Shown piece by piece: positions 1-64,000 of a stretch of 64,000 bases of DNA. The translations under genes were made by a program, and so were the position numbers. The DNA is from Amoebophrya sp. A120. Its lineage: Eukaryota > Protista > Dinoflagellata. The notes under the pieces are model-generated. The model saw only the letters and a list, made by a program, of their open reading frames with translations, was not told the origin of the DNA and searched no databases. Numbering within the stretch: the stretch's first letter is position 1; each line of letters begins with the position of its first letter. Where the stretch lies: NCBI GenBank assembly GCA_905178155.1, contig CAJINV010000004.1, positions 6,575,409 to 6,639,408 on the forward strand, written 5' to 3'.

Positions 1-87
1 TCTTATGATCGGAATTTTGTTGGATGTCCACCGACCTATCTCACTCCAAACTGCATTGGCCATGCGCGTCTCCCATAGTACGACACG

Positions 88-3000
88 ATGAGCACCCTTC
101 CACCTGGCCCTCCGGGGCCTCCTGGTGTCGTGGTGTCCGCTTCCCGCGGTCAGCACGCATTGGACCACGGCCTGAGTCGGCGGGACCAAAAGGAGTGCAA
201 GCGGTTCGAACAGGTATCAAATGCAAAAATGATGTCTGGGCCTGGGAGATTCCGAGATTTGTCATGCAGTTTTTCCAAGCTCCCCCACGTCTGGAATGCA
301 GGGCCAGCATCACAGGTTCTGCAGCTCCTTGGTGATGCATATTCTGCATGAGAAATGCCCTCTCAGCATGGCCAGAAGTGGGCACCTTTTGCACTTTATG
401 CATCACAGATCTTTGTAGGATCTGAAACACGCATCACAAGTTTGTCTTCTTCCAGACCCAGACATATTTGCAGTTCATAACAGGAACTGTACGGAAAATT
501 GCAGCAGTTCGAGCTCGCGAAAGAATGGGCGGACCTGTCGAACGTGCTTATGGCGTTGCACCGCGTATTTTCCACGAACGACTCCAGTTCGCAGTACTCA
601 GAGGCGTTTTACCAGCGGTAAGTAAGTAGCACCTCTTTCGAGAAGACGAATGTGAATCTTTGGCCGTCAAATGCGTTTTCAGTATGAGGAAGATAGTGTG
701 TGATGCAAAAATGGTAGAAGTAGAAGATCAAAAATCAATTCACTGTGCATATCAAGATTTAGATATCCCCCTCTCAACATCATCCCAGCCGCCTTGCGAA
801 GAGCCAGATGAAGCGAACTCTGGGCCGGCGGTTAGCGCAGTGTCTGAACCCCCAACTCCCCTCCGGGGTGCACCTCAGCACGCTGAAAATCTACGACTCG
901 ATCTTCAGCCAAATCGGGTCCGACGGACTGGTTTCCGACCTCGGACTGTATTCTTCCGGCCTGTTTCCCCACGTGGCGAACTGCGGAAAGCAGGTCCAGG
1001 CCGCGCTGCTGATTTTACTCGAAAAACATTATTTGCCGTTGAAGTCCCGCTTGGAGCCCTGCATGACGGGTTTGGTGTCCGCGTTGTTACCCTTGTTGGA
1101 AGACGAGGCGAATCCGAACATCGCGCGGGTGTCCAACCTGTTCGCGAAACTGGTAGACGCGGTGTCCGAATCTTCTTTCTGTTCCAACCTGTGGCTGCTG
1201 CTGCTGAAGACGCCGAAAATCCGGTTGCCTGGACTGAAATTGCTGACGAACATCGTGCAGAACTGTTTAAAGAAGAACACCAGTATTCTGGTCGGCTCAA
1301 CATCTACTGCGCCGGGAGCCGCGGGGGCTCAACATACGGGCACAGGAAGTGGAGCAGGATCAGGGGCGTATGCGGGGGGAGGAACTGTCGTGAACACCGC
1401 CACGCGGTCAAGCCGAGACAATGGTTTGCTCCTCGCAGGGAACAACTCTGCGGGCACCAGTACTTTGCTTCTGAAAAGCCCTGGAAGTGGAAGTAAGATG
1501 CGCTCCGCACCACTGCTACATGTTCGCGCAGCAGCAGGCGCAGCGTCGTCTGCAGGTGCTGCACAAATAGCAGAACTAGGAGGGGGTAATAAGGGAGGTG
1601 CCGCACCGCTCTCCCCCCTGCGACCAGCCGAGGCTTCTGTAAGAAAGGCCAACCAAGGGAGTTTGCAGCTTCTAGCTCCTCCCTCCTCCTCAGCCCTGCG
1701 CGCCGGCGCAAGTGGCAGCGCGACGCTTTTACCCGCAGCAGCGACCTCCAGTCCGCAAATACGGGGTCAGGTGCAAAAGGATACAGCCAATCGCGGAAGT
1801 AGTGGAAGCGCATCCGCGAGTCAACAACATACTCTTCTCCCTACGTACGAAAAGACCTTCCCATCTGGCGTCGACGCGCTGCCGAGAGCGAAAATCGATG
1901 CGCTCTTCCCCTTCCACCGTTCCCAACTGGTTCTGCAAACGCTGGAAACCCTGCTGCAGGACTCCCAGCAGCCGCTCGTGCAGCGGGCTGCGTTAGACTT
2001 TATTGCGCAGTTTCTCCCAATGTCTTCCACCGTGTGGCCCCCGGCGACGGGAGGGTCCAGCGGTAGTTCGAGCTCAACATCACACACGACTACAGGTTCA
2101 ACATCTACTACGACGAGTTCGAAAGCGAAACAAGCGGTCCTTCGGACGGTTGTGGCGCTGTTCCAGCAGAACGACGGGAGTTTGAACCGGAGAATTGTCT
2201 TTTACCTGACCAACCGCTACGGTGATTTCGGCGGGATGGACCCCGCCAGCCGAGCGTACTACGATGTGCACGTCCATAAATGTTTAATTCGCGTTTTTAT
2301 GACCGATCTTCTGGTTGCCTGCGGCTGGCCGGGGTCCTCGGTCAACGCCGTGGTGGAGCGGGTTTTGTTGGTGGCTGCGAAGAGGCAAAGGGCTAGTGAA
2401 GATGGAGCTGGTAATGCCTCATCCGGTGCTGGGTCGTCTGCCTCTACCACTTCGCTAGGCCCAGCAGCACAACTCCTGGTGTCCTCTCCATTGGGGGCCC
2501 ACAGCACCCGTACCGGACTGATTTCGCCGTTGCTGGCGACCAAGGGCAGAGTTGACTCGTCTTTAGCGACACCGGCTCGACCACTGCAGCAGAGTCCACC
2601 GGTGGTCGGATTGTCTACCGCACCGGAGGTTCTGCTTTCCCCAGCTTTGTGCGCCGCTGCGAGCAGCAGTACTAGCCGTATTCCAGGCGAGAAGGGTCCA
2701 CAGGCTTTCAACCTCCTCGATGAATTGCACCGGTATCGGGAGCAGGAGGGTCTAGCAGGTGCGTGTTCCACGACGAGCCAAGGTACTAGTACAACCACTT
2801 CTGCAATTGCAACAAGCACGATTAGAAGAGCGCAGCAGGAGCAGCATGATTTGTTCAACCACCACAGCACGACCCAGCTGCACACTTTCTCGCAGCATGC
2901 GAACTGCCTCCGCTCCATTACTTGTTTACTGCAGGAAGTCGAGGAGATCCGCGGCACCGTCGTGCCCGAGCTGAGCATTTTTGTCTTACTATACCTTGAC

Positions 3001-6000
3001 GCGTGCCGAAATTCAACAGTCCGCGACCAAGCCAAGGATTTTTTCGACGGGGCAGACCGGGATTTGGTCCTAGAACAGCTGAAGGAGCTGTGGCAAACCT
3101 CGACGAACCCGGTGTACGCACTGCAGCTCCATCGGGTGTTTCTGGAAGAAGTGTGCGAAGAGGTGGACTTCGGGCGGCATCTGGAGCGGATATTGACCCT
3201 GGCGTTTGCGTCGCTACCACTAATCGCCCCGACGGTAGAGAAGTTGCCGGACTTGTGCGAGGCCCTGAAATTCTGCCAAAATTTGTTTCAACAATTCGAC
3301 AAAATACAGGTCGAAAGTAGACGTCGTGGCAAGAAGATGAACAACCGAGGGAACAATGGGTCAGCTGGGAGAATACAGGAGGAAAACTTTGTTGTCACGG
3401 GTGAAGCTGCGCAAGAAGTTGTAGAGGCGTCAACAGAACGAGAACCAGCGTTTTCCAACTCCGCCACCTCGCCCACAACTACTTCCGAGACCACGACCCA
3501 GACCTTACAGCACGCGGTCAGCCGCCTCCTCGCGCACTTCGAGTTTCTCTTGCGGTCCATGCTGCGGAGCGAGAGCGTCGAGGAGCGGGTGTTGCAGGCC
3601 TACGCGGTTTTGTCTGAAACCGTGGTACAGCTTCACGATCACTTTCCGGCGAGACAGTCGCTGTTGGAAATCATCTGCATTGCCTGCACGGAACAGGGAA
3701 TCAGGAATGATTTAGGCAAGATGTCGAACTACAACTCAAAGAGCCCCCCAACTACAAGAGGAAGTGTGGTAAAGTGGGATAAAGAGGTCTTTTCAGCATC
3801 AGGAACAAGCAAAATAAACACCTCTCAACATCTGCTTGTTCCACCACCCATCGCTTTCAACCGTTCGGAGTTCAATTGCCATCTAGTTCGGACCTTCACG
3901 GGCTTGCTCTCTTGCTTGCCAACGTCCTACACGCTCGGAGCCAGTATTCCAAAAATCGTTTTACACCTGTGGCGGCTGTTGAACACGAGTAGCATTGATT
4001 TGGACGTAACGATCGTGGAACTCTTGATCAACCTGAATAGGGAAGTCATGACGCGGAAGAACTTGACCGAGGAAATCTCCATTGCCGATATCCTGGTTGC
4101 CGATTTCCAAAGTGGGAACCCCATGACCGGCGTGATCCGCTACGCGAGTCTGTGGCGCAGCGGCGTCACGCTGTTGGCCGCACTACACCAGCACGGGACG
4201 AACAATTTTTATCCTACTACAACGGCAGGGCATCTTCAAGGGTCTTCTACTTCTTGCGGAATGTTTGCCCGCACGCTGGATGGGGAAGAGGACGGCTCTA
4301 CTGTCGACATTATAAATCAGCGCATCCACATTCTCGAGTCGTTGGTCGCCGTGGACCAGTTTTCGCAGACGTTTCTCGCAGAAAAGAGGGTTACGAAAGA
4401 CCACGCGGCTTACGAAATGCCACTGGAGATGTTCAACGATGGTTGTTTGAAAAGTATTATGTCGCACGACCGGGTTCAGTTCGTCCCGAGATATGCGAAT
4501 TTTCTTTTCCCGAATGTCACGAAGTTAGTCCTGGGGTGTTTGGACGCCAAGGAGCCGAATTTAAAGCACATCGCGAGGAGCTGGGCCGTGGAGGCGGTTT
4601 CGCACCTTCCCTGTTTGCTGGATCCGTTATTTGAGGACCTTTTGGCCTTTCTCCTTTTGATGGTAACGAAAAATAAGACTGCCTCAAGGTCAACAACACC
4701 TGACACGGCGGAAAGAAGTAGCGACTCTCTGCTTGCACCGGTTGAACTAGCGCCGGACAACGTCGACAGCCAGAATACTCACGAGAATTATTCCCAGCAG
4801 CCTCCCGAATCCGTGCGAAAGCGCGTCGCGTCGCCGAAGCATGTCCTGCTGCGACGGTTCTTTTCCTCCCGCGCGGGGGAGCTGCTCGCCGACGCGACGG
4901 CGAAACAAGCGCCCGGAACGGCGAGGAACGGTGAACAACCCGAAAGAACCTCCGGGACGACGAATACGAGTGAAGCAGAAACATCAGAAGTTGTCCCGAT
5001 GCTGCACCAGCAAACGGGTGATCTTCAATTTCATTCCTCTTCCGAAATGGACCCCCAAGCTGCAGCGGCGAAAATGGGTGCTACAGGCAGCAGGACAACT
5101 GTCCTATCGCCAAGAAGAATGGAGAAAACCGTGGTCGATGGTGTGGCGAAAATGCTGCAGCGGTGCCTTACCATCTTCGAAATATTCACCTCCCTGGTCC
5201 AGGCCGATTACCACTTGATGTTCGACCAGATGCGCCGGCACAGGGTGAGCAAGCACCTCACGGAAGCGTTGCAGGACTACTACTGCCACATCCACTGGTT
5301 GCAGCTGAGCGTCAGCTCGAAAGCCAGCGAAGTTGGAAATTTTTGCCCCCGGGATGCGAGTCACGTGAAGGATTACGCTGATTTCATGTGCCACACGTGT
5401 CTCTGCTTCCTGGAACTCCCGACCAACGGCCCGGAGACGAGGCATCAGCTGGACGACTGGCAGAGCGAATTGGGAAAGAACGTTTTTCTCGCAGCGGCAG
5501 GGATGCTGGGAAAGGAAAGTGTTGGAACAAATGCGGCTGGTGCAGCGGCTGGTGGTAGAACTAGAAGTAGTGCGGATTATAATTTCGTTAGACCTCCAAA
5601 GTCGTCGGAAAAAAGGACGAGCGCTGGCGGAAACGTCTTTGACAGTGCGGCCACAACGACAGCTGAAGAGGAGGTCCAAGACGTGCTAGTAGAAACATCA
5701 CACTTGATAATTCCCGAAACACCAGCTACCGCAGACGGGACCAACAGCAGCTCGACTACAGGCCTGGGAAGAACGTCCACAGAATCGACATTCTCGGGCT
5801 CGACGGAACTTGTTTCTAGCTCAGTGTCGACCATTTCGGCCGGTAGTAAGACTAGTCAGCGGAGCTCCGATAGTCGTGGGGGCTCGAATAAATCCGTGAT
5901 ATGTAGTAATAGCGCCGATCTTCAGGAACAGGACCAAAGGAATTGCTCCGCCCGTATGACGGAGCTGCCAGTTGTCGCAGAGGGGTGTGTCAGCGGTGAG

Positions 6001-9000
6001 GGTCCGTGCGAAGATGAAAAAGGATGTGCTGAAGATACAGCTGCAAGCGAAAAAGGAGCGGTAGGTGGTAAGGCAGACAGTGGAGAAAATCAGGCGCCGA
6101 AGCCGCACGAACATGACGCAGCAGCAGAGACGCAGCCATCGGGGGGGGAAACCGCGCTTGCCTCGGAGCCGTATCAGTCCCCTTTAGCGACACTGCAACC
6201 TAGTCTTGAATCCAAACCCGCACTACATCCCCTCCCAACCGGGCGCAGTACGCAGGTTGTGCTTCCTTCTGAGCAAAAGTTCTTGCGGCTCAAAGTCAAG
6301 CGGCAAGCCGACATTTCCCCGACCGATCAAGATGCAACCACGAGAACAAGTACCAGCAATAAAGTTTTGAATCTTAGTCCCGATCTCTACTTCTCCAGTC
6401 GTATCGAGGGACTTGTGAATGCCATTCGGGCGAGTAGCGGCGAGTTTCTCAAGTCCTTTCTCGGTCCGATCAGCAACCCGGAGAAGGGACATATCACGAG
6501 AAAAAAGTGTTACAGTTACACATTTGTTGGAGTTTCTGCATCACAAATTTTTTCTGTGTGGCAGAGAAAACTTGTAATGCGAAGATCATAAGGGAAAACA
6601 GGAAGGAAACGAGGCTCCCAAGCATTTCCTGCATGAGAAAGGTTGTCTCTGTTGCCGGTCTTGCAACGCAATGTGTAAGCGTAACACTTTTTTCTTGCGA
6701 TAGGACGGGAGATCTGTGCCTGCCTGATTGACCCGCTTTTGCAGATCTATCCTGTGCAAAAGTATCGTACTCGTATAAATGCAATTCTTGCATCACAGGT
6801 CTTTTACTTAAGGTAAATCCGCATTACTTCTCATGCTGAGGAAATTTGTAATGCATTTATACGAGTACGATACTTTTGCAGTTCATAAGATCTTGGACGC
6901 GACGATTCGGGCGCGGGACTACACCATCCAGGTGCATCTGATCGGTATTCTCCGCGTCATGCTGGTGCTGTCCAACCAATTCGCCTCCGGGGGGCAAGAG
7001 ATGGCGGGTAAAAGTTGTACTAGCAGCTTTGCCGGAACTACGAATCAACAAACTAGTGAGATGGCAACTTCTCACGTGATGCGGAAGGTCATTGGCAACA
7101 GCAGCGGTGCTAGTACTACCTCTCCGACCTCGCAACGCGACATGATGCTGGAAAGGACTCCACAAATAACCCCCGCGGTTGGACGACAAGGAGAGCCGCA
7201 GGATCATTTTGGTTTGACCGTATCATCTACTTCGCCCTCCGGCTTGAGCCCCAACAGCTCGGTAGATGGTCGTGAAAACTTCACCACTAATGCCTCGCTC
7301 CTGCAAGAATCGAGGCGGAGGACGACCATGAGCCAGGGTGTTTCTGCGACAATGTCTTCGAACACATCGACTCCAACTGTGCGGGAAAAGGCGACTGTTG
7401 ATTCAACATCGTCGGCAAGGTTGTACCAAGACCGGCATAATTCGAAGAAGCAAACTACTTCACAAAGAAATTATAAGCCCAGAGCACAACGCGGACCACC
7501 AGACCACCAGCGGCAAAAGTTCTCCGGGTCCCTGGCCTGCTACCCACCGCTGCTGCCTTGTTTACTACGGGCAATCGGCCGGTTGCAGCAGCACGCAGGG
7601 ATAAAGAACACGGCTGCTACTTCTAGATCGATTTCAACTACTTCCTCCTCTAGTACCTCTAATAAACTCCTAACAAGTAATAACAATTTCGGCGACGACG
7701 CGATTTTCCAACGGTATTCGTATCAAATGCAAATATGTCTGGGTCTGGAAGAGTCCGAACTTGTGATGCTGCATTTGGATTCCAAAAAAATTTGTATTGC
7801 ATAAGCAGCAAAGGGAATGCAATTTTGGCTATGCAGAGAGGGCATTTGCCATGCGGAATAGGCATCGCGAAGCCCTGAAGAAGTCTGTAATGCTAGGGCA
7901 TGCATCACAGACATCATGGCCCAAGGAAAACGTGCATGACAAGTCTGCTCAGAATGTTCCAGACCCAGACATTTTTGCATTTCATAATTCGCAGGCCAGC
8001 ACGATAGCCCAGTTTGTTGAGTTCATGGTGTTCATCGTGCGCCAGGTTTCTGTATGCATTGCAAAAGTATCGTACTCGTATAAATGCATATACAAATTTC
8101 CTTAGCATGAGAAATAAAATTTGTGATGCGGCTTTAGCCTAAGAACAAGATTTGTAAATGCATGTTTGCAAAAATTACTACGAGTGCGATACTTTTGCAC
8201 AGGATATTCTGCCATGCCAGCGGAGTTCACGCGCGTGGTGGCTGCGGCGGTGAGTAGTTTTTGCCAGGAGATTCAGAAGGTGATTCAGCTTCGGGGGGAC
8301 ACCCAAGCCATGAACGAGCGAAAATTGGAGCAGACCGAGCTTGTCACCAGCCACTTTCTCCGAGGCATTTGCGACATCGTGCACGCCTGCTTGTCGCAGT
8401 GCGACGCGAAACAGGACGCGGATGGGAGTGGGGCGAGTGCAACCGGTTATTCAACATCTAAGGGCACGACCACTAACCGGGCGTCCAATTGGTTTTTCGG
8501 ACTGGTTTTATCGGGAAGCGGGGGGGACAATTCCGCGGAAAGTCAGACGTCGCAACAAGTCCGGACGATGCTGTTTGAAGTAATCCCGGAAATCTTGGCT
8601 GTCACCGTCGCATCGGTCGCAAGCATTTCGGGGCAGAATAGAACTGGAAATAAACAGATGAATTTTCCTCGTGCAGTGGGAGGGAGGACAACTTCTACTG
8701 GCTCCGGATACAACAATTTGAACGAGAGTTTCACATCTTCTGGAGGGGCATTTGGATTTGCAGCAACATCCTCCTCGTCTCTCGCGCTTAGCGGCACGCG
8801 GGACAACATCCGGAGGCAAATGAAGACGATGCTGAATTCGATTTTCGCCCGGTTTCCGCAGCTCTTCGTGGAGTCGGTCTTGCGTATCTGCCGCGACAAG
8901 CAGAGCATTTTACCGTCTCTCCTCGAAACACTGGCGTCCTTGGAGAAAGCCAAGCCGGAGATCGTGTTGCGGTGTGTGGCGGTCGCGTTCGAAAAGGAGC

Positions 9001-12000
9001 TGAGTTGCAGTGTGGGGAGCAACAAGAACAAAACCAGGACTGCTTCTTCGAAAGAAGTTCCCCGGGAAGTCTCATCTGCGAAGAATGATCATGCCGATTC
9101 TAGTATAGAAGCGGCATTCACGACACACAACGAGGATCCTACGACTTTAACGGGACGACCAACCACTTCCAATTTGCGAAATTACCAGCACGGCACTTCG
9201 GGCACTAGAGCAAGTACTACTCAAGATGGCTCTACTAGCTCCCGAGGACCGAACGTCGCGCAAGAGACCACTCCTGTATCAAGCTGTATCCCGCCGAACG
9301 AGGAAAACTTGCTTCTCTATTTCCTGTACAGCTACATGTCGCACTGCAGTCGCGGGCTGTCCTCGCTGGAGATCCTCTGGAAGAGCGTCGCGCGTATCGC
9401 CACCGCCGCGGTGAAGCATTCTAAGCAGCCCGTGACGATGCTATGGGTGCTGTCCTTGATCCAGCTGTGCGATGGGATTACACAGCGGAACCTCGCCGTG
9501 AACGCGAGAAGGAGTAAAACAGGCCGAAATACGACCAGTAATGGAAGTGCGTTGCAGCAACCAATCCTCTACGAGCAGCAAATTTTCGATCAGTTGGACA
9601 TCCGACGGTTCCGGAAAGACGTCACCGCGCTGGTGGTCTTTCTGATCGGATTAGTGGCCATGGAGCAGCCGACAGAACTGCTGAGTGGCAGTACTAGCAG
9701 TAGCTTGAGAAATAAAGAACATACAACTTCCGAGGCGCATCACTTGCTGCACCCGCCACTGCCCCCGCAACTCGAAATGACGCGTGAGTATGATGGTGCG
9801 CAGAAGAAGTTCTGGCACCAAAAAACATTGCAGGCAAGGTCGAGAGTGCAGACACCTGGTGTATCTTCGACTTCTGGAGCTGGGGTGGAAATAAAAGACG
9901 GAAAGGACCCACGGCAGCAGCTGAACAGCAACAATAAGATTCTAAAGACTGCTGGAGCGAGCACGAGCAGTAGCAACCTCGATATGCTGAATAAGCACAA
10001 GTCCGTTTCTTGTTTGCCCTGCGCGGGCCCCGGCGGAACCTTCGGTAGTCGAGGGAATACGAATTTTGATCGTTCCCCAGATGAAGCAGCAACGGTTCAT
10101 CCTGTCAAAACTGCATCATCATCAGGCGCTCATTTGGATCTCAGCTGGATGGTACAGCAGCTACAGCAGAAGCAGACTACTCGAGGACCGCATCAAACCC
10201 TAGTCGCATCTTCTTCCCCCTCCGCACCATCAGCACCCCCACCTCCCCTTCCCGCTCGTGATCAACTCGCGATTTGCAGTTTGCGCTTTCTCATCGTTTT
10301 CCTTTGCGACGTGAACGAATGCAGCTCGACGCAGACGAGATTCGGGACCTTGTTTCTGGACGCTTTACTGTACAGCAGCAAATACTGTAGTTTAGTGCAT
10401 TCCGTCACCCACAACGAGCTCCAATATTTGAAAATTGACAAGGGAACGACCAAGCTTTTTCAAGAAGAGTGGGTCTACCTACTGCTAACCTCGGTCGCGA
10501 ACCTGCCGTTCGATTTGTACCGGGAGAGCATTCTGAAGACGAAGTTGAACAAAACGCTCGTGTCCGCAGTGAACAGCCCGAACTTCTTCGCTTTGAACGT
10601 TTCTACCGCCCGTAGTTTGCGTTGCTGGGCCGAGATCGTGGGCGAATTGCTGTTGTATTTCCACGCGGAACAGTTGGGGTTTCCAACTGGAAGTGGGGCG
10701 GGCGGGACAAGTGGGAGCGTATCAAATGCAAGAATGTCTGGGTCTGGAAGAGTGCATGTTTGTCATGCTTGTCTGGCATGACTCTTAAATCTGTCATGCA
10801 AGTTACCCAAGAGCTCTATTCTTCTGTGATGCAGAAACGCAGTTTGATTGTCATGATGAGTAGGCAACACCTAGAAGCTCAGAAACTTGTCATGCTGAGC
10901 CAGCACCTGTGGCCTCATCATGAGACGCCACCCAGCATCACAAGTTTCCAGACCCAGACACTTTTGCATTTGATAGAGCGAGGAAGAACGCGATGAACAG
11001 TGTTACGCGAGAACAAGAACCTCTCGAGGAGCAGGCGTGGAGGAGAATTGTGGAACAATCGGGGAGTTGCAGCAAAGGGGAACAGCCATGGGATCTAAGC
11101 AAAATTCGTTTTCGTTTTCCTCCGCTTCCCGAGAGCAGCAGCAGCACCTGCAACGAATAGAAGTCTCGTCATTCAACAGAAACAACGGCAACAGCGTCGG
11201 ATTGCTGAATGGAGGTACACCAGGACGCAACATCGGCAACAGGGTTGCAAAGTCACACACGTCTCTGCTCGGCGACATAGAGGACGACTTTGAAGACATT
11301 AGAACTACTCCGGAAAATTTTCTTCTCGAAGATGAATCACCGGAACAAATTCTGTCAGCCCAACATCGGCCGCAAGAAGGACTAATGCAGCAGTTGCACA
11401 GAGTACCCGCAAGGAAAATCAAGAGCCGGCACCAGAAGCAGCGCGCGGAGGTGTTGGCGAACGACGGGCAGGTGCAGTTGTTGTTTCAGATCTGTTGGCC
11501 CTCGAAAACCTCATTGCTGCAGTCCGTCGAGCAGGACCGGGCGCAGCGGTTGCAGTTTCTCCGGCGACTCTGCTTCGTTCTGTACGCGGGGGCGGAGAAC
11601 CAATTTGCGAGTGAGCTACGGGTATCAAATGTAAAAATGTCTGGGTCTGGAAGATTTTTAGATTTGTCATGCATATTTTCCATGACCCATGATGTCTGTG
11701 ATGCATACTGTAGCATCACAGATTTTTAGAGCGCTTTGTGATACCTCTACCGCATGAGAAATGCCCTCTCCTCGTAGCACAAACTGGAGTCCTCTTGCTG
11801 GTCATTTTAGTGGTTGAGGGGTAAATAAGGTCATGCAATACAATTTTTTTCAAAATCCAGAGACAGCATTACAAGTTTAGAATGTTCCAGACCCAGACAT
11901 TTTTGCATTTGATAACGAGACATCATGGACAAACTGTCCGAGTGTCTGCAGACCGTGGCCAATAGCGACTTGCAGTTGGGCGGTGGTGGGGCTACAGGCG

Positions 12001-13457
12001 GCGTAGGGAATCCTCGGAATTTCTTTAGCAATACTTCCTACATGCCTGAGGAACATGAATTTATTTCTGGCGCATATAATTCCTCGTCTTCCACCTACAA
12101 CGACTACTACGATGACAACGACGCGGTGCGGACCTGCGTCGGGCCCAGCAACGCCATCCCCTCGCCGCAAGTGCTGTCGAAAACGGCCCGGTATTTTTCG
12201 GAACTGCGTTCGGAGGTGTTGTTCGTGATCCGGATGTTGTTACTGAAGATGAGTCCGCGGTACCTGACCCCCTGTTGGCCCATGATTCTCGCGGAACTGA
12301 TCGGTGTGTTCTCGTCGTTGAGCACAAATTGTCTCGCGGTCGTGCCCCCGCAAATTGTTGCAAATAGCAGAAGCGGCCGAGAGGGAGATGGAATTGCAAA
12401 CCAAGAAAACCAGCCGAAAACTTCTTACCCGAAATACTACCTGGACATCGACCAGAAACAGGTTTTGGCGGCGTTAAAATTGGTGGACATGGTATCAAAT
12501 GTAAAAATGTCTGGGTCTGGAAGAATGCGCGATTTGTCATGCTGCTTTTCCATGACCCACGAGGTCTGGAATGCCGGAGCTAGCATGACAGATTCTGCGA
12601 GACCTTTCTAATGCCTATCCTGCATGAGAAACTACCTCCCGACTTGGTCAAAACTGGACGACTTTTGGTAATCATGCAACACAGATTTTTGCATGCTGCA
12701 TATTTCGCATGACAAGTTACAATCTTCCAGACCCAGACATTTTTACATTTGATACATGGCGGGACTGCTGGATTTAGAGGAGTACACACTGCATAGCTGG
12801 ATGTTCCAACCAATAGGCTGTAAAACTTCGTCAAATCTTCGAGCAGACGGCGGTGGAGGGTCCTCTTCGGGTTTGAATAGCAGCACGGCAGCCGAGATAA
12901 ACTACAGCCACAAGGATCTCGCTGCTGACCTTCACGGAAATAACAAATTGAAAAAGTTCCGGCCCTTTTCCGTCACTTTAAAACGCCTCTTGGACAAGGC
13001 CGCAAATCCGGATTTTGGGGAACAAGAACTCTCCAGCACCGCCAGCACAGTTTCTAAATCCACCTCCATCTACGCGCAGTCAGCGGCGAGCTCGAAAGTT
13101 TCTTCGGGAGTGGCAGGACGAGGAGAACTACAAGATAATTCATCTTCTACTTCGAGCGAAAATAGTAATCAGTTTTCGCAGGGACAGGGAGTGATAAATG
13201 CCAAGGGGCAGAATGTGTGCATCGATAAAGACACGAGGTTGTCGGATGCGTGCCGGGTCTTGAACGACGCCAGTATCCACACCATTCTCGCCCGCCAGCG
13301 AATCACGCACGAAACGCGAATGCGGCTCGCGGCCCGAGATTTTCTGCCGGCGAACGCTCCGGAAACGCCCGATTTTGAAGCGCGAGAGTATTTGAGCAAG
13401 ATGGAAATGTTCTATGTGGCGCTGGGGTCGACAACGATGTCTGCGGGGTTTGGTTAG
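88..13457 (+). CDS. DOP1: Dopey/DOP1-family protein, multi-exon, roughly 3,700-3,800 aa; interrupted by 8 introners and one canonical intron (about 618-788)
   Basis: Dopey_N motifs FELAKEWADL and LGRRLAQCLNPQLPSGVH; C-terminal LAALKLVDM...LHSWMF. ORFs 88, 808, 6833, 8166, 11037, 11925 and 12756 join in frame once the elements are removed. Confidence 0.88.
215..479. mobile_element. Introner, family A
   Basis: Ends tatcaaatgcaaaaatgatgtctggg / cccagacatatttgcagttcata; DR acagg/acagg; removal gives KRFEQELYGKLQQFE. Confidence 0.93.
6492..6702. mobile_element. Introner, family B
   Basis: TIR tatcacgagaaaaaagtgttac / gtaacacttttttcttgcgata; DR ggaca/ggacg; removal gives PEKGREICACL. Confidence 0.88.
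6748..6887. mobile_element. Introner, family C (140 bp)
   Basis: TIR core tgcaaaagtatcgtactcgtataaatgca; DR agatc/agatc; removal gives PLLQILDATIR. Confidence 0.92.
7721..7986. mobile_element. Introner, family A (interior reversed relative to 215-479)
   Basis: TIR tatcaaatgcaaatatgtctgggtctggaa; DR attcg/attcg; removal gives QRYSQASTIAQF. Confidence 0.93.
8053..8206. mobile_element. Introner, family C (opposite orientation to 6748-6887)
   Basis: Ends tatgcattgcaaaagtatcg / cgatacttttgcacaggata; DR ttctg/ttctg; removal gives VRQVSAMPAEF. Confidence 0.92.
10720..10975. mobile_element. Introner, family A
   Basis: Family A TIRs; DR gagcg/gagcg; removal gives GTSGSEEERDEQ. Confidence 0.93.
11623..11914. 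mobile_element. Introner, family A
   Basis: Family A TIRs; DR acggg/acgag; removal gives ASELRDIMDKL. Confidence 0.92.
12493..12754. mobile_element. Introner, family A, 262-bp subfamily
   Basis: Family A TIRs; DR catgg/catgg; removal gives KLVDMAGLLDL. Confidence 0.94.
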
Positions 13458-14315
13458 AAGAGAGAGTGGTGGCCGGGGAGGTGTGTTACAGGATATTGTA
13501 GATTTTTTGGTTGGTTGTATAGGTAATCTGCCCGCTTTTGGATTCTTACATATAATGACGAACGTTGCAGTTGTTGTCCGCAACAAAGCCATCTATGCCG
13601 AATTCTTGATGCCGAGTTTTTGGAAGAATCATGTCAATAAGATTCATTTTCATCATAAAAATGTATACGAACAAGAAAAATTACAGCTAAACTGCCGGGC
13701 GCAGATGTTGGTGATGCGAAAAAATGTTTGAAAGCTATCTTCCAGAGAACAAAGACATGCTGAAACCGTTCGAAGAATGGGTTGTTGTGAGGTTGAAACT
13801 ATTCTTAGCAAAGAGACATGAGCTTCATGTCCAATTCCTCTTTGCAGATTAAGTACTGAGTAGACCATCAAATAACATGCATTGTTTTCGGCAAAGTGAT
13901 CAATGCAGACAAATCGCGGAGCTATGTGTAGGCAACAGTGTTCTTCACTGTCCCCTTCAATGCACATGCAGAATGTAGATTCGCAAATCGTTTCGAGAGA
14001 GAAAGGAGACAGATTGCGGCTTCGACTCGTAGTTTTATCGTGGTCTTTTTCTTGTCTTTTCTAGCAGTCTTGTACACTACCAAGGTCAAACAGTAGCAGA
14101 ATTTTTTGATTGCTAGGTGTGTTTCTGTACAGATAGAAACTTCTTGAGAGTAGAATTTTTTGATTGCTAGTCTGTACAGATACATAGAACTTCTTGAGCA
14201 ACCATGCTCACGGGTGCTCCTCGATCCTTTTTTTAGAGCACCTGGCTTTGTACCTGTTTAATTCTTTGAGATAAGGAAGAGGCGTACTAGGCACGATCAA
14301 ACTTTTCAGAAGAGA

Positions 14316-15886
14316 ATGAAGTTTCAGCCCGAGGACATTGTCCATGTGGACAGCAAGGAGGCCGCAAAAGCTGTCAGCTGTTCCGTTTGTCTCTGTCTTT
14401 GGGTCGACCCAGTGCAGACGATGTGCCAGCACATCTTTTGCCGGTCTTGCATCGGTATAGTTTTTTCATCTGTTGTGTCGTATGATTTGCTGTGCCTGGT
14501 CGGAGCCCTTATTGTTCGGATTCGGAATGCATGAAAAAAAGACGTAAAAACCTATTCTACTGCAGATCCACTGCTTGCGTGCCCGCATTGCCGCAGAGAC
14601 TTCTCAGGACTAGAGCCAAGCAAGAGATATACGCCACTGCGGGATATCAACCTGTTTGCCTTGAACCAAATGAATGACCTGAAGGTAAGTACGCAATATC
14701 TTCGTAGTTGTTTGCACCTTTGCTTTCATGAGTCGTCGTCGTTTTTTGGCACACTTTCCTGATGCGAGTAGGTCCAGGTCCACCGGAAGTTTCCCACAAC
14801 TCAAAAATTTAAAATCAGGTTCACTGCCCCAACGCTACGCCAATGCAACAAGGAGGAAGTAGCTCCAGTTCCGGCCCGGGGACGGGGTCCAGTAGTGCAA
14901 CAGAAGATGATCAGACAGGAGCGGGTGCCACTGGCGGCGAACCAGCAACGAAGCGCGTCAAGCGCGAACAGGACCATGAGACGGAGTGCGCTGTAGCAGA
15001 TGCTAGCTCCTGCACGTGGACCGGAACGTACGGCGACTTGCTTGCGAAGCACATGGCTGAGTGTCCGTGCCAACTGATATCCTGCCCGCGGGGGTGCGGC
15101 ATGGAGTTCCCACGTGGAGAGTTGACCGCGCACGAGAAGACCTGCGCGAAGAATCTGACGAAGTGCGAAATTTGTGGCGAGATGATTAAGGAGGAGGCGC
15201 TGGAACAGCACAACGAGCAGAAGGCGCGACTTCACGTCTACATACTGCAGAAGAAGCTGGCGGAAGCCAGCCCGCTGCTGGATTTGGTGAATGGAATGGA
15301 CAAGCGCCTACAGAGGCTGGAGGAGGAAACAGCGAAGAGCAGTCAAATCGCGTCGCTGCGCGGGCACGTAAGCAGCCAGATCGCGTCGCTGCAAGGGCAC
15401 GTAGCGACCAGTTGCAAGAAAGCTGCGGACGACGCACGACAAGCGGTAGCGAATCTCCCAAAATCTTCAGCAAATACGAGCTCGTTTTTTTGGACAGTGG
15501 ATGTGCAGAAAGCCTACGCCGACAACCCCAATCGAAGTCGGAAAATTACGCGCACTCTTCAAGGGCCAAACGGCTCCTGGGAGTTAGTGTTTCTTCCGCA
15601 AGGCTATCAAAGGGATGGGTGGGCATCTGTCGGATTGATAGCGCCGCCGGGCAGGCCGGTCGTTGTTGGCACAATTGTTCTCCGCAGCGGGGATACTACC
15701 TCTCTGCATATCGTCACACAAGGACAAGAGTTGGCTCGGCACACGTTTGACCAGGTGGTGATCGATTCCGACGTTGGAACGGGAATGCCGGACTTTGCGG
15801 AGATAGCGAAAATAAAAAAGCACAAAAAAGTTATTTTTTATGTAGATTTTGTGTCGGTGCAGACCCGCCTTCCAGACTACGGCTAG
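14316..15886 (+). CDS. RING / TRAF zinc-finger / coiled-coil / MATH-like protein, paralog 1; GT-AG introns at about 14455-14565 and 14685-14818
   Basis: RING CSVCLCLWVDPVQTMCQHIFCRSC; TRAF-type CTWTGTYGDLLAKHMAECPCQLISCPRGC; MATH-like FFWTV...WELVFLPQG. Confidence 0.8.
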
Positions 15887-16538
15887 CGCCTTTGTTTCGC
15901 CACCCACGACTACTTTGCTGGACTTTTCGAGCTGTATTTATTGATCCGGTACTTTCTCGATCAGCTCGTTACAAATGATACCCTTTTCGAGAGCTACGTG
16001 TGCACGTGCTTGCTTTACTTTCGAATACTGCTCCGATGGATCCGAGGCACGATCGGCCCCAACAGGACAGGAAAAATGTTAAATTCGTCACCAACGCAAC
16101 GCAGGTGAATGTGATTAGGCCAGGAGAAGGGCCTTCATCAATCCGTTGAAAGATAACTTATTCCAGACACGTGAATCAAAATTCCGAATCCAGTTGGTGG
16201 ATACTTACACGGGTCCAGTGAAATGAACCACGATGAAGATACGCAGAAGCAGAACTTCCTCCCTCTTCATTTTTGTTCGTTAGCTTTTTCGTGCGATCGA
16301 TCCAGTGCCCTTCTAGCTCTAGTGATTTTTGATAATACGCGAGTGCGAATCTAAACCTGATTCGAAAGCTACGCTGCTGGTGTTTGAAAAACATCCAACT
16401 ACGAACACTTTTTGTGAATTTATGCAGCATTTTTACATTGTGCTCCAAGAAGGTGAAGGAGAAGAGTTGTTTCGTAATTTGTGGTAATAGATACTTCGTA
16501 ACAGCAGGCTTTCGCTTTCCTGACGGTGACGACACAAA

Positions 16539-19500
16539 ATGGCGCGTTTTCTAGGTACGGGAACCTTCCTGTCTGATAGTGAAGCCGGCTTCATCCAGCT
16601 TCCCCGAGATACCAGACTGCGATCAACGGACGAGAACGGGAAGAATGAAACTTTTCTCACTGTGCTTTCTTCACTTATTGCGGTAGACCGCTGTAGCAAC
16701 GAGCCCATACCACATTACGAATTGCGCCACGAGGCGTCCGGGGCTGTGTGGAAGGTGCCCATCGAAGACGCTCATCAGGATTACGAGCTAGCCTTGGGTG
16801 ACCGCAAGTACGAGAAAGTGATAAAGCGTTTCCCGCCGACGGCAGCGAACCGAGGTAAGGTTCGCAACAAGATGATTCGCATGATGCAGTGCCTACCCGA
16901 CCACTTTATCCAGCCCAGATGGTGCGAAGGGCTCAGCCCGGAACAAATCCAAATGACGAAGCAGAAGATTGGCGACGCGGCCACTCCAGGTTTTGCTTCG
17001 CATGTGCAGGTTGCGACTAGGGGCACGGGGTCGACGACAGAATCGGTCCCGCGGCGCAATGATGCCGCGGCGTCAAGCAGCTTGAGACGAAGCGGTACTA
17101 CTGCAGAGTCCGACGGGCAAAAACAAAACCGCCAGGATAGGCCGCCGGAGAAGTTTGACGGCGGCGGAATCTTCCGGGGAATGTTCACCAGCGGGGGGAT
17201 AAAGAAATCTCTTAGCAGCAACGGAGACGCGGCAAAGCAAAACAACCGCGCCACTCCTGCGGAAAAGCACAGCGTGCTCCCTCAGGAGGAGCACCCAGTT
17301 TTCCAAGACTGGCAGACGGCCGCACGTTACCTCGTGGAGCAGCGGCCAGAGATAACTCCGAAAGAAATCAAGAAGGAATTGGAGCGTGGGCCGCTACTGG
17401 AGGACAGAGAAGCGTTCGTCAAAGCTGAGGTGACGGCAAAAGCCATCAAGTTCCACCTCGCCCGCGACAGAAAGAAGACGAACTTGACCCTCGACGCACC
17501 ATCCGCCGCCGGGAACAAGGGCGCAGGTGCAGCGAGAACGAAGCGCAACGCCTCGCCGGTCATCGTAGGCAGTGCGACGCGGAAGGACAAGAAGACTCAT
17601 CCGAGCGGCAATCGGTCCGGAAACTTCACTGCGTGTGGTCCGCCACCGAAGCTTGCACCGACGTTGGTGGAAGACACGACTTCGGGAAGCGGAGGGAAAA
17701 GCAAGTCTGCTGTGGCGGGTCCTGCAGCAGAAGATGCCGAAGCGCCAGCGGACGATCTCCCGGCCGGCAGTCTCGAGGGCATTCTGAAGTCTGTTGCGTA
17801 CGAGGAGGCCGAACGTTACATGTTGGTACCGACGGAAGACGACATCAAGGACGTGCTGTACGCAGGAATTGTGCTCGACGACTTCGAATTCCTGTCGGAA
17901 GCGGTGGAGCAGTGGGCCATAATGGCGTGCACCGGTTTTGCGCAGAAGAGCGGCAGCCTCCGCGACAGCATTCCAGAAGCGATCGAGCGCGCCCTGGAAT
18001 TTGAGAACCACAGAGCCCTGGAAGTTCTTTTGAACTCTGACGATATCCTCGATAAGCCGCTTCCACCGAGGAGCCAGATACTTCGCGGACGCAGCACCGC
18101 CTTTCCCCAGTCCACCATGGCGAGGAGACGCGAAATTATGGCGGCCAAGAAATGGCCCTCGGGGACGGAGTCGTACTTTCGCGGCCTTGTGCATTTGTTC
18201 CAGGGGTTGTACGTGTTCGAGCGCATCATGTGGGACAGGGACGAGAAATTTCGGGCGGAGATGAATCCCAACGCCGACGAGGAGCAGAAGCAACATATCA
18301 CAAAGGCTTTCACATTTTTCATGGACTGCGTTGAGAAGGGGCGCATGGCCGAGAGCGCTCTGCCGCGCCTGCTATCCACGCTCAGAGCCATGCGGATCTC
18401 TGACAAGGTGGAGAAGAATCTGCGGGTACTGCAGAAAAAATGCGAGAAGCTGCTTGGGATCAATGTGAACTACCCTCTGAACAACTGTTCATCACATCAG
18501 GAAGAGAAGTTAGATTCTAATGGGATAAATCACATCGGCCAGGCTGACGGAGGTGCATCCGCAGAGGACGTCGTGATTCGGAAGCAACGCGAGAAAAATG
18601 CCCGCGAAGTTTACGCGACGATTCTACTTGAGATTGGGGTGATGAAAAGGAAGAGCCACTGCTTCGTAGCAGCCGCGGAAATGATGCGACGTGCGGAGGA
18701 CGTGGTGAAAGAGCTGCGTGGAGAAAAGGAACAAAACGCCAAAAAGCAGAGCTCCTTGAAGAACGACGACTACCTGTACCTGGGCCTCCGCGTCGATTTT
18801 GAGCTCGCGCACGTCGAAGTCGAGCTGCGGAAGTTTGCTGATGCCGAAAAACGACTGAAAAAGCTGGAGGGCGTCACCAGCGCGGACCAGGTGCTTTGCG
18901 TGCGGGGCACATCCTCGGACGTGCCCATCGCGTATCGAGAGGAGCTGCAGGTCGACGGCGCCGTTGGACGGGCGCTAACCATGCTGCGGGTGCGGATTCT
19001 GATGGAACAGGGTAGAACGGCAGCGGCGCGCGAGATGGTGCAGAAGCTGAAGCACATAGAGCACCGGATGTCCTACATAACGATCCCTGCGGATAACAAT
19101 TTTCCGGAGGACGGGCTGGCCTTGATCGACACCTTCGTCCGCATGAACGACGAGCGCACGAAATTGTCCTCCTTGCGGGGCGTTTCTGCCTCCCTGCTGC
19201 AAAAGAAGCAAGGCACACGATTTTTCGAGTGCGTGCGACAGCAGATTTTGGGAATCGACGCGCGCCGTCGCGGGGACGCAGTCGCGGCGACGAAACTTTT
19301 CGAAGGCCTGCTTCTCTTGAACGGCTGGAACCACGTTTACGTCTGGAACGTGCTGAAAGCGTTGCTCGCGCAGGAGAGTCAGGGCGTGGAGGCGGCCACG
19401 AGGAAATTGCGAGATTTCCGAGCCACTTTTCCGTATGAGATGCGGATGCATGAGTGTGTGCCGCTCCTGCTGCTTGAGTCGGAGCTAACGGTGTGCAGCA

Positions 19501-20621
19501 CGAGTGCTGACCGCGTACTGGAGCGTCTGCAGGTTTGGCTGGCTCACGGGAGGGGAGAAGTAACTGCAACACCAACTGCGACTGCAGAGCAAACCGCAGA
19601 AGCAACAACCGACGCCTCTGGCATGCGTGAGCTGGCGCTCCTGCAGGTGGTAAAGCAGAGCAAGGACGTTTTGCAGCAAGGGCGTTACCAAGCCGCGCGG
19701 GACATCCTGGAATCCCTCGCTGAGTGCCTGGATCTTCCCGAAGGCGCGTTGCTGCTCGCCTTTTTGGAACGATTCTGCCACCTGGAGGAGGCGGAGGCTA
19801 GCGCAAATCTTGGTATCCCAGATACAACACCAGCGGAGCGCGACGAGGAGGAGTATTTTTCGCCTGATGAAGAAAGTACTCTTTCAGACGAGGAGCGACA
19901 CGAAGGTGAAGGTAGCGAAAAACCACGTAGTCCGGGGGCTGGTCCAGTCTCGGGGGCAGCAGCGCAGCTTCTGCTTTTGGATTTGTACGGCACAGACGAC
20001 CACAAGGACGCGGAGCTCGCGGACGAGTGGTTCACGCAGGCGACGAGGGAGCAGATCGAGGAGTATTTCATGCCCAAGTACAAGCAGCACCTGCTCGCCA
20101 CCATCACTGAGTTGCAACCAACACTCGACCTACACGGACGCGCGATTCCAGCGGCCAGTACCACCGAGAGCACCTCCTGGCGCGTGCCGCAGGCTACACC
20201 TAGCAGGTCTTGGTTCGGGCGGGCGGCGGAGGAAACGAAATACGTTTGGAAGAATACGTCTGCTGATGAGAAAGATCATTCTGGTGTGAAAGAGGTTGTG
20301 CGGCTGGCGAACCAGACGCGGTATTTTGCGGCCTTCGTCACAAAGATCGAGGATCTGGAGAATCTACCTGCGTACAAGCGCGCAATCCAGGAGAAAGGAT
20401 TTGTGTCGTCGCAACACAAAGCGAATGGGGTGAAATACGATGCGCCCTTGGTGAAGGTGAAACTGCACACCGATTCGCGCCTCTACGCCACGACAATTTT
20501 CGAAAATCCAGCTCGCAAGAAGCTCATCCTCTTCGAGGGGGAGGCAAACCACGCGGGCATACAGAGGAAAAAGCAGGAGCAGCGGCGAAAGCACATTCAA
20601 CTTCAGAAGGTGCAACAGTAA
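16539..20621 (+). CDS. Intronless 1360-aa protein, helical/TPR-like middle region, function unknown
   Basis: Uninterrupted 4.08-kb ORF with amphipathic helical segments. Confidence 0.8.
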   Translation: MARFLGTGTFLSDSEAGFIQLPRDTRLRSTDENGKNETFLTVLSSLIAVDRCSNEPIPHYELRHEASGAVWKVPIEDAHQDYELALGDRKYEKVIKRFPPTAANRGKVRNKMIRMMQCLPDHFIQPRWCEGLSPEQIQMTKQKIGDAATPGFASHVQVATRGTGSTTESVPRRNDAAASSSLRRSGTTAESDGQKQNRQDRPPEKFDGGGIFRGMFTSGGIKKSLSSNGDAAKQNNRATPAEKHSVLPQEEHPVFQDWQTAARYLVEQRPEITPKEIKKELERGPLLEDREAFVKAEVTAKAIKFHLARDRKKTNLTLDAPSAAGNKGAGAARTKRNASPVIVGSATRKDKKTHPSGNRSGNFTACGPPPKLAPTLVEDTTSGSGGKSKSAVAGPAAEDAEAPADDLPAGSLEGILKSVAYEEAERYMLVPTEDDIKDVLYAGIVLDDFEFLSEAVEQWAIMACTGFAQKSGSLRDSIPEAIERALEFENHRALEVLLNSDDILDKPLPPRSQILRGRSTAFPQSTMARRREIMAAKKWPSGTESYFRGLVHLFQGLYVFERIMWDRDEKFRAEMNPNADEEQKQHITKAFTFFMDCVEKGRMAESALPRLLSTLRAMRISDKVEKNLRVLQKKCEKLLGINVNYPLNNCSSHQEEKLDSNGINHIGQADGGASAEDVVIRKQREKNAREVYATILLEIGVMKRKSHCFVAAAEMMRRAEDVVKELRGEKEQNAKKQSSLKNDDYLYLGLRVDFELAHVEVELRKFADAEKRLKKLEGVTSADQVLCVRGTSSDVPIAYREELQVDGAVGRALTMLRVRILMEQGRTAAAREMVQKLKHIEHRMSYITIPADNNFPEDGLALIDTFVRMNDERTKLSSLRGVSASLLQKKQGTRFFECVRQQILGIDARRRGDAVAATKLFEGLLLLNGWNHVYVWNVLKALLAQESQGVEAATRKLRDFRATFPYEMRMHECVPLLLLESELTVCSTSADRVLERLQVWLAHGRGEVTATPTATAEQTAEATTDASGMRELALLQVVKQSKDVLQQGRYQAARDILESLAECLDLPEGALLLAFLERFCHLEEAEASANLGIPDTTPAERDEEEYFSPDEESTLSDEERHEGEGSEKPRSPGAGPVSGAAAQLLLLDLYGTDDHKDAELADEWFTQATREQIEEYFMPKYKQHLLATITELQPTLDLHGRAIPAASTTESTSWRVPQATPSRSWFGRAAEETKYVWKNTSADEKDHSGVKEVVRLANQTRYFAAFVTKIEDLENLPAYKRAIQEKGFVSSQHKANGVKYDAPLVKVKLHTDSRLYATTIFENPARKKLILFEGEANHAGIQRKKQEQRRKHIQLQKVQQ

Positions 20622-21202
20622 GCTTTGGAAACGAAACCTGAGGCTTGCTAATGTGTTTTTATATCCACTACCCACGAGGACGACGACACCAAACTACAGA
20701 CGACAGCACATCACAACTGAAAGCCCCATTCTAACTCCGATCTAGCGAATTTGTCTTCCTTGTTGATCCGGTTTCATCCTAAAGAACCAACGGTAAAATC
20801 ACTGGCGTTGTTCGCTTGATTTTGATCACGATATGTGTTTGTGTGCGTCCTCGAAGGACCGAGGTTCGACGTTCTTGGCGAAGGCAGTTTTATTTTTGGT
20901 TTCTTATTATTTTCCGCTGAGCAATGGTCTTTTGTGATTGTATCCACCAACATGCTCGACTACGACTTCAAGCGTGTCGAGGGACAGCGAAAGTTGGTAT
21001 TCTTCTCGTATACAAGAGTTTCCGATTAAGTAAAGATGTGTATACAAGAGTTTCCGATCTTCTGGTTTATATATTCGATTGTTGATATCAGGTCAGGTTT
21101 GGTATTGCTTTAGGGTTTACATTTTCCAACTGCAAGAGTTTTGCGCTTTGGCGAAAGTTGTACTAGTACATTGCCGATTATCTCTGGGAAAGAATTGAAA
21201 GC

Positions 21203-23065
21203 ATGGCTCGCTTCTACGTCGAGGATATTTTGCTATCGAAGAAAGACGCGGAAAACGTGACCTGCCCCGTCTGTCTGCACGTCTGGCTTGACCCGGTGGA
21301 GACCACATGCAGTTGCCGACGGATCTTCTGTCGCTCGTGCATTGGTATGGTTTTTCGGATTCTCATCATAATTCTCGTCAGGTGTCAGCATTTACATAGT
21401 GGGCATGATCATTTTATTGGCCATCGTGACTTGTCACTCAAATGATCTTCGTTTTGCATGTTGATTTTTGTTACCGGCAAACCCAGATTCATCAACAAGC
21501 AACTGCACAGATCCGCTGCTTAAGTGCCCCGTATGTAGGGATGACTTCAGTGCACAACGACAACTCGAGAAATACAAGTCATGCGGCCGATTTGCCCTGA
21601 GCGCAAGAGACGATCTGAAGGTAGAGATATGTTGCAGTGTTTTTGTGCAAAGTCTTAGGACAACTTACTTGGCATTTTCATCGTTGTTACCTCCAACCTC
21701 AACACTACATCATCAACACACAACAACATGCATCAGGTTCGTTGTCCCAACGCGATGCCTGCAACGAGTACTAGCAGTGCGACGGAAGAGGTTCGGACTA
21801 CTGGAGCCATCGGAGTAGAGCCGGCCCTAAAGCGCATCAAGTGTGGCTGCGACGAAGCGAAGATCAACCCAGTGCGTACCCCCGGGTGCACTTGGACCGG
21901 TACCTACGGCGACTTCCTCTCGAAGCACATAGGCGAATGTCGGCACGAGGTCATTTCTTGCCCTCGCGGTTGTGGTGTGAAGTTCCAGCGCGGGCAGCTA
22001 ACTGCTCACGAGGCGGTCTGCAAGAAGAACTTTGCGGAGTGTGCCATCTGCTGTGAACTTGTTAAGCCCGACCAAATGGAAGAGCATAACAATCTGTCAG
22101 CTGAGCTCCACGTCAGCATTCTGCAGGAACAGTTAGCAGCAGCTGATCCCCTGCTGAACCTCTCGAAGAGGATGCAGTCCATGGAGACCAGCATCAGCGT
22201 TCTCGCTAACAACCAGGATATATTGGAGAAGAACATCCACGGCGCATTTACCGGGCTGGGAACGCGTGTAAACGAATGCTATGGGAGGATGCAGTCTTTG
22301 GAGACCGGGATTTCTGGTCTCCAAGCCGGAATGGTGAAGCTCGTTGACGACCAGAACACATTTTGCCAGAAGATCCAGGGCGAAACTGACGGACTGGGAA
22401 CGCGTGTAAACGAATGCTGTGGGAGGATGCAGTCTTTGGAGACCGGGATTTCTGGTCTCCAAGCCGGAATGGTGAAGCTCGTTGACGACCAGAACACATT
22501 TTGCCAGAAGATCCAGTGCGAAGTTACCGGGCTGGGAGCGCGTGTAAACGAACGCTGCGAGTAGGCCGGCAGGAAAGAATCGCAAGAACAAACACGACTA
22601 CTGGATGTCAATCCAGGGGTCCGCGGTTCCTGCGAATGGCCACTCTCGGTGGCAAAAGCGTACAAAACCTGTTCCGCCAAAGGGCAGTGCGTTTCCTCGC
22701 CGGGGTTTCAGGTTATTGGGGCTGACGGACCGTGGCACCTGATGTTCTACCCCCACGGAGTAAATGAAGAAGCTGAAACGAATAATAAAGCGAGTATTTT
22801 TGTGGCGAAAAAGCACAGTCCCGGCGACGGTCGTCGGTACAGGACTAGTGGGAGAATTGTCCTGCGTACTACATCTCAGGGGTACGGAGCTATACCGAAC
22901 GATACCGTTCTCGCCGAAACAACATGGAGCGACAAGGTTTGTATGCACGCTGGACCTCTCGGCGAGTGCAATTTCGTCGACACAACGGTCCTGCGCCTGT
23001 ACGACGAAGTGACATTCGTGGTCGACATAGAATCGCTGCGGATCTGTCTGCCGAAGTACTACTGA
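21203..23065 (+). CDS. RING / TRAF / MATH-like protein, paralog 2, with an in-frame TAG at 22562-22564 (truncated allele, pseudogene or readthrough)
   Basis: Same motifs and same two intron positions (about 21345-21510 and 21621-21736) as paralog 1. ORFs 21728 and 22649 are in the same frame, separated by one TAG. Confidence 0.72.
22256..22558 (+). repeat. 138-bp coding tandem repeat (46 aa, about 2.2 copies)
   Basis: ctggga(a/g)cgcgtgtaaacgaa recurs at 22256, 22394 and 22532. Confidence 0.92.
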
Positions 23066-23750
23066 AGTGGCCAAATATCACGCTTTATTCCAAAACGTGA
23101 TAAGTATGAAGATTCCATCCACGACTGGGTAACATCTTTTCAACCCTTTACTGGTTAACATCATCATCGTCATCCACTTTCTATTTCCACAAGCAAAGAA
23201 CCGCGAAGGAGCAAGAACGACAGTTTCCGATTTGTATTTAGCACAAAAAGTTCCGGACGATTTTAATTTTTATCAGTATCGCCGTGAGCCACGTTCGTCT
23301 CGCTCTCAGTCTGAGTCGAGACGGATTTGATTGCCGTGATCTACTGCATCGCGTCCTTGGTGGTAAATGCGACTATTGTAGGTGTCTATGTTTTGTTTTT
23401 TGTCGGTTTCTTTTTTCTTGTTGTTTTTTCCTGCAAGAAATTGTACGTAATAGACTGGCTGCAGCAGTCGCTTGCTTTTTTTTGCGAGCGGTACCGGAGT
23501 GCATTTGTTTTTTTGTGTACTTCGACCGTACACCGAGCGTGCTGCTTTTTTGTGCAGCAGGTTTTTTTTCCAGTATTTCGCTAACCGTTTCAAACGCGGT
23601 CGCACACAATCATACTTGACAAACACACCATCACCACAGTTCCAATTTGTTTGTGCCGTGTCCGACAACTCATTCGTCGGGCTGTGCACAAAAAATATCT
23701 TCGTTCTAGTACTTCGGTAGATAGATAGCAGGTTCAAAAGTAACTTCACG

Positions 23751-25727
23751 ATGTCTTCCCTCCTCGCCCAACCCCGGCTGGACCCGCAAGCCAGCCACAA
23801 GCTCGGCTTTGGCCGCAAGCACGCCACGGACTATTACGCCGACGCCGCTGGGATGCGTCCGAACTCCGCTGCGGGGAAAGACAAAAATGCCCACACGCGC
23901 AGCACCAACACTCTGCAGTCGCGGCAAATGGCGACGTTGCTACAACATCCTGATGGTCATTCTACTACTGCCACCACCGGTGGTACACGGGGCGAAAAGT
24001 TCGGCAAGAGCAAGGCCACGCAAAGTACCACTTCTACGGAAACGATGAAAACCAACGCGATCACCGACGCAGCTGTGGTCCCCACTATCTCCGCGAGAAA
24101 GTTCCTGTCCATCGACCGTCAGCAGTGGGATCAGTGCAACCGCTTTGACGCGGAGCAGTACCGAATCAAGAAGAAAACGCCGACCATGCTGGTCTGCTCC
24201 CCTAGAACGGCCGCCAACAACGTGTCGAAAACGCTTGCGGGGATTTGTCACGGACGCGCCCCGGCGGCCTTTTCGGAGAAAACTTTGACCGCCACCCGGG
24301 CGAACAAAGTGTCCAGCCGGTTTGAAGCGCAAGTTCCGTCTCAGAAGAGCAAAGAGTCAGCGACAAATTCTACTATCGACGGCGGAGATAGGGTCCTTAC
24401 AACCACCACCAACATCGGGTACCAGACCAGTGTAAACGCGGACAAAACCTGGTACACGGAATTGAAGCAGAACGGCCAGCACGGAGATAAAATCGGATCA
24501 TCAGCACATCAAGGAGGAACTACTAATACTTCCAAGTCCACCGCCGAGGTGGTGAAAAGCAAAGCTTCCATCCTGCAGAACGACAGTATCCTCACTCCGA
24601 AAATCACCCGAGCGCCGCTCGGGTTCAAGCCGCAGCCGCGAACGCAGTTGCTGCAGACCGCTCGGAGCACGACGAAAGTGTGTGCGGACGCACGAGACGT
24701 GTACCGCGGAAAAAAGTGCGACTACAGTGCGAATATAGAGGAAACGATGGTGGCGCAAATGATGGTGGATAGTGATAATAGCAGTAGCAGTAGTTGTAGC
24801 GGTAAAAAGGGTGCATGTGTAAACCCGGTGAAGACATCATCCTGCTCCACGCCAGCGCCACCATCTTCGCACGGCACGATTCTGAAACCCGCGGGAACGT
24901 CGGTGCAGCTCGTCCGGGAACGACAGCACGATATTCTGCCGGCGGACATGAGTAGAAGCGGAGGCAGTTGTTCGAACACCCAAGCTCCAGCCGAGTACGT
25001 GCCGGAGTCGCTTTTCGGGAAACCGCCGGAGATCCATTTCTCCTCGTTGAAAACGAAGTCATCTCCGAGGACGAGTCCAGGGCAGGCCGCTCCGGTAGTC
25101 CATCTTCTAGCGGGATCTCCTACTCCTGCGAGTAATGCGAACGGCAAATCATCTCCGCTGCTTTCCTCCTCTCCGATAAAGTCTAATTCCACCTCCCAGC
25201 AACAAAAATCACTTTCGCCGTCTCTGGACCCGAAAATAAAACAGCTGAAACTGTCGACCCGGGTGCTTTGGAGTGATAGTGAGAAGGCGGAAAATAAACC
25301 CACCGCGACAACCACTGCTAGTACAACGCTGTGGCCGGAGTATAAAAATGTCGGAGAACAACAATATAAGAAAAGCAGGGGCGACCACAAATCAACCACC
25401 GTCTCACCAGTTTCAGGAAAGAAGGCAAACAGCCCTTCCAGTGGCGGTTTCCGACAGGCCTGTGGGTCTTTTCGGAGTCCCCGGATGGCAGAACTAGCAG
25501 GCATTCGGCAGGACGTCGACCAGATGTTTAATAATTCTTCCGGTACTGCAGTACTAGCTGCGTCGTCGACGCCAAAACAAGCTGGTGCGGCGAGGAACAA
25601 GACGAATGCATCCTCTGGATTGAAAAGTAACAAGACTTCCACCGCCTCGCCCATCAAAATGAAGTACGGCCCGGCTCCGAACAGCAACGCTTTGGCGGCG
25701 AGAACCAAGCTGGCAACGCCGCACTGA
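23751..25727 (+). CDS. Intronless S/T/K-rich low-complexity protein, 658 aa
   Basis: Long ORF between AT-rich intergenic regions; no recognised domain. Confidence 0.7.
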   Translation: MSSLLAQPRLDPQASHKLGFGRKHATDYYADAAGMRPNSAAGKDKNAHTRSTNTLQSRQMATLLQHPDGHSTTATTGGTRGEKFGKSKATQSTTSTETMKTNAITDAAVVPTISARKFLSIDRQQWDQCNRFDAEQYRIKKKTPTMLVCSPRTAANNVSKTLAGICHGRAPAAFSEKTLTATRANKVSSRFEAQVPSQKSKESATNSTIDGGDRVLTTTTNIGYQTSVNADKTWYTELKQNGQHGDKIGSSAHQGGTTNTSKSTAEVVKSKASILQNDSILTPKITRAPLGFKPQPRTQLLQTARSTTKVCADARDVYRGKKCDYSANIEETMVAQMMVDSDNSSSSSCSGKKGACVNPVKTSSCSTPAPPSSHGTILKPAGTSVQLVRERQHDILPADMSRSGGSCSNTQAPAEYVPESLFGKPPEIHFSSLKTKSSPRTSPGQAAPVVHLLAGSPTPASNANGKSSPLLSSSPIKSNSTSQQQKSLSPSLDPKIKQLKLSTRVLWSDSEKAENKPTATTTASTTLWPEYKNVGEQQYKKSRGDHKSTTVSPVSGKKANSPSSGGFRQACGSFRSPRMAELAGIRQDVDQMFNNSSGTAVLAASSTPKQAGAARNKTNASSGLKSNKTSTASPIKMKYGPAPNSNALAARTKLATPH

Positions 25728-26454
25728 GAAGCGTGGTGCATCGTACAACTCAAAATAAGCAAAGTTTTGTTTCTTTCACCTCGTGTGCCATTCGCGCAAT
25801 TGATTTTTCAAGTCAAGTATTTGTTTTAGTTCTGGCTCTATGTAGTCGCGTTTATTTTTTTCGTGTCACGACGGTCTTTCCCCCGTTATTTCATCAGTTT
25901 CATTTTCATAGTTTTTCAAGGTTTGGAATGAAAAAAGATAATGATAAACAACGTAGAAGCTGTATGATATTTCACAAAAGGATCATGCTATTTCTATTCT
26001 GTACAATACAAATACGATAGCTACGATACGGTTAATTGTCATTCTCTAGCATGCTTTTAGGGTTGTGGGTGTTTGCAAGTAAAAAGCAGAAGTGATTCTG
26101 ATAATCCGTTTGTTTACGACGAAGAGACTGCGTCTGGTGCGTTCTTGTCTTTGATCTGCAAAGCAGATCTGATGCTGCGGGCAGCCAAGGAGTAAGTTGG
26201 CGATCTCAACAAGAGCAGGACGAGTGCAGGCCAGAGCAATGAAAATTTGATTTTGCGGAGCGGGAATTGAAATTCACTGCTTCACGCTTCTGGAGAGAAT
26301 AACTTAGTAAAAGTGAGTTGAGTCACTTCGTTCGAGGAGCGACAAGCCGCGTTTTTCCAACAAACTACTCTAAACCAACCACTACCATGACAATTGCGGG
26401 GCGAATAAAAGCCATCGAAAATAAATCATGTTTTCGGGAAATTCCCGCTAATAA

Positions 26455-29400
26455 ATGGCTCGTATTTTGCACTTCAAGAGGTGCACAGTGAGCCGGTGCA
26501 CGGTGGGGCCGTCCTTTCGGCAGCGCTTCCATGCGCGTTTAGCCGAGCGGATTGCCGAATTGGAGAAGCAAGAGGCGGAAAAAGAGAACAAGGACGGTTC
26601 TTTATCTCCCGGCAGCGGTGCAAAAAAGCCCATCGCAAGTAAAGGCAAAAGCAAGGGCGGCAAGCTTGCGCAGGCAATACTCTCGCCGAAAAGTAGCGGC
26701 GCAGCAGCCGGGGCGGGTAAGAAGAGAGGAGAGTCGTCGCCGAAATCAGCGTCGGGAAACAAGAAGGATAAACATAAGTCGCCCAAAGCTTCAACAAGCC
26801 CAAAAACCGGGAGCAAGAAAACTTCTACCCCACCGAAAGAACAGGAGAAAGCGAAGGCAGAAATCGTTGAGAAAAAAGTAGAAGCTAAGCCGGATGACCC
26901 AGCTAAAACAGTACTAGAGCCTACTACGAACAACAAATTTGAGGCCAAGCCGCGTGGAGGTGAGCAACAGGTTGTTCCGAAGGAGCGCGCAACCGCGCCA
27001 GCCAGCTTTGCGCCGAGAGGCAGGGGGGACGATGAGAAGAAGGGGTTGGAGCTGAAGAAAGAGAAGGAAGTTGTTTCAGCGAAACCCAAGGAGGAGGAGC
27101 AGTCGCAAAAAGCCGAAGACGCACGGAAAGACGCTGAGCAGCGACGGGAGGACTTGAGCAATGTGTTGAATAAGTACGGGGACGGTGGGTCAGCGAAAAC
27201 AAGTACAACATATCAAATGCAAAAATGTCTGGGTCTGGGAGATTGCGAGATTGGCATGACTCTGAACTCTGTGTTCCATGGCCGCGAAGAGCTCCTCCTT
27301 CCTTTCATGCAAAAACGTAGTTTCTCATGCGGAGTACGCAACTCAGAGCCATGGAAAAAACTTGTCATGCTTGGCAGCGCATTATAGTGAGTTCACCATT
27401 CCATTTCTTGCATCACAAGTTTCCAGACCCAGATATTTTTGCATTTGATACAACAACCCCTGCTACTACCAGCACCGCGCCGCCCACAACCGACGCGGCG
27501 GACTCCAAGGTCGCAACCGAGCTCCGCGCCAAGGCGGCAGAGGATCCTCCTGCGGGAACCGCGACAGGTACTAGAGAGAGCGCAGCAGAGAAAGAAGGGG
27601 GAAGAACAAGTACCGCTGGTGCAAAAGCACCAACAGCAGCTGCTGGTGTTTCAGAAAACAACAAATCCACCACTGCTGCTGCGCCGAAGTTCGCAGCCGC
27701 TCCGAGGACAAGTGGCGCAGCAGCGGCTAAGGAAGAAAGGAAGTCTGGTCAACAAGAAGCTGTTGTTTCTGTTCCCACTACAGAACAGCAAGTAGAATCG
27801 AAAAAGGAGGACCAAACACCAGCTGCACCAAAGCCCGAACCTCCGAAAAAGCCCACAGGGTCGCTCGTTGCGGCACTCGGCGCAAACAAAGCAGGGACAT
27901 CAACTCCCGTTGCGAAGGCGGTTGCTGTTGTACCTGGTGGAAGCGAGGCGGCATCCTCGGCTGGTGTAGTTGTACCGGTCGCGAAAGCCGTTGTTCCGGC
28001 TAAAGCCGTCGCGGTAGCCACCGAATTAGCATCTTCAAAGCCGGTCGTCGGTCCCGCCGCGAAGCAGCAGGCCAAAGCAGTCGTCGGAGTTGGGGCGAAC
28101 AAGATGGGGAACTGCGCCACCTCCACGGGCAACAAGGCCTCCACAAACCTGGAGCCGAAGGGAGTCGTGCCCGCGTATGAACTGCAAATATGTCTGGTTC
28201 TGGAAGAGTCGGGGCTTGTCATGCACATTTTGCATGACCCATCAGGTCTGCGATGCTGGTGTTAGCATCACAGATTTTTTGAGAGCTTCTTGATGCTAAT
28301 TACGCATGGCAAATGCCCTCTCCGCGTGCCAAGAACTGACTCCTCTTTACTGCTCATGCAACACAGACATTTTTAGAATCCGCAGACAGCATTACAAGTT
28401 CCACTTTGTCAGACCCAGACACTTTTGCATTTGATACCGCGGCGGCGGAGGCGAAAAAGGGGGAAGCGGTGGCCGCTCCGAAAAAACAGTTCTCCTGGGA
28501 GAAGAAACAGACGATCAACAAAAAGGACTACATGCTCATGGACAGAAAGAATGAGGTATTTCTGATAATTTGCATCTGGGCATAGAAGATTTCAGAACCA
28601 AGATAATTTGGTGCGCTCGATGAATCCTATCAATTGGGTCCAACGCATGATAATTGCTGAGACCTTGAAAAGACACAACTCTTAACCACAGGTAATCGTC
28701 AAAGAGGGCTTACAGCTGCAGCAATTTCTCGTTGACGGTTGCGAAAACTGCGACATTTTTGTCCTCGACCCCATGGCCACAGTGTCTGTCGATTACAGCA
28801 AAAATTGCAGGATCTTCATGGCGCCGGTATTTTGTTGTTGTTTGTCATGCGGAAAAAGCATAGCCAGTGTAAAAAATGTAGTACAAAAAACAGCTACAGT
28901 GCAGTTCCAGATCGAATTCTTGACTCACATTTTGTTTTCGGTCCGACTTTGGTGTGAATTTTGTCCATAACATTTTTGCAGATCGAGTCCTCGATTTTCG
29001 TTCGCAACTGCGAGAACTGCCAGTTCGTGCTTATCAGATGCAAATATGTCTGGGTCTGAGAGATTCCGAAATTTGTCATGCAGTTTTTTCAAGCTCCCCC
29101 ACGTCTAGAATGCAGGGCCTAGCATCACAGGTTCTGCAGCCCCTTGGTGATGCGTGGTCAGCATGGCCAGAAGTGGGCACCTTATTCACGTTGAGTACGC
29201 ATCACAGATCTTTGTAGGATCCGAAACACGCATCACAAGTTTGGATCCTTCCAGACCCAGACATATTTGCAGTTGATAGTGCTGTGCGTGCAGCAATTCC
29301 GGAGCCGGGAGTGCACCGACTGCAAGATCGCGCTGTTCTCGCAAACCGACCCAATCATTGAGTACAGCAACAAAATGGAATTTTCCTGCTGGCCGATCTC

Positions 29401-31326
29401 CTACTTCAGCCTCAAGTCGCACCTGGACGTCTGCAAAATTAACCCGTACAGCAACAAGTGGAACAAAATTTTTGACTTCAACAAGAAGGACGACGGCAGT
29501 CTGAACTACAGTCTCTCCGCTGCCTACAACGCCAGCCGGGAAAAACTCGCCGAATTGATCGACTTTGCAAAGTGTACCAACACCGAGTTTCGGGACGAAA
29601 TTTTTCAGTTTTTGGAAAACCCCAACACGTTCGCCGCAATACCGGTCACCCTGGGGAAAGATACAGTACTACTAGAGTGCAGATTCTTTGAAGGAAGTGA
29701 AAAACGTTTGTTCATGTTGACGGATGGTTTCACTTTCATCCGTGTTCGCGTTGCTGGTTAATCTCCGCATGTGACAAATTCAAATTTGAGTTTGAATTTT
29801 GCAAATTTTTCTTCGACGTCTCACAACATCAGGGCTCCAAGTTCGACACCAAACCCGAGAACCGCGTCTTCGTGTTATTCCTCGACACCGCGTATCAAAT
29901 GCAAAAATGTCTGGGTCTGGAAGAGTGCGCGATTGGTCATGCAGCTTTTCCATGACCCACGAGGTCTGGAATGTAGGACCTAGCATGACAGATTCTGCGC
30001 GATCTCTCTCATGCCTATCCTGCATGAGAAACTCCCTCCCGACTTGGTCAAAACTGGGCGACTTTTGGTAATCATGCAACGCAGATTTTTCCATGCTTCG
30101 GATTTAGCATGACAAGTTGCTTTGTTCCAGACCCAGACATTTTTACATTTGACACCGCGAAGCTGGAGCTCTTCCTCCAGGCGTTTCACGACATATCCTG
30201 TGCAAAAGTATCGTAGTCGTACTAATTGCAAATATGCATGACAAATCTCCTTCCTAAGGTAAAACGGCATTACAAATTCCTTTTTTCTTCTTGCCAAAAT
30301 TTGTGATGCAATTTATACTAGTGCGATACTCTTGCAATGCATACGACAAAAACTCCGGCAATTACGAGGTGCTGCAGACCCGGGTGCTAGGTCTGGACGA
30401 ATCAAAAGCGAAGCAGCTGCAGGTGTTGGACGTAAAAGCGCTGGACTTCGGCCGCGGGGAGGTGCCCTGCATCGGGTTGGACCTCTGTGGGGAAGGGATC
30501 AACGCGAAGGTATTTAATATTCCTGTTTGGGTTCTTCACACTTCTCAGGAGTGCATCGATGAGTAAGGTTATGCAGTTGTTCACTCGAGTATTTTGCTAC
30601 CGCATGACGGCCCGCTAATTGTTCGTATCATTACCAAGGTCTCCGATTTCGAGGAGGAGCTAAAGGGGTCCTTTGTCATCCCGCGCGAGCGGCTTACCGC
30701 TTTCGCGGAGTTGTTCTTTGTGACACTGTATCCACTGCAAATATCCCTGGATGTTGTCTGGAAAGAATGGGATCATTTGTGCAGGACAGGCGTGAGCAAG
30801 TCTTTGCGGGAGCTGTGATGCTAGAGCATGCATCACAGGCATCGTGGCTCCCGTACAATTGTGCATGACAAGGGATTGTGCATGACAGTTCGCCTTGTTG
30901 CGGCTGCTCGCCATGAAAACAACTACATTACATCTCGCCTCACTTTTTTAAGATGGGTTTTTTCGTACTTCGGACTGTGCCATAGTAGATGACTTTACCG
31001 CTTTTTTACTGTTCTTTTATCCCTCAGCGCTGGTGGGTCTGCCGGCAAAGTTATCCCTACTCAGATGGCTACAAAGCTCATCCCGCAGCCGTCCCAGGAG
31101 CTCTTGTGGCTGTCTCTCGGTAGTGATCGCTTTGCCCGTGCTTATTCCACTCAGAGTTTGCTGGGTAGGTGGCTACCGTTTTAAGTTTATAAACGAATGG
31201 GACGCCCTGCCCTTAGCCTTCCAACATGACAAGCTCCCCGCCCATCTTCCAGACATCTAAGTAGGGATATTTGCATTTGATACGCTGAAGGACGACGAGG
31301 GAATGGCGCACGGAATCGGAAAGTGA
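26455..31326 (+). CDS. RP2: RP2/XRP2-like TBCC-domain protein with a long K/A/E-rich N-terminus; 6 introners plus canonical introns; start uncertain
   Basis: Spliced QQFLVDGCENCDIFVLD, SIFVRNCENCQFVLCVQQFRSRECTD, TDPIIEYS and NKWNKIFDFN resemble the RP2 TBCC domain; ends ELFFVTLKDDEGMAHGIGK*. Confidence 0.8.
27211..27450. mobile_element. Introner, family A
   Basis: Family A TIRs; DR caaca/caaca. Confidence 0.93.
28176..28436. mobile_element. Introner, family A
   Basis: Ends tatgaactgcaaatatgtctgg / cagacacttttgcatttgata; DR ccgcg/ccgcg. Confidence 0.92.
29032..29278. mobile_element. Introner, family A, close relative of 215-479
   Basis: DR gtgct/gtgct; removal gives NCQFVLCVQQFR. Confidence 0.94.
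29893..30154. mobile_element. Introner, family A, 262-bp subfamily
   Basis: Family A TIRs (right end gaca); DR ccgcg/ccgcg. Confidence 0.92.
30194..30343. mobile_element. Introner, family C (150 bp)
   Basis: Ends tatcctgtgcaaaagtatcg / cgatactcttgcaatgcata; DR cgaca/cgaca. Confidence 0.9.
30729..31282. mobile_element. Long introner, family D (554 bp)
   Basis: Ends tatccactgcaaatatccct / agggatatttgcatttgata; DR cactg/cgctg; removal gives FFVTLKDDEG. Confidence 0.85.
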
Positions 31327-32475
31327 GTGGTGGCGCCAGAGCCCGCTCATCTGCAGTTTGCAGCTATTCGGCCTGAGCTTGGGTCGCTGTCGAGAAGATT
31401 TTTTGTGGTACAAAGCACTGGTGGCGAATCGTCGGCGGGTGGGGGACGTGCCCACTTGCCGTTTGTGCTACTGTTGCGAACCTGGTGACTATTATATTCG
31501 TCGCAGAAATAAACTGCTAAGCATCGCATTCTATTGGCTTCTCATAAGTACATGAAAAGAAGAGCATAGAGGAAGAGAAAGTCCGACCAAAATAGTACAC
31601 CAGTTGTCACGCGCCTAGTCACCTCTCCACGCCGTGGATGTTCGAAAATAAAGGAAGCATTTCGGTCTTCAGCAGTGTTGAGTCGGTTTTCTGTTACTTC
31701 TTTCGCTGCTGTGTTAAGGTCAACAACAAGAACGTCTCCCATTTTCATCGGTTTATTTTGTGCTTCGTACAACACCTAATGCCATCTTCGTGCTGCAGCT
31801 CGTCCAAAAGAAATTTCAAAAGAATCGGTACACGTAAACTCGAACACAAAAAAACGTTCCATCGGGCATTGAATGCGTGTACTTCTAAGAGCAACAAACT
31901 CGTGCAGTAAAAGGGGTCGGTCTCTGACTCTTGATGGTCAACAGCCTTTGATTTTTCCGTGCAAAAGTGGTATTCAAATCGTGCAGATGAAAAAGCAAAC
32001 CGGTCGCCGTTTTTCGTGTCGGTAATACTAGGATGAATCTTATCTCAATGCAAAACATTACTGTTACAGGGCCCCATTTTGAATAAAACCTATCACTAAT
32101 ATTTCATTCCTTTGATGAGTAGCGGCATGATGATCACATCATCTTCAGTGTCTTTTACCAAGGGTCGTCGGCGGAATTGTCCGTTCTTCGCATCCTGTCA
32201 ATAAGAAAAATCAAAATCCTAATCCCACTATGCGTGAAATAACCGGGTGGGGGTGTCGACGGTGCCGTGTCTGGGATTTCTAGGGCGCGGGGGCTGCATT
32301 TGTACCACTCAAAGCAGTGCCGGTCGTGATTTCTTACCAACACGCACGTCGACAGGGGAGGGTGACTTACTTACTGCTATTTTCGAGCTGAAACTACAAT
32401 TTTTGGAATTGCACTAAGAAGAGCTGCCTCCCTAGGCGCAATTGTACTTAGTTTATTGAGTGCACCACGCGCAAG

Positions 32476-33538
32476 ATGGCGGAAGTTTTGCTAAAATTGG
32501 TGGAGGAGGGGCGATCCGACTACGAGATCTGTCAGGGTGACTACGTGAAAAACCTGAAGCCCGGCGACCGCAACGTGGTGATAAAAACGTCGGGGGCGCG
32601 GCAGTTGACCGCGCTGTCGTTCGCGGCCTCGCTGAATTTGAACAAACTTTTGTCGCAGCTGCTCGACGCCGGGTGCGATCCCAACATCGGGAACCCGTCG
32701 GCCTTGCACTATGCGGCCTCCTCAGGGAACATAAACACGGTCCGACAGCTCATAAAACACGGAGCGGACGTCAATATAAGAGACGCGTATTTATTGATAC
32801 ATTTATTGTTGAATTTTGGTTGCTGTTGCTCGCTCTTCGTTCACTAAAAATAACGATTTGTGTGATTCGATTGATCTCAGATGTAACTACAGACCCGGAT
32901 CTTCGCGCTCGGGTCGTGCCTAGGTGCTGGCACAAATAACGCAATTTTGGACGACTCTCGTGGCCTATGCCATGGTTCGTTATTTCTATGAATGGAAAGT
33001 AGACAAAATCAAAAACAGGTACGACCAAACACCCCTGTTTTTCGCCCGAAATGCAGAGACGGTTCACTACCTGCTTGACCACGCCGCAAACACGGATTTA
33101 AGGAACACGGCCGACCAAACACCACTACACACACTCGCCTTCAACGGCTGCAGCGAGAGCTTAACGTAATTATACCAAAGCAGACCTTTCTTGAATTGTG
33201 ATTGTCGCATGTTTTGTAGTTGCGCTTCCCGGTGGTAAGTACATTGATTTGTCTTTAAGTGAATCTTTTTCGTGTCGTCTATTTGTTCAAAATCCACTTC
33301 ACCACACCAAAACAGGTATCTGATGAAGGTCCTCCCGAAGGAAATGCTGGACTGGCCCGACCGGGCGGGAAGGACCTGTCTGCACCACGCAGAGTACCAC
33401 TTCATTCAGGTTGGGGACCCGCATTGCGTGGCGTTGCTTCTCACCAACGGGGCCAATCACCTCTGCAAGACAAATAAGGGCATTGTCATCCAAACAGAAA
33501 CCATGAACGCGGCGATTACACACGCAAAGGTATTATAA
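32476..33538 (+). CDS. Ankyrin-repeat protein, multi-exon; 3' end uncertain
   Basis: SALHYAASSGNINTVRQLIKHGADVN, QTPLFFA, QTPLHTLA, GRTCLHHA, VALLLTNGAN. Confidence 0.8.
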
Positions 33539-33720
33539 GGGTTTTTCTTTCTTCGCGGTAGTAGATCTCAATGAGAAACAAGTTGTAGCCTATCCTGGTG
33601 TTTATCTTCATCGTTGCTTTTTAGCAGGATCAAAGAGCCCCCTCTGCGAGATTGGCTTTTCGCATGGCAAATAATACTTTTTAATCATCGATGACAAAAC
33701 AGCACCTCTCTGGCGCCGTG

Positions 33721-36700
33721 ATGAGTGACGTGAACATTGAAGAAATGGAGCAGAACATCGCGGAAAACGCTGTTGCGGCGAAACTCCAGGCCGCCGCCCG
33801 CGGAAAAATGGCCAGGAAAAAAGTCGACGAGAAGAAGCAGCAAATGAAGTATAAGATGATATTTCTTGATTGTTCTTTTGCAAAGAACAGCACTTCACTC
33901 ATGCATGGAAAAATGCAAGTTTTTGCCTCTGGGCACCACATGCATGATCATACATGCTCCAGCAGGGTCTTGCTCGCGAAATATATACTCCAAAGAAAAA
34001 CTCCAAATTCCCATCATCTATGAAAATCAGGCAAGAAGAGGAAGCTGCGGCCACCCGGGTGCAGAATCTGTATCGCGGGAAGATGGCTCGGAAGCAGGTC
34101 GGTGCGAAACGGCACCAGAAGGCGCGCAAGGAGCAGGAAAAGGAGCTGCAGGAGGTGTTAGGCGCCGAAGTCACCATCGACGAGGCGGAGAAGGCCGCGC
34201 AGAAGATGCAGGCTGGGTTTCGGGGCCGCAAAGCCCGAGATCGAGTGGACGACCTGAAGGTGGAAAACCGCTACAGCAAGCCGTTCGTGATGTCGACCAC
34301 CAGTTTCCGCCCGCCCGACGACCGCCCCCAGAAATTCACCGTCACCATCAAAAAAGAATCCACCGACGACACGCTAGGCCTTGTTTTCTTGAACGGCGAA
34401 AGCCACTTCCAGCACAACTTCCCCTCCGTCCCCGCGGAATACGCGCCGAAGGTACTTCATTTTTACTTGCTTCCTTGTCGTCTACTGGTTTCTCTTTTTA
34501 CAAAATTCGCCGATTATGCGAAGTAGATGATAGGACGTTCTTCTTCTTGTGACTTCCTGCTTCTAGCTACGCGTGCTCGTCGCGGCTACACAAATCCTTG
34601 TTTTCAACTGTATCAGCGAAGCGCCGCTGACTAAGTGTTTTTTTGAATAGCATTTTCCAGCCACTGACTGACTATCATATCCAAACAGTGTCTCGTCGTT
34701 ACCCGCATCGGGCTTGGCGCCGTCGTGGAGCATAACCGTACCATGGCCGAGGCGAGCAATGATTTGAACCACCAGATCCGGGTCTATGACCGGATATTGG
34801 CGGTCAACAAGGAGCAAGACGTCGCGAAAATGATCGCCGCGATGCACAATTCGCAGACCCTGGAGTTCGAGCTCTCCATTGAGCGGTACCCAACGACCTT
34901 CCGGGTCAGTCTCGACCGGTCCGCGGGGAAGAAAATCGGGTTGTCTTTCGACCGCAAATACAGCAAAACCCACCTGCGCGTCCTCCACGTCAAGGGCGGG
35001 TCCGGCGGGGAGGCCGAGGCCGGCGGGGACGGCGGCGAGGCCGGGGGCGAACCCGTGGAGAAGGAAAGTCGGGAGACCTTACGGATTGCAAAAAAGTCTG
35101 GGTCTGCAAAGAGTGGAGCTTGTGATGCTGTCTTTGGATTCTAAGACAATCTGTACTGCATGACCAGCAAGACGAGGAGTCCAGTTTGTGCTGCGCGGAG
35201 AGTGTAATATTTCTCATGCGATAGAGGCATCGCAAAGCCCTCGACAAACCTGTGATGCTAGAGCATGCATCACAGACATCATGGGCCATTCAAAATATGC
35301 ATGGCAAGCCTGGCAATCTTTCCGACCCAGACACTTTTGTATTCCATAGAAGTACGCGAAGAACAACTACGAACCAACGACGGTCGTAATGGCGCACAAC
35401 GTGAACGCCGCGAAGGCGGGGAAACACTGGCAGTGCCTGCAACGAAACCAAATTATCTCGGAGGTGAACGGAGAAACAAATGACGCGACTTCCCTCGGGG
35501 AAGTAATGCGCGACGCGAAAACTCACCCGGTGCTGCACATGACCGTGCACCGGGGCAGCACGCAAGCAAGAAGAGATCTCGCGGAAATGCTCTTTTCCCC
35601 CGCACATGATTTGTACCTGCGACCCTCGAAGCTGCGCAACTTCACCGGGGTGACCAGGAGAAAACCGAAGACGCAGGCGGAAAAGAAGGCGGCGGATAAA
35701 TTGTACACGCAAAACATGTCAAGACAAGTGACGCAAAACAAGGAAACGGGGGAGAATTACGTGTCCGCACTGTCGGTTGTGTCCCCGAAACAGAAGAAAG
35801 CCCGGGAACAGATGCTGGAAAAGGCGGTGGCGGTCGAGGCGTTCATGAAAATGCAGCAATACTGGGAAAAGGCGGTCATTCTGTCGATAAATTTGAAAAA
35901 AACCGAAACGGTCACGAAATTCGGGATCTCGTTTTTCGACGGCGGTCAGGCCTTCACAGAAGCCAACAGGGGACTCGCGGTCGACGCACCGGCGCACCTG
36001 GTATGAGTTTTCTTGCTGATGAAGGTTTATTTGTCCGGACTTGCATACAAAAGAAATGATTCGGAGTTCCGCACCATTCTGAGCCTCAGCAGCGGAAGAT
36101 ACAAGCAGAGCAGCAGGAGTCTCTATTCAATCGTGTATTTTTTGCAAAGAAGAAGACCATGAGTTTGAGTTCTGCATGCAGTATGTGAAAATTTGCGCAA
36201 CAAGTATATCAAAATCGAACTCCCCCACGAAAAATCCAGGTGGTCAAATCCGTCGTTTGGGGCGGACTCTTGCACAATTACAACGAGGCGCAAACGGACG
36301 CCAACAAGAAGGTGATCGTGGGGGATCGCATCGTTGCTGTCAACGGCGTCATATGCACTGCAAAAATGTCTGGGTCTGGAAGGATCCGAACTTGTGATGC
36401 TAACTTTGGACTCTAAAAAAAATCTGTATTGCATGACCAGCAAGAGGAGCCCAGTTTGTGCTACGCGGGGAGGGCATTTGTCATGCGGGATAGGCATCAG
36501 GAAGGCCTCTAAAGATATGTGATGCTAGATCATGCATTGCAGACATCGCGACTCATGCAAAATATGCATGACAAACCCGGCAACCTTCCAGACTCAGACA
36601 CTTTTGCATTTGATACGTCAAGGACGACGTGGAAGCTATGAAAGAGGAGCTCCGCACGGGGGACGACATCATGGTGCAGGTTATCATTTGTAAAAACGTC

Positions 36701-38376
36701 CCCACGACCCCATAGTTGTCATGCAAGTCTGCATGCTCAAAATGTTCCTCATGCGGAGCCCCATGACAAGCATTCTCTAGTCGTGTTTGGGAATTTGTAA
36801 TGCTCTAAGCAGCATAATAGGATAGACCTGTGATGCTGCTGAACGAGCGAAACAGGACTATGCTACGAGGTCAAACGTGTCATGCGCAACACCCAAAGCT
36901 GACAGATTTGTCTAGCAAAGATTTGCATCTTGACTCTGGGGTGGCGACGTTTTTGCACAGGATACAGGTGCAGAAATTTTCGCGCTACTTCAGCTTCTAC
37001 ACGAAGAAGGTGTCCGGCGACATCGGGCTGTATGAAAGCCTCAGAATGGAAATCCTCAAAGTGGAAATAATTTGTGATGCATGAAATGCGACGCAAGAAA
37101 GACTGCATTGCAGAGGACGCAATGGAGGCCGACTATTCTCCTCTTACGGGTAGATAATTGAGCTGCTGACTGGCACGAGAGAAGGGCACCCCTTTGCCCA
37201 ACTAGCATGACAGACACGTTTTGAGTGCTCGGGAAATTTGTCATGCGACGACTAGAAATGGCGCCTCAACTGGAGTCGTTTTTTTGCATTACAAGTCATT
37301 TCCACTTTGCAGATTTTCAACCTGTGGCTTTCATAGACTGGGGCTGCAGATGCAGGAGCACTCGGGGCTGCGTTCGGAATTGAAAATCGGCAAGGTCTAC
37401 GGCGTCACGCAGGTGATCAACAAACGTATCAAATGTAAAAATGTCTGGGCCTGGAAACTTGTAATGCTGCGTTGGCCCTCCTAGGTTTTTCTAGCCGTTG
37501 CTGGCTACGTCCCTACACTTTCCAATTGAGGTCTGAGTAGGGACGATTTTCTCTTTTTTCGCGCTGCCAAGCGGCGTGGCACGGCGATAGAACAAGTTTT
37601 CACGCAGTGGTGAGCATGCACCCACGGTGCGCTGCGTGTGGACCGAAACTTGTTTTATGTGAGCACCCACGAAGACCTCCAGGCCTTTTATTTACCGCAG
37701 GTCCGGTAAGCCTGTTCTCGGTCCTCGCGGGACCCCGTGTGGCTGTAGTCGTCCCGTTGCCGCTGGCTTTCTTAGTTAGTCGTATCGTTCGAGCCGTACC
37801 GTGATTTCGTAACAACGTCTCGTTCTAAGCTCTTCCTTACGTTTCCTTTATTTTTGTTGGCGCGCCCTGCTTTTCTGCATGCGCCATCAGAAGTGCATTG
37901 AATCGCGGCGGGATAATTACGAATTTTTTATTGGTTTTAAGTAAGGCCTGATGCCGGTAGGGACGAACAGCCCGTAGACTTCCGATGTAATGCTGCGTTG
38001 GGAATAGTGAATGCTCTGTAATTCACAGCCAAGCATGAGAAATAGCTGCGCTTCTTTGTGTTGCGTTTTCCGCAGAAGAAACTGCGTTTTTGCATGACAG
38101 GCAAAAGGGTCTCTTCTTGGACACGCATCGCAAGCTTTTTGGTCATGCCAGACAAGCATGACAAGTCTCGCAAGCTTCCAGACCCAGACATTTTTGCATT
38201 TGATAAAACGCCTCGTCCAGCAAATGGGGAGGTATGATTTGGTTTTGGAGCCCTACATGCGCCTTATCGGCGTCAACGGACGGGTTGACTGTGACGCAAC
38301 GGAACTGCGGCAGGAAATCGCGGACGCAAAGGAGGGAAGCTGGCTCAAGTTGCAAGTCAGGAGGGCAGCGGTATAG
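33721..38376 (+). CDS. IQ-motif and multi-PDZ-like protein; 5 introners plus canonical introns
   Basis: IQ motifs LQAAARGKMARK, VQNLYRGKMARK and MQAGFRGRKAR; PDZ-like YDRILAVN, GDRIVAVNG and MRLIGVNG. Confidence 0.78.
35080..35348. mobile_element. Degenerate introner, family A
   Basis: Ends tacggattgcaaaaaagtctgggtc / gacccagacacttttgtattccata; DR decayed (gacct/gaagt); removal plus 5 nt gives RETYAKNNYEP in frame. Confidence 0.82.
36352..36615. mobile_element. Introner, family A
   Basis: DR cgtca/cgtca; removal gives IVAVNGVKDDVE. Confidence 0.93.
36682..36964. mobile_element. Introner, family E
   Basis: Ends tatcatttgtaaaaacgtcccc / gacgtttttgcacaggata; DR caggt/caggt. Confidence 0.9.
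37031..37335. mobile_element. Introner, family F
   Basis: Ends tatgaaagcc...aaagtggaaat / atttccacttt...ggctttcata; DR ggctg/gactg. Confidence 0.88.
37427..38205. mobile_element. Long introner with family A ends and extra internal sequence (779 bp)
   Basis: Family A TIRs; DR aaacg/aaacg; removal gives QVINKRLVQQMG. Confidence 0.9.
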
Positions 38377-38717
38377 ATTTTTAAGGGGATTTGTTGGAGG
38401 TCGTTTTTAGATTTGGAGTCGTGTAGTGAGTCTCATGCAAAAAGAAAATCGCAGGCTTTGTAGCTTGACACGACTACTACCGGCGTTCTTGTTGAAATAT
38501 GCCACAGCCTGGTATAAATAGAGGATTTCCATGTCGCGCGGTGCAACGTTGTTTCACTGTCCACCCGAAACTACAAACATGAAAACACTTTCTCTACCCA
38601 CAGGTTCTGAAGCTGGCAGTGATGAAGGTGCGCAAGCAAGTGATGGCGATGATGTTTCTACGGAAAATGTCGTTCGGTGGGCCGCCAAGGATCGTGTTTC
38701 CCAACGAATCAGACTCG

Positions 38718-38790
38718 GAAGAGGAGGAGGACGAAGACGATGATGATGACGACGATGATGAGGAGAAGGAGGAGGAAGAAGAGGAGGACG
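38718..38790 (+). repeat. GAN triplet microsatellite
   Basis: Runs of gga/gat/gac/gaa triplets. Confidence 0.7.
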
Positions 38791-40209
38791 ACTAGGCGGG
38801 TGCTGTGCGGATTTCTTTAGGAGGACAACGGGCCAAGCCGTGGTTTTTTGTGGATTGTTGGACAGCACGTGATACTAATAGAGTAGTGCACCCCGTCAAA
38901 GAACCGGTTTGAAAGTACTTTCATACATTTTCTGTACAATGTCGAAAACGAAAAGCGAGGGTACAACTGTGCTTTAAAAATGCGGCTGCATCAGTATTCT
39001 CGTGCATCCGTGCTGCTTCTGGTTCTGGGTTTGCACTGCTTCCACATTCACGTTGAACTGTATGCTAACATTTTGGTCGTATTCACCCTGTACGAGAAGC
39101 CGAAAACTACGGCGTCTCGCTCCTCTAGTAGCTTTTTTGTCGCACCTCTGATGTCGTTTTTTTCTCCCCAAGAATAAAACTGAATCGATCCATTGTCTCG
39201 CCCTGTTCGACGGTTGGTGGTTTAGAAGCTCCTTGTGATTATCGGAAGTAGTTTCAACCAGCCCGCTATGGAATAATTGTAATTCTACCTCCTTACCTGT
39301 ACCTCCCCTATTGCCTCCTGACTGGCCAGTGCACAAGATGTAGTATGAAATTTGTATCTTTTTTTTGTTCTCGCCAAGTTCAAAAAACCTAAATTTTTCC
39401 CAGTTTGCTACCTAAATTTGCTACTACCTCGAATTTAAATTTGCTACGTGGAAAACAAAAAGATCGCCGTTTAAAGATAGCGCTGTTTACAAGAGGTTTA
39501 TTGCGCGCTTGTTGTAAGATTTCCGAATGAAAACAGCGACATTTTCTGAAATTCTGAGCGCCACGCACTAAGAGCTAAAAACACCGCCACAACTCCGGGC
39601 ACAATTGCCATACCATTGAGGGCATTGAAACAGTCTGCTGTGTGTTTCCTCAGCCACGGGAGAGTGGAAGCGCGACTTCTACGTGCCAGTCGGTTCATCG
39701 ATCCATCTAAAACGAGATCCAAATCTGCCTCTTTGTCATTCTCAGAGATTGATAAGTACCTAAAAGATACTCGCTTGCCGTTCTGCGTCTACATGAGTAC
39801 TCGAGCGAGGTGGTGATCTAAATGCCGACAGCCCTGCGATCAAGCGTCAGAAAATTGCGTTTCACCACCAATTCTGTTTCAGACCAAATTGACCGTATCT
39901 AAATACACATCGAGATCTGAAGCACCACGATGCGCTTCAAAGTGATCAGGATTGGATCAGCACGTGGAAAAAGGATTGTAAATGGATCCTCTTCAAATTT
40001 TAGATCCGAAGTAAAAGTGGCAACCGAAACAAAATCACGATCAAAATCACCGATCCTGCCTAAACTTTTTTTGCTATTCCGTGCGCACTTTAAAAATACA
40101 CCGACCAAAACCACCACGCACCTATATCATACCATTTTTCTACTTTTCCATTTCCACCAGGGGAACTCGAGTTTAAGGTTCGCAGTAGCTCGCACAAACC
40201 ACTCACAAG

Positions 40210-40752
40210 ATGGAAAACGAAGAGGGACTCCGCGTGGATTTGTACATCCCGCGCAAATGCTCTGCCACCAACCGACTGATCGCCGCCAAGGAACACAGTT
40301 CCATCCAGATGAACGTCGGACAGGTATAGGTTATGGATGCGAGTTTAGCATTACAAACTGTCATCATGATGCGATTTTAGCATTAGAAACAAAATCGCAT
40401 CATTTCACCTTAGCATTTCATTCTCGTTTTTGCAGGAGAGCCAGGACGGGATCGAAGGAGTCGTTGGCTTGAAGCTACACTAGCATGATATTTTCTGTGC
40501 TTAGAAAGAGAGATTGCGCCCGCACCAGTTGTGCATCAAATGTGCATGGAACTATTATTTTCTTAACAGAACAAAATCTGACTTGATAGAATATCGCATT
40601 TGATGTTAAAATCACAGGTCGACACCGAGGGTAAGTACACCAACGAATTCTTCACCTTCCACCTGGCGGGCTTCATCAGACAGCGCGGCGAGGCCGACGC
40701 GTGCCTGAACCGTCTGCTCTTCGAGAAGGGCCTCATCACCTTCTCCAAGTAA
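40210..40752 (+). CDS. RPS21: 40S ribosomal protein S21 (eS21); GT-AG intron 40324-40617
   Basis: [38 protein letters not shown] joined to VDTEGKY...[16 protein letters not shown]. Confidence 0.96.
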
Positions 40753-41416
40753 GAAGGAATTTTGTGAGGTTTTGGGATGAAGAAGAAGAACTTCATATTA
40801 TCCTGTCGGAGTTGTGCCGACTGGAGGAGGAACAAAAATGTTGAAGGGGAAGCGGAGGTTCTTTGGAAGTAAAGATCTCCGTGAAGATCTCTAAAACTGC
40901 AGAGCTACGAAACATACCACGAGGAGAGTACAGTATTGACAGTCGGGACTTATTTGTGAACTTTCAGTGTAAGCGGAATTTTTAGTTTGAAAGAAAGGGG
41001 GATTTGGATTTTCGAATCCTATCCGGAGCTCCGTAGTTCTGTGCTTACAAGACCTTTAACGATTGTCATGTGAATCTGTGCGTGATGCGCGAACTTAAAC
41101 ACAAAAGAGAAGAGCCGGCTGTGTTGCTGGGGCCGGATTGAATGGGCCATTTGTTGATGAAGTTCCCGATGTTCTAGTTTGTAATATCTGTTGCAAAAAT
41201 CGGTTGGTGTCTGCAGAGGGAATCTAAAATCGCGCTCGCGTCCTTGCGTGGCGTGGCCAGTTGATTTTTTTATGTGAATTGATGCCGTGTCCGTGTTATG
41301 CGGATCCCTATCCATTTCATCTCATTTTCGCCGGTACTAGTGGAGAGAGATTGTTGTTGAAGTTTAAGCACGGCATCTTCCTTTCTGAAACAGACCGTAC
41401 GAGAATGAACTTTTGA

Positions 41417-41770
41417 ATGGGATTTCTAAACAAGCGTACTATCCAATTTCTACTATGTTTCGGTGCAGCGATCCTCTTCCCAACAGTCATCGGCAGCCAC
41501 GTTTTAGACCACTTTCCGCTGTTGAGATCGTGCTGCGAAATCGTGAATCCCACGACGAAGACCACGAAAGCGAGTCGATTCACGTTCCGATGGAGGAGGT
41601 CCTGTAGCTCAAGCCACTTCACATACGACACCGCGCAGCGCTGCTTTCTGACCGAGGAGCGGTGCGAGTTTTATCGACAGCAGTATTTCCCGACCAGTCG
41701 GAACCGCTGCTACACCTGTTTTGAAGGCTACGCACGGTGTGACATGAAGGTGATGCATTTTGAGGAATGA
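41417..41770 (+). CDS. Possible small secreted Cys-rich protein, 117 aa
   Basis: Hydrophobic N-terminus (IQFLLCFGAAILFPTVIG) and many Cys; no homology recognised. Confidence 0.4.
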   Translation: MGFLNKRTIQFLLCFGAAILFPTVIGSHVLDHFPLLRSCCEIVNPTTKTTKASRFTFRWRRSCSSSHFTYDTAQRCFLTEERCEFYRQQYFPTSRNRCYTCFEGYARCDMKVMHFEE

Positions 41771-42275
41771 ATAGCCTTCGCTCGACGCAAGGAAGTTGCT
41801 ACTTAGTTTCATCATTTCGCTTGAAAATCTTTGTTGTCTTGCTCAAAAAATAGGCAGTTCTTGCACTCGTCGCGTGGTTGGTACCTGATTATCCCGCTTT
41901 CATTCCGGAAACAATTTTTTTCATCCATGCAAGAGTCGACATATAGCAGAAAAGCCGGTGAATGGCATTTCGTGTCATCGTTTTGCATCGTCAATGTCGC
42001 CCGAGTGAAGCAGGTGGTAGAATTAGAAACGAGTGGAGCGAGACATTGTTTCTCGAGAGAGTACGGCCACATGACCTTCACGGGGTCGTGTCTATCTGTG
42101 TATGTCCTGTACCGCAATCGAGTGAAACGTGGTAGTTCTCGTACAGCTAGGTATTGACGTGACGTTGGGGCCGAGACGAAGCCTAAGTACGCGCGTTTTT
42201 TTCCCGCATGAGAACCTCTGAAGGCGTTCTATTTATTTGATTTTTCCGCGCTCTGACCTCTCCTGACGCAAGATC

Positions 42276-45165
42276 ATGACTACAGCAGAATCGGGTGGCT
42301 CCGCCGGTCTTCCAGCGCACCAAGTTGCTGCACGCGCTGGTTTGCTAGTTTCCCGGGTGTCTTGTGTAAAGAAATTTATCAGGTTCGCACCCCTCCTGAC
42401 CCTGCTGGACCTCACTGTCCCCTCTGCCGCGACCCGGCCGGAAAACTTAAATTTGCGTCGCGAAATCCGGAGTGGGCAGCAGGAGAAAGATGCAGATGTT
42501 GGGAGAGAACTGCTCGTATTGCACCAGCCTCCGTCCATGCATTCCGGTGGTTTCACGAAAGGAACTTCGACATCCCAGACCGTTGCACTTGATGCGGTGG
42601 GCGAAGCGGGATCATTTTTGACGCGATCGACAGCCCCAGCGGGTCCAGTTTCTTCCGGGGCGCAGAGGTGAAGCACTGCTGATGTGCAACGAGTTTCATC
42701 TTCGGGCTCAGCTTGTGGTCATGGTACTACTGCTGGTGGTCGCGCGGCAAACGAAACCGTAGCCTTACTTGCGGCGGAGCAAAAATCGCGAGGGTCACTA
42801 CACGCAGCGAAAAGTAGGAGCAGTGCTGCAACTATTGCCACTGCTACTTTCCCGGCACCGCAGAAGAAGTTGTACCCGTGCTGGCTGATTGTTGCGTTCT
42901 ATTTCGACGACTTTTACTCGGAGCCAGCGAAGCGGGAGCTCGCGCAGCTTTTGGAGGAAACGGAAAACATGAAGTGCCAGCTGCATCTGCTCGTGAAGGA
43001 CGATAATTTTGTACCAGGGCCTGAGACTGCTACGCCTTCCACGGCCTCAACCTCAGCAACGAAATTCCGCAGCGGCGGCCCCTGTGACCATTTTGTCGGG
43101 GCACAGGCGGGGCGGTTTTGGGCGGGCCGCAGTAACATCACGGCTGCGCGCTGGACCGGCGGGGGACGGGTGGTGTGCACGGAGCAGCCGAATGTCGGTC
43201 GCGAGGCCGCTTCCTTTGCAAATTACACGTACGAAAAGTACGACGAGATCCAGGCACTGTACCCTTTGCGTTCTTCACCTTCGCAGCAATTGGAGCCGAG
43301 CGCCATCACCGTGGACAAAGAGCAAGACCTTTCTCTTGACAGATCTGCAAGCGCGTCGCCTTATCTCCGTCTGCACTACCTGCCGTTTCCCTGTTTCAAC
43401 CAGCACAAGGAGCGAATTAACACCATTCGGAACGCCTTTCGCCAGGATCCGCTCTCGGTGGGGAAGCCGCGGGCCTACTTCAATCACTACAATTTTCCGT
43501 CCGCTCATAGGGAGCCCGTTGTATCAGCATGAAGAGGGGCAGCGATGAATCATGTGATGCGCGTAATTTTTATCGTGCTAGAGGACCTACAGCTAGAGCA
43601 GGCGACGCACATCGGCACCGCTGTCCTGCATGCCTGAGCCAGGGTTTCGATAGAAACAAAAAGCTCAGGCCGTGTATCAGTACGTAATGTAGACTGAGCT
43701 TTATTCTGCCTTTTTGCATGGTCACAAGAGTCAGTAAGCAGACGCTGCTTCTTTGTGTGTGATACGTTGGGTATTTATCCAAAAAGAATGCGAGGTTACT
43801 GCAATTTACATTTTGAAGAACAGCTGTACTGCAGATACAGGTCCTCTTCCATGCTTCTCCTGCAATGCATGATCAATGCGACGAAGTACTAGATTGCAGC
43901 AATATTGTTTTACATTCTCATCATCAGCATCAGTGCAGTTTTTTTTTTGGATACCATTTGGCTGATAATGGCTACTTTTTCATCGCGGAGTACAACGGAC
44001 ATAAGATGTAACGGAGACAAAAACGCTCACACTATCGTGCCGTACAAGGGTTGTTTGTAGTTCTTGTTAGCACGCGAAACTTATTGCGATCTGTCCTGTT
44101 AGCACGCGAAACTTATTGTAGCGTTATGCTAGAGGACGGAGAAAAAGAACTACAGTCAGCATCACGAAGACCGAGAGCGTGTGTACAACTACGTTTCATT
44201 CCATAGAGTGGCACCAGCACGGTTTCGTCCCGACGCGTCGCTGAACGGTACCGCAACGTCTTCGTTATTTTCTTCTGCTGCTGCTACCGGACCAGGACCA
44301 CTTGGTACGACCACTGCACGACCTTTCCGTGGGGACAGTAGAACCAGTGGCACTCCGACGACGTTCCTCACCTGGTTGCGCAATATGTCCCCTTCGTGGG
44401 CCCCCGTGGCGGGCCCAATGACAGTGCTCGCCACCCACCTCGAGGCGTGGTACCAGAAATTCTGGAATCGCAACCACTATTTCGGGAAAAAAGTAATCTC
44501 AGTCGCAAATAAACTTTGCAATAGAGGACTCAGCAACACGAAAATTCGCGAAGCTTGGTCAGACAAATTAACCTCTGATGCGGCAAAGAGTAAGGAAAGA
44601 CCGGGATAACGATAAGACTTGCTTCATTTCTTGCCTGTTGAGCACGACAAAAATTGTGTTCAAGAAAGTGATTCCGCCCGCCGTGTGAGCTGAGACTGAG
44701 ATGGTTTTTTCTCCCGATAACCACCAGTGGCCGATGAATTTGCGCTCCTGGTACGAATCGTGGATCCGGGAGCCGGCCTGGGAAGAGGCCGGGACCTATT
44801 TCTCGGGAATGAACGGCGCCCAGTCCACGACGAGCGTCCTCTTGCTGCAGAGGAAGAAGGAACTCTACCGGGAGGTCGGGCAGGAATGCTCGACTGGTGA
44901 TAGCTTCGGAAACGAGTGCGGCCATTTTGTCGAGCGGCTCATGCCCGTCATATTCGGTTACGGGGCGGAGAATAAGGCGACGGAGTACAAGAATACGACA
45001 AGTTTAGAAAATGAGCTCCCAAATATTAAAACCCGTGCAGCTGCTCCTGCATCTCTACCGGAGACCGAGGTAGTGAAAGCGGCGCCTCCTCGGGGAAGAA
45101 GCATGTTGCTGGAAGCGTTGGAGACGGGATTTTCGTACGTTTTCGCCGGTCTCTTTCTCCGATAA
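42276..45165 (+). CDS. DUF3431-like protein, multi-exon; exon structure unresolved
   Basis: PNVGREAASFANYTYEKYD and GHFVERLMPVIFG resemble DUF3431 motifs. Confidence 0.6.
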
Positions 45166-45771
45166 GGGGGTCATGAATTCGCGTTTCGGCGCATAGCAGC
45201 GCGATATCTGATTCTGATTTTGTGATAAGGATGTGGCCCACAGGCACGAAAAATGGTTTTGGAGAAGTGCGCCTGAAGATGACGAAGCGAAGAGTTTTCT
45301 GCTTTGAAAGATTTGTGTGTGGCAGCTAGGATGCTTCGTTTTGTTCGCTTAAGAAAGGATCGATGAAAGCGATAAGATAGAGGGTGCATACAATGATCCT
45401 GTTTTCGCAAATCAATCTGCAAATTTCTCTGAATTCGAAAACAGAAATTAAACAGAAGATGAGCGTTCTTGTTGAGATTGAGCGCTGAGAGTGTCAGCGG
45501 CCCGGGGCATTCTCAAAGCAGGGCTTTGACCACCGCGGGAAAATCAGAAACTCTTGAGTGAAGTGAACCAAAAGAAAATAACGTGAGATCCCGATTGTTA
45601 CGTCGCACTGTAGTTGTGCATTATTAGTGCGGCGACGGCGACGAGCGTTGCGTTCGTGAAAAGCTGCGCAGACCTTCTTTTGGTGGGCCTGGCAGGCCTT
45701 CTACGTCCTTCTTCGGTTGGCATTACGTATCAACAAGTCCTGCAACAAGCTGGAATTTTGCAGACCAAAAA

Positions 45772-47414
45772 ATGCCCTCCAGTGCTGCCGCCAGCAGCTC
45801 CGCCTCCGCCGGCGTCAAGCGGCCGCGACGGGACAGCGCGGAGGAGACCGAGGAAATTGCCAAATACGCCTGCGGATCAAATGCAAATATGTCTGGGTCT
45901 GGAAGGTAGCAACTTGTGACGCTGTCTTCGGATTCGAAAAAGATCTGTGTTGCATGACCAGCAAGAGGAGCCGATTTTTTCCTACGCGGAGGGGGGATGT
46001 GTCATGCGGAGTAGGCATCGAGAAGCCCTGCTCAAAAATTCTGTGACGCTAGGGCATGCATCACAGACATTATGGCTCATGCAAAACGTGCATGACATTG
46101 ACAAGTCTCCGAAACTTCCAGACCCAGACACTTTTGCAGTTGATACTGCGCCGTGTGCATGGAGGTGGTCACCGACTGCCACTCGTCCACCTGTTGCGGG
46201 GCTGTGTTCTGCGGGGAGTGCAAAACCGTATTGGAGCAGGAGGACCGAAATTTGTGGCCGGCGGAGGGTCGCCGACCCTGCCCGCACTGTCGAAAGAAGG
46301 CACCGTGCTACGTGAAAAACCTGGCGTTTCATATTCGCGAGCAAATATCACAGCTCCCGCAATCGGCCAAGGCAATACTTCTCATGCAAGACAATTTGAC
46401 GCGCTCGTTCTCTTCACTCTATGTTTTGAGCCTTTATTTTCTAGTAGTCGTCCACCATGGGAATAGTTCATTGCGCCCTATAGCAAATTTTCCCGGCTAG
46501 AAGTACCGCACAATTAGCCAAGAAGTCATCGTGACTAATCTGGAATTGGATGTTTTTGAAGGATCGTAGAACCGCGGAGAAATTGAAATATGTATAATTA
46601 CTCAGAAATCCAACTCCAAGTTGGGGAAGTCAAACTCAAAGTGCTGTAGTATGAATGATGTGGGGGCGTCCTTTTTTTATTCAGGATACTGAAGCGCCTC
46701 GCAAACGAAGTCGAGGTGGTGTGCCCAGAGGAGCGGTGCGGCGTCAGGTAAAGCATATATGAGAATTACTACGGTATTTTTGTTGCCGCGCAAGGAAGTA
46801 AAACTAGAACTGCGCGTTCTGTTGCGCAACTCTAGGGACCACACCCTGGTCTTGGTGAGAAAGGCAGCGTAGCGTAGCTGGAGAATTTATCTTTATCTCC
46901 CGCACAAATCTTCAACACCGCCATGCCCATCATGGTTCTTTCCATTTCGAAAAAGATAAGCATATGATAAAACAAGAACCAAAACCCTCGTTGCAGGTCG
47001 AAAGTTGGTGAGCGCCACTGCGATTGGTGTCCGTGGGCAACGACCGAGTGTTCGCTGTCTTGGATGGGCTGTAGGTGGACAGGTCCGCGGAAGAACCTGA
47101 AGCAGCACATGGAGGACTGCCACGCTCCGCGGTGCCGACAGCGACCCTGCTGCCCAGGGAAGCTGCAACAGCTTCCACAGAACGTGTGCGAGACCGTGGG
47201 CACCGGCTCTTTCTGCGACACCTGCGGCTGCGCGCCGCGGAAGGACAGCGGCCACACTTGGTACGGCTGCGACGTCGACGACTGCGACTACCTCGAGTGC
47301 TCCAGCTGTCTCATCCACCGCCCGCTGCGCACGATGCTGCTTGGCGTGGATGGGCTCGTCCGGGATAAGGGGGACCTACGGCCGCGGTTTGAAGACGGCG
47401 CGGGCGCTTTTTGA
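45772..47414 (+). CDS. RING-finger / zinc-finger protein, multi-exon
   Basis: Spliced CAVCMEVVTDCHSSTCCGAVFCGEC...CPHC; downstream GCRWTGPRKNLKQHMEDC and a Cys-rich module. Confidence 0.75.
45875..46145. mobile_element. Introner, family A, inside the first CxxC of the RING
   Basis: Left end gatcaaatgc (first base T>G); DR ctgcg/ctgcg; removal gives KYACAVCMEV. Confidence 0.92.
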
Positions 47415-48483
47415 AGTGAAGATGGATCTTCTGCTTCCGGTGTGATTAGAGGTACTTAATATCTCAACACACGTCCGTGTACTAACTTACCACGCATAAA
47501 GCGGCCTGTATACGCGACTCAGAGCAGGCCTCGCGGTGAAGATGAAACATGGAACTAAACAACTTTTTTGCTGCTCTGCAAAAGAGCCGGTTGTGGATAT
47601 CTATGCGCGCACGCCTATCCACACTTGTTTCCTCGTGAATTATCGTCTTCTTCCGGACGATTCATGGACGACTTGAAGTTTTGAAATTTTGCTTGTTTTG
47701 TTTTCCATGAAAGATCAACAAAAACACTTTCAATTTTGCAGCGAGCTGGAATCGGCAGATTTTGTCATTCCGAAACCAACTAGTGAGACATGATTTTTAT
47801 TCTGATAGGCCATCTAGGTCTTTTTTGTTTTTCGTCGGTGTTCCCGTCCTCCTTGTGTGTGTTGTGCTTTCGTAAGTTGCGCTTTATCTTCTACTGGAAC
47901 GCCAACATCCCAAGCTTTTTTTGTTTTACCCAGCGCAAAGAGAGTTGAGATTCAGAGGGAGGATGAAATCTGAGCACTTGCACATGATGAAATCTTGTGA
48001 TCCGATGCGATCAGGCAAGAAGCGAGCATGTACACCGATCAACTCTCCACTGATTTAGAGCCTGAATAAACTTTACAACATGCCGAGGCAGCTGATTCGT
48101 AGAAGAAGCTGCAAGACCAGTGTTGTAAGCAGTGCTCGGCGTAGTTTATTTCAATGAAGCCAACATCAGAGTTTGAAAAAACTGCAGCCACTCTTACACA
48201 CGACAAGAACTTTGCAAGCTTCAGTCTACTTGTTCTCTGAGGCTTAGCCGAACCCCAAAGTTATATTTTCGCGTTTTTTTAACGTATACCTACGTATTTC
48301 TTCCGGAATCGAATCCGACTCACGATGAATTTGTTTCTCTCGCACGAGTTTCGTAGCTGCGCCTAATTTCTGTTCTCCACCTCTAGTACCTCTCTTTTCA
48401 ACTTCACCTGGTCATCGTGAATGCATTCGAGGATTTGAGTCTGCCCGGGGATCGCCCATTTGTTTTGGTAACTACACAACAAA

Positions 48484-51482
48484 ATGACGGATTTCTCGCG
48501 TGCCCAGGAGCTCTACATCGACGAGCGGTACCAAGCCTGCGTGGACTTGCTGTATGAGAGTGCACAAGTCCCCTTCCCCCTCATTTGTATTGCATGAGCA
48601 GCAATACAGGGAGCCTGTGCATTACAAATTCATGCGCCTCGTGTAGTACTGTTTGCGCTTCCGGAATCTGTCATGCAAACAGTGCACAGGTGGGAAGCAC
48701 AAGCACGTGGAGTTGGTGTTTTGCATGACAAATGTGGGGCAGGGGGAGTTGTGCACTGTCATATGCTGCCAGACCCTCCCACAACTCCCGCAGAGAACCT
48801 CCCGGAAACTACAACTACTACATGGAAGTTTTTCAAGTTGCGCGGGCTCGCAAAGTACCAGCTCGGTGACTGGAAGAACGCGGAGCTTGATTTGGAGAAA
48901 AGCCTCGAGCTTTTCCACCAGGCGAACAACGGTGCTTCCACAAACGCCTCCCGGAAGGGCGACGCGGAGCTGACACCGGAATTGGATTTTTTGAACTTGT
49001 CGTTGGGGAAAACGTGCTTTTACGCGAAGAAGTACGACGCAGCCATGAAGTACTTCGGGAAAACGGACCACAAGCTGTGGCAGAGCAAAGTGTCGGCGGC
49101 CATGAGCGGATCGGTTTTGCCGCTCAAGAACTTCCTGCCGCCCGCAGGAACCGCGGCCGCGGCGGCGTCCTCTAGTACAACTTCGGGGCAAGGGCAACGC
49201 ACCGCCACCGCTTCCGTACCGCCGGCGAACAAGGCGGAAGTCGTAAACAAGTCGAAACTTCCTGCTTCTGCAAAACCCGCGGACGCGAAAAACAAGGGGC
49301 TGGACAACGGACACGACGAGGAGGACGACGAAATCGAGGTAGAGGAATTAGAACCAGCCGCACCGTACCAAATGCAAATATGTCATCTGGGTCTGGAAGA
49401 TTGCGAGATTTGTATTGCTGAACTCGCATGCCCGTGAACTCTGTGGTGCATGGTGTGGAATAGGGCCAACCCTCTGTCATACAAAAACGCGATTTGTGGT
49501 GCGGGTTACGCATGAAATAACTGCTCAAAAATTTCTCATGCATGGCTGCGTATGAGGGTCAGTTTGCGATGCAGGAATTAGCATCGCAAGTTTCCAGACC
49601 CAAAGGACATATTTGCAATGCATACACCGCCGCTGAAGCCAATCCGCCACGAGTGGTACCAGAACAACGATTTTGTGATGGTGTCGGTGTATCTGAAGAA
49701 CCTGCCGAAGGTATCCTATGTAAAAACGTCTCCACACCATATTCAAGATGGGAAATCTGCAACACAAATCTCCAAGTTTTGGGAGTTCTGCATGACAAGT
49801 CTCCATCTGCAGTGTAGTGCTGGTTAGCAAGGAAAGCCGCATGAGAAAGCCATTTCCTGTTTACAGCATTCCAAATTCCAAAACTCGACTGGAAGTGGCT
49901 CTCAAGGAGATGCGCATTACAAATGGTCCTGTCATTGCACATTGGCATGACAACTCTTGAAAAGGGACGTTTTTACACAGGATAGAAGGACCAAATCAGG
50001 GTGAGTTTTGAGGAGAATCGGTTTGTAGTGGAAAACCTGCGGGTGGAGTCAGATGCGATGTTTGAAAAGGAAAAACTGTTCGAAAGAACCCTGGCGGTGC
50101 AGCTCTTCACCGAGATCGTACCAGAGGAATGCGTGGTGGACCATGGGAGCGTATTTACTTACGTTGGGTTTTTCCTCATGCTTCGTGCTTGTTCCATCTC
50201 AATGCATGCTTTGTGATTTTTCTGTTTGTCTGTACTCTATCAATCGAATATAAACTGTTGCTGTTTTTCACAATGCAATGATGTAGCCTGCTTTATTTCC
50301 TTTTTTTTTTCCGTCGTTCTCGTGAAAGAACCGGAACCTTTCTCATCTCTTCCCCCGAACAACCCCCACAGGTTAAGATCGAGTTGAAACTGAAGAAAGC
50401 CGTCCCGGGGCTGCAGTGGAGCGGGCTGACGCCGGAGGCTAAGCAGGTGAACGACAAACCGTTGGCGTATCCGACCTCCAATGCGAAAAAGAACTATCAA
50501 GAGGAAAATTCCGGCCCTTCCCCATATAAAAACGAAGTTTCTGATGCTGGATATGCGTACACAAATCAGCTTTGTCTTGCTGGAGAGGACTTGCAGGCAA
50601 ATATCAAGGCCCAGTAGTGAGGTTTTGGCCTAGGCGCTTAGTCGATGAAAAACGTCTGTGCTGTAGGCCCAACAGCATCGCAAACCGCCTGCATAATGCC
50701 GCGGAGCCTGTGGGGTTGCCTGCTCGCAAGACAGGCGCGATTTGTGGCCACAGATCAGCAACACAAATTCTCGGAAACGTACCGCGTCAATATGGGGAAG
50801 GGGGGCGGTTCCTCGCGATAAGAACAAGTGGGTGACCACCGTGGACGACGACGAGGACGAGAAACCGCAGGGCGACGTATGCCATGCAAATATGTGTGTG
50901 TCTGGAATAAACTTGTGATGGCAGTTTGCGAAACACCAGCAACCTCCAATATGGGGACAGGCATGACAAGTTTCTGAGCGAGGACTAGGTCATCTTGCGT
51001 AAACTGCATGAGAAACTGCGTTCACAAAAAAAAATAGCTTGTTGGTAGCGCAACATGCATGACAGATCTTTCTTTCCTGTCAGCAGAGCATTACAAAGTC
51101 CTGCAATTACTTATCTACTTCCAGACCCAGACATGTTTGCACTTGATACGACGAGGCTCTGAACAAATTGTTTAAGGAAATTTACGGTAATGCAACCGAC
51201 GAAACAAGAAGAGCGATGGTACAGGGCATGGTGTACTATGATGTTACTAGGAAAATAAAAATTTGGTGTTCCATAAACGGTTTGATTTCAAAAATTAAAC
51301 CGCACCTCAGCGACGGGCTTTTATGTACTTGAGCAAATTGCTTTCTTTTTTATCAGGTAAAATCGTTCCAGACCAGTGGGGGCACCGTGCTTTCGACAAA
51401 TTGGGACGAGGTGGGGAAAGCAGATTACGAGGGAAAAGACCGCCCAGACGCGCCGCAGGGACAGAGTTGGAAGAAATGGTAG
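48484..51482 (+). CDS. SGT1: SGT1 co-chaperone (TPR-CS-SGS); 5 introners and canonical introns at about 50151-50371 and 51219-51357
   Basis: CS start IRHEWYQ; SGS domain GDEALNKLFKEIYGNATDETRRAM and KSFQTSGGTVLSTNWDEV. Confidence 0.93.
48553..48763. mobile_element. Introner, family G
   Basis: Ends tatgagagtgcacaagtcccc / gggggagttgtgcactgtcata; DR tgctg/tgctg; removal gives VDLLPDPP. Confidence 0.9.
49366..49624. mobile_element. Introner, family A
   Basis: DR caccg/caccg; removal gives PAAPPLKPIRHEWY. Confidence 0.92.
49712..49984. mobile_element. Introner, family E
   Basis: Ends tatcctatgtaaaaacgtc / gacgtttttacacaggata; DR gaagg/gaagg; removal gives NLPKDQIRVSFE. Confidence 0.92.
50495..50820. 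mobile_element. Introner, family H
   Basis: Ends tatcaagaggaa...ccttccccatat / atatggggaagg...ttcctcgcgata; DR agaac/agaac. Confidence 0.9.
50878..51148. mobile_element. Introner, family A
   Basis: DR cgacg/cgacg; removal gives PQGDEALNKLF. Confidence 0.92.
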
Positions 51483-52501
51483 AGCGTGCATTTATTTTGG
51501 GGCAGCATCAGCTGCATTGTTGGAAAATCAAAATTCCATTCTGAGCGGTGCAAGAAAACAGGCTCGTTCTTTGTAACAACAGACCATTCTGTCTCTGCTC
51601 ATCTCTAAAAACCAAAGCGAGTACGACCGGTCATCTCCATATCGACTTTTTTGTACCGGAAAAAATTAAACTGGACATCACGAACCGCACTTTCTTCAAA
51701 GGCGATTCAGTGACTACTTAGAGGAAGCCTGTATTAGCACACAGTGTTGATCACGGCACGCGCGAGAGAGCGTTCTTCAGCCGCGTTGCGTTAGTTGTTT
51801 TCCTGTCGATGCGAAATTATTTCACGAGGGGGATTAGCTAATGGATCGGCTCCACGAATGACAATGTGGTTGTGGAAGTGGAATACGGTACGATAAATCG
51901 GTGCTCAGATCAAATGGAAGAACCGCCGCCCGGTTCTCTGATCAAAAAAAAAAAATGCATCGGGTTGGAACAATTCGTCCAGGTCTTCTTGTACCTTCTT
52001 CGAGTTCGATCACAGACGAAATTGTCGCTCCATTGTCATCATCAATCAGGTATAGGTTCTTATTTTCCGAAGCTAAATAAGTACTTGTACTTCGATCTCG
52101 ATGTCATCCTCGTGCAGCTGATTAAAAGAAGATCTAGCTCAGCAAAATGAATGTAGCGGCCGTTCAAATTATGTTGTCCGAGAATCTGTTCAACATCGGT
52201 GTTTCCTGTGTGTGCCGTCAAATTCTTCTTCGTGAATTACATCTACTCCGCAGGCAGCGTTCGTTTCCTCCCCCTCCAGTTTACGTAGCAAGCAAGTTTT
52301 ATCTTCACTCTGTTGGCATTTTGTACTGGATCATTTTTCGAATTCGAATTCGAAGTAGAACCAGGGAAGAAGACAAACGTAAATGTACCCCCGCACGTGG
52401 TTTTGTCCCCATCTTTGAAGTAGAGGTGGGGCTTTTTACTCATCCCCCCCCCCCCCGCCCCGCGACCCCATTGATCCCCGCTTGACAAAAATATAAAAAT
52501 C

Positions 52502-54898
52502 ATGCCCTTCGTTTCTCCAGACTACGTGCCTGATCCGCTCTTGGTGGCTGGGAATACGCTCGTACCATCCCCCCCGCTTGGTACAAAGCCGCCAACCTCG
52601 AGAACACGAACTTCTACTGCTTGCACACGACCGCCCACGACCCAGCAGCAGCTGCACAGACAACAGAAAAACGCGCCCCACAGCGGTTTTCTGGACAGAA
52701 CTGTGTTGAGACAGCGCATGCTGCGGAGTTTGGAAGCGCACAGAGCCCACCTTTCAGACCTGGAGCTCTTCTGCATCTCTGTGAGCCTAGGCTTGTGGGA
52801 GATGACGAAGATCATTTCTTTTGGAGATGAAGATGACTACGAAAAATTTTTTACCCCGAACAAGAAGAAGAAGAACATTACCAGCGGCAGTGGGGGAGTA
52901 CAAGAGCACCGGCTGGAAGACCCTGATGAGATCGCCGAGCTGTGGAACTACCGCGAACATGGGAGCAAGACCGCATGTGGACATATTTTGAACGGACGAC
53001 CTACTACTTCCGAATATGATGAAGTACACCAGGTGCAGGCGCCGGAACAAACGGAGAACAAGAGAAAAAAACGGAAAAAAATCACGAGACAAGTGGTCCT
53101 GGAGTCGATCCGCACCGGGTTGTATGAAATGTAAAAATGTCTGGGTCTGGAAGAATGCGCGATTTGTCATGCAGCTTTTCCATGACCCGTGAGGTCTGGA
53201 ATGCAGGACCTAGCATGACAGATTCTGCGTGATCTCTCTCATGCCTCTCCTGCATGAGAAACTCCCTCCCGACTTGGTCAAAACTGGACGACTTTTGGTA
53301 ATCATGCAACACAGATTTTTGCATGCTTCAGATTTAGCATGACAAGTCCCATTCTTCCAGACCCAGACATTTTTACATTTGATAGGTTGCGCAAAATCCC
53401 GATCCAGGTGGCTTGCGACGTGGTCGATATGCAGGAGGTATCAAATGTAAAAATGTCTGGGTCTGGAAGATTCTGAGACTTGTCATGCATGTTTTGCATG
53501 ACCCAGGACGTCCGTAATGCGCGACCTAGCATCACAGATTTCTAGAGGGCTTCCTGATGCCTACTCCGCATGACAAACGCCCTCCCCGCGTAGCACAAAC
53601 TAGAATCCTCTTGGTGGTCATGCAATACAGAATTTCTTAGAGTCCGAAGTTAGCATCACAAGTTCCATCCTCCCAGACCCAGACACTTTTGCATTTGAGA
53701 GGAGGGAGACTACCGTGAATACTGCCAAAACACGATCTTGTACGAGGACACACAGCTCCTGTGTATGAACAAGCCTTCGGGCAAGCGGGTGACGCCCTTC
53801 CACCGACTAGCGTCCACCGACAGCTGTCAGAACGAGATGCTGGCGTACGTGACAAGGGAGCTCTCTTGCTGGAAGAGGACGACAGGGGATGATGTGTCGA
53901 AAATCATGGAGCCGAGCTGCACAACGGGAGTTGTAGAATCGCAACACCGAGAAGAAGCTGTGCTGGGTAACAACAAGACCACGACAGTTCTACCCACCGT
54001 CCCCAGTCCGCTGCACCGGCTGGACGTGCACACATCGGGGGTCCTGCTGTTTGCGAAGCACGGCGAAGCGGCCAAGCAATTTGGGAACCAGGAGTTTTGG
54101 GCCGGACGCACGAGAAAGCGGTACTTGGCGATTGTCAGAATTGTGTCTGAGGAGCTGCTGCTGGTGGAGAAAAAGGAAAAGCACTTCTTCGTGAAGATTT
54201 CCGAGCCCCTGGATGGGAAGGCAGCGGTAACGGGAGTGGAGGTGCTGGACCAAGTAGTTTTTCCTCGTCGGACAGGAAACAATAGAGAACATGACCAAGA
54301 GAATGACAACAAGAACGACGCAATACAAGAGGAACCAGGCTCTTTCTACAACTACGCCCTGGTGTGCTGCGAGCTACTCCAAGGCGGGCGCACGCACCAA
54401 ATCCGCAGACACTGCGCGCGGCTGGGTATGCCTTTACTGCATGATCGCGAGTACCAAGCGGGCTCGACGGAGAAAGTTGGTTGTTCCACCGGCGTCCAGG
54501 ATCATGTCGTCGCCGGGTTGAGGACTAGCGAGACCCCCTTGGAACAGCAGGATCAAAAACAAGAAGTAGCAGCTCATTCTGGAAGTAGCAATGTGGAGAA
54601 TTATCCGGACCGCGAAGCCGAGAGCGATAGTTTTCCGAGCGTAGCTGGCCAAACTTCCAAGCAGTTTTTCTTGCACGCATGGAAACTGGATCTCGGGACG
54701 ACTAGAACTTTTCCTGCATCGGGTGACAACAGTTCCTCGGAAAATCAAAATGATCCGTTGACATCTTCACCGGGTGACCACTTGCTTGTTGACAACGAGA
54801 ACGACCCCCGATTTCCGATATCCATTGAAGCGCCCTTGCCAAGCCGGTTCCAACAAGAGTTAGAGGCGCTGGGACTCAAGAACCCCATTTCAACTTGA
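52502..54898 (+). CDS. RluA/RPUSD-family pseudouridine synthase; 2 introners; start uncertain
   Basis: ILYEDTQLLCMNKPSG, catalytic HRLDVHTSG, GRTHQIRRH, FFLHAW. Confidence 0.88.
53123..53384. mobile_element. Introner, family A, 262-bp subfamily
   Basis: DR ggttg/ggttg; very similar to 12493-12754 and 29893-30154. Confidence 0.94.
53439..53700. mobile_element. Introner, family A
   Basis: DR ggagg/ggagg; removal gives DMQEGDYREY. Confidence 0.92.
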
Positions 54899-55424
54899 CG
54901 AGAAACTGTAGGGAATTTAAGGATTTCAGTATCAGTATCCCTTTTGTTCCGATAAAGGCAAAGCAAGCGACACGACGACATCTACCAGTATCCATTGTTT
55001 ATGGCGATTGAGATTCACATCGTGACAAAATGAGCAACTTTGCGAACCATGAGCATGACGAGCTTGCTCAAGTGACTTCGTTCTTGTAGTGAGAGAAGGT
55101 ACTACTTTCTTATGAGGGGCCCGGCAATCGGAATCGCATTCGCAGGTTCATCGGAAAGCTGAGAATCGATATTGAGTGTGAGTGGAAAAAGACGAACGCT
55201 TCGTGGTGTCCGTGTCAAAGTTCTGTGTCAAAGTTCTATTTGTCAAAATTGATCGCAGCGTGGGGCACCGGTCCGTGAGTGCTGGTCGTTGTGAAGCAAC
55301 TATTCGGTAGCTCCTCTGTGTGGCTTGTGGTATATTTCTCTTCGATCATCAGACGTGTCGCATTTATGGGTGTTTACCGCGATTGCAACGCGATGGTCTA
55401 GAACTAAAAACGAACTACACCAAG

Positions 55425-58400
55425 ATGATGCGAAAAGATCGGTTTCGTTCCCGGCGGTGGAGCGCCCGCGGCGCGTGGATCATGACGGCCCGCAGCGCGT
55501 GGATCATGGCCTGTATTTGTGTCGCTTTATTTCAGCAGCACGAGCCATCTTTCCTGTGTGCTGTCAACGCTTTACTTCGCGGCCGTGATAGTGCACCGCC
55601 TCCGATAGATACCGCTCCATCGGATGACGCGGCCGTAAAAGCGTCCCTAGAGGACGACGGGCGCATAGAGCTCATACAACGCACGGGCCAGCATCGCGCC
55701 GCCAGTGGTTCTCCGCCCACATCATCATCATCATCATCTCCAGAACGATCGAACGCCACACGGCAGGAACTTTTGTCTCTAGGTGCAGCCGATAGAAATG
55801 ATGTTCCAACTATCCTGAGTAAAAACGTACCCACACCAGAGTCAAGATGAGGACTTTGCAACACAAACCTGGGAGTTTTAGGAGTCACACATGACAAGTT
55901 GCACTATGCAGTGTAGTGCAGGTTAGCAAGTGCAGCCGCATCACAGATTCATCTGCTCATCCTGTTCACAGCATCACAAATTCCAAAACACAATTGGAAA
56001 TGGCTCTCATGGGGATGCGCATTACAAGTCTTCCTGTCTTTACAAATCTGCATTACAACTCTGGTGTGGGTACGTTGTTACTCAGGATAGTTCTTGATCT
56101 GGCTGGTTTCGCGATCGACGGCAGCCGGGACGCCACCGGCGGCGATGGCCACGCGCCGTCGCCGGAAGGGAAGAAGATGCTCTGCCTGCTGCGGAAGCAC
56201 GTGGAGTTTGGGCCCCACGCGAAGTGGGTCAAAACGCCCGCCTCGCTGCGGCACTACGACGAGGGGCAGACGAAGGAGCTTGTGCCGCCGCTTACCGACA
56301 AGACGTGCGCGGTCGTGTCGAACTCCGGGGCACTGCTGAATCACGAGTACGGCGCCGAGATTGACCAGCACGACTTTGTATCGAATGCAAATATGTAGTC
56401 TGGGACTGGGTCTGGAAGAGTGGAAGATTTGTCATGCACGTTTTCCATGATCGATGAGGTCTGTAATGCATGGTCTAGCATCACAGATTTTGAGAGGGCT
56501 TCCTGATGCCGCTTCCGCATGAGAAATGCCCTCCCCGCGTAGCACAGACTGGACTCTTCTTGCAGGGCATGCAATACAGTTTTTTTTCGAATCCGAAGAC
56601 AGCATCACAAGTTACAACCTTCCAGACCCAGAGAGTTTTGCATTTGATACTTTGTCGTGCGCATGAACAGCGCGCCGACCGACGGGTGGGAAAAGCACGT
56701 GGGGGGAAAACAGGACGTGTATGTCGGCATCAAGGACGTTCTGCAGGAGATTTGCGCGGGACCGGAGGCGCTGCAACAAGCGCACTACCTGCGCAGGGGG
56801 TCCGTCGCCTGGGAGTGGGACCGCTTGCAGGCCACGCGAAAACTGCGGCTGGCGCAGCAAAAGCCGGAGGTCCTTCTGCGCCCTGATGCTGATGCTGAAA
56901 ATAACGGCGACAGCAAAGATGTTGGGGCAGATGAGCAGGAGGGGAACAAGATTCTTGCAACAAACACAACGACCTCCAAGTCCGAGGAAAAAGATGGTGC
57001 GGAGGTCGGGCAAGGGCAGCACGAGAAAATAATTCTGACCGAGCATGGTCTTCCACGACCGTCATCTTCAACCGTCGCTCCAACTGGTTCGTCCACCCCA
57101 CGTATCCTGAGTAAAAACGTACCCACACCAGAGTCAAGATGGGGATTTTGCAACACAAACCTAGGAGTTTTGTGAGTCACGCATCACAAGTTGCAGTCCG
57201 TAGTGTAGTGCAGGTTCGCAAGGCCAGCTGCATCAGAAATCCATCTGCTCATCCTGTTTACAGCATTACAAATTCCAAAAGACGATTGGAAATGGCTCTC
57301 ATGTGGATGCGCATTACAGGTCTTCCTGTCTTTGCAAATCTGCATTACAACTCTGGTGTGGGTACCTTTTTACTCAGGATACCACGACCTCCTTCGTCAC
57401 AGTTTTACACCCACGACGCCGAAGAAGACTTTTCTGATGATATCAAAATGAAAAATTTCCCCTCCCCATATTGAAAAGCTATGTTTTCGAAAATTTGTGT
57501 TGCTGATTTGAGGTCACAAATCACACGTGTCTTGCAAGACGAAAAGGGCAGAAGCTTCGGCCCCATTATGGAAGCGATTTGTCATGCTGTCGGGCTTAAA
57601 GGGGAGTCGTTTGCCATGCTGAACAACTAGACCCATACACCCCTGCCTAGCCTGGGGATCTGGCCGCAGTGCCTTCCTGCAATACAAAGCTGATTCGTGT
57701 ACACAAATCCAGCATCAGAAATTTCGTTTTGATATGGGGAGGGGGGATTTTTCGTTGCAATAGATGAGAAGGGTCACAGTACACCTACAAGCAAGGCAAG
57801 GGACGACGTGGAAGGGGGTGTTTTATTTCCTTGGTCGATTTCTTCCCCGTGGTCGTCGGCGATGGAGGTTGTGCAACAAGGAAGTAGAGCTGCGGAGGGT
57901 AAAAATGTTCCTCCATCGCGCACCTCTCCACAACCTGCGGCAACCACGACCAGCGTCCTCTCGTCCTCACATCAGGACTACAACAAGCGCGTACAGGCAG
58001 TTTTGCAGGAAACAAGCAAAGACAATTATGGGAAAACAAGTAAGGCAATTTACGTCGAAATGTTGGATCCAAAGGAAACAGAACAGCTCGTGCCCCGATG
58101 CGCCAGGAACAACATCACCCTGAAGGCCTTTGCGAATCTCGGGCATGGCGTCACCCGAAACATAGATCCCGAGCTTTCTGCGTTGCTCGCCGCCATGTAT
58201 CCAGCTGCTCCTGTACCGGAAGGAGGGACGCGAGGTGGTCGTGGGTTTACTAGTGCAACAGGTGGAGGTACTACAACTACAAATAGTACAACAGCAACAG
58301 TGGCGTTGTCTACAACTGGGACAACAACTTCGATGAATAAAACAATCAAACAGCCTGCTTCAACATCACTTTCTCCTGCTGCGGGTGGTCTGCGACTCCC

Positions 58401-60718
58401 GGGACTACCGAGCCTCGCAACCACTACGGGGTTCCGTGCGGTGGTCCTGATGGCGGCACATTGCAAGCATGTGGACTTGTACGAAATGGCGCCGAGCCGC
58501 GCCGCGGTGAACAGAAATAAATACCAGTACTTCAAGAACCGGTGTTGCGGCGCCAAGGACCTGGAGCGGATCGAGGCCGCTGTCAAGTTGTACGCCGGAG
58601 ATGATCATGATACTCGTCATATCAAAATGAAAAATCCCCCCACCCCATACTCAAACTAGAAATTTGTGATGCAGATTTGTGGTCACAAATCAGCTTTGTC
58701 ATGCTAGAAGGGAAAAGATGTGGACTGTAGTGCTGGTTGGCGTGGGAATAAACCTTTGCGTCTTCAACATAACAAAAAACAACTAAAAGTGGGAAACAGC
58801 ATGACAAATTGCCTGCAACTGAGGCCACAGCTGCGTCTCTTGGCCTTCTAGCATTACAAGTCGATTTGTGTACTCAAATACAGCATCACAGGTTTCGTTT
58901 TCGATATGGGGAGGGGGGATTTCTCCTTTTGATACGTCACGACCGGGGGGCTTCGATGGGAGATGAAGCCTCACGTCCACCAGTTCTTCAGTCAGCGATA
59001 GTACAACAACTCGTATCCTGAGTAAAAACGTACCCACACCAGAGTTGTCATGCAAACCTGCATGCCAAAAAGGTTTGTCATGCGGAGCGCCATGAGAGGC
59101 ATTGTCTAGTCGTGTTTTGGAATTTGTGATGCTACAATCAGCATGATATACTAGATCTGTGATGCTGCTGAACTACCTAAACAGGATTACACTACGAAGA
59201 CGAACTTGTCATGCCAAACGACCAAAGCTGGCTGATTTGTCTAGCAGATTTGCCATCTTGACTCTGGTGTGGGTACGTTTTTACTCAGGATAACTCGTGA
59301 GTCAACATCAAGGGAGGACCCAAGCGGAGGAAAGAACAGGCAGGAATAAAGCAGGAGAGAATTATAAAGCGCGCTTCTTCAAACGCAGCGGGCAGACCGG
59401 TATGATGACCGCCAGTGACGAAAGCTTCTTCGCAGCCGGCACTACGAAGGACAAGTTCTTGTACGAAGATGGAACGAAAGCTAAAGATGATCTAGATCTT
59501 CTTGGTCAGCGAACAACCAACACAGCAAGTGCAAGAGTACTACCGGGAAAAGAAGAAGACTTTTCCCTTCGAGAGATCGCCGCTCGTCGAGAACAAGAAG
59601 GAGCAGAAGCAGATGAAGAGGACGGTGCTGATATCAAAAGGAAAAATCCCCCCTCCCCATATCAAAAGGAAGTTTCTGATGCAGGATTTGCGTACACAAA
59701 TAAGATTTGTCTTGCTGGAGAGGAATGCAGCCCCGTACTAAGCCTAAGTAGAGAGGTTCTGGCCTAGGCGTCTAGCATGAGAAACTTCCGTGCTGTAGGC
59801 CCATCAGCATCACAAACCGCCTGCACAATGCTGCGGAGCTTGTGGAGTTGCCTTCTTGCAAGACAGACGGGATTTGAGGTCTCAAATCAGCAACGCAAAT
59901 TTCCGGAAACATACCTCTTCGATATGGGGAGGGGGTATTTTTCCTCTTAATAGCTGACACTGCCATGTCAGGTGACTCGCGGTCCACTCTTTCCGACCTC
60001 TCTCGCTCTACAGAAGCGGAGACCTACAAAATGAAGATGCAGAGGACGTCAGCAGGAAAAGAAAAGAACAACAGCGACACAGACACTGAGCACGGACGGC
60101 CGGTGCAACCCCGCGGCACGGTAGAAATCGTAGCCGGCGCAGGACAGGAGCAGGAGCACGACGATGTTGAAGCGTTTCATCTCGAACAGATGGATACGCA
60201 GGACCTGGAACAACATCAACACCGAGCGGGCCGTACCGTGACGGGGCAGCTGCAGTTGGACAGCTACAAGGAACCGGAGCCCTGGGGGACGGGGGCTTTG
60301 CAAAACGATTGGCACTCGCTTATGGCGTAGTTCTCAAACGTTACATTCATCTCAACTGTTACATGGATTTTATTTGTAATGCAAGAACAGCAACAGTGAA
60401 TGAAATGTGAAAGTGGCAAGATTGCAGCTTTCGCATTACAGATTTTCCACAGATTGTGATGCTGTTTAGCCCTTCGAAAATTTGGCATGTTAAGCACACC
60501 TTGATCAAGTGGAGGGTGATGGCAATTTTGCATGACAATTCCGTGTAACAGTTGAGAACGTAGTATCAGTTGAGAATGCCATATCGCTGTACCGCGCCGA
60601 GCACGACTTCTACCGGCGCACCGCCATCACACCGGCGGCCGAGTCCTTCGAAACGGGAAAGGTGCGACTGCCCGGGCTGGCGAGTCTGGACTGTGAGGAG
60701 GAAGAAGACGCGAATTGA
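55425..60718 (+). CDS. GT29 sialyltransferase-like protein (ST6Gal-like C-terminus); 8 introners
   Basis: N-terminal hydrophobic anchor; sialylmotif L CAVVSNSG...IDQHDFVVRMNSAP...VG; motif S TTGFRAVVLMAAHCKHVDLY; VS-like WHSLYRAEH; end GKVRLPGLASLDC. Confidence 0.85.
55811..56089. mobile_element. Introner, family E (279 bp), no recognisable DR
   Basis: TIR tatcctgagtaaaaacgtacccacaccagagt; flanks ccaac/gttct. Confidence 0.9.
56379..56649. mobile_element. Introner, family A, inside sialylmotif L
   Basis: DR ctttg/ctttg; removal gives HDFVVRMNSAP. Confidence 0.93.
57103..57381. mobile_element. Introner, family E (279 bp)
   Basis: TIR tatcctgagtaaaaa(c/g)gtacccacaccagagt; DR ccacg/ccacg. Confidence 0.93.
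57441..57762. mobile_element. Introner, family H (opposite orientation to 50495 and 59632)
   Basis: Ends tatcaaaatgaaaaatttcccctccccata / tatggggaggggggatttttcgttgcaata; DR gatga/gatga. Confidence 0.91.
58620..58934. mobile_element. Introner, family H
   Basis: Ends tatcaaaatgaaaaatcccccc / ggggggatttctccttttgata; DR cgtca/cgtca. Confidence 0.92.
59014..59292. mobile_element. Introner, family E (279 bp, opposite orientation to 55811 and 57103)
   Basis: TIR of about 32 bp, tatcctgagtaaaaacgtacccacaccagagt; DR actcg/actcg. Confidence 0.93.
59632..59952. mobile_element. Introner, family H
   Basis: DR gctga/gctga; removal gives EDGADTAMSGD. Confidence 0.92.
60321..60583. mobile_element. Introner, family I
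   Basis: Ends tatggc...ttctcaa...tctcaactgttaca / tgtaacagttgaga...ttgagaatgccata; DR tcgct/tcgct; removal gives DWHSLYRAEHDF. Confidence 0.88.
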
Positions 60719-62100
60719 TGAAAAATTCAAGGATACTAACTTCTGGGGCGCCGCAGCTACACCCGGGGTTCTTGCACGACTACAATAGCAGGAACAAGAT
60801 CGAGGAGGGACTTTGATTGTGTCTTTCCTCACAGGATGATGTTGCGGTGGAGCAGGAGCGTTCGCGCCTTGATGCGGTGGTGGCTGATGAGGTGCATAAT
60901 CTTGTTGTTTTCCATGATGCTGATCCGGCTTTCCCGACGAAGACCCGTGCTTCCCACTGTAAGAGCCATCCTTCTTTCCACCTTTCCCGCCATGCTCCTT
61001 CGCAGTGCCACCACTCGTCCCTTTGTGCGCCTCCTGCACCGCTGCAGGCGCGCGGTAGGTTCCACCTGCGCCTTTCGGGGCTTGCTGTTGGTGCACACCA
61101 GTGCTCTTTCCACCCTTTTCCGCTGGGGGCCCCGGGGGTGGAGGAGCTCCTTTTGGCACGATAAGTTGGGCGGACTGGTGGTGCACGGGCGGCTGGTGTG
61201 GCGGAGGGTGTTGATGATGATGTCCTCCAGCTGGTGCGCCCTTCACGGCCGAGAACTGGCCATACGGCCCGCTTCCCTTTGGCGGAGGGCCTCCGGACGG
61301 CGCTGCTGGCCCCTTAATCGGCCCGTAGCCCGTGTCTTTCATGCGAAAGGTGCCGCCCATGTTGACGGATTGGGTCGTTGGTTTCCCACCCGGGGGATGG
61401 TGTTGGTGGTTTTTGTCGTTACTTGGTGGATGCTGATGTCCTCCATGTCCTCCGGTTGGGCCGAACCCGAACTGGTTGTTCTTGTTTAAATAAACCGTGC
61501 CAGACGGTGATTTCCCGATACTATACCCTTTGCTCTCGGGAACAGGAGGCGGTCCGTTCTTGTGACCACCATATTTACCTTTTCCACCATCGTGATACAC
61601 AGTACCGTTCTTGCTGTTGACACCAGGTTTGCCTCCTTTGTAGCTGCCTTTGTTTTTGTCATAGTAGGAGCTGTTCTTGTCGCCTTTGTGATGTGGTTGG
61701 ACAACTTGATGTCCTCCACCATCTTGATGATTATTTTCCCCTCCATCCACCCCTGGTGGCAGTCCCTTCCTGTTTTTCTTCTTCGTTTTCTTCTTTTTCC
61801 TCCTCCACATGGAGGAAAAAGAAGAACTTCCTCGTCCTGCTGGTTGTTTTCCTCGACCACAATCTCGTCACCACCGAAGTACGGCTCCTGTGATAAATAT
61901 GTCGGGTTGTAATTTGTGATTGAAGATGCGCTACCTATAGTTTTATTTTTCTCTTGAAAATATGCATGACAAACACAAACTACAGCACCGCACGTGTATT
62001 GAAAACATGAATGACAAACGGCAAATTTTTTCCATACCTCGCTTTCCTCCAAGTCGCTCGGGAGATCATCCGGCGGGTTGTTCTGCTCGATCACAGACAT
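60566..62100 (-). CDS. G/H/P/K/Q-rich low-complexity protein on the minus strand; ends and exon structure uncertain
   Basis: 414-aa ORF 60566-61810 plus an acidic upstream segment with a probable intron. The ORF 3' tail overlaps the sialyltransferase end and may not be real. Confidence 0.5.
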
Positions 62101-62823
62101 CCTGCCGGTTGATACTTGCCGGTTGGTGTTCTACTTGCGATCGTTGTAAAAAGTGTAGTTCAAAAAATCTTCGCCGCGCGTACTATAATCCTCCTTCACA
62201 ACACGAATACGCCGCTTTTACGTTGGTTTAGTTCGAAACAATTTGCTGCTAGCTTTTTCCTTCCGGAGCTCTTTCTTGTTGTAAAAATGAACTTAATGCC
62301 CTGCTTCTTGTAGTAGTTGTAGTCCTTGTGTGTACGTAGAAATCGAAAACAAAATCGTCCAGGCCCCGTAATGTTAACGACAGTGCTTTCTTTTGAAAAC
62401 AGCTGCGTCACTGGGGAAGTAGAGAAAAAAAAACCGCGGAGGTAGTCTTCCTCGGGCTACTGCAGATCGTGATGCCGCGTTCGCCGAAAAAGTTGCACGG
62501 TCTTCACAAATCGCTTCTGCCGAGGATGTTGATGCCGAGGTCGTTTTGGTCGCTAGTACTCACAGTGTGGGCCAACAAGATGTCAGAGTGGTCGCGCTGA
62601 CACTTGTCTAAGGTCCATAGATTGATGCTTCTTGTTCTCAAAAGTGGTACAGCAAGTGTTGTCTCTAGTAGATGTTGGTACTACCACTAGGATGATGAGC
62701 TCGAAAACGATATAGTCCTCGAACTTGTCTCCTCTTCTTGCTGTTTATTGAAGAGTGGTTTGTGTTTCTATCATGCAGGAACAAGATCGAGTTCGAGGAG
62801 GGACTTTGATTGTGTCTTTCCTC
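60788..62823 (+). repeat. Pair of dispersed direct repeats, about 43-49 bp (60788-60830 and 62775-62823)
   Basis: gcaggaacaagatcgag[ttcgag]gagggactttgattgtgtctttcctc at both sites. Confidence 0.85.
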
Positions 62824-63401
62824 CATGAAGAAGAACAATCGACCAGGCCGTGCCTATCGAAGAAAGAAACCCCAGGGCAGGATATAATGTTGAATAGTTG
62901 CTAAGCCTAAGTAGTACTCGTTTTTGTTCTCGTGTCTTAGAACATTCTATTTCTTACTTGCTCGCATTTTTTACCAGAGTCGGAGCTCAGGCAAACGTGA
63001 ATTTTTTGTCGCAGCAGAAGTACCTGCGTGACCGCGTTTTCTTCAAAGTCCTCTGCTCAGAATCGAAGAAGAAATTCCGGGGTTCCACGTGGAACGCGGT
63101 AGAGCGTGCGTGAGACTGAGAATGAGAAATCGGGATTAGAACTTCTGCCTTCGATATATTTCTTCGTTCCTTGCCGTTGCCCCTTCTCGGAAGAAGCAAT
63201 CTGCTTTAGCAAATGCAGCAATATTCGCTGACCTTTCGATTTCGGATACGAGTGCATTATGTCTGCTTTCGCAGGTGACGCGTAGACAATGGACCGACGT
63301 CGGTAGTTGCGAAGACGTTTTAGCCCGACGATATCAAGAAGAGAAACTGTTCTTGTTCACAATATAAAACCATAACCATCAAAAAATAGAAAACCAAGAC
63401 C

Positions 63402-63817
63402 ATGATGAAATCGTCGCTCCTTCTGCTCCCAACGACGAGCCTCCCGCTCACCCTCTTCACCGCTCAACCGGTCGTCACACGGGCAGACCTTCTGCAGCGC
63501 GAGGGGCGAAGTAGTGCTAGTGCAGAAGATGAAACGCATGACGAGAAAACTCAAGGACACCAACCGACGAGCAGCAGCATTCCGGACTAGGGCGCGGGCC
63601 TGTTTCAGTACTTCCGTCCCACAATCTCCTGGGCCGAATACACGGCCCCGTTGGAGAACTTTGCGGCTCTGGAGGTTACAGTCAAGAGCAGCGAACCCGG
63701 CGGCCAGGACGCGCATGGTGGGCCGAAAATTGTCTTCGACAGCGATCTGGACGAGGCGCTCCTTTCCCCCACCGTGAAGGCGAATGCGCAGAATTCCACG
63801 ACGCTGCTGCAGGTCGG
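63402..63817 (+). CDS. 5' part of a gene with a signal-peptide-like start and an in-frame TAG at 63588-63590
   Basis: ORFs 63402 and 63651 share a frame and are followed directly by a family F element. Confidence 0.45.
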
Positions 63818-64000
63818 TATGGAAGCGTCAGGTTTGAAATCGCCAAAGTTGAAATAATTTGTGATGCATAAAATGCATAGCGCGAAATACGTGTGTTGCA
63901 GAGCAGGCAAGTGAGGCCGATTGTAAGCCTGTTTGGGGTTAGAGCTCGAGCTGCTAAAGTAGCATGAGAAAATCAGTCATCTTTGCCTAAACAGCATGAC
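63818..64000. mobile_element. Introner, family F, truncated by the window end
   Basis: tatggaagcgtcaggtttgaaatcgccaaagttgaaataatttgtgatgc resembles the ends of 37031-37335. Confidence 0.75.

What the first reader, a model, noticed from the sequence alone, without database searches (positions are those of the whole stretch)
215..64000. Multi-family system of TIR/5-bp-DR elements acting as non-canonical introns
Seen: 36 elements with TAT...ATA-type TIRs. My families are A (18 copies), E (5), H (4), C (3), F (2) and B, D, G, I (1 each). Of 35 complete copies, 29 have a perfect 5-bp DR. Deleting an element plus one DR rebuilds conserved motifs such as the RING CxxC, sialylmotif L, the SGT1 SGS domain and Dopey_N. 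Conserved housekeeping genes therefore depend on precise removal. Established: introners with inverted and direct repeats and non-canonical ends were reported in Amoebophrya (Farhat et al. 2021), and to my knowledge the removal mechanism is unresolved. Inference: these are non-autonomous MITE-like transposons whose ends define the excision points, removed either from RNA or from DNA as with ciliate IESs.
Basis: partly seen in the sequence, partly recalled or inferred. Interest (0 to 1): 0.92.

Follow-up and report, generated by a model that had tools for sequence, protein, structure and literature searches.

The report
Transposon introns cut by fixed ruler
These are the already described transposon-like introns of the marine parasite Amoebophrya A120: they interrupt many genes without normal intron ends, are missing from transcript-derived sequences, and are likely cut from the RNA at a fixed distance from their own inverted ends, a rule that would make their unknown splicing mechanism testable.

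Summary
Observation confirmed: 36 elements, 35 complete, 29 of 35 with a perfect 5-bp repeat. The window is Amoebophrya sp. A120, and the elements are the introner elements of Farhat et al. 2021, so the phenomenon is known. The repeat is a target-site duplication (3 empty paralogous sites). Removal is most likely from RNA: contigs of a probable RNA run lack element plus one repeat while DNA contigs keep them, and 13 of 13 elements are absent from two database proteins. Not found in the papers searched: the cut appears fixed by the element ends, intron = last repeat base + TAT...ATA + four bases (-1/+4). Two repeat-less elements allow only this register; a third fits. Elements work in either orientation and need no G or AG. 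TAT then sits at +2..+4, as in the window's GTAT donors. Best guess: a relaxed spliceosome (about 0.5); rival: Euglena-type non-spliceosomal removal (0.3). The register rests on three junctions without read-level proof. The scan noted similar introns in two other dinoflagellates.

The parts
215..479 (.). Family A element in Dopey gene, DR ACAGG (GT-AG under the -1/+4 register)
   Evidence: junction peptide matches A25 orthologue
6492..6702 (.). Single-copy family element in Dopey, DR 4/5 (differs at position 5); untested register marker
   Evidence: 95% copy in L022
6748..6887 (.). Family C element in Dopey, perfect DR
7721..7986 (.). Family A element in Dopey, reverse orientation to 12493, perfect DR
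8053..8206 (.). Family C element in Dopey, reverse orientation to 6748, perfect DR
10720..10975 (.). Family A (subgroup) element in Dopey, perfect DR
11623..11914 (.). Family A element in Dopey, DR 4/5 (differs at position 4); untested register marker
12493..12754 (.). Family A element in Dopey, perfect DR, 93% identical to 53123
27211..27450 (.). Family A (subgroup) element in TBCC-domain gene, perfect DR
28176..28436 (.). Family A element in TBCC-domain gene, perfect DR
29032..29278 (.). Family A element inside the TBCC domain, perfect DR
29893..30154 (.). Family A element in TBCC-domain gene, perfect DR, ends ACA
30194..30343 (.). Family C element in TBCC-domain gene, perfect DR
30729..31282 (.). 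Long family A-related element, DR 4/5, with an internal inverted pair 31052-31269
35080..35348 (.). Family A element (reverse orientation, starts TAC) in ankyrin/IQ/PDZ gene, DR 3/5; database protein allows only cuts -2/+3, -1/+4, 0/+5
36352..36615 (.). Family A element (reverse orientation) in ankyrin/IQ/PDZ gene, perfect DR
36682..36964 (.). Family E element in ankyrin/IQ/PDZ gene, perfect DR
37031..37335 (.). Family F element in ankyrin/IQ/PDZ gene, DR 4/5
37427..38205 (.). Family A (subgroup) element, perfect DR, carrying a 510-nt insert flanked by a 16-nt direct repeat; absent as one unit from the database protein
45875..46145 (.). Family A element (reverse orientation, starts GAT) splitting the RING CxxC, perfect DR
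   Evidence: RNA-contig piece ends at 45869
48553..48763 (.). Single-copy family element in SGT1 gene, perfect DR
   Evidence: RNA-contig piece starts at 48764
49366..49624 (.). Family A (subgroup) element in SGT1, starts TAC, perfect DR
   Evidence: length sum 487 = 487
49712..49984 (.). Family E element inside the SGT1 CS domain, perfect DR (GT-AG under -1/+4)
50495..50820 (.). Family H element in SGT1, perfect DR
50878..51148 (.). Family A (subgroup) element in the SGT1 SGS domain, perfect DR
53123..53384 (.). Family A element in pseudouridine synthase gene, perfect DR
53439..53700 (.). Family A element in pseudouridine synthase gene, perfect DR, ends AGA (GT-AG under -1/+4)
55811..56089 (.). 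Family E element without adjacent DR in sialyltransferase-like gene; inferred intron 55810-56093 with CT..TC ends; key register marker
   Evidence: (1 of 625 cut pairs fits)
56379..56649 (.). Family A element inside sialylmotif L, perfect DR
57103..57381 (.). Family E element, perfect DR, 90% identical to 55811
57441..57762 (.). Family H element, perfect DR
58620..58934 (.). Family H element, perfect DR
59014..59292 (.). Family E element, reverse orientation to 55811, perfect DR; 98.9% copy in L010
59632..59952 (.). Family H element, reverse orientation to 57441, perfect DR
   Evidence: RNA-contig piece starts at 59953
60321..60583 (.). Single-copy family element, perfect DR; direct RNA-contig joint 60315 to 60584
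63818..64000 (.). Family F element cut by the window end

Best explanation
The elements are short non-autonomous DNA transposons with TAT...ATA inverted ends and a 5-bp target-site duplication that sit in Amoebophrya A120 coding sequence and are missing from transcript-derived sequences; they are likely removed from pre-mRNA at a fixed register (one base before TAT, four bases after ATA), probably by a U2-type spliceosome that no longer needs the first G or the last AG. Shown: ends, duplication, empty sites, absence from probable-RNA contigs and from transcript-based proteins, use in both orientations, no G or AG preference. Inferred from three junctions: the -1/+4 register, which restores the target site exactly because a fresh insertion is a 5-bp duplication. 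Inferred: the paired inverted repeats bring the two ends together, TAT acts as positions +2 to +4 of a donor, and the 3' cut is measured from ATA, whose first A (-7) would be a candidate branch point. Untested: the catalyst and the transposase.
For: Removal: in a probable RNA run, SGT1 contig arithmetic gives 487 = 487 nt only if four elements plus one repeat each are gone, and a direct joint 60315 to 60584 is seen; 8 of the 17 elements in the laid stretch have such evidence in the rows shown. 13 of 13 elements are absent from A120 proteins P0001 and P0002, whose gene models were built from BLAT transcript alignments. Register: of 625 cut pairs per element, only -1/+4 rebuilds P0001 at repeat-less element 55811; 35080 allows -2/+3, -1/+4, 0/+5; for repeat-less element L028:2628-2827 the residue predicted beforehand (note) was found in the 94% relative P0004, and only -1/+4 fits at one mismatch or fewer. 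Farhat Table S4 lists nine top A120 non-canonical motifs, all N-T at the 5' end. Donor likeness: 19 of 19 hand-picked canonical donors in the window begin GTA, 12 of 19 GTAT. Both orientations occur in same-strand genes for four families. Farhat et al. found nearly all spliceosomal proteins but no U1 snRNA.
Against: No read-level junction was seen for any element with differing repeat copies; the register rests on two annotated proteins and one homologue. Farhat Fig. 3 legend calls the splice sites variable relative to the hairpin. Nothing here tests the spliceosome. G at the first intron base is not favoured in the larger set (26 of 83) although it is in the window (18 of 29; Fisher p 0.004, unexplained), AG at the end is 11 of 83, and TAT and ATA are equally conserved at the 5' and 3' ends (194-196 of 197), so no strand-specific splice signal is visible. 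TAT is predicted to be paired in most elements, which would hide it. Canonical GTAT donors could be old introners rather than a shared signal. A codon-usage test on 19 imperfect repeats did not separate registers 4 and 5 and was biased towards 4.
Confidence: 0.5

Rival explanations
1. Same elements and same fixed register, but removal is spliceosome-independent: a structure-reading endonuclease and ligase, or another dedicated machine, recognises the paired ends, as proposed for euglenid nonconventional introns, and releases a circle or linear RNA.
For: No G+1 or AG preference and no 5'/3' asymmetry in 197 elements; orientation independence; strong hairpin (z -7.0 for 55811); U1 snRNA not detected in A25 or A120; Euglena introns use a fixed spacing from a paired motif (N3-CDG ... 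CH'G-N5-6) and are reported to form circles.
Against: The register places TAT exactly on +2..+4 of the canonical GTA(T) donor, and A25 motifs (IR start TTA, introns TT-xx) would also give T+2 A+3 (my inference). Arms of 119 family A elements pair no better than shuffled arms at most positions, and positions 4, 5 and 7 are often mismatched. At 55811 the predicted stem runs 3 bp beyond TAT/ATA yet the cut stays at -1/+4, which points to sequence rather than stem base.
Confidence: 0.3
2. RNA removal, but the cut floats within the repeat or varies by family; the -1/+4 agreement of three junctions is partly chance or a product of selection on old copies.
For: Farhat et al. describe variable splice sites and 3-5 nt repeats; automated calls in Gozashti et al. 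2025 differ among A120 families (22 of 58 rows seen); only three informative junctions here.
Against: A perfect repeat makes any fixed cut look variable to an aligner; two repeat-less elements of different families each allow -1/+4 only; all nine top A120 motifs are N-T.
Confidence: 0.13
3. Programmed excision from DNA in the transcribing life stage, like ciliate IESs, by a domesticated transposase; a symmetric staggered cut (top strand -1/+4, bottom strand -4/+1) could mimic the register on one strand.
For: The elements are transposon-like and strand-symmetric; only one probable DNA run of unknown life stage was laid, contigs drop rare variants, and 891 joints were not shown.
Against: DNA contigs at single-copy depth (22-30) run from exon into 11 element ends, 4 of them by 31 letters or more, with no excised form in the rows shown. 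Repeat-less elements would give non-matching overhangs yet are removed cleanly. Farhat et al. found no transposase in A120.
Confidence: 0.07

Closest known systems
Introner elements (IEs) of Amoebophrya sp. A120 (Farhat et al. 2021, PMC7789003)
   Same: Same strain; IR starting TAT + 7 nt + AAA (28 of 35 here); 5-bp repeats in their Fig. S19 legend; about 240 nt; 17% of the genome against 15.8% of this window; RNA-supported non-canonical introns.
   Different: Nothing in kind. The paper leaves the border position unknown; here the repeat is uniformly 5 bp, empty sites are shown, both orientations are used, and a fixed -1/+4 register is proposed.
A120 TIR-DNA introner families in Gozashti et al. 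2025 (PMC12130899, supplementary file 8)
   Same: TIR DNA elements of about 150-350 bp, superfamily 'Unknown', mostly non-canonical annotated ends.
   Different: Their automated TSD lengths (2-5) and splice-site origins vary by family in the 22 of 58 rows seen; no common register is stated there.
Euglenid nonconventional introns (Nomura et al. 2025, PMC12501133; review PMC11282704) and diplonemid noncanonical introns (PMC12621601, abstract only)
   Same: Non-GT-AG, base-paired ends, cut at a fixed spacing from a paired motif, MITE origin proposed, machinery unknown.
   Different: Euglena signature is N3-CDG ... CH'G-N5-6 followed by an exon purine; here N1-TAT ... ATA-N4. Unrelated lineage, so a convergent solution. 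Circles are reported for Euglena and untested here.
IS3EU/GingerRoot and hAT5 DNA transposons (PMC10045372, PMC12730594)
   Same: IS3EU has TA..TA (TAY) termini; hAT5 makes 5-bp duplications.
   Different: IS3EU duplications are usually 6 bp (0 of 35 and 0 of 221 here). No transposase was available to test either; Gozashti et al. report integrase-like homology in one A120 family.
Ciliate internal eliminated sequences (recalled, not read)
   Same: Transposon-derived interruptions of coding sequence that must be removed precisely.
   Different: IESs are removed from DNA; here the DNA contigs keep the elements and the probable-RNA contigs lack them.

Membership tests
Amoebophrya A120 introner elements | Host is Amoebophrya sp. 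A120 | tested here: met
   P0001 and P0002, 99-100% identical, named A120
Amoebophrya A120 introner elements | Terminal IR beginning TAT, seven variable bases, then AAA | tested here: met
   28 of 35 left ends, read; definition
Amoebophrya A120 introner elements | 3-5 nt direct repeat at the exon/intron borders | tested here: met
   29 of 35 perfect 5-bp; 170 of 221 in related loci
Amoebophrya A120 introner elements | Repeated families | tested here: met
   5 multi-copy groups in the window; 36 of 36 elements have relatives of 73-99% identity in L001-L153
Amoebophrya A120 introner elements | Absent from mature transcripts | tested here: met
   8 of 17 laid elements in probable-RNA contigs; 13 of 13 in database proteins
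Non-autonomous TIR DNA transposon (MITE) | Repeat is a target-site duplication: empty site holds one copy | tested here: met
   3 of 213 junction queries found an empty paralogous site, all in L007/L009
Non-autonomous TIR DNA transposon (MITE) | Autonomous partner with the same ends and a transposase | not testable with these tools
   No whole genome held; Farhat et al. report none in A120
IS3EU/GingerRoot | TA..TA termini | tested here: met
   definition
IS3EU/GingerRoot | 6-bp target-site duplication | tested here: not met
   0 of 35, 0 of 221; not filed as IS3EU
hAT5 | 5-bp target-site duplication | tested here: met
   definition
hAT5 | hAT-type transposase | not testable with these tools
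   No autonomous copy in hand; not filed as hAT5
U2 spliceosomal intron | GT...AG ends | tested here: not met
   Under -1/+4, 3 of 29 in the window and 5 of 83 in loci are GT-AG
U2 spliceosomal intron | Lariat with branch adenosine | not testable with these tools
   No data on excised RNA
Euglenid nonconventional intron | Paired ends bring the splice sites together | tested here: met
   Predicted terminal stems in 33 folded elements; z -7.0 for one; prediction only
Euglenid nonconventional intron | N3-CDG ... CH'G-N5-6 signature | tested here: not met
   Ends are N1-TAT ... ATA-N4 (definition); works like, not a member
Euglenid nonconventional intron | Released as circular RNA | not testable with these tools
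   Go-back joints were not visible among the rows shown
Ciliate IES | Removed from DNA | tested here: inconclusive
   One probable DNA run keeps 11 element ends joined to exons, 4 by 31 letters or more; other life stages not examined

The most novel reading that the evidence does not exclude
Probability: 0.45. Interest if true: 0.8.

Novelty: already known. Interest (0 to 1): 0.45.

Why it matters
About two thirds of RNA-supported A120 introns are non-canonical and their removal is unexplained. A fixed register says where the chemistry happens, so lariat, circle and cross-linking experiments can be aimed at single bases, and gene models can be corrected by rule. It also explains how transposons could fill coding sequence at little cost: a 5-bp duplication plus a 1+4 cut restores the target exactly, in either orientation and any phase. 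If the spliceosome does it, it is one that has dropped both terminal dinucleotides; if not, it is a second nuclear splicing machine.

Tried and rejected
No whole genome was held, so no transposase or snRNA search; no RNA holder listed; run X3 is RNA by guess, supported only by its skipping of GT-AG introns and zero depth in two bins where X1 had 27-33. Raw-read RNA runs X9 and X10 matched only element families, not exons (another strain), so they gave no junctions. In one search repeat-derived joints of X1 filled the table (891 rows hidden). No RNA evidence was obtained for the Dopey junctions 6492 and 11623, and the A120 Dopey protein was not among the 150 listed of 802 hits, so those two register markers stay open. 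Idea that G before TAT is needed (GT donor): rejected, 26 of 83 in loci. Idea of a palindromic C-N3-G target preference: not supported in symmetrised data. Idea of 5'/3' asymmetric conservation of TAT versus ATA: not seen. Idea of a TTGAT branch consensus: many right ends read TTCATA, GGATA or TGCATA. Codon-usage register test inconclusive and biased, because strand and frame had been called under register 4. Arm co-variation only at TIR positions 10 and 14, probably subfamily structure. A second L028 element (1892 to 2551 or 2553) has uncertain ends and was not counted. No family A pattern in viral contigs; no Rfam match. IS3EU membership rejected on duplication length. Six paper searches found no statement of a fixed register; Roy et al. 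2023 was seen only as a reference and a preprint listing; Farhat Fig. 3 and Figs S19-S25 are images I could not see and may show the register.

Full report
Observation. A TIR scan and end refinement found 35 complete elements and one cut by the window end. They cover 10,107 of 64,000 bases. 29 of 35 carry a perfect 5-bp direct repeat immediately outside TAT...ATA-type ends, none at widths 3, 4, 6 or 7, against 4 of 1190 for mismatched pairings. Nine family representatives share short internal motifs such as GCATGA (8 of 9, about 17-fold enriched), which suggests one transposase lineage (inference). All host genes are on the + strand: Dopey, a TBCC-domain gene, an ankyrin/IQ/PDZ gene, a RING gene, SGT1, a pseudouridine synthase and a sialyltransferase-like gene.

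Identity. Two exon queries returned Amoebophrya sp. A120 proteins at 99-100% identity. Farhat et al. 2021 (PMC7789003; I read sections 11 and 16, passages, and part 3 of 5 plus legends of the supplement) describe A120 introner elements whose inverted repeats start TAT, seven variable bases, AAA, with 3-5 nt direct repeats, making up 17% of the genome. 28 of 35 left ends here fit that motif. The finding is this published class.

Transposon origin. These gave 221 unique complete elements, 170 with a perfect 5-bp repeat and 200 with TAT...ATA ends (the caller recovered 31 of 35 window elements with no extras). All 36 window elements have relatives there, one at 98.9%. Of 213 junction queries, 3 found an empty paralogous site with a single repeat copy, all between L007 and L009; the other listed hits were self-matches or low-complexity. 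The repeat is therefore a target-site duplication. The superfamily stays open: TA..TA ends recall IS3EU, which usually makes 6-bp duplications (PMC10045372, passages); 5 bp fits hAT5 (PMC12730594, passages); Gozashti et al. 2025 class the A120 families of this size as TIR DNA, superfamily unknown (PMC12130899, passages and 22 of 58 A120 rows of file 8).

RNA or DNA. Four runs were laid on 44600-64000. Run X3, RNA by guess, skips GT-AG introns and has no depth in two bins where X1 has 27-33. Its SGT1 contig has displayed pieces 48764-49360 and 51356-51658; the 487 nt between them equal the exon sum only if four elements and one repeat each are gone. Another contig joins 60315 to 60584 directly, and piece ends abut three more elements: 8 of 17 elements in the rows shown. 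Run X1, which behaves as DNA, has contigs at depth 22-30 running from exon into 11 element ends, 4 of them by 31 letters or more, and no excised form among the displayed rows; 891 joints were hidden and contigs drop rare variants. All 13 elements in the genes of P0001 and P0002 are absent from those proteins, each with a loss of element + 5; the models came from BLAT-aligned transcripts. RNA removal is much the likelier; stage-specific DNA excision is not excluded.

Where the cut falls. A perfect repeat hides the cut, which is why the paper calls the border unknown (Fig. 3 legend). Elements with differing copies reveal it. I listed the alternatives before fetching the proteins (notes). For 55811-56089, with no adjacent repeat, 1 of 625 cut pairs rebuilds P0001: one base before TAT, four after ATA, an intron with CT..TC ends. 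A degenerate repeat lies 3 nt further out and was not used, and the predicted stem runs 3 bp past TAT/ATA, so the TAT/ATA ends set the cut. For 35080 three neighbouring registers fit, including -1/+4. For repeat-less L028:2628-2827 the residue was predicted and then found in P0004, a 94% relative that seems to lack the insertion; only -1/+4 fits at one mismatch, four registers at two. This is conservation, not transcript evidence. -1/+4 is the only cut compatible with all 13 database junctions. Farhat Table S4 agrees: its nine top A120 non-canonical motifs all begin N-T, and their text mentions four repeat bases upstream of the 5' end. Against: three informative junctions only, no raw reads, the Dopey markers 6492 and 11623 untested, and an inconclusive codon test.

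What is read. Families A, C, E and H occur in both orientations in same-strand genes, so the signal must lie in the symmetric ends. With host strand called by a Markov model (right for 14 of 15 held-out window elements at margin 3 or more, 24 of 27 overall), 83 perfect-repeat elements show no preference for G at the first intron base (26 of 83) or AG at the end (11 of 83), and TAT and ATA are equally conserved at both ends. The window's G excess (18 of 29) was not reproduced and is unexplained. Under -1/+4, TAT occupies +2 to +4; 19 of 19 hand-picked canonical donors in the window begin GTA and 12 of 19 GTAT. A25 elements start TTA and its top motifs are TT-xx, which would again give T+2 A+3 (my inference).

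Mechanism. Best reading (0.5): the paired TIRs juxtapose the ends and a U2-type spliceosome, which in this strain lacks a detectable U1 snRNA but keeps nearly all proteins, reads T+2 A+3, tolerates any +1 base and cuts four bases after ATA. Because 1 + 4 = 5, a fresh insertion is erased in any phase and orientation. Rival (0.3): a separate structure-reading machine, as proposed for Euglena, whose introns follow N3-CDG ... CH'G-N5-6 and are reported to form circles (PMC12501133, abstract and discussion; PMC11282704, passages). Floating cuts (0.13) and DNA excision (0.07) remain. The catalyst was not tested.

Novelty. The class, strain, TAT motif and 5-bp repeat are published. Other Amoebophrya strains use GT-AG (PMC12005148, passages); a review adds nothing on mechanism (PMC11453091, passages; PMC12787238, passages). 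Six searches found no statement of a fixed register, but the key figures of Farhat et al. are images I could not see. Two earlier scan notes report similar introns in other dinoflagellates (not checked). Verdict: already known, with one testable addition; interest 0.45.

Noticed in passing
window 37460-38001: A 510-nt insert inside element 37427-38205 is flanked by a perfect 16-nt direct repeat (37460-37475, 37986-38001): probably a second mobile element with a long duplication; the whole 779 nt is absent from the database protein.
   Followed up: partly
window 31052-31269: An inner TAT...ATA inverted pair shares its right side with element 30729-31282, which may be a nested or compound copy.
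   Followed up: no
window 46323-46684: The length of the RING-gene RNA contig (237 nt between displayed pieces) fits an intron with GG..AG (or GC..GG) ends and no obvious TIR: a second kind of non-canonical intron; inferred from length only.
   Followed up: partly
window 63845-63876: RNA run X9, which matches no exon here, has about 516 reads on this family F end with similar continuation: the family is shared with another strain and one copy is abundant in its RNA.
   Followed up: no
18 canonical introns, window 618-51356: They hold the element motif GCAT[CGT]A at 5.5 per kb against 1.3-1.4 in exons and spacers and 16.9 in elements: some GTAT...AG introns may be decayed introners.
   Followed up: partly
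window 14319-15886, 21202-23066, 45772-47416: Three RING-finger genes; the first two look paralogous with canonical introns at matching places; the second has an internal duplication near 22255-22560 and an in-frame stop at about 22561.
   Followed up: no
L001-L153 (JACKZZ01 contigs): An A120-like organism with the same families up to 98.9% identical and at least one further family not seen in the window; the one gene tested returned no A120-named protein among 9 candidates, so it may be another strain.
   Followed up: partly
window 61031-62238: DNA run X1 shows a second contig with many differences over this stretch, which has no clear + strand gene: a diverged repeat or paralogue.
   Followed up: no
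107 strand-called elements in L001-L153: The duplication starts at the third codon position in 53 of 107 cases against 26 and 28 for the other two; may reflect target choice or a frame-calling bias.
   Followed up: no

Follow-up and report, generated by a model that had tools for sequence, protein, structure and literature searches.

A conserved internal motif shared by the TAT...ATA introner families of Amoebophrya sp. A120, probably a protein-bound site on double-stranded DNA

Farhat et al. (2021, PMC7789003) and Gozashti et al. (2025, PMC12130899) have described the introners of Amoebophrya sp. A120, a repeated, non-canonical kind of intron that is about 240 nt long and carries direct as well as inverted repeats. 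Their ends begin with TAT, seven variable bases and AAA, and both articles place them among the non-autonomous TIR DNA transposons, with the superfamily unknown (PMC7789003, PMC12130899). A120 holds 29,850 of them, which make up a large share of its introns, and the portion of the 2021 article available to us leaves their mobilisation and splicing open and reports no transposase in A120 (PMC7789003). The elements of the 64-kb A120 window (the whole stretch of DNA analysed here, 64,000 nucleotides) share with these introners the TAT-N7-AAA ends, a short direct repeat over the exon-intron borders and non-canonical excision; the direct repeats are 3-5 nt in the published introners and 5 bp here. 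The introner class and its ends are thus already known, and the published descriptions, in the text available to us, cover those ends. We found there no description of a shared internal motif, of its conservation or of its pairing at 31-33 bp, and these are what is new here (PMC7789003, PMC12130899).

The class of the elements is well defined. TAT-N7-AAA ends fit 29 of 35 families, and among 368 TIR pairs collected without any TSD condition, 282 show an exact 5-bp duplication, 326 show one with at most one mismatch, and none shows 6 bp (0/368). The elements start with TAT and finish with ATA, which is not an unbiased count because the detectors were seeded on TAT/ATA. Nearly all (356/366) are 100-349 bp long, and, being short, non-coding and present in many copies with TIRs and a TSD of fixed length, they are MITEs, that is, non-autonomous TIR DNA transposons. 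The initial annotation had described the TIRs of the families as unrelated; since the elements match the published A120-type introners, this description does not hold, and family-specific sequence is confined to the inner part of the TIR (about positions 16-30). The non-canonical mRNA borders of A120-type introners are also found here: deleting an element together with 5 bp opens long reading frames, and, among the matches listed, element-skipping joints cross 16 elements in contig runs that are presumed, not established, to be RNA (X3-X6, and X1 for three of the 16). The element at 55811-56089 has no TSD, so that the splice register can be read from its joint (55809>56094) as 1 nt before TAT and 4 nt after ATA. 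The elements fold strongly as RNA, with hairpin z scores of -9.3 (57103-57381) and -11.2 (12493-12754).

The short word TGTVATGC occurs 115 times in the window, compared to 6.31 expected and a largest shuffle count of 16 (0/100 shuffles reach 115). As shown in the list below, 111 of the 115 matches lie inside 37 introners (10,348 bp), where element-wise shuffles give a mean of 2.5 and a maximum of 9 (n=200). Exons (34,774 bp), intergenic DNA (11,118 bp) and window DNA without a class (3,998 bp) hold no match; the exon, intron and element classes are the annotation made in this analysis. Introners are listed without strand; each number after the description is a strict TGTVATGC copy with its strand, and distances between paired copies are in bp.

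215..479: introner, family A; 260+, 307-, 400-, 431- (pair 31 apart)
618..762, plus strand: probable ordinary intron, ends uncertain; 699+
6492..6702: introner, family B; 6538-, 6573+
6748..6887: introner, family C; 6790-, 6847+, both outward
7721..7986: introner, family A; 7762+, 7886+, 7902-, 7934- (pair 32)
8053..8206: introner, family C; 8122+
10720..10975: introner, family A; 10761+, 10792+, 10825+ (31 and 33 apart), 10888+, 10935-
11623..11914: introner, family A; 11665+, 11697+ (32), 11713-, 11866-
12493..12754: introner, family A; 12535+, 12583-, 12707-; RNA hairpin z -11.2
27211..27450: introner, family A; 27363+, 27410-
28176..28436: introner, family A; 28217+, 28265-, 28389-
28827..28981, plus strand: canonical GT-AG intron; 28843+
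29032..29278: introner, family A; 29074+, 29122-, 29199-, 29230- (31)
29893..30154: introner, family A; 29983-, 30107-
30194..30343: introner, family C; 30236-, 30267- (31), 30302+
30729..31282: long introner (D), middle nearly motif-free; 30814+, 30830-, 30863- (33), 30880-
35080..35348: decayed introner, family A; 35121+, 35251+, 35267-
36352..36615: introner, family A; 36393+, 36479+, 36518+, 36566-; skipped with one TSD copy in X3/X6 (also X1)
36682..36964: introner, family E; all strict copies on plus, 36717, 36796, 36829, 36878; skipped in X3/X6 (also X1)
37031..37335: introner, family F; 37073+, 37205-, 37239+, 37286-; skipped in X3/X6 (also X1)
37427..38205: family A introner with a motif-free insert of about 500 bp; 37460+, 37986+, 38092-, 38156-; skipped in X3/X6
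40324..40617, plus strand: canonical intron of a short gene, which we take to encode ribosomal protein S21; 40348-, weaker partner 32 bp on
43522..43764: divergent introner (J); 43553+
45875..46145: introner, family A; 46000+, 46058-, 46090- (32)
48553..48763: introner, family G; 48619-, 48669+, 48723-; skipped in X3-X6
49366..49624: introner, family A; degenerate copies only, two pairs 31 apart; skipped in X3-X6
49712..49984: introner, family E; all strict copies on minus, 49790, 49914, 49945; skipped in X3-X6
50495..50820: introner, family H; degenerate copies only, pairs 33 and 32 apart; skipped in X3-X6
50878..51148: introner, family A; 50961-, 51057-, 51088- (31); skipped in X3-X6
53123..53384: introner, family A; 53165+, 53213-, 53337-
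53439..53700: introner, family A; 53481+, 53529-, 53568-, 53653-
55811..56089: introner, family E, no TSD; all strict copies on minus, 55938, 55971, 56019, 56050
56379..56649: introner, family A; 56430+, 56462+ (32), 56478-, 56602-; skipped in X3-X6
57103..57381: introner, family E; all strict copies on minus, 57181, 57263, 57311, 57342; skipped in X3-X6; hairpin z -9.3
57441..57762: introner, family H; 57580+; skipped in X3-X6
58620..58934: introner, family H-like; 58665+, 58697+ (32), 58799-, 58851-, 58883- (32); skipped in X3-X5
59014..59292: introner, family E; all strict copies on plus, 59046, 59076, 59125, 59158, 59207; skipped in X3-X6; opposite to its two same-gene neighbours
59632..59952: introner, family H; 59807-
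60321..60583: introner, family I; 60375+, 60433-, 60455+, 60530-; skipped in X3-X6
61888..62037, minus strand: probable GT-AG intron of a minus-strand gene; 61964
63819..64000: introner, family F, cut by the window end; 63860+

Strict copies are present in 35 of the 37 window elements, and 49366-49624 and 50495-50820 carry degenerate copies only. The copies that the initial annotation had cited as examples (260+, 431-, 37073+, 37286-, 48723-, 60375+ and 60530-) are all in place, and its statements that the motif recurs across element families and is scarce in exons and intergenic DNA agree with the counts given above. A second contig set added 366 elements to those of the window. The full site derived from the enlarged element set is RAYYTGTVATGC, with about six sites per element, and T is nearly excluded at the V position (26 vs 318-899 for the other bases). 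Element-like DNA accounts for 1571 of the 1677 strict sites in the second set (11.7/kb vs 0.28/kb). Of 31 TIR classes, 27 hold a strict copy and 30 a profile match.

The fixed bases of the motif are conserved. The core changes 2-4 times less than its flanks or other interior columns in all eight families tested, and, relative to other interior bases, the successive positions change at rates of 0.32, 0.58, 0.56, 0.99 (V), 0.47, 0.42, 0.20 and 0.31 (48 sites). Against trinucleotide context-matched bases, 367 core changes are observed and 925 expected, making the core about 2.5 times more conserved. When sites are defined on a neighbour copy, the change ratio stays at 0.31-0.42 across the four divergence bins. 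These results bear out the proposal in the initial annotation of a common cis-signal under selection. Even long terminal branches show a depletion of private changes (ratio 0.34 above 12% divergence), a result that selection after insertion could also produce, and a TSD-age test gives an excess ratio of 0.59 with intervals that include both 0.35 and 1.

The motif also has a defined arrangement. Same-strand copies stand 31-33 bp apart, equal to three helical turns, mostly as a strong copy followed by a weaker one downstream; this pairing did not figure in the initial annotation. With one element taken per family, 23.2 pairs are found at 31-33 bp compared to 3.7 in the null (maximum 10), or 19.6 compared to 3.1 with families A and E left out, where the families are mutually related and thus not independent trials. 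Such a pair is present in 315 of 392 elements; it occurs in half or more of the copies in only 19 of 35 families, and family I has none. The spacers are unrelated between families (identity 0.29 vs 0.26 expected). In 32 of 37 family ends, the distance of the outermost inward site from the end is either 33-38 or 41-45 bp, and the distance peaks are compatible with every period between 8 and 12. An inward copy 30-55 nt from at least one end, as had been claimed, is found in 273 of 392 elements, but the inverted counterpart claimed for the other end completes the arrangement in only 144. Both ends of family C have outward copies, and in families B and E one end is inward and the other outward. 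TIR positions 4-11 themselves score like a weak outward copy (mean score -4.4 vs -13.1 in background; 15% vs 0.6% above 3 bits), and a test for a relation of the tip score to the presence of a partner site gives p=0.065.

The motif shows no orientation relative to transcription. Among 293 elements oriented to transcription, 835 sites lie on the sense strand and 805 on the opposite strand, one orientation is absent from 22 elements and the other from 17, and insertion occurs both ways in every family (binomial p 0.23-1.0). The strict copies of each family E element are all on one strand, and the family is nevertheless skipped in both orientations, even within one gene. The absence of transcription bias, the splicing either way round, the lack of stem covariation (see below) and the helical pairs with unrelated spacers together indicate a putative protein site on double-stranded DNA. 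The motif is a conserved site, common to nearly all TAT...ATA introner families, and we consider it probably bound on double-stranded DNA by a protein that these non-coding elements would require for transposition.

The reader would be a DNA-binding protein with two units or domains on one helix face, three turns apart, and once bound it may help to assemble the transposition complex on an element of 150-320 bp. On balance we favor as this reader either a domain of a shared transposase or a host helper: the former would be the second DNA-binding domain of a cut-and-paste transposase common to the families, the latter a DNA-bending host protein used by family-specific transposases, and we infer the two to be about equally probable. 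No transposase or motif-binding protein was found; the TIR pairs of up to 6 kb in 512 kb, a very small part of a genome, include no autonomous element with a transposase, and for the single long element that contains an ORF no relative was found in Pfam, in the atlas or by sequence. Splicing would then depend not on the motif but on the TAT/ATA register and the stem of the terminal inverted repeats, which read the same both ways.

A host DNA-binding or chromatin protein could instead read the paired site after insertion, to the benefit of the host or of the survival of the element, for example as a co-transcriptional excision mark, to phase chromatin or as a silencing shield. This somewhat unlikely explanation accounts equally well for the strand-blindness and the helical spacing, and it agrees with one motif across family-specific inner TIRs and with the constraint that lasts on long terminal branches. 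It also fits the residual copies, some of them paired, in canonical introns: the window's canonical introns (n=21, 3,762 bp) hold 4 strict copies vs 0.6 expected, the TIR-less canonical introns of the second set hold 13 vs 2.6 in shuffles, an excess of 5-7-fold across the two sets, and 16 of 106 orphan sites outside elements have a partner at 31-33 bp, compared to 1-4 at control offsets. Decayed elements could explain the residue in TIR-less introns. Canonical introns of the window have a raised count of the ATGC core (59 vs 37.7), those of the second set do not. Against a host reader of this kind, exons and intergenic DNA lack the motif, TIR-less introns contain it about 20 times less often than elements do (0.59/kb vs 11.7/kb), the sites keep set distances from transposon ends, and the TIR tip resembles a weak copy. 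In one form, which we think quite unlikely, the paired site is a DNA-encoded excision mark on which a chromatin-bound host protein directs removal from the nascent RNA whichever the orientation. If true, this would account for the splicing of tens of thousands of introns whose borders are arbitrary, in a genome in which U1 snRNA was not detected.

Improbable, too, is a signal at the RNA level, in which the motif would be bound in the pre-mRNA by a dedicated splicing factor or an snRNA-like RNA that brings about the removal of these non-canonical introns. Every element is an intron, canonical introns show some enrichment, and U1 snRNA is reported as not detected in these genomes in the text available to us (PMC7789003). 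However, a single-stranded reader would have to accept the sequence and its reverse complement, 39 of the 293 elements lack one or the other orientation, and the balanced strands (835:805), the insertion both ways in all families, the skipping of family E both ways and the rarity in TIR-less introns fit such a reader poorly. No Rfam match was found in the window. An intronic splicing enhancer, considered as a known class of RNA motif, was rejected on the same strand balance and on family E. Of the two factors that the initial annotation had proposed, the shared transposase, with the helper as a further DNA-level reader, fits the data, and an RNA splicing factor or snRNA fits them poorly.

It is very improbable that the copies are kept only for base-pairing that lengthens the hairpin joining the splice ends. 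The strong folds and the higher predicted pairing of motif bases (0.64-0.85 vs 0.57-0.64 for other interior bases) agree with it, but V does not covary between inverted partners (observed vs expected 40 vs 62.9, n=139; 41 vs 64.1, n=137; 26 vs 25.5, n=66; 16 vs 13.1, n=30) and falls below expectation in family A, the exclusion of T at V is not required by pairing, and family E conserves its sites (ratio about 0.4) without inverted partners, with motif-to-motif pairing of 0.02; this largely refutes the explanation. We give hardly any credence to functionless ancestry of the families from one 32-bp repeat or to CpG decay making the word: the common TIR architecture does suggest a common ancestry and the motif is rich in TG/CA, but the core conservation around a neutral V, the unrelated spacers and a CpG rate of only 0.109 vs 0.094 refute it, unless the alignments are biased.

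A conserved site with strict spacing that is common to families implies that one factor or conserved domain serves them all. The paired site offers a defined double-stranded bait, with V to T and spacer changes of +/-5 bp vs +/-10 bp as controls. The motif also leaves the list of likely RNA splice signals, turning attention to the terminal stem and the TAT/ATA register, and it is useful for finding decayed and unclassified introners.

Parts of the motif resemble, at the level of letters, the Sox-Oct composite element of animals and a palindromic octamer common in apicomplexan non-coding DNA, which serve as leads only; the octamer occurs once in the window and not in the elements. HMGB1 acts with Sleeping Beauty as a host architectural helper of transposition. 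IHF is such a host helper in Tn10/IS10 (PMC3159471). A helper of the introners would be, like these, a DNA-bending host protein acting just inside the ends and common to different elements, but the IHF and HMGB1 sites are single or not sequence-specific, whereas the sites here form dense paired arrays. The TA..TA termini of IS3EU and GingerRoot recall those of the elements here (PMC10045372), and this integrase-like DDE group fits the integrase-like ORFs reported in A120 family 38; their target duplication is usually 6 bp, in contrast to the 5 bp found here. Subterminal transposase sites in MITEs have a precedent in Emigrant/Lemi1, and the same source, as available to us, also names rice mariner-like elements, Sleeping Beauty, pogo, CACTA and hAT (PMC1636448). 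The elements here, like Emigrant, are non-autonomous and have short internal repeats, direct and inverted, that lie at set distances from their ends. In Emigrant the motif repeats part of the TIR, whereas here there is no plain TIR repeat, the inner TIR is unrelated and TIR positions 4-11 are a weak outward match; unlike in Emigrant, one motif spans families with different inner TIRs, fills the interior and forms three-turn pairs.

The motif TGTVATGC (reverse complement GCATBACA), in which V is the variable base, occurs 115 times in the window against 6.3 expected. As the initial annotation had proposed, it recurs in the elements and is scarce elsewhere: 111 copies lie in elements and 4 in the 21 canonical introns, and exons (34.8 kb), intergenic DNA (11.1 kb) and unclassified DNA (4.0 kb) contain none. 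At the element sites, A is found at position -2 in 87 of 111, and a pyrimidine at position -1 in 100 and at position 0 in 105. Because these flanking bases outside the search word are informative, the full site is written as RAYYTGTVATGC, and its profile gives about 227 matches in the window, roughly six per element.

The window is gene-dense eukaryotic DNA with Dopey_N, ankyrin, TPR, pseudouridine synthase and glycosyltransferase 29 domains (Pfam) and no Rfam match. Its genes are interrupted by 37 short elements that start with TAT and end with ATA, most of them flanked by a 5-bp duplication. When each complete element is excised together with 5 bp, all 36 junctions stay open for 60 nt or more in either direction, whereas other offsets leave only 28-30 of 36 open; the median open length is 411 nt versus 123-141 nt, and frames of up to 3,692 codons are regained. 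Contigs of runs that we guess to be RNA-derived, none of the listed ones being recorded as such, skip at least 12 elements (15 of 21 joints listed, from two samples of one study) and, in a separate comparison, four. The element at 55811-56089 lacks the duplication, and its joint (window 55810-56093, CT..TC ends, C-TAT to ATA+4) therefore places the cuts 1 nt upstream of TAT and 4 nt downstream of ATA, which fixes the splice register for the whole class. In the portions of PMC7789003 available, the ends of Amoebophrya A120 introners are described as starting with TAT, followed by seven variable positions and then three or more As, and the window elements match these published introners in anatomy, which points to this organism as the source.

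Several features accompany the introners in this window. Introners are absent from all genes between 13457 and 27211, where a long intron-less gene is flanked by two similar zinc-finger genes (14316-15886 and 21203-23065, RING/TRAF-like by eye) with matching intron positions. The introners at 37427-38205 and 30729-31282 carry nearly motif-free inserts of 350-500 bp, and the former is still skipped whole, insert included, in runs X3 and X6. At 60889-62401, contigs of X3 and X4 lack a stretch of 1511 bases that is bounded by GT..AG and spans a minus-strand reading frame; this could reflect either a 3' extension containing a long intron or antisense transcription that overlaps. Many canonical introns begin with GTAT (for example at 28556, 32787, 36001, 38371, 40324 and 50151), comparable to an introner's G plus TAT, and repeat AG|GT at both borders; some may be old introners with acquired canonical ends.

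Scanning metagenome contigs with the family A end yielded 141 loci, all from JACKZZ01-named contigs, which merge into 128 stretches (512 kb) and are skewed toward family A by the way of retrieval. This second set holds 366 elements, and its reversed-sequence control 2; viral contigs gave no match to the family A end pattern. The window genes have no orthologue in the fetched loci (tblastx), and the sense-strand base before TAT is G in 22/36 window elements versus 68/257 second-set elements, so the second set probably comes from another strain than the window, of unproven independence. The window elements favour GT donors, and the second-set elements do not. In the second set, element-like DNA accounts for 1571 of the 1677 strict sites (11.7/kb versus 0.28/kb), T is scarce at V (26 versus 318, 899 and 460 for the other bases), and 27 of 31 TIR classes contain a strict copy. 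The initial annotation regarded the TIRs as unrelated between families, a view that does not hold: the ends of 29/35 families fit TAT-N7-AAA, and among 368 pairs picked without a target site duplication (TSD) filter, 282 have a TSD of 5 bp and none has one of 6 bp. The element ends are thus related across families, and only the inner TIR is family-specific.

The copies are also spaced regularly, a pairing that is absent from the initial annotation. Of the 11 largest families, 10 have copies on the same strand at a spacing of 31-33 bp, family I being the exception. When one element per family is drawn, 23.2 such pairs are found versus 3.7 at random (maximum 10), and leaving out the two families where the pairing was first noticed gives 19.6 versus 3.1. 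The pair is present in 315/392 elements, and only 19/35 families have it in half their copies. In 30 of 38 pairs the upstream copy is stronger than its partner, and spacer identity between families is 0.29 versus 0.26 expected from composition. Three turns of B-DNA span 31.5 bp. For 32/37 family ends, the distance between the end and the outermost inward site is 33-38 or 41-45 bp, with peaks compatible with any period from 8 to 12. A 16-bp lattice was rejected, being better explained by two 31-33 bp pairs that interleave, one on each strand. By its score, the TIR segment at positions 4-11 is a weak motif copy pointing outward, and the family-level link between this copy and a partner site has p=0.065.

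In trees of eight families, changes at the seven fixed bases are rarer than in the remaining interior columns (8/8 families) and about as rare as in the TIRs, with relative rates by position of 0.32, 0.58, 0.56, 0.99 (V), 0.47, 0.42, 0.20 and 0.31. Circularity was reduced by defining sites on a neighbour copy and counting private changes. The motif shows 367 changes versus 925 expected from trinucleotide context, CpG decay plays a minor part, and across the four divergence bins the private-change ratio stays at 0.31-0.42. Both the better conservation of the motif than its neighbouring bases and the proposal of a cis-signal under selection are therefore borne out.

A general intron signal can be dismissed, since predicted GT-AG introns without TIRs hold 13 sites in 22.1 kb, which is five times as many as in shuffled sequence and one-twentieth of the element density; these rates are rough, as the gene model over-predicts (82 introns predicted, 14 of them exact, against 20 true ones) and the filter yielding 127 introns was not validated on the window. 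The leftover copies in such introns may be decayed elements. One observation counts against a DNA-level reading: predicted RNA pairing is higher for motif bases than for other interior bases. The strand and covariation results favour that reading. Strand calls by a codon model, correct for 28/28 window elements above threshold, oriented 257/366 second-set elements and reveal both insertion directions in all families that have at least three oriented copies. Sense-strand motif orientations are equal (835:805), and among 293 elements one orientation is wholly missing in 22 and the other in 17. Family E carries its strict copies all on one strand, yet it is skipped both ways round, even in one gene (57103-57381, minus; 59014-59292, plus), and its sites barely pair with one another in predicted RNA (0.02). 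The variable base shows no covariation between inverted partners, either in family A (40 versus 62.9 expected of 139) or in the other sets (41 versus 64.1, 26 versus 25.5 and 16 versus 13.1).

Two further runs bear on transcripts. X1 looks genomic, since its coverage of intergenic DNA is even, at about 26x; at 35999-37338 it has short contigs, at single-copy depth and with sides of 25-27 nt, in which the flanks of one canonical intron and of three introners are joined. These joints may represent an intron-less retrocopy or paralogue of part of the gene, which weakens the RNA proof for those three introners. Raw reads of the RNA run X9 match element ends only, with no exon match at the 37031-37137 locus. 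About 500 of them fall on the end of this family F element, and 270 carry a tail behind 37137, presumably a template-switch adaptor. If so, an RNA would have its 5' end some 110 nt into an F-type element located elsewhere, as an internal start site or a splicing intermediate.

The motif is a selected, sequence-specific, strand-blind site of fixed spacing, confined to one transposon class. A putative protein would bind it on double-stranded DNA, with two units on one helix face. The motif most likely serves transposition, as do the subterminal sites of the Emigrant MITE. The inner TIRs are family-specific but the motif is common, which makes a host helper about as likely as a shared transposase domain. 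The main rival is a host role on DNA, marking for excision included, since a TSD-age test did not separate selection during transposition from selection after insertion. Searches of Pfam, the atlas and protein representatives found no motif-binding protein. L075:476-2934, a candidate autonomous element, belongs to family A, has an exact duplication of 5 bp and carries in its left end a 2.2-kb insert with a 415-codon ORF on the minus strand. This ORF has no Pfam family or atlas match, and its sole match among protein representatives is itself; the element was therefore rejected as a shown transposase source.

A whole-word search of openly accessible papers found none containing two of five spellings of the motif. 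No description was found in the parts covered of the introner, Amoebophrya and subterminal-motif literature (including PMC11282704, PMC10045372, PMC12005148 and PMC12787238), nor in passages of PMC12130899 or the first 21 of 58 A120 supplement rows. The supplement text of PMC7789003, as far as available, contains no ATGC or GCAT string, and its figures S19-S25 could show the motif. Within the literature covered, the sharing across families and the three-turn pairing are not described. The motif is real and under selection, its carriers are a known element class, and the site resembles known subterminal binding sites. Lemi1 proteins bind such sites of the Emigrant MITE cooperatively (PMC1636448), and it is to these sites that we liken the motif.
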